Origin: Reclinomonas americana ATCC 50394
Lineage: Eukaryota
Length of the DNA: 46,439 nucleotides
Direction of reading: 5' to 3'
Assembly: GCA_048213135.1 (NCBI GenBank)
Contig: PS015242.1
Location: 1,726-48,164, forward strand
Translations under genes and position numbers: made by a program
Notes under the pieces: model-generated
What the model saw: only the letters and a program-made list of their open reading frames with translations
What the model was told of the DNA's origin: nothing
Databases searched by the model: none
Shown here: positions 1 through 46,439 of the stretch, piece by piece
Numbering within the stretch: the first letter of the stretch is position 1
Layout: each line of letters begins with the position of its first letter

Positions 1-1
1 C

Positions 2-340
2 AGCACGGTGCGTGTGTGGTCGGTGGTAAGTGGCGAGGAGGTGCGGCGATTGGGAGGGCACACCGACAGGGTGTGGTCAGTCGCCGTTGTGCGCGACGGG
101 GAGCACATTGTGAGCGGGAGTGAAGATAAGGTGGTGTGCGTGTGGTCGACGTCGCGAGGCCTGGCTCGGCAGGAACTCGATGCGGCACGTTCGGTGATGC
201 GCGCTGTGCAGGAGATGCAGCGCGAGGGCGACGGAGAGGATGATCCTCGTTGCCTGGTGGAGATCGTGTTCCGCTGCTTCTTGGTGGAGGAGGCGGAGGT
301 TGTTGTCCATCGGCGTCTCGCGTACGACGACAGCCTGTAA
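2..340 (+). CDS. WD40-repeat protein, array copy 1 (3' part only; 5' end outside window)
   Basis: Reads STVRVWSVVSGEEVRRLGGHTDRVWSVAVVRDGEHIVSGSEDKVVCVWS, then the shared tail GLARQELDAARSVMRAVQEMQRE..CLVEIVFRCFLVEEAEVVVHRR. Stop TAA at 338-340. Confidence 0.9.
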   Translation, partial: STVRVWSVVSGEEVRRLGGHTDRVWSVAVVRDGEHIVSGSEDKVVCVWSTSRGLARQELDAARSVMRAVQEMQREGDGEDDPRCLVEIVFRCFLVEEAEVVVHRRLAYDDSL

Positions 341-588
341 TTTTGAGGAGAAGATGGGTGGCGCTGCGCTGCTGCTTTCTCTCTATGTACTTGTCAGCTT
401 TGTTACCCTACTGCAGCTCTTCGAGGGAGTCCCTGTGATTCCGCTGTAAAGCGAATCCCTGTCTCGTCTCTCGCGGTGCTCCTTGTTCTGCCACTTGTGT
501 TCCTGGTTGCCGACAGCTTCTGCATAACGTTGCTTTCTTTCTTTCATAGCACACCGTCTCTTGACGGCGACGAGTGATGCACCAAAGA

Positions 589-610
589 ATGTCCCCGGGG
601 CGAAGGACAT
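589..610 (+). promoter_or_regulatory. Conserved inverted-repeat element upstream of WD40 copy 2 (ATGTCC-N10-GGACAT)
   Basis: Perfect 6-bp dyad 65 nt before the ATG. Equivalent dyads precede copies 3, 4 and 5. Function is inferred only. Confidence 0.35.
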
Positions 611-674
611 CACAAACTCAGTCGGTCTTTCTTGCGCACACACGCGCATTCACACCCTCTTTTACCCCTTCTCC

Positions 675-1626
675 ATGACCTCCGCTCCCCCTTCTCTCCT
701 CCACAAGTGCCTGCTTGGCCACACAGGTGCAGTGCATGCTGTTGCCGTCTCACCCGACGGCCAGCACGTGGTGAGTACTAGTGGCGGTAGGGACAAGACC
801 GTGCGAGTGTGGTCCGTGACGAGTGGCAAGGAGGTGCGGCGCTTAGAGGGTCACTCGGGCGAGGTGTTTTCGGTTGCCGTCACTCCTGATGGCCTGCACA
901 TCGTGAGCGGAAGTCAAGACTTGACAGTGCGANNNNNNNNNNNNNNNNNNNNNNNNNNNNNNNNNNNNNNNNNNNNNNNNNNNNNNNNNNNNNNNNNNNN
1001 NNNNNNNNNNNNNNNNNNNNNNNNNNNNNNNNNNNNNNNNNNNNNNNNNNNNNNNNNNNNNNNNNNNNNNNNNNNNNNNNNNNNNNNNNNNNNNNNNNNN
1101 NNNNNNNNNNNNNNNNNNNNNNNNNNNNNNNNNNNNNNNNNNNNNNNNNNNNNNNNNNNNNNNNNNNNNNNNNNNNNNNNNNNNNNNNNNNNNNNNNNNN
1201 NNNNNNNNNNNNNNNNNNNNNNNNNNNNNNNNNNNNNNNNNNNNNNNNNNNNNNNNNNNNNNNNNNNNNNNNNNNNNTAACACTGTGCGTGTGTGGTCCA
1301 TGGAGAGCGGAGACGAGGTGCGTCGGTTGATGGGGCACAGTGGCGACGTGGCCTCAATCGCCATATCGCTGAATGGCCAACACATCGTCAGTGGGAGTCT
1401 GGATAACACAGTGCGGGTGTGGTCAACGTCGTATGGCCTCTCTCGGCAGGAGCTTGACTGTGCTCGGTCGGCTATGTATGCTGTGCAAAAAATGCAGCGA
1501 GAGAACGAGGGAGAGGAGGAGCCAGATCGGCGATGTTTGGTCGAGATCGTTCTTCGCTGCTTCATCTTCGAGGATGCGGCGGTTGTTGTTCATCGGTCCT
1601 TCTCCACCAACAGCCTCGGACTGTGA
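675..1626 (+). CDS. WD40-repeat protein, array copy 2 (spans N-gap 933-1277)
   Basis: ATG 675 MTSAPPSLLHKCLLGH.., two blades before the gap, about 1.3 blades plus the conserved tail after it, TGA at 1624-1626. No introns visible. Confidence 0.88.
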
Positions 1627-1886
1627 CTCTCTGCCGTTTGCAAGAGGAGGCTCGAGGTATGCTTGTTGTGGCTGAGCGTTCTTCATCTCTCTCTCTCTCT
1701 CTTTTTCTCTCTATCTCCCTCGATGTACAATTCGCTTTGTTACCACTGTCGTCAACTTCGGCGTTGCTTTGGCATTATTTTCTTGTACTTAATAAACAAT
1801 TCCCCAGCGTTTGACGAATGACGTGCGCGTTGCTGGTGACAGGGTGACAGGGTGACGGATCAGTGCCAGCGCAGAAGTCCAAGAAA

Positions 1887-1912
1887 CGTCCCGCCGTCGT
1901 TATCGAAGGACG
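1887..1912 (+). promoter_or_regulatory. Inverted-repeat element upstream of WD40 copy 3 (CGTCC..GGACG)
   Basis: Same position as in copy 2, with a compensatory outer pair (C..G instead of T..A). Confidence 0.35.
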
Positions 1913-1965
1913 ACTCAAACTCACTCTTGCGCACACACGCGCATTCCCTCTTCTGCTCCCTCACC

Positions 1966-3300
1966 ATGACCTCCGCTCCCCCTTCTCTCCTCTGCAAATG
2001 CCTGCGCGGCCACACGAAGGCGGTGCATGCTGTCGCCGTCACCCCCGACAGTCAGCATGTTGTCAGTGGAAGTGAGGACAACACGGTGCGAGTGTGGTCG
2101 CTCGCGAGTGGAGAGCAGGTACGACGGCTGGAGGGGCACTCTCACCGAGTGCGTTCCGTCGCCGTCACCCCCGATGGTCAACACGTGGTGAGTGGGAGCG
2201 CGGACAAAACCGTGCGAGTGTGGTCACTGGCGACCGGAGAAGAGGTGCGACTGTTGAAGGGACATGCTGATTGGGTTACGGCTGTTGCCGTCACTCCCGA
2301 CGGTCAGTTTGTTGTGAGTGGGGTCGGTGACCGCACAGTACGCATGTGGTCGCTGGCGACTGGGGAAGAAGTGCGACGAATGGAGGGTCACTCTCGGTGG
2401 GTGCGTTCTGTTGCCGTCACGCGTGATGGTCAACACGTGGTGAGCGGCAGTGATGATGGGACAGTGCGAGTGTGGAGTGTGGCAAGTGGCGAGGAGGTGC
2501 GACGATTGGAGGGACACAGCGATGCGGTACTGTCTGTCGCCGTCACAGCCGATGGCCGGCAAGTGGTGAGTGGGAGCTTTNNNNNNNNNNNNNNNNNNNN
2601 NNNNNNNNNNNNNNNNNNNNNNNNNNNNNNNNNNNNNNNNNNNNNNNNNNNNNNNNNNNNNNNNNNNNNNNNNNNNNNNNNNNNNNNNNNNNNNNNNNNN
2701 NNNNNNNNNNNNNNNNNNNNNNNNNNNNNNNNNNNNNNNNNNNNNNNNNNNNNNNNNNNNNNNNNNNNNNNNNNNNNNNNNNNNNNNNNNNNNNNNNNNN
2801 NNNNNNNNNNNNNNNNNNNNNNNNNNNNNNNNNNNNNNNNNNNNNNNNNNNNNNNNNNNNNNNNNNNNNNNNNNNNNNNNNNNNNNNNNNNNNNNNNNNN
2901 NNNNNNNNNNNNNNNNNNNNNNNNNNNNNNNNNNNNNNNNNNNNNNNNNNNNNNNNNNNNNNNNNNNNNNNNNNNNNNNNNNNNNNNNNNNNNNNNNNNN
3001 NNNNNNNNNNNNNNNNNGGAAGGATATTCGGTGCGCTGTGTGGCCGTTACTCCCGATGGACAGCACGTGGTGAGTGGAGGTGGGGATGGCTCTGTGCGAG
3101 TGTGGTCGACGCCGTACGGCCTGGCTCGGCCGGAACTGGATGCGGCACGTTCAGCAATGCGGGCTGTGCAAGAGATGCAGCGTGAGGGAGAAGGCGAAGA
3201 AGAAGTGGATCGGCGCTGCTTGCCAGAGATGGTGCTGCGGTGCTTCTTGGTCGAGGAGGCGGAGGTTATCGTTCATCGGTGCTTCAGCCTTCGACTGTGA
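1966..3300 (+). CDS. WD40-repeat protein, array copy 3 (about 9 blades if the gap size is right)
   Basis: ATG 1966 MTSAPPSLLCKCLRGH.., five 126-nt blades (GH..V..VAVTPDGQHVVSGS.D.TVRVWSLASGEEVRR), gap 2581-3017, last blade and tail, TGA at 3298-3300. Confidence 0.92.
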   Translation: MTSAPPSLLCKCLRGHTKAVHAVAVTPDSQHVVSGSEDNTVRVWSLASGEQVRRLEGHSHRVRSVAVTPDGQHVVSGSADKTVRVWSLATGEEVRLLKGHADWVTAVAVTPDGQFVVSGVGDRTVRMWSLATGEEVRRMEGHSRWVRSVAVTRDGQHVVSGSDDGTVRVWSVASGEEVRRLEGHSDAVLSVAVTADGRQVVSGSFXXXXXXXXXXXXXXXXXXXXXXXXXXXXXXXXXXXXXXXXXXXXXXXXXXXXXXXXXXXXXXXXXXXXXXXXXXXXXXXXXXXXXXXXXXXXXXXXXXXXXXXXXXXXXXXXXXXXXXXXXXXXXXXXXXXXXXXXXXXXXXXXXXEGYSVRCVAVTPDGQHVVSGGGDGSVRVWSTPYGLARPELDAARSAMRAVQEMQREGEGEEEVDRRCLPEMVLRCFLVEEAEVIVHRCFSLRL

Positions 3301-3412
3301 CCAGTGGAGAGGGAGAGAGGGTTTCCTGTGTGTCCTCGTCATCAAGTGCTCGTCCGCCTCGTCTGTATAGTAAATTGTCGAGCAGCAAGCATGCAACAAT
3401 GGCGACGACGTG

Positions 3413-3442
3413 ATGTCCCTCCGTCCGCAAAGGGGAGGACGT
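3413..3442 (+). promoter_or_regulatory. Inverted-repeat element upstream of WD40 copy 4
   Basis: ATGTCCCTCC..GGGGAGGACGT, 67 nt before the ATG. Confidence 0.3.
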
Positions 3443-3508
3443 CATTCATCAACAACGAAATCACACACGCACACACTCTGCCCGTCGGCACACACACACA
3501 CACACATC

Positions 3509-4107
3509 ATGTCCTCAGNNNNNNNNNNNNNNNNNNNNAACTGGAGGGGCTTACTGGATGGGTGGCCGCGATTGCCGTCACCCCCGATGGTCAGCACGTA
3601 GTGAGTGGCAGCAGTGACTATACAGTGCGTCTGTGGTCGCTGGCGAGTGGCGAGGAGGTGCGACGAATGGAGGGGCACGCTGGCACAGTGTACTCGGTCG
3701 CGGTGACTGCCGATGGCCAGCACGTGGTCAGCGGGAGCTGGGACCAGACAGTAAGAGTGTGGTCGCTGGCAAGTGGAGAAGAAGTGCGACGACTGCAGGG
3801 GCACGCTCACTGGGTGCACTCTGTCGCCGTCACTCCGTGCGGTCAGCACATTGTGAGCGGCAGTGCGGACGGAACAGTGCGAGTGTGGTCCACGCCGTGC
3901 GGCCTCGCTCGGCAGGAGTTTTCCGCTGCTTGCGCCGCCATGCGGGCGGTGCAGGAGATGCAGCGTGAGGGAGAAGAGGAGGAAGAGAAGGAGGAGGAGG
4001 TGCCGGATTCACGGTGCTTGCCGGAGATGGTGCTGCGCTGCTTCATTGTCGAGGAGGCGGCGGTTGTCGTTCATCGGCGTGGAGTGGATCCCGAGTCGCG
4101 CTTGTGA
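3509..4107 (+). CDS. WD40-repeat protein, array copy 4 (20-N gap after MSS)
   Basis: ATGTCCTCAG start identical to copy 5. Three blades and the conserved tail follow the gap. TGA at 4105-4107. Confidence 0.88.
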
Positions 4108-4567
4108 ACAGAGAGAGAGGGAGGGAGGGAAGAAGAGAGAAAGGGAGAAGGGAGAGAGAGGGGGGAGGGAAGTAGAGAGAAAGGGAGAAGGGAGAGAGAG
4201 AGAGAGGGAGTGATAGGGAGAAGGGAGAGAGATGTATGAAAGCTGGATGCCTCCGCTGCTTTGCTTTGCCTGCTTCACGGATCCGGACCCGGCTTTGCTT
4301 TGTTTGGCTGGCTATGGCCGTTTCCCGAGATTCGACGTGCCGTGTACGATCGCAGAAACTGCTATGCGGCTGTGCAAGTGCGTCAACCACTGTTCAACCA
4401 CGCTTACCTGCAGTGATCATGACGATCGCAGTTCTCGACTTGTACGAAGCTCCGAGTGCGAACACACTCAGACAAGAAAGCTTGTTGCTGCTGCCCTCAA
4501 CACTGGTGTTTGTGTTGATGTTTGGTTGGTCATCAAGACAGCTATACTTGTTGTGGAAGTCGAGAAA

Positions 4568-4587
4568 TGTCCCCAAAAACAAGGACA
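4568..4587 (+). promoter_or_regulatory. Inverted-repeat element upstream of WD40 copy 5 (TGTCC..GGACA)
   Basis: 44 nt before ATG 4631. Confidence 0.3.
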
Positions 4588-4630
4588 CAAACACACGCAC
4601 CACTCACCATCGTCTTTGTGCGCATCCACC

Positions 4631-6889
4631 ATGTCCTCAGTTCCTTGCATTTATGCGCGGATGTTCCTGGGGGGTCACACTCAGCATGTGACCTGTATGG
4701 CTGTCACTCCCGACGCGCAGCACATTGTGAGCGGAGGGAGGGACAACACCGTGCGTGTGTGGTCTCTGGCGAGTGGAGAAGAAGTACGGCAGCTGGAGGG
4801 GCACACTGAGTGTGTGTACTGTGTCGCCGTGACTCCCGATAACCAGCACATTGTGAGTGGCGGGATGGACAAGACTGTGCGCGTGTGGTCACTGGCGAGT
4901 GGCGAGGAANNNNNNNNNNNNNNNNNNNNNNNNNNNNNNNNNNNNNNNNNNNNNNNNNNNNNNNNNNNNNNNNNNNNNNNNNNNNNNNNNNNNNNNNNNN
5001 NNNNNNNNNNNNNNNNNNNNNNNNNNNNNNNNNNNNNNNNNNNNNNNNNNNNNNNNNNNNNNNNNNNNNNNNNNNNNNNNNNNNNNNNNNNNNNNNNNNN
5101 NNNNNNNNNNNNNNNNNNNNNNNNNNNNNNNNNNNNNNNNNNNNNNNNNNNNNNNNNNNNNNNNNNNNNNNNNNNNNNNNNNNNNNNNNNNNNNNNNNNN
5201 NNNNNNNNNNNNNNNNNNNNNNNNNNNNNNNNNNNNNNNNNNNNNNNNNNNNNNNNNNNNNNNNNNNNNNNNNNNNNNNNNNNNNNNNNNNNNNNNNNNN
5301 NNNNNNNNNNNNNNNNNNNNNNNNNNNNNNNNNGTGCGATGTTTGGAGGGACACTTGTATACGGTGACGTCTGTCGTTGTCACTCCCGATGGTCAGCACA
5401 TCGTGAGCGCAAGTGGCGACTCCACAATCCGTGTGTGGTCGCTGGCGAGTGGGGAAGAAGTGCGGAGGTTGGAGGCACCCGCCGAATGGGTGTATGCTGT
5501 CGCTGTCACTCCCGATGGTCAGTATATCGTGAGCGGAATTCTAGACGAGACTGTGCGAGTGTGGTCACTGTCGAGTGGAGTGGAGGTGCAACAGCTGAAG
5601 GGCCCTGGGCACGCTGATTATGTGCTGTCTGTCGCCGTCACGCCCGACGGCCAGCATATCATCAGTGGGAGCTTTGACCATACAGTGCGAGTGTGGTCAC
5701 TGGCGAGTGGCGAAGAGGTGCGACGACTGGAGGGACACACGGGCTCGGTGCACTCGGTCGCGGTGACTCCCAACGGCCACTTCANNNNNNNNNNNNNNNN
5801 NNNNNNNNNNNNNNNNNNNNNNNNNNNNNNNNNNNNNNNNNNNNNNNNNNNNNNNNNNNNNNNNNNNNNNNNNNNNNNNNNNNNNNNNNNNNNNNNNNNN
5901 NNNNNNNNNNNNNNNNNNNNNNNNNNNNNNNNNNNNNNNNNNNNNNNNNNNNNNNNNNNNNNNNNNNNNNNNNNNNNNNNNNNNNNNNNNNNNNNNNNNN
6001 NNNNNNNNNNNNNNNNNNNNNNNNNNNNNNNNNNNNNNNNNNNNNNNNNNNNNNNNNNNNNNNNNNNNNNNNNNNNNNNNNNNNNNNNNNNNNNNNNNNN
6101 NNNNNNNNNNNNNNNNNNNNNNNNNNNNNNNNNNNNNNNNNNNNNNNNNNNNNNNNNNNNNNNNNNNNNNNNNNNNNNNNNNNNNNNNNNNNNNNNNNNN
6201 NNNNNNNNNNNNNNNNNNNNNNNNNNNNNNNNNNNNNNNNNNNNNNNNNNNNNNNNNNNNNNNNNNNNNNNNNNNNNNNNNNNNNNNNNNNNNNNNNNNN
6301 NNNNNNNNNNNNNNNNNNNNNNNNNNNNNNNNNNNNNNNNNNNNNNNNNNNNNNNNNNNNNNNNNNNNNNNNNNNNNNNNNNNNNNNNNNNNNNNNNNNN
6401 NNNNNNNNNNNNNNNNNNNNNNNNNNNNNNNNNNNNNNNNNNNNNNNNNNNNNNNNNNNNNNNNNNNNNNNNNNNNNNNNNNTTGTGAGTGGAAGCGACG
6501 ACCTCACTGTGCGTGTGTGGTCACTGGCGAGCGGAGCAGAATTACGAAGGCTGGTCGGTCACCGTGCACGGGTGTGTTCAGCAGCGGTCTCTCCCGATGG
6601 TAGGCATTTCGTGAGCGGGTGCGAGGACAACCTTGTGCGAGTGTGGACGACACCGTGCGGCCTCGCTCGCGAGGAAGTCGACTGTGCACGCGCGACCATG
6701 GGAGCGGTGCAGGATATGCAGCGAGAGAACACAGAGGACGACGAGGAGGTTGATTCACGGTGCTTGCCAGAGATGGTGTTGCGGTGCTTCATCGTCGAGG
6801 AGGCAGCAGTCGTGATGCATCGACGTGGACTGGACCCCGAGTCGCTTTTACCAATTGCAGTTCGGCAAAGACCACGTACACTTCTGTGA
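4631..6889 (+). CDS. WD40-repeat protein, array copy 5 (two N-gaps; may be two genes)
   Basis: ATG 4631 MSSVPCIYARMFLGGH... Blades are visible on each side of gaps 4909-5333 and 5785-6482. Conserved tail, TGA at 6887-6889. Confidence 0.85.
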
Positions 6890-7097
6890 CAAGGGCCTCT
6901 CCGTTCCTCGCACTGCTTTCTGTCTTTGTTGGGCGCCCAAGAAGAGAAGTGTTAAAAATCGCTTTTACCGATTGCAGTTCGGCAAAGACCACGTACACTG
7001 CATGACAAGGCTTGGTCTCGACGATGAAAGGTCCTCTCCGTTCTTCGCACTGCTTTCTATCCTTGTTGGGCGCCCAGGTAGAGAGAGAAGTGTAAAA
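6842..7097. repeat. Direct tandem duplication (about 117-bp unit, 2 copies) overlapping the 3' end of WD40 copy 5
   Basis: TCGCTTTTACC.ATTGCAGTTCGGCAAAGACCACGTACACT..CCTCTCCGTTC.TCGCACTGCTTTCT..TTGTTGGGCGCCCA occurs at 6842 and 6959. The second copy carries a ~20-nt insertion. Confidence 0.9.
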
Positions 7098-7189
7098 CGA
7101 AGTCGAAGTGAAGGTCCTCTTGTCCCTTACCAGTCTTCAGTCTCGCTGTCAGTGTCGGTGTGAGCTCTGAGCGTTGACTCTCAGCACTC

Positions 7190-8031
7190 ATGGGTCGGTG
7201 CGTTCTATGCATACTCACTCATTCATACAAGAGTGGCTTGAGTGAGAGAGAGAGCGTGTGTGTGTGTTGACATGGCCATGTGACACTGGACTCTTACTCT
7301 TGTCTCTCTCTCTCTGTGTCTCACACAGCAAGTACACCAACAAGACCAAGCAGGGCAAGATGCTCAATCCCACTGATGCGTTTCGGTGAGTGGCAATGTG
7401 TGTGTGAGAGAGAAGAGAGAGACAAGTGAGTGAGAGATATGTGCGCCTGAAGACGACTTAGGTGGCGACTTAGGCGCCAGAGTGAGTGAGAGAGAGAAAG
7501 AGAGAGAGGGACAAGTGTAAGAGAGTGAGTGAGTGAGTGAGTGAGAGGGAGAGAGTGTGAGTGAGTGAGTGAGTGAGTGTGTGGGTGAGTGAGTGAGTGT
7601 GTGTGTGAGTGAGTGAGTGAGTGAGCGAGTGAGTGAGTGAGTGAGTGAGTGAGTGTGTGAGTGAGTGAGTGAGTGAGTGAGTGAGCGAGTGAGTGAGTGN
7701 NNNNNNNNNNNNNNNNNNNGGAGGAGGAGGAGGAGGGATGGAGAGTGGGAGAGGGAGAAGGGGAGGGACAACTTGACATGATGCAATTGTGAGGAGAGAG
7801 TGTGAAGAGGAAGCAGGGTTCTGTGGAATGCAGAAGAGAAGAGAGTTGGGTGGCAGGAACGCGTGGCAAGGAACAGCTGCGCTCACTGGAGTCCATTACA
7901 CTGCATCTATGTCTCTGTCTCTCTCTTGGCACACGCTCTCAATGGTGTGTGGCCATCAGCCTTGCACGTTCCGTTGCCAGAGCACGTAAAGCTGGGACTG
8001 CAGCTGCAGCTGATATTGGTGTAGTCGCCAG

Positions 8032-8067
<36 letters not shown>

Positions 8068-10323
8068 CACACGCTCTCTATGGTGTGTGGCCATCAGCCT
8101 TGCACGTTCCGTAGCCAGTGCATGTGGGAGTGGGACTGCAGTTGCAGTTGGCATTAGTGTAGTCGCCAGTGCATCTCTCTTCCTCTTTGTCTATCTCTCT
8201 CTCTCTCTCTCTCTCTTATTACCTTCTCTTCTTTGCGTTCTCATTCTCTCTCTTTCGCTCTCTCTCTTTCTCTGCATGTGTGTCTGTCTGTCACTCAGAG
8301 TGAGAGAGAGAGAAGAAGCAGTACGACAAAGAGAAAGAAACAGTGACCGCGAAATAGAAAGAGAAGGCATGAAACGAGAGTTGATGCACTCAAGAGGAAG
8401 TGTTGCGCACGCGCGTGTGTGTGTGTTTGCATTCCCCTCTTCTTCTCTCTATGTCAGCAAGCAGACACCATACATACAACTCGGCTGCTTCTCTTTCTCT
8501 CTCTTTCTCTGGTTCTCTCTTTGTTCTCCCTCTCGGTCTCGCTGGTTCTCTTTCTATCTGTCTGTCTATCTGACTCTCTCTCCTTTGCTGTCTCTCTTTC
8601 TCTCTCTCTTTCCACCTCTGTCTGCCTCCCTCTGTGTCACCCTCCTCATTTCCCAAGGTGCTTGCAACGATTGCTTTTCATCTGTTATGAACAGATAGCT
8701 TGAATGCTGTGCATTCTGCATTGTATTCGCTGTTTTCTCATCGTTGCTCTCCCTTATTCCCTCTCTGCGTTGTGTCCTCATCTGTTTTCCTTCCCTTTCT
8801 CCCTCCTCGCAGAACGCGACGGTACCCTCGACAAGAAAAACGTACAGAAACTCAAAATCGTCCGCCAGCAAGTGCAGCAGCTCACCGAGGAAGGCGTGGT
8901 GCAACCGTTGCGTCTCGCCCTCCCCTCCTTCCATTCCTCCACCCTGTATCCCACTCACCCCACTTCACACAGTGGCGCAGCCGGTCGCGCCCCTTCAGTG
9001 GCTGGTCCTCGTCCGGCCACTGCTGGTGCACCGCAACCGCCACTGGGTGCGCAGCAACCCCCGATGCCTGCCGGCCCTCCACCCATTCCACCACATTTGT
9101 ATCCGCGACCCACCGATTCCGTGTATTACCACCCGGTCTCCAATCCATTCGGTATGCCACCGGCGGGCATGCCGCAGCGGTACCACCCGCCGTCGGCCAC
9201 GGTAATGCAGATTGCCGCAGCACAAATGCTTCAGCAGCAGCAGCAACAGCAGCAAATGATGATGGGTGAAGGATTCCAGCCTCCACTACCGCCGGGCCCG
9301 CCACCCACACGAGTTGCGTCGCGGGTCTTCTCGCTTGTCTTCTGCCTCCATTGCACTCATCGATCCTGCGCAGATGGAAGGCGCTGGTGGTGACGACGAC
9401 GACGACGATGACGAAGACGTGGAGGATCACGGCATCGGTGGTGATGATGATGATGATGACGACGACGACAGCGAAGGCGACGATGAGGAAGATGGCGACG
9501 GCGGAGATGATGGCATGGGCGGCGGTGGTGCACCAGACAGTGATGGCGACGGCGGAAGCGACGATGACGACGACGAGTTGGACTTGTCGGCGATTCCGAT
9601 TCCCGATGAGTTCCTGGAGGGCACGGTGTGTCACTCCTTCCCTCTCTCACTCTTCACGCTTTCTCCTTGTTCACTCGCGCATTTTCTCTCCTTAACAAAA
9701 GTCTGCGGCTCGGCCACCACCACCACCACCACCACAGCCACCTCGTCCGTACATGCCAGCTGGTGTACCACAACCGCCACTGCCGCCAGGCGCACCGCCG
9801 ATGATGATGATGATGGCGCACCCCCACGCGCATCCACCTCACCATCACCTCCAGCACCAGCCGCCGTTGCCGCCAGGCCCACCACCTGCCGGTCTTCTGC
9901 GCCCTCCCATGCCTGCTGGCGGTGGACCACCACCACCTCCCCAGCAACAGCAGCCAGGGATGATGATGCGGCAGCCTCCGCTTCCACCCGGACCCATTCC
10001 ACCGCACCTGCAGCCGGCTGGTATGCCGTACGGCATGCCGCCAGGGCCCATGATGATGATGGGTGCTCGTCCTCCGCCGGCTCAGCCACCGCTTCCTCCC
10101 ATGCCACCACCAGCGCACTTGATTGAGGAGCAGCGCAGAAAGGAGGCGCTGGAGGCCGGACGTGTGGTCACCAAGACGCAGGTCGTGGCCGCGCCGACCA
10201 TGAACGAGTTCACCGCCAAGCTCAAGCAGCAGCAGGGCAAGTTGCTGGCCGGCACGCAGATTATTCCCTCGACGGCGTCGGCGACGGGGTCCACGAAGGC
10301 GGCGTCGTTGCCGTCCGCGGCAG
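7190..10323 (+). CDS. WBP11: WW domain-binding protein 11 (NpwBP/SIPP1) homologue, splicing factor; partial, spliced
   Basis: Exons 7190-7197 and 7329-7385 give MGRKYTNKTKQGKMLNPTDAFR, matching the WBP11 N-terminal K.GK..NPTD..RK signature. Further exons: 8813-8906 (ERDGTLDKKNVQKLK..), 8973-9312 (PPPGPPP-rich), 9374-9625 (acidic, then DLSAIPIP) and 9702-10323 (Pro/Gly/Met-rich). All have GT-AG ends. One internal exon and the 3' end were not found. Confidence 0.85.
7523..7699. repeat. (TGAG)n microsatellite in WBP11 intron 2
   Basis: Runs of gagtgagtgagt leading into a 20-N gap. Confidence 0.95.
7921..8174 (-). pseudogene. Two tandem EGF/tenascin-like Cys-rich coding relics, antisense in WBP11 intron
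   Basis: Minus strand reads CTGDYTNANCNCSPTPTCTGYGTCKADG and CTGDYTNISCSCSPSFTCSGNGTCKADG in two ~140-bp units separated by an AG run. Confidence 0.6.
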
Positions 10324-10828
10324 GTGAGGGTTGGGGAAGGGAGGGGGGAAGGGGAAGAGAGAACAACTTGGGGAGTTAGGGAAAGCTTGGAGAGAATGTG
10401 CTTGACTGTTGTGCTCGAATTTCATCATCTTCTCAAGTTTTTCCTTTCTTCGTCCTCATGCTTCTTCCGTTCGTCATCGCAGGCATGGTTTTTCTTTCTT
10501 CATCGTCCTCCCTGTCCGTCTTGCTCCTTCCTCTCTTCTTCTCCTTCTTTTTCCTGTCTTCTTCTTCTTCTTCGTTCTCTTCTCCTCCGCTTCTGTCGTT
10601 TTACCTTTTCCTTATCTCTTTCTTTTTTTGCCTTCTCCTCCCCTCTTTCCTTTCTTCTTTCTTCTTTCTTTCATCTTCTTCTCCTCACTGTCCTTCTTCC
10701 TCTCTTTCTCTCTAACACTTATTCTGCCTTCGTCTGTCGTTGATTGCCTTCCCTCCCTTCCGTTCTCTCGGACTTCTCTTGTGTCTCACTTGTGTCCCTC
10801 CCTCGTTCTCTCTCCTTTCGCCCCCATT

Positions 10829-10922
10829 CTGTCTTCCCTCATGTCTTCCCCCATGTCTTCCCCCATGTTTTCCCCCTTGTCTTCCCCCTTGTCTTCCCCC
10901 TTGTCTTCCCCCTTGTCTTCCC
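10829..10922. repeat. 12-bp tandem repeat (TGTCTTCCCCC[A/T]) running into the gap
   Basis: About 8 visible copies. Confidence 0.9.
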
Positions 10923-11961
10923 NNNNNNNNNNNNNNNNNNNNNNNNNNNNNNNNNNNNNNNNNNNNNNNNNNNNNNNNNNNNNNNNNNNNNNNNNNNNNN
11001 NNNNNNNNNNNNNNNNNNNNNNNNNNNNNNNNNNNNNNNNNNNNNNNNNNNNNNNNNNNNNNNNNNNNNNNNNNNNNNNNNNNNNNNNNNNNNNNNNNNN
11101 NNNNNNNNNNNNNNNNNNNNNNNNNNNNNNNNNNNNNNNNNNNNNNNNNNNNNNNNNNNNNNNNNNNNNNNNNNNNNNNNNNNNNNNNNNNNNNNNNNNN
11201 NNNNNNNNNNNNNNNNNNNNNNNNNNNNNNNNNNNNNNNNNNNNNNNNNNNNNNNNNNNNNNNNNNNNNNNNNNNNNNNNNNNNNNNNNNNNNNNNNNNN
11301 NNNNNNNNNNNNNNNNNNNNNNNNNNNNNNNNNNNNNNNNNNNNNNNNNNNNNNNNNNNNNNNNNNNNNNNNNNNNNNNNNNNNNNNNNNNNNNNNNNNN
11401 NNNNNNNNNNNNNNNNNNNNNNNNNNNNNNNNNNNNNNNNNNNNNNNNNNNNNNNNNNNNNNNNNNNNNNNNNNNNNNNNNNNNNNNNNNNNNNNNNNNN
11501 NNNNNNNNNNNNNNNNNNNNNNNNNNNNNNNNNNNNNNNNNNNNNNNNNNNNNNNNNNNNNNNNNNNNNNNNNNNNNNNNNNNNNNNNNNNNNNNNNNNN
11601 NNNNNNNNNNNNNNNNNNNNNNNNNNNNNNNNNNNNNNNNNNNNNNNNNNNNNNNNNNNNNNNNNNNNNNNNNNNNNNNNNNNNNNNNNNNNNNNNNNNN
11701 NNNNNNNNNNNNNNNNNNNNNNNNNNNNNNNNNNNNNNNNNNNNNNNNNNNNNNNNNNNNNNNNNNNNNNNNNNNNNNNNNNNNNNNNNNNNNNNNNNNN
11801 NNNNNNNNNNNNNNNNNNNNGGATAAAAATGAAGAATGAGGAGATATTTGTGATATCTTGCATGATTGGTCATGATTGTGACAGTCGGCGAAGTGCACAT
11901 CACCAATTGTCGGACACTCTGACTTTCGAGGCACGCGACGAGAGAAGACCACCTCCAGTGA

Positions 11962-14059
11962 ATGACAGAGTTGCGTACACACACACGTGCACACTCTCTC
12001 TCCTCCACTCACTCTTTTCTCCCTTCACAGAGCACGGGACACTCTTGTCACGCTCCTCGGCAGTGACTCATCGCGCTCACTTCCGCGAATCTCCGAGCTG
12101 CTGCACGCGAACCCTGCACTGCTCACTGCCACTCTCCACAAGGGCCGCCACCAGACGCTGCTGCACCTGCTCGCACGACACGCACGCGTCGATGTGTGGA
12201 CGCACGTGGTCCGCCCAATGCTCCTCGCGCACTCGCCCTCGCCCTCGCCAGCTCTGTGCGCCACCGATGTGCACGGACTGACTCCGATGCATGTGGCGGC
12301 ACGATACGGGCGCGCGGACGATGCAGGCGTGGTGGCAATGCTGCAGGAGATGGTGGACATGTGTCCGGAGGTGCTGCGTGTTCGGGGTCCGACTGCGGCC
12401 GAGTATGCGCGCGTTCGCGGCAATCGGCGCATGGGAGCTGTGCTGGAGGCGATGGTGCCGCAGCAGGACGAGGGCGATGGGCAGGAGTCGCCGCCTGAAT
12501 TCAAGGTCGAATTGATGGAGACGGCGAGCCGACGGGGAGGTGAGTGGTGGGAGAAGGTGGCTGCATGAAGGCGTGCGAGGCCCTCACCTCCTTCAGCAGT
12601 TGCGGCCAGTCGGTACTCGCGGCACAGTCCTGAGTGGAAGGCGGCAAACACGGTGCAGGGGCGAGTGGCGCAACTGGAGCGAGAGGTGGCGGAGCTGCGA
12701 GCGGAACGAGGTGCGAAGTGGGATTGAGGGGAGAGGGTGGAGGCAACGGGTGACTGACCGCGTGCTGCAGATACGCTGCTGGACGATCGTCTGCGGGAGC
12801 TCAAGGTGGCGACCGACACCACCATGAGGCTGACGGAGAGTCAGCGGGAGGTGGAGACGCTGAAGGTGTGTGCACTGCACAACAACAACTCCAGCTGCCA
12901 GTAATTTCTCACCTTCTTTTGTTGCAGAAATCGATGGAGCGGCTGGAGCGCCAGAACCAGCGACTGCAAGACAAGCTGAGAAAGTGTGCCAGTGAGACAG
13001 GTAAACACTGGGTGGGTGCGGCACGACTGAATTCGGCCTGTGACTGACCGCGAGTGCACACAGTGAACCGCGATGCCTTGCTGCACACGCTGTGGCGCGA
13101 GGTGCAGTTCTACGAACAGGAAATGGCCCCACTGCTAGCCCCCGATGGTAAGTGCGACGCCACTGCTGCAGCAGGCTATGTACAGAAGACTCACTCGGCA
13201 AGCAGAGAGCGACGAGGAAACCCGCCGAGTGTGTCAATCGCTGCAAGAGCGAATTCGCGAGGCACTTGGACGCGCTCCCGAAGAACCGTTCGTGCCAACA
13301 ACCGTGCCGCTGCCAGATGCACTCGAGGAGGAGGAGGACGACGAGAAGGAGCAGGAGGAGAAGGAGAACGATGAGCCAGCAGTGGAGCGCGTGGGCCACC
13401 TGCTGAAAGAGTGCCGACAGCTGGGACCGACTGCGCGAAAACGCATGAAGCAGGCCGTGGAGAGGAAGAACAAGAAGGAGGAGGAAAAGGGGGAGCAGGT
13501 GGAGGAGCGAGCGGTGGAGGCCATGCGTATGATGCGTAACGAGGCCAACGTGGTCGCCGAGAGAGTTGCGTCGAGGACAGGGAAAGGGGGGAGGGGGGAA
13601 AGGGAAAGGGGGGAAAGGGAAAGGGGGAAGGAAAAAGGCAAGGGGAGAAAGAGAAAACGCAAAGGGAGACGGGGAAGGGCGTAAAGAAAGAAGGGCCTTG
13701 AGAAAAGGGGAACGGGAAACGAAGAGAAGAGAAGGGGAGGAGGGAAAGGGGACAGGGGTTGGAAAGAGAAAAGAGATCAAGAAAGGAAGAAGGAAGGAGG
13801 CGAGGAGGGAAAAGGGACGGGTAAAACGAAAAAAGAAGAAAAGGGGACGGGAAAATGAAGAAGAATAGAATGCGGGAGGGATAGAAAAAAGGTGAGGGAG
13901 AGGGCATCACTGACAACAGCCTCTCACTCTCCTTGTCGTTCTACCATTCATTCCCCACCACACAGCTCACCGCCCAGCGTCGTGCCCTCCTGCAAGTCAC
14001 GCAAGCCGACAGTGAGCTGGCCACGCAGCTGAGAGCCGCCGATCAGGCCCACGAGGCAG
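11962..14059 (+). CDS. Ankyrin-repeat plus coiled-coil protein; spliced, 3' end lost in gap
   Basis: ATG ACA GA|intron|A GCA CGG. Ankyrin motifs GRHQTLLHLLARH, DVHGLTPMHVAARYG and GPTAAEYARVRG. Later exons are heptad/charged (RVAQLEREVAELRAER; KSMERLERQNQRLQDKLRK; LTAQRRALLQVTQ). Confidence 0.8.
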
Positions 14060-14080
14060 NNNNNNNNNNNNNNNNNNNNA

Positions 14081-16237
14081 ACGACAACAATTTGTGCCGC
14101 CGATCATTGTCGATGTTGGTGCGTGCGACTCGCCGCCTGCTGAGCCGTTGCTTCTTCTCACCGCACACCGGTTGTCCGAAAAGGTGCCGGTGACTGTAAC
14201 CACAACCTGAACGACGCCTCCGATGCCTTCTTCTTCGCCAACCAGATGGCCAAGCACGATGTCCGAGTGTTTGCGTTCGAGCCGAGTGGTCTGCCATTCA
14301 ACTGGTTGGAGAGCGTCGCCGCCACCATGCCGGAGGGCCGATTGACGCCGATGCAAGTGGGCCTCAGCAACGTCCCGCATCTTGGCCTGCCGCTCTACTC
14401 CATGTCGCCTGTGCGAGAGAATGTGAGAAGAAGCATCTCATCTGCTCGTCGCTGGTGGAAATCCGCGTACTGATTTTTCCACACTTCCAGGGCTTGAATA
14501 CGATGCCGTGCATGTTCAGGTGCGAAAAGAGTGGGATGGGAATTTGACGTCATTGTAAGTGTTGGCTCATCACGTCTCCTCTGTCGCTGCAGCTTGCGCG
14601 TTCCAACTGAGTTGGATATTCAAACTGGTCTCGACGTTGACCCGTTGGAGACAGTGCCCGTGACCTCTCTTGATGCGTTTGCGGCCACCGACGGTGTCGC
14701 GAGATCACTACTTGGTGGTATTTCGGGCACAAGAAAGATCTTCTACGTCAAGGTGCGTGTGTGCAAGCGCATGAGGACTGCGGCGCCCTTTGCACACATT
14801 TCTCACTCTGATTATTGTACGCAGATTGACGTGGAAGGGTGGGACTCGCAAGTGATTGAGGGCATGGATCAGTTGCTGTCGTACGACAAGGTGGACATGT
14901 TCTCGTTCGAGTACGGACCGTATTGGAACGATGGTGTGTGGTGGTGGTGGTGGTAGAGAGAAAGAGAGAGAGGCAAAGCGGGAAGCATAGGTGCAAGAAC
15001 AGATCTAGAGAACGGAACACACAGATAGAGAGAGGAACAGATGCAGCGAAAGGAAACAGCTGCATACAACACAGGGAGAAGAAGAGAACAGAACACAGTG
15101 GCAGAGAGAGAGAGAGAGAAATGGAAAACACATAGAAACGATGAAGAGCATGGGAGAAAAAGGGATGCAGAGGAGTGGAGGTGCAAGAATAGGAGCAGAG
15201 GGGACGGAACACACCGAGAAACAGCGAAGAGCATGGGAAAGGCTGCAAACGGAAAGGTTTTCTCACTGGCGCCGCTTGGCGTGCCGTGTACACGCAGTGT
15301 TCCTCGCCGCCACCTTTAATTCCTCGTACGTGCCTCCCAAGTCCACTTCGGGGCTCCCCTTGCCGAACCTCTCTTCGGTTGTCAAGAGGCTGGATGAAAA
15401 GGGATTCGATGTGTTCATTCTTGGTGTCGGCGTGTGCATTCCTGTGACGGGGAAGTGGTGGCAGGTGCGCGATTGCAGAGAGGGAGAGAGGATAGGGACT
15501 GATGAGAGAGATCAAGTTTGAGAAGGGCACGCTGTTGAAGTGCAGCGATTGCAGATATTTTATGACCCTGTGGGTGTGAGAGAAAGAGAGCGCAAGTACG
15601 TCGTGAAAGACACGTGGTTGACTTGCACGTGCATCGATGGCAGTTACAGCAGTGAGTGATGGCGGTAATGACCCGATGCGTTGCTGAAAGAGCGAGTGAG
15701 TGAGTGTGAGAGAATGACAAGCATGTGGGGTGCACTTGCATCGCCTGCAGTTACAGTAGTGACGGATAGTGATCGAGACCATGTGGATGAGGAAGTGCGA
15801 AAGAGAGAGAGAAGGGAAAGATAGAGTTTGCGAAGTAGGTGACTGATCTTGACCTTGCATGTGCGTGATTGAAGGAGAAGTCTAGAAGTGAGAAAGGAAT
15901 GAATGAGCACCAGTGAGGGAACTGGTGAGTGAGTAATCAAGTGAGAGAACGAGAGAGAGAGAGAGAGTGAAAGAAAGATAGAGACAACGTCTCTGACGTG
16001 CACACGACACGTGTTGGCAGTCACTCGAAGACGACGGGTCGGCAAAAGTTTCTAATGTGTGCTGGTGGTGCGCAGGACGTGTACGAATTCTGTGGCCTCG
16101 GCGCCGGATTGCCTCTGCTTTCCTCTCCAACAGAGTGCGTACAAGATGTACTGGCCATTCGCCGGGGCAGCCCGCTACGCCGACCAGTGCTGGACGAGTG
16201 CAACTTTGGCAATCTCAAGTGGCATGTCGACGAGTGA
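14081..16237 (+). CDS. FkbM-family SAM-dependent methyltransferase; spliced, 5' end in gap
   Basis: Spliced product has IIVDV|GAG, VRVFAFEP, QVGLS, VPVTSLD, YVK|IDVEGWD.VI.G, FSFEY and RLDEKGFDVF in canonical FkbM order. Last exon 16077-16237 ends in TGA. Confidence 0.85.
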
Positions 16238-16493
16238 ACTGCAAGCAACATCATCAACAACCACAGCAACTTATCCAAACATAAACTCACCTACATGAGG
16301 ACCACCATCTTGGTGAACACTAGAAACGTATAATATATTGTCTGCAGACCATGCATTTTGTCGCGCATGAATTGGAGCCTCGGTTGACACTAAACAAATT
16401 TACACTGTTCTTCTTCGCTCTATACACACCATACGCCTGCCGTCCTTCATCCACGTCAAAGAGCACTGCTGACGCGTCACTGTCACGCTGGCG

Positions 16494-19400
16494 TTACCTC
16501 TCGGCATCAGCATGCCCCTCATCAGTCACAGTCGCATCAAAAGATGGTGTCCCCGGAAGCGGAACAGACGCCTCATACGATGACCGTGATGGCGGCGACG
16601 ATGCGACTCCCACACGCACGGTTGACGGTGAACGTATTTGCGCGGAAGACGCCGTGCTCGCCGATGTCGCCTCCGCAAACACATTGAAGCCCTGCAACTC
16701 TACCACCTTGGCATCCGGCAATGTGAGTCCATCCTGCTCCAGATGCTTCTCCATGTCGGCCTGCTGCTGGTGGTGCTGATTCAAGTACCATTCGACTTCC
16801 TCCGCCAACGGTGGTGGTGGCGGTGGAGGCAGGTCGGGAGGGGCGGTCAGCGAGGCGGAGGAGCGCTGACGAGAAGGCGGTTTCGACACAGCCAGGAATC
16901 CAGTGCCCGACGACACAGATGACGAAGCGTCGTCGTCGTCGGCGTTGTTGCTGGTGCGTGCACGGTGTCCGCGTCGCGTCGAGTGTAATGTGAGGACGTC
17001 CATTTCGATGCCTGTAGTGCGATGGGCATGTTAGGTGAATGGTGACGGATACACAGAGAGAGAGAGGGAGAGAGAGAGAGGGAGACCGAAAGGGAAATGC
17101 AAGGAGAGAATACAAACAGATAGACAGTAAGAGAGAAATCTTGAGACAGAGAAAAGACACAGAGAAATGAGACAGAAAAACAGAGAAAAGAGAGAGAGGG
17201 AGAGAGAGAGAGAGAGAAGCGAGCAGATGGACAGACAGACACAGCGCGAAGCATGACAGACAAGCAGAGCACGTCGACAGTTAAACAAAGAATTCACACA
17301 GACAAACAAGAAGAAAGACAGATGTGCAGAGAGAAAGTGGAAACGTGGAGACGTAAGAGGAAGACAGCAAGTGAAATAATGGAGAGAACACAAGCAGACA
17401 GACAGTGAGAGAGAGAGAGAGGCGGAGAGAGAGAGACAGACAGACAGACAGAAATCATAGCATGACGTGCACCAACAGGTACGAAAGAACGCGTCCACAC
17501 AAACAGACAAGAAGAAAGGCAGATGGTGGAGAAAATGCGAGAAAGGAACGTAAATGAAAATGACGTAGAGACAGCAAGCAGGCAGACAAGCAGATAGTGT
17601 GAGCGAGAGAGAGAGAGAGAGGCAAACAGAAAGGCAATAAATGAGATCAAAGAGAATGACAAATGCAGAGGGAGAATGCAGATATAGTCCCCTGTCTCCC
17701 TCCCTCTCTCCCTCCTCTCTCCTCTCTTTCTCTCCGTCGTGTCACTCACCAGCAGTTGCACACTCGGTCGCCATCAGCGCCTGATCAATGGACGCGACTT
17801 TCGCCCCACGCCGCCGTCGCCAGCAATCTCTGAGCTTGAGCCACACCTTCTTGATCACCTTGAAAACCGTCCACGCAATCGGCAGCGCCAGGATGCAAAT
17901 CACAATAATGAGGAGCACGATGCAGATGATGACTTTGAACTGGTTCGACGCCTGCGACGCAAAGATGGTGGAGATGACCACCAGACCCAGCAGGCTGATG
18001 GTCTGCACACGCCGCAAGAGAGAGAGAGAGGCATGAGTATCAAGAGGGCACATATAACAACCAACTCGATCAACGCAACTTCCATAATGTTCTCTACACG
18101 ATGGTGGTACGGCATGACAGAGATTTGCACCGCCAGGAACCCGATGCACACCACCCACAGCGCCAGCGGCAGCACATCAAGCGCGCCAATGGCAGCCATG
18201 GGGAACAGAACCGCCAGCAGCACGAGACGCCGACTCAGTTGATAGCCTAAAACGCGAACAGCAGTGAGTGTGTGTGAGAAGGGAAGGCAGAGACGGGAGA
18301 GCTGGACAGAGGAATCAAAGGAGCACGGGGAGCGACCAAGGATGCAGCAATATACTGCGCACAAACACGAGCATGAACTGGGACGCAACCAAGGAACCAC
18401 ACCACCGGCTTGCGATATGCGTCATATAACACGCCAAAGATGCTCATCACCTGTACAACAATGCAATCAGCAATTGAGCACACGATTGATATGCAGACAG
18501 CCACACGCGACGCAACCTTCTCGTCCTCCAGTCGATCCTGCCGACGCAGACGCATGACCCAGATCACCAACAATATCGGCGTCACCAGCACCACCAGTGC
18601 AACAATCGCAAACAGCGGAGAGACTCGATTCCATCTGCAAGCACCACAAAAAATGGTCAGACAAACGAGAGAGACAAAGGCACTTTAAAAACGCCTCTCT
18701 CAGTCTCCAATTCCTTCTCGGCATCATTCTCCAGTGTTTCGAGCTCGCTCAGCTTCACACTTCTTCCTTCACTCGCCCTCTTCTCTTCACTCTCACTCTC
18801 TCTCATGTACTCCGCTGCCTTCTCTTTCTCTCACAGCCTGCGCTCTGTCTCTCTCACGTTTTCTTCTCTCTCTCTCCTTCTTCTCTTCTCTCTCCTTTGC
18901 TCTCTCTCTCTCTCTCGCTCTCTCTCTCTCTCGTGTCTCCATGCCTTCTCTCTCTTTCACCGCCATCGCTCTGCCTCTCTCACATGCTCCTTACTTAACG
19001 CTAACTCACCCGCCATTACCTCTCTCGTGTGCTCTCTCGCTCTCACTCTCTCACCCGACCTTCTTCCTTTCTCTCTCACTCTCTCACACACAACTTTTCA
19101 CACTTCTACGCCTCCCCACGCACCTTATTATATTCACTCTTCCTCGCGCACTGCTTCAGCTCTCCTTCTCTCACTCGCCCGTTTTCGCGCTATCTCGCCC
19201 GCCCCTCTTCCTGTTTCCGTCACCCATGAGCGACTGAATTCCCGCACCAGATCCCTCAAGCCCACCTGTCCCCTCTCTTTCTCTCCCTTTCCCCTCTCCT
19301 CTCCTCTCCCTTCTCCCTTCTCCCTTCCCCTTTTGCCCTCCCTTCCCCCACCACTCACATGCCCTCATAGCACACCACGCTCGGCGAGAACAGCATAATC

Positions 19401-22400
19401 GACGACTGTCCAACCCGCGTACACGTGAAGAACACAATCGCCGTCTCCGCCAGTCCCTCATACGCTCCCTGCAGCAGCACCACCGTGGTGGCCACGAAGC
19501 GATTCACGCCACCCGTGCGGTCGAACCACTCGAGGAAGCGAATCCAGCGATGTCGTCGCTCACTGATGTGCTCCAGCGCATCAATCGAGGGCACCTTCAG
19601 GCACCACTTGACCATCATTCGACACAACAACCATTGCATGCCAAAGGTGGCCCATAGCAGCGCCACGTAGAGCACTGGCGACAGGATGCGCATGACTAGG
19701 TCGCCCACCGCATCCAGCATCAGCGGGCACCCGCTGGCGAAGAAATTCGGCACAAAGAACGACACGAGACGGCCGACCGACAGCAGCTCCACATTGGGGT
19801 AGAACAGCAAGGCGGCAGTTTGGAGGGTGAAAATAATGGACTCGGCGGTGCCTGCGACGTGGGGGAAGTGAGCATAGAAAAAAGGCAGTGCTTGGAGAGA
19901 TGCAACTCACCACCCCCACTACTCGCGTGGAATAAAACGTGCGTGAACAGCACCACCGCCCACATCTTCACGATGGTAAAGAACTGAGCGGAACGCGAGG
20001 TCTTTGTGCACGGGATGCACTCGCCGTTGAATTGGGAGTAGCCGTCCTGCGAGATGATGTAAAGAGTGAGAAAGAGAGACGGAGGGAGGAAGAAAGAGTA
20101 AGAGAGGCGATGGGAGAGACGGAGAGCGATAAGTAGTGGAAAGCGGCCAGTGAGGAGGAGCGAGGAGGAGCGACGATTGACAGAGGAAGAGAGAGGGGCA
20201 GAGAGACAGAGAGCGAAGAGGAGGAGGAGGAGCAAGGAAGAGGAGGAGGAGCAAGGAGGAGCGAGGAGGAGCGAGGAGGAGCGAGGGGGAGCGGGGGGGA
20301 GCGAGGAGGAGCGAGAATGAGCGAGAATGAGCGAGAAAGAGAAGAGCGAGAGAAAGCAAGAGGAGAGCGAGAGAGCGACAAAGAGGGAAAGAGGAGAACA
20401 GTGGAGATACCATAAGAGGTGGAGAGTGAGGAGGAGAGCAACAGGAGCGAAGCAAACCGCTCAGAGTGAGAGAAACGAGGAAGAGCGAGGAAAGGCAAGG
20501 GAAGAGCAAGAGAAGAGTGAAGGGGCGACAAGAGCGAAAAAAAGGGGAAAATAGGAAAAGTATAGAGGAAATTCAAGAGGAGAGCGACTGAGCGAAGCAA
20601 ACCGCTCAGAGTGAGAGAAACGAGGAAGAGCGAGGAAGACGGGCCGAGCATGAGCGAGCGAGAGGGAGTAAGACAGAGAGAGAGAGAGAGAGAGAGAGTG
20701 CAAGAAGAGGGAGAGAAAGGGATAGTGATTGCGACAGTGAAAGGGCATGTGCGACAGTGAAAGGGCATACGCGACACGGAGAACGCAAGAGCAACATTAA
20801 CATCCGTCAGCGGGGCCACTCTCTCTCACCCCCAGTTCCCTCCTTGCGACTCTGCGGCTTCGTCACCAAGCGCACAAGAAAGAACATTACCCTTGTCTTC
20901 CTCCTCTTTCCCCATCTCCGACTCACCAAACACGCTCCGCACAACGGCGACAGCGGATCACGATCCACACCATCGTTGCAGTACGCCACCGGATCCGTGT
21001 CGGTCACATTCACCAACACATCCGGCCGAATGCAGTAATCGTACGGACAAATGTAGGCCACCACCGACCCATCGGCAGGCGGCTGCACCCAGCTCCCAGT
21101 TGTGCCGCGTGCGCGCACCGGCTGCGTCGACCAATCGGAGTTGATGGGGAATGTCCAGTGCTGCGAGGCCACCACCAGCGACGATCCACCCTGACAGTCC
21201 ACATTGAGGGGGCACGGCAAGCAGGTCTGGTTGAACGAGGCCGCCGGCAGTGCGTACGTGCCCGTAGGACACGCCTCGCACCCTACATCGGTAATGTACT
21301 GCAGACCGGCCGGACACGGAGCCACATTGACGGCCACCGTCGGCGTCGCCGAGCTGGCAAACGTGCCGCCGTTGGCCACCGATACGGAAATGGCGAAATC
21401 CGACGACGCCGCGGCGCGCACAATTACCAACTCCCGCGTCGAGTTGGTCGATGATGATGAAGCAGCAGAAGAGGTGCTGTTGGTGGCTGAGCCACGTTGG
21501 TTGATGAGGAGGTCGAAGCGAGCTGTACCGTCGAGCGTGGATCGCGACTGCACTTGACTCTGCGCACGAAAAGGTAAAGGAGGATTGAGTGAGTGACGAA
21601 TGGATAAGCAGCAAGGCGTGCACGCCAGATCCACTCACTCCAACACTGCAGCCGGAACACGAGAGCGAGAACATGGTGTTGTCCAGAGTGGCCATGAACT
21701 GGCCAAATACATCCGCAGCATCCACAAACACAGTGCGTGGAACCGTCGGAGAGGGGAATACCGAGGCCTCGGCGGCCTCGGTGCGCACAAATACGCTGAA
21801 CAGGCCTGCAAACGTAAAACGTTGCGAAGTCAGCAAGAAAGACCTTTGTGATATCTCAGTCAAACACGACTCCGAGATTCAAAGAAAGAGAACAAAGAAA
21901 CTACAAACAACCGACAAACAAAAAGAGCGCAAGCTACCCATCAGAACAAGGATACCTTGCTATTGTGCCACATACGTTTCTAGAAAACAAGAATGCAGAG
22001 ACACTTGACAAAGAGATAGTTCCTCTCGAACTCTCTTCCGCACTCTCGCTTTATCTATATCGCCCTCACTCTCTCTCTCTCTCTCTATCTATTTCTCTCT
22101 CCTCTCCCTCTCCCTCTCCCTCTCCCTCTCCCTCTCCCTCTCCCTCTCNNNNNNNNNNNNNNNNNNNNNNNNNNNNNNNNNNNNNNNNNNNNNNNNNNNN
22201 NNNNNNNNNNNNNNNNNNNNNNNNNNNNNNNNNNNNNNNNNNNNNNNNNNNNNNNNNNNNNNNNNNNNNNNNNNNNNNNNNNNNNNNNNNNNNNNNNNNN
22301 NNNNNNNNNNNNNNNNNNNCTCCTCCTCCCTCCTCCCTCCTCCTCCTCCCTCTCCCTCCTCCCTCCTCCTCCTCCTCCTCCTCCTCCTCCTCCTCCTCCT

Positions 22401-25400
22401 CCTCCTCCTCCTCCTCCTCCTCCTCCTCCTCCTCCTCCTCCTCCCTCCTCCCTCCTCCCTCCTCCCTCCTCCTCCTCCTCCCTCTCCCTCTCCCTCTCCC
22501 TCCACCTTCCCCTTTTTCCCATCCTTCCCCTTTCCCCACCCTTCCCTTTCCCCACCCTTCCCCTTCTCGCTCAACTGCTTCCCAAATCCGCCGCCGCCCC
22601 ATTCGTGGCCGTATTATTCGACAACTGCAACCCGTGCCCGTCTCTCCACGCCGCCACACCGCCACCCTGCGCCACCGCCGCCGCCACCGTCGTCAGGTGC
22701 ACCGGATCTCCACCACCATTCCAATAGATGCCGCCACCCGCACCCTCACCCAACATGTGCGTCGCATTCACCGGCGCCATGGCGCGATTGCCCGTCAGCG
22801 TCACACTCTCCAGTCGCACACCAATGGCCAGTGCATTGGCGGCCATCTCCGCCTCCGTCGACGGTATGGCAGTCATGTTGACAGCGAGACCGCCGCCGCG
22901 ACCGCCCGACACATTGTTCTCGAATCGCGTGCTGAGAAACGCCGTCGTGGTGCTGTTGGACACTGAGGCGCCGCCGCCGTCGCCAGTCGACGCCACATTG
23001 CCCGTGAACACACATCGCGAGCACGTAATGTCGGCCTCGTCACCGCCAAACAGTCCGCCACCGGCCGCGCCAGCTACATTCGCCACCAGGTTGGTGTCGT
23101 TGAGGGACACCGACGGTGAATTGGCCACATACACGCCGCCGCCCAGCTGCGCCTCGTTGCCAATCATGTCCACATTGGTCAGCGACACCGCGGCGGACTC
23201 GATAATAGAGATACCACCGCCACCGCCACCGCCACCGTCCACTGCATTCTCGACAATTCGGCTGCGCACCAGCTGCACACCGGCATTGCCGGCTACCGCC
23301 ACCGCACCGCCCCACAACAATGCTCCGCCACTGCTCAACGAGCTACCACTGTCCGTCCACAGTGCTCGACCGCCGACACTCACATGGCCGCCGACGGTGC
23401 TCGCCGTGTTGGCCGTGAACTGCGTTGTCGACGTCACCACCGTCGCGAGTTGCGAGATCAGCATGGCACCGCCGGCCAGCACCGCGCTATTGCTCGACGC
23501 CGTGCAATTGGCCATCTGCATCGACGATGCACCATCGGCATACACACCACCACCGTCGGCTGGATCGGCAGAATTGCTCGACAGCGTCGCCTTGCTCCAC
23601 GTGTGCGACGTCTCGCCCGTCGAGTACAGACCACTGCCAAAGGCCGCTCGGTTGCCTTGCACCAGCGCGCCACTAACGCTCGTGGAAGACGACGAGTCTG
23701 CAAATATGGCGCCACCAAAGCGCACAGCACTGTTGTTCGTGATGGCGACTTGCTCGTCGTTGACGGTGAGTTTGGAGGAGCTGGTGAGCTGCGCTCCGCC
23801 ACCGTTATGAGTGGCGGTGTTGTCGGAGACTGTCGTGTGCGCCGCCAGCACCAGCTCAGCGAGGTCGTTCTGCACCGCCACTCCACCGCCATACTGCGCC
23901 GTGTTGGAGTGCACTTGACAACCGCTGAGTGTCACATAGGCACCGACATTGACCACCAGCACACCACCACCGAACCCGCTGGCCGCCGCGTTGCTAGCGA
24001 CATCAACCGCCGTAAACACAACATCGACACCACTCGCCGACACGCCACCGCCCCCGTACTCGGCGGTGCAGCTCGTCACCGTACTATTGGTGAGCTGTGA
24101 ACCGTCCGACAGCAGTGCACCACCGCCGCTGACCAGCTGGCCCGTCACGACATTGGAGCGGAACTCGCACCCACTGGCGACACTCGAATCGTGCAGCAGG
24201 AGACCGCCGCCGCCGCCCACACGACCGGCGCTGACTAGCGGCGCACTCGACGACACCGAGTTGGTCGAGAACTTGGACGACGAGAGTGTCACATCGCTCA
24301 GCAGTAGCGCACCACCACCGCCACACAACACTCCCGAGTCGAAGCGTGTGGCCAGCGAACGCGGCCGCCGTCGCGCACGCAGGCCACCAACACCCGCGTC
24401 AACGACGATGTTGCCGACAAACGAGCAGTCGGACACCGTCGACGGCTGATTCAGCATCAGCAACCCGCCACCGCCATTCCAGCTACTCCCCGCTCCCTGC
24501 GACACGGTACGATCGCCACCGGCGCCATCGCCGACCGACTGGTTGTTCGTAAAGTTGGAGTGCCTCACCACGGCCTGTGCGGTATTCGACGCCGGCATGC
24601 CCGGTCCAAACACAAGCAGCGCGCCACCGCCATTGAATCCGCCGACGGAGTAACCGAGCACGGAGCCTGCGCCGCCGGCTCCATTTCGCGACGACATGTT
24701 GGAAGTGAAGCGGCACGAGTCCACCGCCTGAGGAGGAGAAACATATTCAGAAAGTATTGGTACTTTTTTGTGCTCATCACTTTCGGAGCACAGTGCACTC
24801 ACCACATTGGCCGATGCGGAAAACGTAGTGGGCACAAGGAAACCGCCACCGCCACAATACGTGGCAAACGAAGATCCCGACGCTGTGCAATTCGCGCCTC
24901 CACTCCCTGAAGAGCACACTTGGTCAGCGTGTGCATACAATGAAGGAAGCACTGAAGTGTTTGGTATTCTAACCATTCCCAATGGCGGCATTGCCGGTGA
25001 CAGTGCAGTTGCGAATCTGGCGACACGCCAACACGTAAGGGATCTCACCTCGACAGCAGTAAGCAGCACACAAGAGTACACGCACCAGCACACCCGACTT
25101 TTGGTCAGGCGCAAGGAGCACAGCACCGCCCCCGCTGTTTGCCGCAAGCGAGTCGCCAAGAGCACTCCGCGAACCGCCCTGCCCATTATTAGACGCAGTG
25201 TTGCTCGAGAACGTGCTGTCCACAATCACCTGCGCGGGTAGCTAGTTAGCGATGCGATAAATTCCCCCTAGCTTCCTTTCATGGGAGACATACGGATGCA
25301 TCAAGACGCCGAGTGAACAGGGCTGCCAAGATCGCACCGCCACCATGAAATCCGTCTGTGACCGACCCGTCGCCACCGTCGCTACCTGCACACAATAAAG

Positions 25401-26763
25401 AAGAAGAGGAGAGAAACAGAGAGAGAATGTAAATTTGTCCGTCGGTGTGGGTTGAATGAAAATGAGATGCGCACCACCACTGCCATTGCCATCGGCCACA
25501 TTACCGACGAATGAGCTTCTCGTCACATTCAACTGGCCAAGAGCACGAAATGAGGTTGATCGTGGTGAACAGGCGGCAACATTTAGCACAATGGAAGGAC
25601 GACGAAACGTAGCCAGTGTATATATTCGCCGCTCCACCGCCATTGTACGTCCCCGTGCTCTTCCCCAAGTTGCTGAAACTGCCTGTTGATAATGCGCAGC
25701 AGCGTAAACGTACAATAACAAGAGTCTCGGCAATGCAACATCGGGCTTACCGCCAGCTCCGTTGCGACTGGCCGTGCTATTGACAAATGTGCAGTCGACT
25801 AATGTGACAGAGCCCTGGGAAGTAGACGCCAGGATGAGCCTCAAAGAAGGCAGGGCGTGTGGAAAAGTGTGTACGTGTCTCTCTCTCACACACACACACA
25901 CCGTATCGACGCCATGTTGTTTCGCCATGGCTGATAGCAACATGGCACCGCCTCCATTCTGGGAGCCTGTGCTTGATGCGTCGTCACCACTGACCGCCAG
26001 AAACGCACCTACAAGCAAGATGGGAAAAGATAAGAAAGACTGAGTTGGCAAGGGATCCAGAGACGAAGAAAATGGCGTCGAGGGATAGTGCGGCGAACCA
26101 GTGACGGAAAGAGAGAGGGAGAGAAAGAGAAAGAGAGCTAGAGAACACCCAACAAGAGAGAAAACCGCACAGAAGACGCCTAATGAAGAGATGCCAAGTT
26201 CAAGCGCTGCTTACACTCGCGAGTTGGAGAGGAGCGAAAGTGAGAGCGTGCGAGAGAAGCAACACCATCACCAGTGATACAGCACGATTTTCCGTATCTC
26301 ACTTTCGCTCTGTCAATACCTCCACACAACCGCACACGAAAGAAAAAAATTTCGGAACAAAGGTAATTGACAAGCTCACCTCCCACCCCGTTCAAACTGG
26401 CGACATTTGTGGCAAATGTTGAACTCGACACAGAGACCTACGCACAGACAATAATACTGTTTGAAAACGAGAGGTCCTGTTCCGTATCTTTGACGCCACT
26501 CACCGTGGCGCCGGCAAACCACACTGCACCACCGCCGTTCTGTCCAAGGGAGCTGGTGGCCTCACTGGTGCACCCTTTGCCTGCGCAAAGACCAAGTAAA
26601 TAACGCGGACAAGTGAGAGGGCGGCGGGTCTGAGAACACGGACCGCCGACGCCATTCATCACGGCCGTGTTGTTGGTGAATGTGCAAGAACTGATTGTCA
26701 GCTGCAGCAGTGAGACGCGGAGTGAGCAAGATACCCGTTTATCTACAGACAGCAGGAAGGCAC

Positions 26764-26799
<36 letters not shown>

Positions 26800-29700
26800 G
26801 TCGTTCTCACATGGCCCCCAACAAATCCCTTGCCAACAATGTCCGTGGCACGTCAACAATGTATAGACACACAATTACTCTTCTTCTTCCCCGACCACCA
26901 CTTGGTTCACCACATTCCAACAATGCGACACTTGACCCCAAACAAGTCCCTCGCTGACAGTGACCGTGGCACGTCAGCTGATGTACAAACACAATTACTC
27001 TTCTACTTCTCAGATCACCACTTCGTTCACAACACTCCAACAATGCGACACATGGTCCCCCACAAATCCCTTGCCAACAATAACCGTGGCACGTCAACAA
27101 TGTATAGACACACAATTACTCTTCTGCATGTCCGACCACCACTTCGTTCACCACACTCCAACAATGCGACACATGACCCCCCACAAATCCCTTGCCAACA
27201 CTGGCCGTGGCACACTAACAACATGTCGCTCAACTGATTCATCTCTTCGTGGCTTCTTTCCAACAAACCTTACGACTTCTGACACTCTTCAAGTTGTACT
27301 TCAGCCTGCCTACTTCCTCTTACGTTTGCGTGCTCCTTTACCGATACAACACCGCCATCCCTCATGCCTTGTCTCTTCTCCCCCCACCTCTCCTCACCCA
27401 AGCGCACTCACCAGTGGAGCTTCAATACGAATGGCGCCACCACCATGATTGCCGCCTGAAGTCGAGCAATCTTTGTTTCTCAACCCTGCGGCAGCAAGCA
27501 TTGTTACAGCCTAACTGCAAATCAACGAGTGAGTTTGTACACATCTCGTACCGCCGTTGCCATTCCCAATTGCTGAGTTGCCATCAAACGAGCATTGCAC
27601 AAATGTCGCATAATTTCGATTCTTAATCGACAAAAAACATCGTCACGACAAAGCAGCTCGAAAACTGAAGAAGACTTGCCGAAGATGAAAACAGACCTGC
27701 AGCCACGCAAGGATCGCACCTCCACCATGACCGGTGCCCTCGCTGGCACCGTCGTCATCGTTTTCGTCGCCTGCACGACACACTGTGTCACAGAGACAAA
27801 AGGAATCCCACACTTGGAAAGTAACACACACCTGCGATGCCATTCCCGACAGCAGAGCAGCGAGAAAATCTGGTGCCAGTGGCTTGTAGTAGCAGCTGCA
27901 GAATATGCGATGAGATGAAACGGTACATGCCGATGAGCTGCTGACTCCAAGCACACAGTGAAAGAGAAAGAAGGGGGGGCGGGAGAGAGAGAGAGAGAGC
28001 CAATTCTCTTGCTACTGACATCAGTGGACCTCTACCTGAGATGCACTATTTTGTACAAAGATGCAACTATACGCACAGTACCGTGGACTTGCATTTGTAA
28101 GTGCATTATCTATCGCACGTTCAACACGCTCACCCCTTGCATCAAGATCGCTCCACCGCCGTGATGGGCACCTGAGCTTCCGCCGCTCGCTTGATTGTAT
28201 GATCCTACAAAAGAACACAACAATTAGCGACATATGAGACTGAAGAGTTGTAGAGATAGATGTGCCGACGCACCGCCGCTTCCATTATTTTCCGCACTCG
28301 CACCCACGAATGAGGAGTTTGTTAAAGTAGTGCCCTGAGGTTGAACAATCTCGCGCACCATAAGCAATCTATGGTGCACAAGCGCATGCTTGTGCGGGAG
28401 TTGTACGAACACCAACACTGTTGATCCACAAGGCACCACCACCAACGAATTGACCGCTGCTCCATCCATCTCCAGAGTTCTCATCGCCTGGAATGCGTCG
28501 ATATTGTGTGTACAACAGAAGAGTGTTCCGATAGGCAAAACACATGTACTAACCGCCGTGAGCATTCATAATTGCCTTGTCGCCCAAGAACATGCTGTTG
28601 GCAATTGACGCTATCTGCGATGCAGCGCGTGAGTCACGCTGCAATCACAGTGATAAATGCCGGCTGCCCAACCAAACCTTTGGTGTGTTGATGTGCATGG
28701 AACCACCGCCGCAGTTTTTGCCACTAGTGTAACCGCCACCGAACACTGAATAGTTCCCTGCAGTGAACGGTTGAGTCGGACACAGAGACACAAAATGAAT
28801 GGCACTTCTACTTCTTTTCACGTGACAAACCCCTGTTTTTTTCCAATGCAAGTGACAGCACCAAGAGGAGGAGAGACACAGAGAGACAAACGAGGCCCAC
28901 AAAGACAGGGAGGGCAAGAAACCAACCACAAATGAAAGGCGAGGAATGCAGACAGCAACATGAAATGGTTTGCACCTTGAAGCAAGGAGTGAGGCGACTG
29001 TTGAACCCCCGTGCTAAGCGAGGCATTGCTGACTCATTGATTGGTCGAACGACCAACATGCAGAGCTATCGGTTCGAGTTCTAACAGACCCCTCCGATTT
29101 CCGGCTCACCTCCACTGCAATTTCCTGAAGCGGTGTTCCCGGTAGATGAGGTCTGCGAAATGGTTATGAAACCCTGTCGCAAAAGTCGCATTAGTACTTG
29201 CTTTGCAGGCTCTTAAAGTACAGCAGACCTCACCGTTGAAGTATAGATCTTTGCTGCTCCACCACCGCTTTGATACGAAGCCGAATTCATATCATGCGCA
29301 CAGTCGATGCCTGTGTAGCATCACGGTGAGTGATTGCACAAAAAAAGATGTCAAAGCAGGTGCGGCTCAAAGACTAACCGCCGGCGCTGTTCGAGTCTGC
29401 AGAATTACCCACAAATGTGCAGTTTGTCACAACAACGTCCTGCGAAGTCAACAGTGAGTTTTCCATTCTACGCAATGCAGTCTGTATGTTGTCAAACTCA
29501 CAAGTCTCGCGTCGATCAGCAGACCGCCACCACCCGAATGGCCACCGGTAGCAGCGCATGAATTCCCGCTATCGGCACCTGTCAAGAAAAGATCACATAC
29601 TGAGCATCTCTTCAAACGCAACCACATCAAACATGCTCTCGCCTCCGCTGCCGTTGTATCGTGCTGTGTTGCCGGTAAAAGTTGAGTTCTGGATTGTGGT

Positions 29701-30197
29701 CTGTCAATCGCACACGCAGTGTGAGTCCCAACGCAGTCAGTATATTCTTGACTCGCTCACTCACCGAACGCGAGCGCAGCCACACTGCTCCACCACCACA
29801 ACTTGAAGCAGACGAATCAGCGGCGCCATAGTTGTTCCAACCTGCACATGCGAACGTCAGCCCACAGCCAGCGTCAATGAACACGTAAGAAGAACAGACC
29901 GCCACGGCCATTGCTACCCGCAAAATTGCCAACAAACGCACTTGTGATCACGACAAGTGAAGTCTGAGTGAGAGAATGAGGTGAGAATGGAGGTGCCTGA
30001 GAATGCCAAGATTTACAGCCATAACTTGATAGAGGGGAAGGGAAATGTACAGCGCGCCACCTCCAGAGTCGCCGAGGCTGCTCGTGCCACTTCCCTGATT
30101 ACTGTCACCTACAGACACATAGTAGAATACACACAAACACAATGATACACATGCACGCACGTGTGAGACAGGATATGAGTGTGTGACAGGCCTGTGG

Positions 30198-30240
<43 letters not shown>

Positions 30241-30368
30241 NNNNNNNNNNNNNNNNNNNNNNNNNNNNNNNNNNNNNNNNNNNNNNNNNNNNNNNNNNNN
30301 NNNNNNNNNNNNNNNNNNNNNNNNNNNNNNNNNNNNNNNNNNNNNNNNNNNNNNNNNNNNNNNNNNNG

Positions 30369-30446
<78 letters not shown>

Positions 30447-32410
30447 CACACATACGTACACACACATACGTACACACACACACGCTGCACGCACACACAC
30501 ACACACACACATATACACGCACATACATACAAAAAACACACCGCCTGCGGCATTGAACTCGGCCTTGTTTGACGTAAACACAGAGTTGGTGATCTAGTGC
30601 TCACCCAAAATGTCAGGACTACGTTGCACATACAGTCACAAACGTGTGCAGAAACAGACCGTCGCCGTCGGAAATGCAGAGGCCGTGGCGGAATAGTAAA
30701 ACACAGCTCCACCTCCGCAAGTCCCACCAGCCGGGCCGTCACCGTTGGTGTTGGTTGCTCCAACGCACACGCTGTATGATATATTCTGTGTGAACATTGA
30801 TGAAGTGACCTGCGAAGGCGAAGAGACAGTGTGAGGAGCTGGGGAGAGAAACGAGAGGAACGACATGACTTGCGCAGGACACTCAAAGGAGAGTGCCAGG
30901 AGAGTTGTGACACACAAGGAACTCAACGGCGCACACAAAAATTGACGAAGGACCGAGACACCAAAAAAACGGAGAAGAGGCAGCGAATGTGAGTAGGGGA
31001 TACGAAAGAGACTCGAGAGAATGGAAGCGTGGACAGGAGGAAGTGTGAGCAGGAAGGCGGGGCTGCGAGGCGCGCGTGGAGAGGCATAAAAAGAAGGGAA
31101 ACAAAGGCGTGAGAACCAAGCACTGCGCAAGCAAAGATGTGCATACATGAGAGCACGAAAGACGCAACAGAAAAAGACTGCATACTCTGACGAACCCACC
31201 CATACCCATTTCTTCTTTCCCACTCATGAGGCTCTCATGCCACACTTACCGTCAACAAAGGAGCATTGGAGAATGTAGTGGCCCACACAGCACCACCGCC
31301 GCTGACGGTGCCGCCACCAGCCGACGTTACTCCACTTAAGAGCGCACAGTACGTCGACTGGCCCTCGCAAAAGCGGCCACTGGCGCTGCTGGTCACAATA
31401 TTGCCCGAGAACATGGAGCCGCTGATTGTCAGCGCCGTGGCCTTGTTCACATAAACGGCACCACCACCCACGTTGCTGGAGCCGGCCGCCGATCCGTTGG
31501 GATCGGTGTCACCGTTGCCGCAGTTGCTCACCGTGTTGTTGAGCCACACATTGTTGGTGTCGACCAGGACCGTGCCGCCCGCCGCATTCATGTACAGCGC
31601 GCCGCCGCCCGTCTGGCTCTTGGCCAGAAGCGACGCACTGTTGCGGACAAACTGACAGCCGGAGACCGTCATCGTGACGGCGCCGCTGCTGCTCACAAAG
31701 ACGGCACCTCCGCCGGCTGTGCCGTGCGACGACACGGTGGAGCCCGAGCCCACCACACTGTTATCCGTAAACGTCGAGTTGGTGAAGGTCAGCGCAGCGG
31801 CGCCCGTCAGTTGCGACAAGGACACGGCGGCGCCCGACGCATCGTCGCCCTGCTTGACGCAGTTGGCGAACGACGACTGCACCACATTCACCGCACTCAC
31901 AGCGCCCAACACCGTGACCGGCGACAGCGAGGCGCCAGCCATCGCCACCGAGTAGCCGCTCACCGCCACATTCTGCAGCGTGAGCACTGTGCGCAGTGAG
32001 TTGGCGGCCGTTGCATCGACGACCAGTGCAGCACCCTGCAGCGTGCAGTTGGTGACCGTGACCGTGGCCGGTGAGGTGCCGGCGACGGGTGGTGTCCATT
32101 GGATGGTGGCCACGGCCGAGCTGTCGCCCACGATGCTGACGCCCGTGATTTGCAGGAGTGGCGAGCGGAGAATGGTGAGGGCGCCGGAGGCGGAGGTGTG
32201 CCAGGTGCAGGGGGCGGAGGAGTCGAGGGCGGTGATGGAGATGGAGAGGCCTGCGAAAGGGGAAGGGGGATAAGAGAGGAAGGGAGATAAGAGGGGAAGG
32301 GAATGAGGGAGATGAAAGGGAGAGCGATGCCTGTTCTCAGCGCGACAAAGTGTCTCTCTCAGACGCACACCATGCGCACGCGCATTGATCAAAGGCGTGA
32401 GTACGGGAGA

Positions 32411-32451
<41 letters not shown>

Positions 32452-33119
32452 GTANNNNNNNNNNNNNNNNNNNNCTCCTCCTCCTCCCTCCTCTCCTCCT
32501 CCTCCCTCCCTCCCTCCCTCCCTCCTCCTCTCTCTCTCTCTCTCTCTCTCCCCCTCTCCCCCCACCCACCTGTGACCACCAACTGCGAGCCGGCCGACGT
32601 CAAATCATAATCGCCCGCCACCAACCACACATTCATCGTCGTCCACGTCGTCCCCACCGACGCCACACTGAATCCCTGCGCGCCTACACACGCATCCACC
32701 GCCTGATCCAGTGTACAAGGCGAATCCACATCCTCCCCGCAGGCGTCAGTGCCCAGTGAGCCTCCCGGCGACACATACACTACACACAAAATCGGACAAA
32801 ATCAATCAATCCTTCTCTGTTTTCTCTCTGTCTCTCTTTCTCAGTCTGCGTGTGTACCTTGACACGTGTCGGCAGTCGACGCTGGTGGTGTAATGACAGC
32901 GCGAGTGGCGAATCGGTGGTGAACATGGCCGGTGGACGACGGCACAACGGCCGCACTCGCTCTTGATCGCACACTCGGTAACCAGTTTGCTGGCGATGTG
33001 TGTGGCGACGATGGTGATTCATGAGCTGCTGTTTCTATTGCTGTTGTGGAGTACACCGCTGTAATCATTAATATCGTGACTGCGATGATGAGTAGCTTGG
33101 TCGCATTGATGGCGGTCAT
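16494..33119 (-). CDS. Large secreted Pmp-like (GGA/FxxN) beta-helix + Cys-rich (GCC2/GCC3-like) + multi-pass membrane receptor-like protein, about 40 exons
   Basis: Signal peptide MTAINATKLLIIAVTILMITAVYS at 33119. VYVSPGG..CGEDVDSPCTL cap. Dozens of F..N / GGGA[VLI] repeats. DVFGQ segment. Cys-rich CPAGLQY..CEACPTGTY..CLPCPLNVDCQGG..CPYDYC..PLCGACL|DGY..ECIPC. Several hydrophobic helices with FTLQ, FGVLYDAYR..WF, RRLVLL and PY..ENIME|TISL motifs. Ser/Pro-rich tail, TAA at 16494-16496. Confidence 0.85.
26808..27225. repeat. Complex-sequence tandem repeat, unit 120-121 bp, about 3.5 copies, intronic
   Basis: ACAA[A/G]TCCCT at 26821, 26942, 27062 and 27183. Confidence 0.9.
29579..29642 (-). 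other. Probable GC-AG intron
   Basis: GGA G|gcgaga...ttgacag|GT GCC. It is the only phase-1 donor available, at the position where 12 sister introns use GT. Confidence 0.65.
30199..30510. repeat. (CA)n microsatellite with internal gap
   Basis: Long cacaca runs flank the Ns at 30241-30367. Confidence 0.95.
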
Positions 33120-33947
33120 GGATTGAAACCACCACCACTGCACTGCGCACTCTGAGTGAGAGAGGGTGATAGGGAAAAGGGTGTTTGCTGAGTGTCACAC
33201 CACCACACCACTGCTCCTTTCTTCAAGCGACTCGCGACAAGGAAGCAGACAGGGCGGTGCGCATGCTCGCGACCCGCTGAAAAAGGAAATGCGTCCCCAC
33301 GGAGTAGTGGGAGAGAGTGTGTGTGAGAGAGAGAAAGCGGAGGAGAACGATGCGCAATGCTTGGGAGGCGCAGCGTGCTGTCGCTGGTGCTGTTTCGTGC
33401 CGGCTGTCGCATATGCTCATTCATGTCACGTTCGATCTCAAGTTGTTGACCACTTCCGCACATTCGTGACATTGAGCACACACATGCTGTTATATTTGCA
33501 GTGCAAGTTCCTCGCTCTTCTCCCTCAGTGTGGAGTGCATCAGTGGTAAGACAGAATGGCACTGGCATGAAGCGAGACTCGCAGCGACTCGACGTAATAG
33601 GCAAGTAGAAAAGTGTCCGGACCTGCGTAGAAAATCTCAAAAATGAACTGCTGGCCATCTCCCTCCTCACCATATGCCACGCACCAGAGGAAAGTCAGGT
33701 AGAAACGCAGCAATGTGTGAGAAAACCTCAGCCGCAGAGAGTGAGAGAAGTTGTCTGCAAATTGTTGAAAGGCGCCCCTGTGGGGACCTCGACAATTAAC
33801 CTCCACCGACAGTGGTGCTGTCTCCGGTGCCAGAGGGACCGTCCGAGAATAAAAAAACAAGCGAGTCGCCACACCACTCCACTCCACACCGCAGCGTTAG
33901 GCGAGCCATTGATCATTCATTCTCCATTATGTACTGGCGTTATTCCA

Positions 33948-36900
33948 TCACGCGTCGCCCAACATGCCACTCTCCTCGGCACTCGCGCACAGCGCCAGCG
34001 CCTCCTGCAGCTCCGACGCCATTCTCTCCGGCAACGCGTTCACCAACGACGCAAAACTCTCACTCGCGGCGGCGTTGAATTGCGTCATGAAACGGTAAAT
34101 GTGTGCCTGTGGGGGGTGGACGCGAGGAGTGAGACGAGGAGGAGAGGAGAAAATGGAGGTTGTTGTGTATGCGCGCGTACCGAGAGGTTGATCTTGAACA
34201 CGGGGTCCTCGTCCACGTCGGGGTCGCTGAAGCCCACGGCGTCGTCCTCGTCTTCCATCACCACTTGGTTGAGCGCGGAGACGAGGTCGCTGTAGGGGGG
34301 AAGGAGATGAGAGAGGAGATGGAATGAAGGGAGGGAACAGAAAGTGAGAAACAGGAATGGGGTGAAGAATAAACGACAGAGGAGACAGGGGATGAGACGA
34401 TTGGGGAGTGGAGACGACGAGGAGTGGAGACGAGGAGGAGTGCAGACGAGGAGGAGTGCAGACGAGGAGGAGTGCAGACGAGGAGGAGTAGAGTGAGGAG
34501 GAGTGGAGGTGAGGAGGAGAGAGGGTGAGTAGAAACGAAGGAAGTGGAGAGACGAGGAGGAAGAGTGGAGACGAGGGGGAGTGGAGAAAAAGGGAGTGGA
34601 GACAAGCAGCCAGGCAATGGAAGGGAGAGACGAGGCGAATGGAGATGGGGGAAGTGGAGACGAGGGCGAGTGGAGACGAGGGCGAGTGGAGACGAAGAGG
34701 GAGTGGAGACGAAGAGGGCGTGGAGACGAAGGGAGACAGGAGACGAGGAGGAGTGGAGACGAGGGCGAGTGGAGACGAGGAGGGAGTGAAGATGAGGGGG
34801 AGTGGAGACGAGGGCGAGTGGAGACGAAGAGGGAGTGGAGACGAAGAGAAGTGGAGACGAGGAGGAGTGGAGACGAAGGGAGACAGGAGACGAGGAGGAG
34901 TGGACACGAGGGGAGGGAGTGGAGACGAAGGGAGTGGAGACCAGGAGGCGGAGAGGCGAGGGGGGGGGGGGTGGCGGACACGAAGAGGCGGAAACGGAGA
35001 GGCGGAGACGAGCAGCCAGGCAATTGAAGGGAGACGCGAAGGAGAGACGAGAGGAGACGAGAGGAGACGAGAGGAGACGAGAAAGAGAGAAACAGGAATG
35101 CAACAATACATTTTGCACGCAACTCATAGTCCTCTGCCGGCGCAAACATGCTTTGCGGTCCTCCTCCAGCCTGCAACAATTTCTATCAAAAACCACACTT
35201 CAACAGCGGGAAACGAAAACATGCACGCACCGCTGCACCGCTGAAACGCGCCACAAACGCCTCGTCGTCCTCGTCGTCGTCATCATCATCGTCACCACCC
35301 TCCTCATCGTCATCCTCATCATCGTCGTCATCGTCGTCCCCGGCATCATCATGGGCGAGACCGAACAGCTTCTTCGTGCGCACGTGTTGCACGTCGCGCG
35401 TGAGGAACGTGACGAGGAGCATGAACAGCCGCAGGACGGCCGGCATCGGCTCAAAGTTGAACTCGGCCGGAGCTGTACGCACACACATATCAGACCTCTG
35501 TTTCCATACAGTCCGCCGCCGCCCGCCACTCACCCATTTGCTTGGACTTGGAGCGCGTCATCATGCCGCTCTTTGCAAAGGCCTTGGAGCCCGGCAACCG
35601 GAACATGACGGTGAATTCTTGCACTCGTTCCGGACTCTCGCTCAGCAGCTTGGTGATGGCGCACGTGCTGTGATCAATGAAAACCAACGATCAGCACCAC
35701 GAGAAAAAGGGTGTGAACGTGGACGCGTCATCACCTCCGTTGCAGTTCAAACTTGCTGACAAACGACATGATCGAGGACGGCCACTTGTTCAACAATATC
35801 TGCAGGCCATTCACTTGCGCGGGAACATTGTCCAGGGAGCCGACGGCAAACGTCTGCAGCCACTGCGCCATGGCTGTGACAGCATTGTCAGCATCAAGTG
35901 GGGCATAGTGCATTTCACGCAGTCACTCACACACCTTCCACGTCCTTGTGATCGGTCCCGGTGGGCGATGGGGGCGTTGGAATGCTGAAGCTGCACAGCA
36001 GATCCAGCAGAGCGTCGCCATGCAGAATGTAGAGGTGGACGAGAATGCTCGATAGCCTCTGTGGCGCGAGGAAAATGAGCGGCAGGGTGATAGGTGGGGA
36101 AGGAAAAGCGTCAACAAGCACGGAACGTGTGCCATGGACGGGTCGTACGTCCACGCAAGTCGCTGTGTCACGGCCAGCACCATGTTGGAGAAGTGCGGTT
36201 GCATGGCCTCCGGGAACTGTGGGGTGTGAGGGAAAGGGAGGCAGTGAGGGGAGGAGGGAGGAGGGACGAGAGGGAGGAGGGACGAGAGGGAGGAGAGGAG
36301 AGGAGAGGGAGAGAGAGGGAGGAGAGGGGAGGAGTGGGGAGGAGTGGGGAGGAGAGGGGAGGAGAGGGGAGGAGAGGAAGAAGGTAGGGAGGGTGAGCGT
36401 AGAACACGACGAGAGAGAGAGCGCGCAACGCGACGGGGGAAAGCGTGGAACACGACGGGGGAAAGCGTGGAACACGACGGAGAGAGCGTGGAACACGACG
36501 GCGAGAGCGTGGAACACGACAGGAAAGAGCGTGGAACACGACAGGAGAGAGTGTGCAACACGACGCGAGAGAGTGTGCAACACGACGCGAGAGAGTGTGC
36601 AACACGACGCGAGAGAGTGTGCAACACGACGGGGTAAAGCGCGGAACACGACGCGAGAGAGCGTGCAACACGACACGAGAGAGCGTGCAACACGACGGGA
36701 GAGAGTGCGCAACACGACGGGAGAGAGCGTGGAACACGACATGAGAGAGTGTGCAACACGACGAGAGAGAGCGTGCAACACGACAGGAGAGAGTGTGCAA
36801 CACGACAGGAGAGAGTGTGCACTACGACAGGAGAGAGTGTGCAACACGACAGGAGAAAGTGTGCAACACGACAGGAGAGAGCGTGGAACACGACGGGGGA

Positions 36901-37196
36901 AAGCGTGGAACACGACGCGAGAGAGCGTGCAACACGACACGAGAGAGTGTGCAACACGACAGGAGAGAGTGTGCACCACGACAGGAGAGAGTGTGCACCA
37001 CGACAGGAGAGAGCGTGGAATACGAAGGAGAGAGCGTGGAATACGAAGGAGAGAGTGTGCAACACCACAGGAGAGAGTGTGCAACACGACAGGAGAGAGA
37101 GTGCAACACGACATGAGAGAGCGTGCAACACGACAGGAGAGAGTGTGCAACACGACGGAGAGAGCGTGGAATACGAAGGAGAGAGCGTGGAACACG

Positions 37197-37232
<36 letters not shown>

Positions 37233-40200
37233 ACAACGACGAGAGGAGAGTGTGCNNNNNNNNNNNNNNNNNNNNNNNNNNNNNNNNNNNNNNNNNNNNN
37301 NNNNNNNNNNNNNNNNNNNNNNNNNNNNNNNNNNNNNNNNNNNNNNNNNNNNNNNNNNNNNNNNNNNNNNNNNNNNNNNNNNNNNNNNNNNNNNNNNNNN
37401 NNNNNNNNNNNNNNNNNNNNNNNNNNNNNNNNNNNNNNNNNNNNNNNNNNNNNNNNNNNNNNNNNNNNNNNNNNNNNNNNNNNNNNNNNNNNNNNNNNNN
37501 NNNNNNNNNNNNNNNNNNNNNNNNNNNNNNNNNNNNNNNNNNNNNNNNNNNNNNNNNNNNNNNNNNNNNNNNNNNNNNNNNNNNNNNNNNNNNNNNNNNN
37601 NNNNNNNNNNNNNNNNNNNNNNNNNNNNNNNNNNNNNNNNNNNNNNNNNNNNNNNNNNNNNNNNNNNNNNNNNNNNNNNNNNNNNNNNNNNNNNNNNNNN
37701 NNNNNNNNNNNNNNNNNNNNNNNNNNNNNNNNNNNNNNNNNNNNNNNNNNNNNNNNNNNNNNNNNNNNNNNNNNNNNNNNNNNNNNNNNNNNNNNNNNNN
37801 NNNNNNNNNNNNNNNNNNNNNNGAGAGAGAGAGAGAGAGAGAGAGAGTGCAACACGACAGGAGAGAGTGTGCAACACGACGGGAGAGTGTGTGCAACACG
37901 ACGCGAGAGAGTGTGCAACACGACGGGAGAGAGTGTGCAACACGACGCGAGTGAGTGTGCAACACGACGCGAGAGAGTGTGCAGCACGACAGGAGAGAGT
38001 GTACAACACGACAGGAGAGAGTGTGTAACACGACAGGAGAGAGCGTGGAACACGACGCGAGAGAGAAGGAGTGCACGCTTGCTCCACTCTTCAGCGCGCT
38101 CCCTCCATCTCTCTCCCCCTCTTCCCCACTCACCCTCCTGAACATCTTGACGACCAAATTGGTGATGTACAACATGGCCAGTTCGTTTTCGTGCGACAGC
38201 ACACGGAACACAAATTGCACAATCCACTCGAATGCCGTGTATTCCTCCGTCCGCCACGTTGTGAGCAGCGTCTGGTCGTGGCGCAGAAGCGAGCGCAGTG
38301 CCTCGCAGCCGGACTGATGAAATACAAGGGAGACAAAGAATCAGATAATCGCTCATTCCGCACCACTATACCGCTGTCATATCATCACGCCTCCTCTCCT
38401 TTCGTCTGTGTCACTTCCTCCTACACTCTCTTCGTCTACTTCTTCTTTTGACATTCCCATTTCCTTTCACGTTCTCATTCTTCAACGTTTGCTTTTTGTT
38501 TCACACTCACAATAAGTGTCTCCTTTCGCCTTTTTCTCTCTCCCTCTCGCTCTCCTTCCCCTCTTCCTGTTCCTGTTCCTGTTCCACTTCCACTTCCACT
38601 TCCTCTTCCTCTTCCTCTTCCTCTTCCTCTTCCTCTTCCTCTTCCTCTTCCTCTTCCTCTTCCTCTTCCTCTTCCTCTCCCCTCCCCCTCCCTCTCCCTC
38701 TTCCTCTTCCTCTTCTCTCTCTCTCTCTTCCTCTTCCTCTCTCNNNNNNNNNNNNNNNNNNNNNNNNNNNNNNNNNNNNNNNNNNNNNNNNNNNNNNNNN
38801 NNNNNNNNNNNNNNNNNNNNNNNNNNNNNNNNNNNNNNNNNNNNNNNNNNNNNNNNNNNNNNNNNNNNNNNNNNNNNNNNNNNNNNNNNNNNNNNNNNNN
38901 NNNNNNNNNNNNNNNNNNNNNNNNNNNNNNNNNNNNNNNNNNNNNNNNNNNNNNNNNNNNNNNNNNNNNNNNNNNNNNNNNNNNNNNNNNNNNNNNNNNN
39001 NNNNNNNNNNNNNNNNNNNNNNNNNNNNNNNNNNNNNNNNNNNNNNNNNNNNNNNNNNNNNNNNNNNNNNNNNNNNNNNNNNNNNNNNNNNNNNNNNNNN
39101 NNNNNNNNNNNNNNNNNNNNNNNNNNNNNNNNNNNNNNNNNNNNNNNNNNNNNNNNNNNNNNNNNNNNNNNNNNNNNNNNNNNNNNNNNNNNNNNNNNNN
39201 NNNNNNNNNNNNNNNNNNNNNNNNNNNNNNNNNNNNNNNNNNNNNNNNNNNNNNNNNNNNNNNNNNNNNNNNNNNNNNNNNNNNNNNNNNNNNNNNNNNN
39301 NNNNNNNNNNNNNNNNNNNNNNNNNNNNNNNNNNNNNNNNNNNNNNNNNNNNNNNNNNNNNNNNNNNNNNNNNNNNNNNNNNNNNNNNNNNNNNNNNNNN
39401 NNNNNNNNNNNNNNNNNNNNNNNNNNNNNNNNNNNNNNNNNNNNNNNNNNNNNNNNNNNNNNNNNNNNNNNNNNNNNNNNNNNNNNNNNNNNNNNNNNNN
39501 NNNNNNNNNNNNNNNNNNNNNNNNNNNNNNNNNNNNNNNNNNNNNNNNNNNNNNNNNNNNNNNNNNNNNNNNNNNNNNNNNNNNNNNNNNNNNNNNNNNN
39601 NNNNNNNNNNNNNNNNNNNNNNNNNNNNNNNNNNNNNNNNNNNNNNNNNNNNNNNNNNNNNCTCTGTCTCCCTCTTCCTCTTCCTCTTCCTCTTCCCTTT
39701 TTGTCTTCCCCTCCTTCCCCTCTTTCTCCCCTCGCCTCACCGTGATAACCTCCATGGTCTCCGTGTGCATGAGCACAGTCATCAGCGGCACAAAGTACGT
39801 CTGCAGCAGGAACTCGCCGGCCTCCGTGCCCGCCACCGACATGTTGCCAAACACTTTCGAGAGCATGTCCACCGCTTGCTGCGCGTACATAGTGAACAAG
39901 AGATATTGCCAAGCCAAGCAACCAACCCCGCACTCACCTCCACCAACGCCTTGTTGTCGGCATTTGCGTGCTCGAGAATCTGCACGATCGGTTCGTGGAT
40001 GTGTCGCAGCACGTGTTCCACGGCGCCCGGAGTGCGCAGCATGCAGCCGATAATGTCAAACACGCCGGTCTGCAATATACAGGGTGAGGATGCTGAAAAA
40101 CAAGGCGGGATTGTTGACGACAAACCATGAGCAGCACGTCGTCGTTAAAACGATGCCACACACGAATGAGCGCAGCGGAGACTTGGTCCGCCGCCGCCTC

Positions 40201-43200
40201 GGTCACTTGCGGATCCAACTGCGGCGCGTGTACGAGTTAGTCAACAATCGAATGGGGGTATCCCTCTCTCCCAGCCCACCTCCAAAGCCGGCAGCAGCGT
40301 GTTGAACACCGTGTCCATGGACTCCTTCTCCGCCGTCTCAATCAAGCGCGTGGCGTTGTCAGCAATGGTGGCGGCAAACGGCGCAAACATTGAGTTGTCC
40401 TCGGCGTCCTCCAGCATACTGCGAGTGGGCGGGAATAGAGGTGAGACGGCGCAGCGGAGTTGCATTGCACGAAACACAAGAGATGCGCACTTGTGCAGCG
40501 CCTGACACGCAGAGTACTTGACGGGCACCGGCATGGACGGGTGCATCGAGTCCGTCATCAACGTCAGCACGCGCTCCCTGCTGACCGTCTCGGTCTCTTG
40601 CAGCAGCGAGAAGTGCGTGCCGAGGTACCACAGCGCGCGGCCGTGCAGGTAGAGGTTGGCTGTGAGGGGGGAAAAAAGGGGAAGGCAGTGAGGGGGAAGG
40701 GGTGACGGGGCAGGGGGAAGAGGAGAAGGGTAGGGCGAAGGAACGCAAAAGAAGGGGAAGGAAAGCGGAGAAAAGCGAAGGGGAGGGAAGGAAAGCGAAG
40801 AAATGCGAAGAAAAGCGAAGAAAAGCGAAGAAAGGCGAAGAAAAGCGAAGAAAAGCGAAGAGAAGCGAAGAAAAGCGAAGAGAAGCGAAGAGAAGCGAAG
40901 AAAAGCGAAGAAAAGCGAAGAAAAGCGAAGGAAAGCGAAGGAAAGCGAAGGAAAGCGAAGGAGAGGGAAGGTGAGGGAAGGAAAGGGAAGGAATGCGGAG
41001 GAAAGCGAAGGAATGTGAAGAAACGCGATGAAATACGAGGGAATGTGAGGGAATGCGAAGGGCGATGGGGATGCAAGAAGGAGAGAGTGAAATAGACACA
41101 ATAAACTGCAGAATGTAGAACAGAGAAAGGAGAGGAATGAACACAGAGAAAAATTACAAGAGAGATCAGAAAGCAAACAGAAATGACAAGAGCACTTTGA
41201 CAAAAGGACTGCAACATAGACTGAGGAAGTGAGCAGAGCGAGGGAGGAAAAGAAAGAGACATCCTTCACACGGCTACTTATACGATTATCTGAATACAGC
41301 TAACTCTCCACCTCCATTCCCTCTCATTTTCTCCGAGCGCTCAACCATGCGACACAAGATCATCAGACTGTTCGGAGCCTCAACTCAAACCCAAAGAACG
41401 TAGATCTGCATGAGCTGAAGTGCGTGGAGACGGAAGGGATACGAAACACAACAGGAAACGATAGCGTGAATAGAGAAAGCGGGTGCAACTCATTTCTTCT
41501 CTGTAGATTCTCTCTTCTCCTCGTCTCCACCTCTCTCCACCTCTCTCCCCTCTCTCCACTCCACCTCTCTTCACCTCTCTCCACTCCTCTCCTCCTCTCT
41601 CCACCCCCATTCCCCTTTCCTCCTTCCTCCTTCCCCCTTTCCCATCTCCCTCCCCTTTCCCTCTTTCCCCTTCCCCTACAAACCTCCCCCCGACAAATCA
41701 TCGCGAATCAACACCTCGGCCACCTCCGTGCAACTGTACGGCAACTTGACCGCCTCCACATCACCGTCGGCCTCCATCAGCATGTGCTTGGACATGTGGC
41801 CGAGGAAGAGCACGCTCACTTCGCGCAGCTTCCACCAGCTGGAGGCGGGGTCGGCGACCGACTGCGCCGCCGCCTGCTCCATGCTCTTCATCACGGCATT
41901 CAGCAGTGCCTCCACCGCCAGCTCCTCAAACGATGACAGCATTTGCTGTGCGCAGAGGGGAGTGAGCGCGGAGGGAATGGAAAATAAGTGTGCGTGCGCG
42001 GCACTCACCAATACAAGCTCCACGGCAAAGGTGCGCACGGTGAACTCCATCGAGTCTTCGTCCTCGGCACACACGTACTGGTTTGCATCGTGCAACCACT
42101 CCTCTTCCTGTGAGGCAACAGAAAAGGTTGGCTTTCTCTCACATCATCTGTTCGTGGCTCTCTCCGCGTGTATGTGTATATATGTGTGTACGTGTGTTCA
42201 TGAGAGTGTGTGTGTGTGTGTAAGCGAGCGTGAGTGTGTGTGTGAGAGTGAGTGTGTGTGTGAGTGAGTGTGTGTGTGAGAGTGAGTGTGTGAGGAGAGT
42301 GAGTGCATGAGTAAGAGGGAAGAGTGTGAGTGAGCGAATGAGTGAATGAGTGCTTGCGTGAGCGAGTGAGAGAGTTAGAGAGAGAAGCGTGTGTACGAGT
42401 GTGTGTGCGCGTGTGTGTGTGTGTGTATCAACCAGTCCTCGTCAATTCTCCCTCAGTCCCTCTCTGTTTCACCCTCAGTTTCTCTCTGTTTCATCCTCAG
42501 TTTCTCTCAGTCTCTCTCAGTCTCACTCTCTCTTTCTGCCTCTTCTCTTTCTCTCAGTCTCTGTCAGTCTTTGCCTGTCCCTGTCCGTCTCTGACAGCCG
42601 TTAGTATCTGTTAGTCTCTGACCGTCTCTGCACTGTCTCTGTCAGTCTCTGTCAGCTCTGTCAGTCTCTGTTAGTCTTGTCAATCTTTGTCCGTCTCTAC
42701 ACTCTGTGACTCTCTGTCCGTCTCTGTTAGTGTCTTGTCAGTTTCTGTCTGTTTCGGTTCTGCCTTTCACAATCTGTCTCAGACTCTCTCTCTCTCTCTT
42801 TTCTCTCCCGCTCTCTCTTCTCTCCCTCTCTCTTCTCCCCAGTCTCTCTCTCCCAGTGTCTCTCTCAATTGACAGTGCATGCACTGGCGGTCTCGCGAAC
42901 TGGGCGCCACCTCGTCTCAGGCAGTGGACTTACCGATTGCTCTGTGCGTGTGTGGTCACTGGAGTCATTCACCCAAGTGCAAGAGCCTCTCTTTGTCTCT
43001 CACAGTCTCTCTCTCTCTCTCTTCTCTCTCGCTCTCAGTCTCTCTCTCACTCTCCGTCATTCTCTCGCAGTCTCTCTCTTCTCTCTCGTAGTCTCTCTCC
43101 CTACTCTCTCGCTCTCATTTTCTCTCTCATTCTCCCTCTTCCCCCCTCTCCCTCCCTCTTCGTCCCTCTCCCCCCCTCTCTCCCTCTCCTCCCACCCATC

Positions 43201-45324
43201 CACCCACCTGCTCCGAAGTAATTTGCGAGTACTGAATGACCTGCGTGAGGAACATTTCCAGGTTGGGCGCCAGTCGCTCCGAAAAGCCGGCGCTCTTCAC
43301 CAAAATGGTGGTCAGCACACTGAACAGCTGCGCCGCCACGAGCGACAGCCCGCGTCGATCGCCTTCGCTGTCGTACCCGTCCTCCTCCTCCAGCACCGAG
43401 TCGCCCTGCACCTCGCCTGCACGCGCAAACAAGTGAGGAAATATACCGCGAATGCAATGGAGGGAGAGCGCGCACCGGCGAGATACAGCGGCAGCAAGCC
43501 ATCAAAATAGGCGTACACCAGCTCGCCAATAGAGCTCATGTAGCGCTTGATCGCCTTGGAAAAGTAGGAGACGAGTCGGTTGATGATTTTCAGTGCGCCC
43601 ATGTGCAGCTGGTCATTGGCAGCCACCGGCTGCATGAGAATGTTGGCGAGCGTCTCCAGCCATGCTTCGGCGAAGGCGCGGGCGTGGCGGGTGGTGGTCT
43701 TGGCTGTGCGCGACAATAAGGGGAAGGAGGGAGGGAGGGGAGAGAGAGGAGTTGTGGCGCAACGCAACTCGGTTCGCCCATGTGCACGAGCATCAGTGGG
43801 GAGAGCATGTTGATCGCCGTGTCCAGAGCGCGCTTGCGCATTTTCATGGCGTAGGGCTGGGAGTGGGGTAAAGGGGAAAAGGGGGGTTAGGGGGAAGGGG
43901 GAGAAGGGGGGAAAAGGACAAGCGAGAGAGGGGGGCGAGAGAGGGGGAGCGAGAGAGGGGGAGCAGCGAGTGGGGGAGCGCGAGTGGGGAGCAGCGAGTG
44001 GGGGAGCAGCGAGTGGGGGAGCAGCGAGTGGGGGAGCAGCGAGTGGGGGAGCAGCGAGTGGGGGAGCAGCGAGTGGGGGAGCAGCGAGTGGGGGAGCAGC
44101 GAGTGGGGGAGCAGCGATTGGGGGAGACCGAAAGGAGAGAGCATAGGAGGAGAGCGAAGGGGGGAAAGCAAAGATGCGAGGAAAGTGAAGAGATGAGATG
44201 AACGTGACAGCGACGGGAGAGCAGAAGGGGCAAGGGATGGAAGAAAACACATACCTTGTCAGCACAAGATACAATTCTGACGAGTTCTGGGCACAACTGC
44301 TGCATGGCAACAGCGTAGTTGTCGCTGTCAAAGTCTTCCGAGAGGAGATTCAAAGCCTTGACGCCACCGTAAACCTGCCCATGCGGCAATGGAGGTGAGG
44401 ATGGATGGTGAATGATGAGACTGCAAAAGCACGTCGACATACCTGGAGTGGATCGTCAGAGCGTGTCAACAGGATGAGATTGTCCAGCAAGTCGGGCCAG
44501 TGTTCGGGCCAGTCCTGGCGGCCGATGGTGGCCACGATGCGGCACTGTGGAAGCAAATGACAAGGTGAGTAACAAGGCTGGAGAGCGGAGGAGAGCAACG
44601 AGGCGACCAAGAGGATAAGAGTAACGAAGCGAGCGAGAGGAGGAGAGCGACGAGGCGAACGAGAGGTGGAGGCGAGCGACGAGGCGAGCGACGAGGCGAG
44701 CGAGAGGAGGAGAACGACGAGGCGAGCAAGGGGAGGAGAGCGACGAGGCGAGCGAGGGGAGGAGAGCGACGAGGCGAGCAAGGGGAGGAGAGCGACGAGG
44801 CGAGCGAGGAGATCGAAGAAGCAAGTGAGAGGAGGAGATCGACGAGGCAAGTGAGAGGAGGAGAGCGAGAGGAGGCGAGTGAGAGGAGGAGAGCAAGAGG
44901 AGGCGAGCGAGAGAAGCAGAGCAACGACGCGAGCGAGAGGAGGAGAGCGACGAGGCGAGCGAGAGGAGGAGAGCGACGAGCCGAGCGAGAGGAGCAGAGC
45001 AACGACGCGATCAAGCACTCGCAGAAACCACCCACACTGCCGGCTCCATCCACGCAACAAAAGTTACACAGATTTTGTACGACGGGTGCAGCAGCATGCC
45101 CAGAATCGTCGAACGAATCCACTCCTTCTCCTCCACCGTGATAAGTCCGCCCTGCCACTCCCGATAGATCAGCGTACGCAGATTCACACCGGCTGAGTGC
45201 GCGAGCAACGGTGATGAGCAACGGAACAGAACGGAGGTCTGCGAGACGGAAGATTAGCATATCTGACGCAAGAGCTCGTGCTGCGACTCATCCGTGGCAA
45301 GAGTGTAGAGAACACTGGCGCAAC
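33948..45324 (-). CDS. IPO9: Importin-9 (karyopherin beta family); spliced, first exon not identified
   Basis: Exons give LLRQ|SAGVNLR..EW, IGRQDWPEHWPDLL, YDSEGD, YSQITSEQ|EEEWLHDANQYVCAEDED..FTVR, WWKLRE, LHGRALW, SGCEALRS, MMTRSKSK, an acidic loop and EDPVFKINL. These are collinear with importin-9 signature segments. TGA at 33948-33950. Confidence 0.92.
34400..34945. repeat. Degenerate GAGTGGAGACGA(G/A)G minisatellite in an importin-9 intron
   Basis: The core gagtggagacga recurs at about 15-18 nt spacing. Confidence 0.85.
36403..38062. repeat. About 20-22-bp minisatellite (GAGAGAG[T/C]GTG[C/G]AACACGAC) in an importin-9 intron, with a central gap
   Basis: Dozens of contiguous variant copies with no unique spacers. 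Confidence 0.92.
40790..40960. repeat. 10-bp tandem repeat (A[A/G]AAGCGAAG)
   Basis: About 17 copies, intronic. Confidence 0.92.
42872..42985 (+). pseudogene. Isolated single WD40 blade of the array family, antisense inside an importin-9 intron
   Basis: TVHALAVSRTGRHLVSGSGLTDCSVRVWSLESFTQVQE. Shares GTGCGTGTGTGGTCACTGG with array repeats and is flanked by (TC)-rich DNA. Confidence 0.75.
43966..44127. repeat. 15-bp tandem repeat (GAGTGGGGGAGCAGC)
   Basis: About 10 nearly perfect copies, intronic. Confidence 0.95.
44625..45008. repeat. About 26-bp degenerate repeat (GAGGAGGAGAGCGACGAGGCGAGCGA)
   Basis: Multiple variant copies, intronic. Confidence 0.8.
45197..45262 (-). other. AT-AC intron in importin-9
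   Basis: CGT CAG|atatgcta...ctcgcgcac|TCA GCC. 66 nt with an in-frame TAA. Removing it restores the conserved RQxA motif. Confidence 0.75.
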
Positions 45325-46439
45325 CTGCAGGCAGGAGTCGAAGAGTAAGATCAACAGAGGGTCGAAGAAAGAGGTGCTAGTATGATCCTTGTCGTTGCGA
45401 TTCTCTCCAGGCGCTTGAGTCTCTCGAGTCATGCTCAACGCTGACCTCACAATTATGCTCTCTCTCTCTCTCAGAGCACTCACTCATACTCTGACTCAAT
45501 ATGTCTGTGAAGCAGTGAATGAGTTCGTGCACTTGCAGGCATTGACTCCTTCTCTTCTTGCTCTCATTGTTCTCTTCACGTGCATGTGCGCACTCACGCC
45601 CTCCACGGTAATCGTGTCGCGCAAACGATTGCAGTATGTGATGTGAGTGTTCACGCCTCGTCCAGTCTCCTGAGTCTCTAAGTTCGCTGTCGGTGTTGCC
45701 CTCACTCGTTGTCTCTTTCTCGATATCCCTTGCAATCTCTTGCAGGGTTCCTCCCCTTCCCCATTCTCTCTTCCCCCATCTCTCTCAAGGTCTCTTTTTC
45801 CTCTTTCTCGTTCTCTCTTGCAATTCTCTTCCGGGGTCCCCCCGTTGCGTTCTCTCTCCTTCTCGCTCACTCTCTCTCTCCCTTTCTTTCTCGCTCGCTC
45901 GCTCTCTATCTCTCTCTCGCTCATTTTCTCTTTTTGCTTGCTCGTTCAGTTTCCCTCCCCTTCCCTTTTCCTTTCCTTTTCTCTCTCTCCCTCGCTCTCG
46001 CTCTTGTTCTCTCTCTCTCTCTCTCTTACGCCAGTTTCCTCCCCTTTCCCTTTCCTTCCTTTCTCTCTCTCTCTCTCTCGCTCTCTTTCTCTCTCTCTCT
46101 CTTTACGCTCTCTGTCGCAAATCTCTTGCAGTTCCCGTCTCCTTTCCTTTTCTCTCCCTCCCTCGCTCGCTCTCTCGCCGTTGCGATGGTGTGGTACGAC
46201 AGGCTGCTGGAGTCCAGCGTGCTGCCAGACTGGTCAGCGCTGCACGACATGCATGCTGCTTGTTTGCGCGCGTGCAGCGATGGCTCTCGCACTCTCCTCG
46301 CTCTCTCTATCGCATTTTCCCTCCCCTTTCCCATGCCCATCCCTTTCCCTCTCTCCCTCTGTTTCTCTCCCCTTTCCCTTTCCCTTTCCCTCCACCTCTC
46401 TCTCTCTCTCTCTCTCGCTCTCTCCTCCTCTCTCTGTCG

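What the first reader, a model, noticed from the sequence alone, without database searches (positions are those of the whole stretch)
2..6889. Tandem array of WD40 genes with near-identical blades and hypervariable surface positions: candidate diversified recognition repertoire
Seen: at least five same-strand genes built from one 42-aa unit, LEGHxxxVxSVAVTPDGQHVVSGSxDxTVRVWSLASGEEVRR. The scaffold is nearly invariant. The residues after GH differ in almost every blade (TDRVW, SGEVF, SHRVR, ADWVT, SRWVR, SDAVL, AGTVY, AHWVH, TECVY, LYTVT, ADYVL, RARVC), as do those flanking the conserved D (EDN, QDL, ADK, GDR, DDG, SDY, WDQ, MDK, LDE, FDH). Established: these positions form the top ligand-binding face of WD40 propellers, and the same pattern (concerted repeat evolution with diversified top-face codons) characterises the fungal HNWD non-self receptors HET-D/HET-E/HET-R. 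Inference: this is a stand-alone receptor library with no NACHT domain, diversified by repeat shuffling, possibly for intracellular non-self recognition in a protist.
Basis: partly seen in the sequence, partly recalled or inferred. Interest (0 to 1): 0.78.

Follow-up and report, generated by a model that had tools for sequence, protein, structure and literature searches.

The report
Thousand-copy variable WD40 propeller family
A bacteria-eating flagellate carries over a thousand small ring-shaped binding proteins that keep one scaffold and one unknown tail but differ on their binding face, which looks like a large recognition library whose targets and job are still unproven.

Summary
The array is real: five same-strand WD40 genes, four of them broken by N gaps and one cut by the window edge. 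The tail motif occurs 1,141 times in the assembly (control 2), and both haplotypes are partly present. An EST labelled Reclinomonas americana (a jakobid) matches one member exactly. The variable positions are those selected in fungal HNWD receptors (codons 7, 9, 25, 27), plus codon 6. Three corrections. Blades are about 58% identical, not near-identical, and are not homogenised within genes. The same blade also builds about 150 HEPN-like/NACHT/pentapeptide/WD40 NLRs, and one short gene is made of NLR-type blades. Positive selection is ambiguous: omega is about 2 with a shared synonymous rate and about 0.8-1.1 with a free one. Simulations and clustered differences point to short-patch gene conversion replacing whole codons. 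Best reading: a conversion-diversified library of intracellular binders whose constant tail docks on a shared, unknown partner. An immune role is inferred, not shown. This scan already noted the family on other contigs.

The parts
2..340 (+). Gene 1, 3' part: last blades plus tail (5' end lies before the window, behind an N run)
675..1626 (+). Gene 2, WD40 propeller plus tail; N run 933-1277
1966..3300 (+). Gene 3; N run 2581-3017. Its 5' part matches one C282 gene, its 3' part another (chimera or scaffold join)
2181..2182 (+). Site where gene 3 lacks exactly one 126-nt blade unit relative to its near-identical counterpart on C282
3509..4107 (+). Gene 4; the 20-N run at 3519-3538 stands where the middle blades would be
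4631..6889 (+). Gene 5; three pieces around two N runs that add up to seven blades plus tail, so read as one gene (inference)
146..340 (+). C-terminal tail of gene 1 (helix, acidic linker, conserved motif)
1423..1626 (+). Tail of gene 2
3106..3300 (+). Tail of gene 3, used as query; no family match; predicted helical hairpin at low confidence
3889..4107 (+). Tail of gene 4
6647..6889 (+). Tail of gene 5

Best explanation
A lineage-expanded library of cytosolic, variable-specificity binders in a jakobid. Each gene encodes one seven-blade WD40 propeller (fold predicted with high confidence). Five top-face codons per blade vary widely, while the scaffold and a 60-residue C-terminal tail are under strong purifying selection (shown). 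The family grows by tandem duplication (shown). It is re-mixed by short-patch gene conversion and occasional unequal crossover among thousands of roughly 65%-identical blades: this keeps the scaffold uniform and swaps top-face codons wholesale (conversion inferred from clustered differences; single events seen). The constant tail probably docks bound targets onto one shared partner (inferred). The most likely targets are foreign proteins from prey bacteria, symbionts or viruses (inferred from the HNWD parallel and from the NLRs built of the same blade).
For: Tail motif 1,141 matches vs 2 for the control; the pattern catches 129 of 141 known tails. 85 of 93 complete genes have seven blades by length; 102 of 111 assessable genes have an intact frame. 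AF2 propeller blocks pLDDT 91-99; top Foldseek hit 5yzv, E 5e-35. Entropy 3.5-3.9 bits at blade positions 6, 7, 9, 25, 27 against 2.6 or less at all others (807 blades); 7, 9, 25, 27 are the top-face codons of HNWD (PMC1805685). Scaffold omega 0.24, tail 0.11-0.18. All 30 sites flagged by the M8-type model fall on those five positions. Synonymous differences are 1.57 times expectation next to multi-nucleotide top-face changes and 0.73 times next to unchanged ones (20 pairs). Differences cluster in 7 of 9 close pairs at p<0.01. One 126-nt indel between near-identical copies; in-register mosaic blades in five gene pairs plus one borderline pair. 154 NACHT matches. One of 106 short genes has seven NLR-type blades. 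EST identical to a member.
Against: No target, partner or induction is shown. With a free synonymous rate, omega at codons 7, 9, 25 is 0.82 (0.81-1.06 across codon-frequency choices). The four closest pairs give 0.53 (CI 0.16-1.2). The variable sites may therefore be merely unconstrained. Only 1 of 41 difference patches had both versions elsewhere in the sampled pool. The tail matches no family. The sample is about 8% of the family and biased towards window-like members. Copy number is inflated by separately assembled haplotypes.
Confidence: 0.55

Rival explanations
1. A specific version of the best reading: the tail is a degenerate VHL/SOCS-type box, so the family is a set of cullin-RING ligase substrate receptors that bind variable, possibly foreign proteins and send them for ubiquitination, as WSB proteins and expanded nematode F-box families do.
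For: The layout (WD40 repeats, then a C-terminal helical box) matches WSB1 as described in PMC3355856. The second tail motif fits the Cul2-box consensus of that paper in 70 of 137 tails, at a spacing inside its 8-23-residue range (read from the consensus). The genome encodes a divergent Elongin C, Skp1-like genes and F-box-like matches.
Against: Strict BC-box consensus in only 2 of 137 tails and the Cul5 LPxP motif in 0 of 137. No SOCS-box or F-box Pfam match among 60 tails. The SOCS-box scan of the genome found 0 matches. The Cul2-box pattern carries little information.
Confidence: 0.2
2. The short genes serve the NLRs: either as separate sensor propellers that dock through their tail on the HEPN-like/NACHT proteins, or as a donor pool of blades for them.
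For: Same blade and same variable positions in both classes. One chimeric short gene with NLR-type blades at 85-92% nucleotide identity. The NLR C-termini carry a helix that hhalign places in register with the tail motif.
Against: That alignment is not significant (probability 0.2%, E 0.3). Apart from the one chimera, no short-gene blade reaches 0.88 identity to an NLR blade. A pure donor pool would not keep intact frames and a tail at omega near 0.1.
Confidence: 0.15
3. Largely neutral expansion (genomic drift): a small, mostly single-exon gene amplified by tandem duplication and conversion, with selection only on folding; the top-face residues vary because nothing constrains them.
For: Free-rate omega of 0.6-0.9 at the five sites. 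Whole-codon import with true omega of 1 or less reproduces the apparent omega near 2 in simulation. Probable allele pairs show no excess of change. 9 of 111 copies failed the intact-frame test, and tail-only fragments exist.
Against: Other loop positions (14-18, 35-39) stay conserved while only the top-face set varies. The tail lies outside the propeller, yet it is the most conserved part and survives on propellers whose blades have degenerated, including two from outside this assembly's best matches.
Confidence: 0.2

Closest known systems
Podospora HNWD/NWD receptors (HET-D, HET-E, HET-R); PMC1805685 and PMC13449251, passages read
   Same: Variable codons 7, 9, 25, 27 around conserved 8 and 26 on the propeller top face; exchange of repeat DNA between genes.
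   Different: HNWD repeats are 80-100% identical and sit behind HET and NACHT domains in about ten genes with variable repeat number. Here there are about a thousand NACHT-less genes with seven blades nearly fixed, about 58% internal identity, exchange mostly in sub-blade patches, and an orphan C-terminal tail.
Moderately and highly repetitive WD40 proteins (PMC5587647, passages read; PkwA WD40, PDB 5yzv)
   Same: Seven-blade fold (TM-score 0.97 by target length, 41% identity); internal identity inside the paper's moderately repetitive range of 0.4-0.7.
   Different: In the passages seen, no thousand-copy diversifying family and no such tail.
NACHT-pentapeptide-WD40 NLRs of Mortierellomycota and Mycoavidus (PMC11291939, passages read)
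   Same: Architecture of the long class in this genome (NACHT E 1.5e-9, pentapeptide E 2e-8).
   Different: The long class here adds a HEPN-like domain (Pfam E 0.08-0.12 only) and an upstream exon that looks ubiquitin-like by eye. The window's genes have none of these domains.
WSB1/2 WD40-SOCS-box substrate receptors (PMC3355856, passages read)
   Same: WD40 repeats followed by a short C-terminal helical box.
   Different: BC-box and Cul5-box consensus not met; WSB genes are few and conserved (recalled), not a diversifying family.

Membership tests
WD40 seven-blade propeller | WD40 repeats closing into a seven-blade propeller | tested here: met
   7 PF00400 stretches; AF2 model with 28 strands; Foldseek. 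Tested on the complete paralog L045:7981-9066, because window genes contain N runs.
HNWD/NWD NLRs | NACHT domain upstream of the WD40 repeats | tested here: not met
   Complete short genes are about 345-370 aa with the start about 13 residues before blade 1; NACHT occurs only in the separate long class.
HNWD/NWD NLRs | High internal conservation of repeats (80-100%, or similarity of 0.7 or more) | tested here: not met
   Mean 0.58; 1 of 106 short genes at 0.7 or more, against 8 of 28 in the NLR class (simple identity, not the paper's Psim).
HNWD/NWD NLRs | Hypervariable codons 7, 9, 25, 27 | tested here: met
HNWD/NWD NLRs | Positive selection on those codons | tested here: inconclusive
   M8- vs M8a-type 2dL 494, omega 1.8-2.2; free synonymous rate gives 0.82; simulations show the conversion confound.
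HNWD/NWD NLRs | Concerted evolution by exchange of whole repeats within and between genes | tested here: inconclusive
   Within-gene homogenisation absent (1 of 2,228 pairs at 0.9 or more); between-gene in-register mosaics, one blade-sized indel and patch clustering present.
HNWD/NWD NLRs | Non-self recognition leading to cell death | not testable with these tools
   needs experiments
SOCS/VHL-box substrate receptors | BC box (S,T,P)LXXX(C,S,A)XXX-hydrophobic | tested here: not met
   2 of 137 tails; 28 of 137 if the first position is dropped (consensus).
SOCS/VHL-box substrate receptors | Cul2 box or Cul5 box | tested here: inconclusive
   Cul2-type pattern 70 of 137, Cul5 LPxP 0 of 137.
SOCS/VHL-box substrate receptors | Binding to Elongin C | not testable with these tools
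   needs a pull-down; see Tried and rejected
F-box proteins | F-box profile match | tested here: not met
   0 of 60 tails (HMMER filters drop most matches above E 0.1), although the genome has F-box-like matches elsewhere.

The most novel reading that the evidence does not exclude
A jakobid runs a receptor repertoire of about a thousand NACHT-less WD40 propellers whose binding faces are re-written by short-patch gene conversion. An invariant, undescribed tail couples whatever they bind to one common effector, such as a divergent Elongin/cullin ligase or the co-expanded HEPN-like NLRs. That would be a variable-region/constant-region intracellular defence system in a deep-branching protist.
Probability: 0.25. 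Interest if true: 0.85.

Novelty: new variant of a known kind. Interest (0 to 1): 0.6.

Why it matters
How free-living bacterivorous protists detect microbes inside the cell is largely unknown (own knowledge). A family of this size, varied at the same codons as fungal non-self receptors but without an ATPase switch and with a constant orphan tail, gives a concrete, testable candidate in Discoba. The tail's partner can be found by one pull-down. It is also a caution: apparent positive selection in repeat families can come from codon-scale gene conversion.

Tried and rejected
Tail identity. No convincing Pfam family for 60 tails; no usable Atlas hit. The tail model is a generic helical hairpin with best Z 7.6 and many tied rows, uninformative. 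A likeness of the second tail motif to the C-terminal helix of ribosomal protein eL34 (all 9 PDB hits, best E 0.7; own eL34 beaten or equalled by 1 and 5 of 20,000 shuffles) is not significant once the search size is counted; kept as a weak lead only. Complex prediction of the tail with the genome's Elongin C gave 'no answer' (score 0.01, alignments not used); not evidence either way. Skp1 and eL27 could not be tested because their genes are split into exons or partial. Sequencing runs: none was listed. The word-index protein search with a whole short protein returned generic WD40 proteins. One search had an optimiser fault (omega stuck at its start value) and is replaced. A mutation hotspot at the variable codons was rejected: four-fold sites differ at 26 of 193 there against 513 of 3,422 elsewhere. 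Literature: searches listed no paper describing this family or WD40/NACHT expansions in jakobids (listings only; subscription journals are not covered; supplements not opened).
Full report
OBSERVATION. Window 2-6889 holds five same-strand genes built from a 42-residue WD40 blade, with stops at 340, 1626, 3300, 4107 and 6889. N runs interrupt four genes and the window edge cuts the first. The three pieces of gene 5 add up to seven blades, so I read them as one gene (inference). All five end in a tail of about 60 residues: a helix, an acidic linker and a second conserved motif.

CONTEXT. The window is G000:C234:1726-48164 in a 108-Mb, intron-rich eukaryotic assembly. A profile of 60 tails found 3 proteins among 1.84 billion representatives. 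One is a EukProt EST translation labelled Reclinomonas americana, 100% identical over 116 residues to G000:C5977. The organism is therefore this jakobid or a very close relative, and at least one member is transcribed. The other two are unnamed Logan proteins with degenerate blades and a recognisable tail; the one I searched (P0125) has only 23-33% identity to this genome's copies in the long matches, so the architecture is probably older than this expansion. Contig C282 is colinear with the window at 88-97% identity from position 3028 to 13.6 kb, through a neighbouring WBP11-like gene. I read it as the other haplotype, which means copy counts are inflated by up to two.

FAMILY SIZE AND ANATOMY. 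A 20-nt degenerate tail pattern matches 1,141 times (reversed control 2) and catches 129 of 141 known tails, so about 1,250 copies lie in the assembly. From 90 loci plus the window I extracted 141 short-type and 28 NACHT-type frames, setting aside 77 fragments and 3 NLR ends. These loci were chosen from best hits, so the sample is biased. Of 93 complete short genes, 85 have seven blades by length. Of 111 assessable copies, 102 have an intact frame. In 20 further regions the tail sat on single propellers or on tail-only fragments, never on another domain. AlphaFold2 on a complete paralog gives a closed seven-blade propeller (blocks pLDDT 91-99) and a low-confidence helical tail (56-72). The top Foldseek hit is the PkwA WD40 domain.

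THE NLR CLASS. The same blade builds a second class: 154 NACHT matches from 218 candidates, 150 scored. Its layout is an upstream exon that looks ubiquitin-like by eye, a HEPN-like domain (weak Pfam E 0.08-0.12; a V/L-R-N/K-x-x-x-H motif in 21 of 28), NACHT (E 1.5e-9), pentapeptide repeats, and 7-22 detected blades. This class does show internal repeat duplication (7 of 28 genes with a blade pair at 0.92 or more, against 1 of 137 short genes). One of 106 short genes (L028:976-2052) consists of seven NLR-type blades, 85-92% identical to NLR blades, joined to the short-family tail. No other short gene reaches 0.88. The two classes are related and have exchanged DNA at least once, but do not form one freely mixing pool.

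VARIATION. Over 807 short-class blades, positions 6, 7, 9, 25 and 27 have 3.5-3.9 bits of entropy, the others 2.6 or less. In the model these lie in the d-a loop, the start of strand a and the b-c turn. Paoletti et al. (PMC1805685, passages read) place HNWD codons 7, 9, 25 and 27 there, on the top face; I had no coordinates to measure the face directly. Blades are not near-identical: 0.58 amino-acid identity within genes. Nucleotide identity is 0.659 within genes, 0.665 between genes at the same position and 0.657 at other positions.

SELECTION. A home-made GY94 site model on 93 genes (fixed nucleotide tree, parameter grid) prefers a class with omega about 1.8 (2dL 494 against the M8a-type null); all 30 flagged sites are at the five positions. 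Against this, freeing the synonymous rate gives omega 0.82 for codons 7, 9, 25 with a synonymous scale of 11 against 4.3 on the scaffold, and kappa falls from 3.0 to 1.7. Simulation, two replicates per setting, shows that true point-mutation omega 2.2 is recovered correctly, whereas wholesale codon replacement on top of omega 0.5-1 reproduces the observed triple. Four-fold sites in the variable codons are not faster than elsewhere (26 of 193 against 513 of 3,422), but changed variable codons differ at two or three bases more often (128 of 228 against 297 of 816; 20 pairs). Sister-pair estimates are 0.53 (4 closest pairs, CI 0.16-1.2), 1.31 (15 pairs, 0.99-1.61) and 2.17 (17 deeper pairs, open to saturation). 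The sites are certainly released from constraint; positive selection is possible but not established.

MECHANISM OF DIVERSIFICATION. Differences between close copies come in patches of roughly 10-40 nt (read from the maps). Synonymous changes are 1.57 times expectation beside multi-base top-face changes and 0.73 times beside unchanged codons. Clustering is significant in 7 of 9 close pairs. A donor search was weak: one version found elsewhere for 13 of 41 patches, both for 1, none for 27, in a pool holding about a tenth of the family. Whole-blade events also occur. Window gene 3 lacks exactly 126 nt relative to its C282 counterpart, between short identical stretches. A neighbouring, otherwise different C282 gene shares an exact 151-nt tract with it. 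Fourteen of 651 blades are in-register mosaics. An assembly error cannot be excluded for single events.

THE TAIL. It is the most conserved part (omega 0.11-0.18; several invariant columns, partly by construction because members were selected on this motif). It matches no family. Its position after the last blade recalls WSB-type SOCS-box proteins, and the genome has Elongin C and Skp1-like genes. But the BC-box consensus of PMC3355856 (passages read) is met by 2 of 137 tails, a Cul2-type pattern by 70 and the Cul5 motif by none. A likeness to the eL34 C-terminal helix is not significant. The partner is open.

VERDICT. A real, very large, probably functional family of single WD40 propellers with a variable top face and a constant orphan tail. 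It works like an HNWD sensor domain in where it varies, but is not an HNWD member: no NACHT, no high internal conservation, nearly fixed blade number. I rate the diversified-binder reading at 0.55, with the ubiquitin-ligase version at 0.2, the NLR-helper version at 0.15 and neutral drift at 0.2 (the first two overlap with the main reading). Seven literature searches listed no description of it. Earlier notes of this scan report the same family on other contigs; they are unchecked leads, not support. The genome-wide count, the conversion-versus-selection result and the NLR-blade chimera are from my own calls.

Noticed in passing
L028:976-2052 (-), G000:C381: Short-family gene whose seven blades are NLR-type (85-92% nucleotide identity to NLR blades): a chimera between the two classes.
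   Followed up: partly
L035:1255-5508 and about 150 other loci: HEPN-like/NACHT/pentapeptide/WD40 NLR family, 84-95% identical in the NACHT block among 24 sampled, with variable blade number.
   Followed up: partly
L091:1498-1869: Divergent Elongin C (34% to the nearest named homologue) with an insertion before the last helix, shared with one unnamed metagenome protein.
   Followed up: partly
L122:4192-5170 and 8167-8427 (G000:C51): Run of tail-only, partly decayed copies downstream of short genes.
   Followed up: no
window 8704-10379 (+): WBP11-like gene (Pfam NpwBP, E 1e-8), colinear with C282.
   Followed up: partly
window 11966-12568 (+): Ankyrin-repeat exon (Ank_3, E 1.5e-5).
   Followed up: no
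window about 20800-32600 (-): Large multi-exon gene with right-handed beta-helix repeats (Beta_helix, E 7e-20 for 22571-25222), probably a surface protein.
   Followed up: no
window about 34000-45300 (-): Multi-exon gene whose translated pieces look importin-beta-like by eye; three pieces scanned gave no Pfam match.
   Followed up: no
window about 42860-42960 (+): Lone WD40-like exon unrelated to the array.
   Followed up: no
L110:1501-1764: The organism's eL34 C-terminal helix shares 7 of 11 residues with the core tail motif; not significant, unexplained.
   Followed up: partly
window 580-675, 1870-1965, 4560-4630: Similar upstream sequence before the start codons of genes 2, 3 and 5 (by eye), as if the duplicated unit includes a promoter or 5' UTR.
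   Followed up: no

Follow-up and report, generated by a model that had tools for sequence, protein, structure and literature searches.

A recurrent GTTGCGT donor-like signal in a Reclinomonas americana contig and its possible relation to a shifted U1 register

How far can the pairing of U1 snRNA with a 5′ splice site depart from its usual register? Two human arrangements come closest to the case described here. In the shifted (+1) register sites (Roca and Krainer 2009, as reported in PMC4856993) the intron still begins with GU, but the remaining consensus positions lie one base further inward; the model oligo was ACA/GUCAAGUAUA (a slash marks the cut throughout). In the bulge +2/+3 register (Roca et al. 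2012, as reported in PMC4856993), which has experimental support in human, the site begins GUU, the consensus is again displaced by one base, and pairing with the exonic G at −1 is kept. The figures given there are 68 predicted human bulge sites at +2/+3 and 51 at +3, while all validated noncanonical registers together account for 1.5% of 201,541 human sites.

Unusual donors are also described for several protists (bioRxiv 10.1101/2022.06.08.495308). Entamoeba has the donor GUUUGU and the U1 sequence AACAAAC; Mastigamoeba balamuthi has GUGCGC donors and the U1 sequence ACGUAC; Thecamonas trahens and the Mamiellales have donors with C at +4 (GYGCGY) and a standard U1. The GC content reported for Mastigamoeba is 60.7% and its intron density 3.4 per gene (PMC8136499), a poor match to the DNA considered here.

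We analysed 46,439 nucleotides of contig PS015242.1 of the intron-rich protist Reclinomonas americana (the window), in which the word GTTGCGT recurs at the ends of exons. With the human +1-register sites, as described in the source cited above, it shares the initial GU and the inward displacement of the rest of the consensus. Those sites also have an exon end equal to the usual end minus its last G, towards which the sites of the window may tend, and a cut at the GU with U1 one base off, as proposed here. The GTTGCGT class differs from them in frequency, since one fixed word opens some 12–16% of the predicted introns, in its core, GCGU rather than AAGU, and in a U at +7 that looks obligatory; the register here is moreover deduced from sequence. 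With the reported human bulge sites it shares the GUU start and the displacement, whereas its −1 position is poor in G and rich in A. The C at +4 of the ordinary donors of the window (GTGCGC, GTGCGA, GTACGC) is found also in Mastigamoeba, and Entamoeba donors normally have the T at +3 seen in the GTTGCGT class; in our duplex model both donor classes would be explained by a changed U1 arm. However, Entamoeba and Mastigamoeba are described in that account with a single donor consensus, not with two registers side by side. The ordinary donors of Thecamonas and the Mamiellales resemble those of the window, but the same account describes no second, shifted class there, and a standard U1 arm such as theirs pairs very poorly with GUUGCGU in our duplex model. 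The literature searched gave no description of a GTTGCGT donor class. It seems to be a sizeable counterpart of an arrangement that is known from human genes but is rare there.

GTTGCGT at exon ends on the sense strand

GTTGCGT occurs 13 times in the window, against 5.59 ± 2.47 expected, and none of 100 shuffles contained at least 13. Relative to the local gene, 12 of the 13 are sense and none is antisense (two-sided binomial p = 0.0005), the thirteenth (45844, +) lying outside the gene blocks defined for the strand test. An earlier, sequence-only reading had listed ten copies. All ten are exact matches on the strands assigned to them; 29622 (−), 31168 (−) and 45844 (+) were missing from the list. 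These counts support GTTGCGT as a recurrent, strand-specific, donor-like signal, acting as if at the level of the transcript.

Do the reading frames agree? The ten copies had been presented as frame-validated introns, each in phase with the acceptor that follows it. This is a real test, passed in every case, at six of them.

9313..9373, + strand, 61-nt intron of an NpwBP/WBP11-like gene; donor cga/GTTGCGTCG, phase 0, acceptor 9374
13565..13965, + strand, 401-nt intron of an ankyrin-repeat gene; donor aga/GTTGCGTCG, phase 0, acceptor 13966
18247..18389, − strand, 143-nt intron of a membrane-protein gene; donor ttg/GTTGCGTCC, phase 1, acceptor 18246, after an exonic G
18003..18079, − strand, 77-nt intron of the membrane-protein gene; donor gaa/GTTGCGTTG, phase 0, acceptor 18002
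43704..43768, − strand, 65-nt intron of an importin-like gene; donor cga/GTTGCGTTG, phase 1, acceptor 43703
44545..45058, − strand, 514-nt intron of the importin-like gene; donor ttt/GTTGCGTGG, phase 0, acceptor 44544

At 9313, 203 open codons precede the motif, read-through stops after 26, and 250 codons are open from the acceptor at 9374. The remaining GTs of that phase are of the GTCTTC type, and the EM posterior is 1.0. The 13565 site, also with a posterior of 1.0, follows 142 open codons, read-through stops after 39, and 75 codons run in the required phase from the acceptor. The frame is consistent at 18389 (98 codons upstream, 115 downstream, downstream coding score 18.5). At 18079 the frame differs on the two sides of the intron (114 codons upstream, 86 downstream), the motif takes a posterior of 0.93 among nine same-phase GTs, and the junction ENIME/TISL is restored as previously described. 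The 43768 motif is the sole usable same-phase GT, with 39 codons upstream and 130 downstream (downstream coding score 9.7). At 45058 read-through stops after 15 codons; the intron has a minisatellite body, and an alternative in-frame acceptor lies at 44577.

The NpwBP/WBP11 and ankyrin labels match Pfam; that of importin is based on weak matches. From the acceptor at 44544 the frame reads CRIVATIGRQDWPEHWPDLL, with matches to exportin-5, exportin-1 and importin-9. Our searches did not confirm the gap-free alignment to importin-9 proposed for KICVTF/CRIVATIGRQDWP: its downstream exon matches karyopherins, the upstream exon none. The best relative of the importin-like exon among 1.84 billion representatives has 39% identity, and none is close.

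For the other four introns the frame is a weak test or none.

8907..8972, + strand, putative 66-nt intron of the NpwBP/WBP11-like gene; donor acc/GTTGCGTCT, phase 2
18451..18516, − strand, putative 66-nt intron of the membrane-protein gene; donor aag/GTTGCGTCG, phase 0, after an exonic G
11970..12030, + strand, weakly supported candidate for the first intron of the ankyrin-repeat gene, 61 nt; donor aga/GTTGCGTAC
34290..35123, − strand, possible 834-nt intron, weakly supported, putatively of the importin-like gene; donor tga/GTTGCGTGC, phase 2

At 8907 and 18516 the frame says nothing, because both 66-nt introns are in-frame and stop-free; both were picked by the learnt-model DP, and the former, whose body is CT-rich, has CTCAC as a branch-like motif and CACAG at its 3′ end. 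The test is weak at 11970, which fits only with a start ATG at 11962, that is, with a coding exon of 8 nt, and whose acceptor, TTCACAG, is strong. It is weak also at 35123, where the phase matches the acceptor at 34289, just 19 open codons lie upstream, and the body is a minisatellite of period 16/49. Three further copies complete the set.

29579..29622, − strand, GTTGCGT after a repeat exon of a beta-helix gene; phase-0 donor, candidate only
31123..31168, − strand, GTTGCGT without coding support, followed at 46 nt by an acceptor-like CAG
45844..45850, + strand, GTTGCGT in CT-rich, non-coding-looking DNA

The frame at 29622 mismatches the next repeat exon, at 29578, and matches the acceptor at 29439, 183 nt off. 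Upstream of 31168 the frames run 18–25 codons with poor coding scores, and at 45844 the coding scores are strongly negative in all three frames.

Parallel GTT forms and the position of the cut

Three variant words had been proposed as parallel donors.

25533..25608, − strand, 76-nt intron; donor tac/GTTTCGTCG, of GTTGCGT shape with T at +4, frame consistent
36059..36126, − strand, possible 68-nt intron, moderately supported; donor cac/GTTCCGTGC
22569..22575, − strand, GTTGAGC, a proposed parallel form that overlaps a stop codon

The first of these, GTTTCGT, is well supported: it is the only same-phase GT, and it lies exactly six codons past a GGGxx, where paralogous repeat units have GTGAGT donors. 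GTTCCGT at 36126 is plausible; its phase, 0, matches the acceptor at 36058, and 43 codons follow downstream. GTTGAGC at 22575 finds no support as a donor. It overlaps the TGA that ends an 883-codon frame, in which only one further codon precedes a stop, there is no qualifying acceptor within 200 nt, and its donor score is −8.9.

The beta-helix gene gives indirect support for a cut before GT. A GT stands exactly six codons past GGGxx in 9 of its 12 mini-exon repeat units, as GTGAGT (four times), GTGAGG, GTGTTG, GTTTGG, GTTCGT and GTTTCG. Because these nine units place their GT identically, GTT donors share the cut position of GTG donors.

Could the cut nevertheless fall elsewhere, in a GC-AG intron beginning three bases later or at a neighbouring GT of the same phase, GTTGCGT being an enhancer-like word? 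Every site does carry a same-phase GC 3 nt in (GTT/GCGT), with which the frame is equally compatible, and other same-phase GTs are present at five of the six informative sites, including a good GTGCGCA at 18362, 27 nt downstream of 18389, which is a real alternative donor. Yet GTTGCGT occurs in all three codon phases, so its GTT is not a codon; GCGTNN is unlike the ordinary donors of the window; 43768 offers no other usable GT; and the paralogous units put GTTTCG, GTTTGG and GTTCGT exactly where GTGAGT is cut. To our knowledge, an invariant exonic GTT ahead of a poor GCGTNN donor is without precedent. We regard a cut elsewhere as quite improbable.

Composition and share of the class

GTTGCGT donors open 10 of the 84 introns in rough gene models and 8 of the 49 short introns (median length of short introns 66 nt), or about 12–16% of predicted introns, roughly one in seven. 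These denominators, like the 39 junctions below, are rough, because the window that served to train the gene models, the codon table and the PWMs spans 46 kb and contains 4665 N. Unsupervised EM on phase-compatible GTs (random starts, 39 junctions, 3.5 such GTs per junction) recovered a separate component, tgA/GTTGCGTCG, with a weight of 0.18. What had been called a major second donor class thus stands as a sizeable second class in the window, on the 10 of 84 and the EM component; its reading by U1/U6 is interpretation.

The class had also been described as the common donor GTGCGT plus one T, which the ordinary donors contradict. As found by EM and DP these are GTGCG(N) and GTGAGT, and just one of nine GTGCG donors has T at +6. 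In the shifted class, by contrast, T at +7 is required: GTTGCGT is found 12 times sense and never antisense, GTTGCG[ACG] seven times sense and nine antisense (Fisher p = 0.003). Relative to the ordinary GTGCG donors, the GCGT core lies one base deeper in the intron. No GTTGAGT class was seen in the window, where GTTGAG is found seven times sense and six times antisense. T at +3 alone is not diagnostic, because donors of in-register look (GTTAGT, GTTTGT, GTTCGT) have it too.

The exon side differs as well. At −1 the 12 sense sites, a small sample, have A six times, G three (18516, 18389 and 29622), C once and T twice. A is present in 6 of 12 against 2 of 32 non-GTT donors (p = 0.003), and G in 3 of 12 against 21 of 32 (p = 0.02). 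GA occupies −2/−1 in five of the 12, mirroring the GAG that precedes ordinary donors.

Coding score falls at GTTGCGT sites (p = 0.005), most of which have an acceptor within 40–160 nt. The median acceptor score in that range is 7.6 after GTTGCGT and 4.7 after other GTs (p = 0.03; 12 sites, 2414 controls, acceptor PWM trained without GTTGCGT junctions). The 3′ ends carry CTCAY-like branch motifs and CAG, as other introns do. Observation thus covers the motif and its strand specificity, its place at the ends of exons, its rules at +7 and −1, and the ordinary look of the 3′ halves.

Many short introns of similar length starting with an identical 7-mer might suggest introners, that is, recently spread intron-generating elements within which GTTGCGT was inherited rather than selected as a signal. 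Such elements should be alike throughout. When nine GTTGCGT introns were aligned, only positions 1–7 and the final AG were invariant, mean column identity was 33%, and there was no similarity over whole introns, so that this origin has next to nothing to commend it. Nor are these U12-type introns, for which the consensus is /[AG]TATCCTT at the donor and TCCTTAAC at the branch; the donors here are GTTGCGT(C/T), and the 3′ regions are CTCAY-like with CAG, as in other introns.

A possible shifted register of U1

What might recognize such a donor? We propose, at about even odds, that the introns opened by GTTGCGT are ordinary GT-AG introns of the U2 type and that U1 pairs with this donor one base out of register. 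The donor starts with GU, and its positions +3 to +7 reproduce the usual +2 to +6. The cut would fall ahead of the G of GT, and the part that pairs with U1, GCGT following exonic GA, would be displaced one base downstream relative to the organism's ordinary donors, (GA)G/GTGCG and G/GTGAGT. Since this pairing part lies further downstream, U1 would bind in a register shifted by +1. In the shifted helix the intronic G+1 would replace the exonic G−1, U+2 would be mismatched and +3 to +7 paired, while the cleavage site would be set later by the GU itself, at U6/U5 recognition. The near-invariant GCG core, the obligatory U+7 and the preferred A−1 may compensate for the pairs that are lost.

The sequence-only reading had favoured a bulge, in which U1 pairs with exonic −1 and with +1/+2, one U of +2/+3 is left unpaired as a bulge, and pairing resumes over +4 to +7. 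Registers of this kind have experimental support in human (PMC4856993), and three of the 12 sites follow a G, where a bulge would keep the −1 pair; those three could use it. But a bulge predicts G at −1 as often as in ordinary donors, and the class does not show this: G is scarce there and A enriched. Because −1 is A-rich and G-poor, a shift of the whole helix fits better than a bulged U with a paired exon, and we think the bulge, as an account of the class, distinctly unlikely.

With assumed U1 arms, the duplex model gives a standard arm only −0.9 to −2.6 kcal/mol on GUUGCGU. An arm with G opposite the C at +4 (ACGUAC or ACGCAC) is predicted to reach −5.3 to −8.9 kcal/mol on GUUGCGU in the shifted register, similar to its −8.7 to −9.7 kcal/mol on GUGAGU, and only −0.9 to −1.9 kcal/mol on the unseen GUUGAGU. 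In the same model U+7 contributes just about 1 kcal/mol. Both the shifted register and a U1 5′ arm of this kind are inferred from the donors and these energies.

Alternatively, a variant U1 or other snRNA with an ACGCAAC-like 5′ arm may read GUUGCGU in the normal register, with a second U1 reading GTGCG and GTGAG. Such an arm binds GUUGCGU best of all in the duplex model (−11.4 to −11.9 kcal/mol), it would suit a class that is sharply bounded, without extension to GTTGAGT, and that requires T at +7, and co-evolution of U1 arms has been described for Entamoeba and Mastigamoeba (bioRxiv 10.1101/2022.06.08.495308). It is, however, poor on the ordinary GUGCGC (−6.5 kcal/mol) and GUGAGU (−3.3 kcal/mol), so two U1 species would be required, and the A-rich −1 and GA exon end are equally explained by a shift. 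We consider the variant snRNA unlikely. An snRNA search of the window, at gathering and E ≤ 1 thresholds, gave no match.

Our tentative picture, held at slightly less than even odds, is of two 5′ splice-site registers used side by side, with (G)A/GUUGCGU at about a sixth to a third of introns. If it is true, standard gene finders would be misled systematically by the GTTGCGT class, and the organism would offer a natural, genome-wide uncoupling of the register in which U1 binds from the choice of cleavage site, with a U1 5′ arm retuned to the GCG core.

Genes of the window and the occurrence of GTTGCGT

How often does GTTGCGT occur, and on which strand? There are 13 copies in the window where 5.59 ± 2.47 are expected, a count reached in none of 100 shuffles. 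All ten coordinates given in the sequence-only reading are exact, and there are additional sites at 29622 (−), 31168 (−) and 45844 (+). With 1–15500 taken as + genes and 16300–45400 as − genes, the sense:antisense ratio is 12:0 (binomial p = 0.0005). We use this direct count because tandem repeats dominate the ranking of all 7-mers by strand asymmetry, in which GTTGCGT stands 134th of 11,520. We conclude that the motif is real, and so is its donor-like behaviour.

The window holds short-intron eukaryotic genes, together with 13 N runs (4665 of its 46,439 bases).

1–7000, +: WD40-repeat genes
~8700–10400, +: NpwBP/WBP11-like gene (Pfam PF12622, E 1e-08)
from ~11960, +: ankyrin-repeat gene
17745–21900, −: membrane-protein gene
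22574–32800, −: very long right-handed beta-helix gene (PF13229, E 3.7e-19)
~39700–45300, −: importin/exportin-like gene
45844, +: GTTGCGT past the importin gene, in CT-rich DNA without coding signal

The several tandem WD40 genes at 1–7000 have near-identical C-terminal tails (...VRVWST..GLARQE...MRAVQEMQREG...VVVHRR...); five N runs interrupt this stretch, and GTTGCGT is in none of these genes. Protein matches are weakly consistent with the importin label. Importin-9 (E 0.22) is the sole PDB match of the 155-residue exon at 41679–42143, and the exon beginning CRIVATIGRQDWPEHWPDLL matches exportin-5 (E 0.0075), exportin-1 and importin-9. PDB searches gave no karyopherin match for the exon upstream of 45058, and only an acidic low-complexity match plus PPR-like noise for the exons around 35123. 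A homologous-protein search for longer lengths with the 155-residue exon returned nothing, and HMMER over 1.84 billion representatives gave four matches at E ≤ 0.001 (best 39% identity): Ambispora leptoticha (a glomeromycete, partial CDS), Phalansterium solitarium (a variosean amoeba, transcript) and two unnamed. These four matches are too distant to fix junctions. A metagenome scan with the 165-residue membrane-protein exon produced 233 pattern matches, none of them confirmed.

No snRNA was found in the window, where Rfam gave no match of any kind at gathering thresholds; at E ≤ 1 there were 28 sub-threshold matches, all of miRNA or snoRNA models to low-complexity hairpins, and again no snRNA. 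No tRNAs were found in the window. At 32385–32580, a gap of 20 N separates a purine-rich arm from a low-complexity arm rich in pyrimidines, in a hairpin-like arrangement. This stretch draws many of the sub-threshold miRNA-model matches, the best at 53 bits where the gathering score is 137, and is most likely low-complexity noise. A 22-nt repeat array surrounds an N run at 36395–38065.

Reading frame and motif-independent evidence

Do the reading frames require these introns? Ten frame-validated introns had been claimed. Six sites are informative and consistent, and for the rest the claim was too strong. At the six, a long open frame closes shortly past the donor, after which the first good acceptor restores a long frame in matching phase.

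9313 to 9374, +: predicted intron, 61 nt, frame-informative
13565 to 13966, +: predicted intron, 401 nt, frame-informative
18389 to 18246, −: predicted intron, 143 nt, frame-informative
18079 to 18002, −: predicted intron, 77 nt, frame-informative
43768 to 43703, −: predicted intron, 65 nt, frame-informative
45058 to 44544, −: predicted intron, 514 nt, frame-informative
8907–8972, +: putative 66-nt intron, in-frame and stop-free
18451–18516, −: putative 66-nt intron, in-frame and stop-free
11970, +: putative donor, fitting only with a translation start at the ATG 8 nt upstream
35123, −: candidate donor requiring an 834-nt intron, with 19 open codons upstream
29622, −: GTTGCGT whose phase misfits the next repeat exon at 29578 and fits only an acceptor 183 nt off

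Since the putative introns at 8907 and 18516 are in-frame and without stops, the frame is uninformative there; retention of either would add 22 residues and leave the protein unbroken. The site at 31168 (−) had no coding support in the frame test. The bodies of the long candidate introns from 35123 and 45058 are minisatellite arrays (34394–34948, periods 16/49; 44583–45010, periods 14/26). Five of the six informative sites have other GTs in the same phase, among them, for 18389, a good ordinary donor at 18362 (GTGCGCA); 43768 has no second usable GT. Every GTTGCGT site also carries a same-phase GC three bases in. The frame by itself never fixes the donor.

What evidence is independent of the motif? 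Exons were chained on their coding potential, and GT donors were kept neutral. This dynamic-programming chainer was too noisy, and expectation-maximization (EM) motif learning with a single PWM drifted to GTGTGT repeats; we therefore adopted EM limited to phase-compatible GTs. Its set comprised 39 junctions (exons ≥40 nt, introns ≤500 nt, no N), each entered with every phase-compatible GT (mean 3.5), from random starts. The three components learnt were tgA/GTTGCGTCG (weight 0.18; the slash marks the cut), a GTG.GT type and a GTGCGC type. GTTGCGT was the best donor at 5 of the 39 junctions, and its component also absorbed GTTTCGT (25608) and GTTGCTT (39922).

The 12 sense-strand GTTGCGT sites were compared with the 2414 other sense-strand GTs. 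The drop in coding score is greater at the 12 (p = 0.005). The best acceptor 40–160 nt downstream, scored by a matrix from whose training GTTGCGT junctions were left out, has a median of 7.6 against 4.7 for the controls (p = 0.03), three sites being low because of their long introns. The 3′ halves resemble those of other introns, with a CTCAC/CTCAT-like motif 15–35 nt ahead of CAG. Nine aligned GTTGCGT introns are invariant only at positions 1–7 and the final AG (mean column identity 33%), and are thus not copies of one element.

A second chainer pass with the learnt donor mixture predicted 84 sense-strand introns, 10 of which begin GTTGCGT. The 49 predicted introns of ≤150 nt without N (median length 66 nt) divide into GTG 21, other GTT 9, GTTGCGT 8, GTC 6 and GTA 5. 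The predicted share of the class, roughly 12–16%, is approximate since the models are rough, with in-window training, some neighbouring genes merged and N gaps.

Position of the cut and the proposed U1 register

Where would a GTT donor be cut? The middle of the beta-helix gene (25300–29800, −) is a run of mini-exons of about 50–90 nt in which two kinds of repeat take turns, ...F.GN.A..NG.GG and ...GGGA(I/L/V)......; the 2.3-kb exon at 22574–24904 contains these repeat units without a break. We examined 25 GGGxx motifs, 12 within the mini-exon region and 13 in the large exons on either side. In 9 of the 12 a GT lies exactly six codons past GGGxx, in phase 0. The nine donors are GTGAGT (four times), GTGAGG, GTGTTG, GTTTGG (28677), GTTCGT (28410) and GTTTCG (25608). 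That donors with T at +3 share the cut position of GTGAGT in these paralogous introns speaks for a cut before GT in donors of the GTT type, the evidence coming from related GTT donors, with GTTGCGT not among them.

Ordinary donors here are mainly GTGCG(A/C) and GTGAGT, and +3 takes all four bases. On the − strand, a frame-validated 44-nt intron at 39879–39922 begins ttg/GTTGCTTGG, which differs little from the motif and has T at +6, and a 56-nt intron at 40125 begins GTTTGTCGT. A GTGCGCA donor at 40490 (−) is followed 15 nt downstream, at 40475, by a same-phase GTTTCGT; the two may form a tandem of one ordinary and one shifted-type donor.

The class had been described as the common GTGCGT donor plus one T. 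That is too simple: T at +7 matters (sense:antisense 12:0 for GTTGCGT, 7:9 for GTTGCG(A/C/G); Fisher p = 0.003), yet among the nine ordinary GTGCG donors of the short introns, +6 is A in five, C in three and T in one. The exon end also differs. At −1 the 12 GTTGCGT sites have six A, three G, one C and two T, whereas 32 non-GTT donors have 21 G, six T, three C and two A (p = 0.003 for A, p = 0.02 for G). Five of the 12 follow GA, an echo of the GAG/ ahead of several ordinary donors. The other common donor has no sister class in the window, where GTTGAG occurs 7 times in sense and 6 in antisense. Of the proposed parallel forms, GTTGAGC at 22575 overlaps the TGA closing an 883-codon frame and is dismissed; GTTTCGT (25608) is used, and GTTCCGT (36126) probably is. 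The sequences thus suggest that +4 varies in the class as +3 does in ordinary donors.

How might such donors be read? We infer, as the best reading, a U1 register shifted by +1, that is, one base further into the intron with the cut still before GT, on a retuned U1 arm. Were GA/GUUGCGU aligned to GAG/GUGCGN, the sole mismatch would be U+2 for G+1, and the cut would fall one base upstream relative to ordinary donors. The invariant GCG, U+7 and A−1 would then reflect the need to offset that mismatch. The rules at +7, at the exon end and at +4, and the lack of GTTGAG, are all expected of a U1 helix displaced by one base. A bulge, with one U looped out and exon pairing kept, had been suggested; it could apply to the three sites that follow an exonic G, but it predicts G at −1 at the ordinary-donor frequency, whereas G is seen at 3/12 against 21/32.

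Predicted nearest-neighbour duplex energies (kcal/mol) for assumed U1 arms
Standard arm AUACUUACCUG, GUUGCGU: −0.9 to −2.6
Arm with G opposite +4 (ACGUAC or ACGCAC), GUUGCGU in the shifted register: −5.3 to −8.9
Arm with G opposite +4 (ACGUAC or ACGCAC), GUGAGU: −8.7 to −9.7
Arm with G opposite +4 (ACGUAC or ACGCAC), the unseen GUUGAGU: −0.9 to −1.9
ACGCAAC arm: GUUGCGU −11.4 to −11.9; ordinary donors −3.3 to −9.5

The modelled energies give the same picture as the shifted register. ACGCAAC, the best-binding arm for the class in the duplex model, would fit GTTGCGT best of all, but it binds ordinary donors poorly, so that this reading needs a second U1.

Known systems and significance

Is such a class known elsewhere? 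The available text of PMC4856993 describes the shifted register, citing Roca and Krainer 2009, and bulge registers, with 68 +2/+3 and 51 +3 predicted bulge sites; validated noncanonical registers together make up 1.5% of 201,541 human sites. According to the available text of Roy and Bowser (bioRxiv 10.1101/2022.06.08.495308), Entamoeba has GUUUGU donors and a co-evolved U1, Mastigamoeba GUGCGC donors and a U1 with an ACGUAC arm, and Thecamonas and Mamiellales a standard U1 alongside donors with C at +4. The +4 C of the ordinary donors here recalls the last three; that text describes no second shifted donor class for any of the four. Assigning the window to Mastigamoeba balamuthi on the strength of its GUGCGC donors was weighed and set aside, since intron density and GC content fit poorly and no sequence match supports it. 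In the literature searched, no account of GTTGCG donors as a class was found, the sequence-string matches listed being primers or unrelated RNAs. Among the matches listed on shifted-register U1 splice sites were human or vertebrate work and one tunicate study, none on protists, and the Mastigamoeba intron and splice-site literature found describes no second donor class.

Gene finders trained on GT[AG]NGT would mis-call a sizeable fraction of exons in this organism, and at 8907 and 18516 would silently run through the putative 66-nt introns, which keep the frame. In human genes, U1 binding in a shifted or bulged register is a known but rare exception. If the class is true, it would offer hundreds of natural tests of cut-site choice with U1 one base off, of relevance to splice-modifying drugs and pathogenic donor variants. 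If shifted or bulged registers make up a fixed, abundant class of donors, the binding register of U1 would be an evolvable component of the splicing code.
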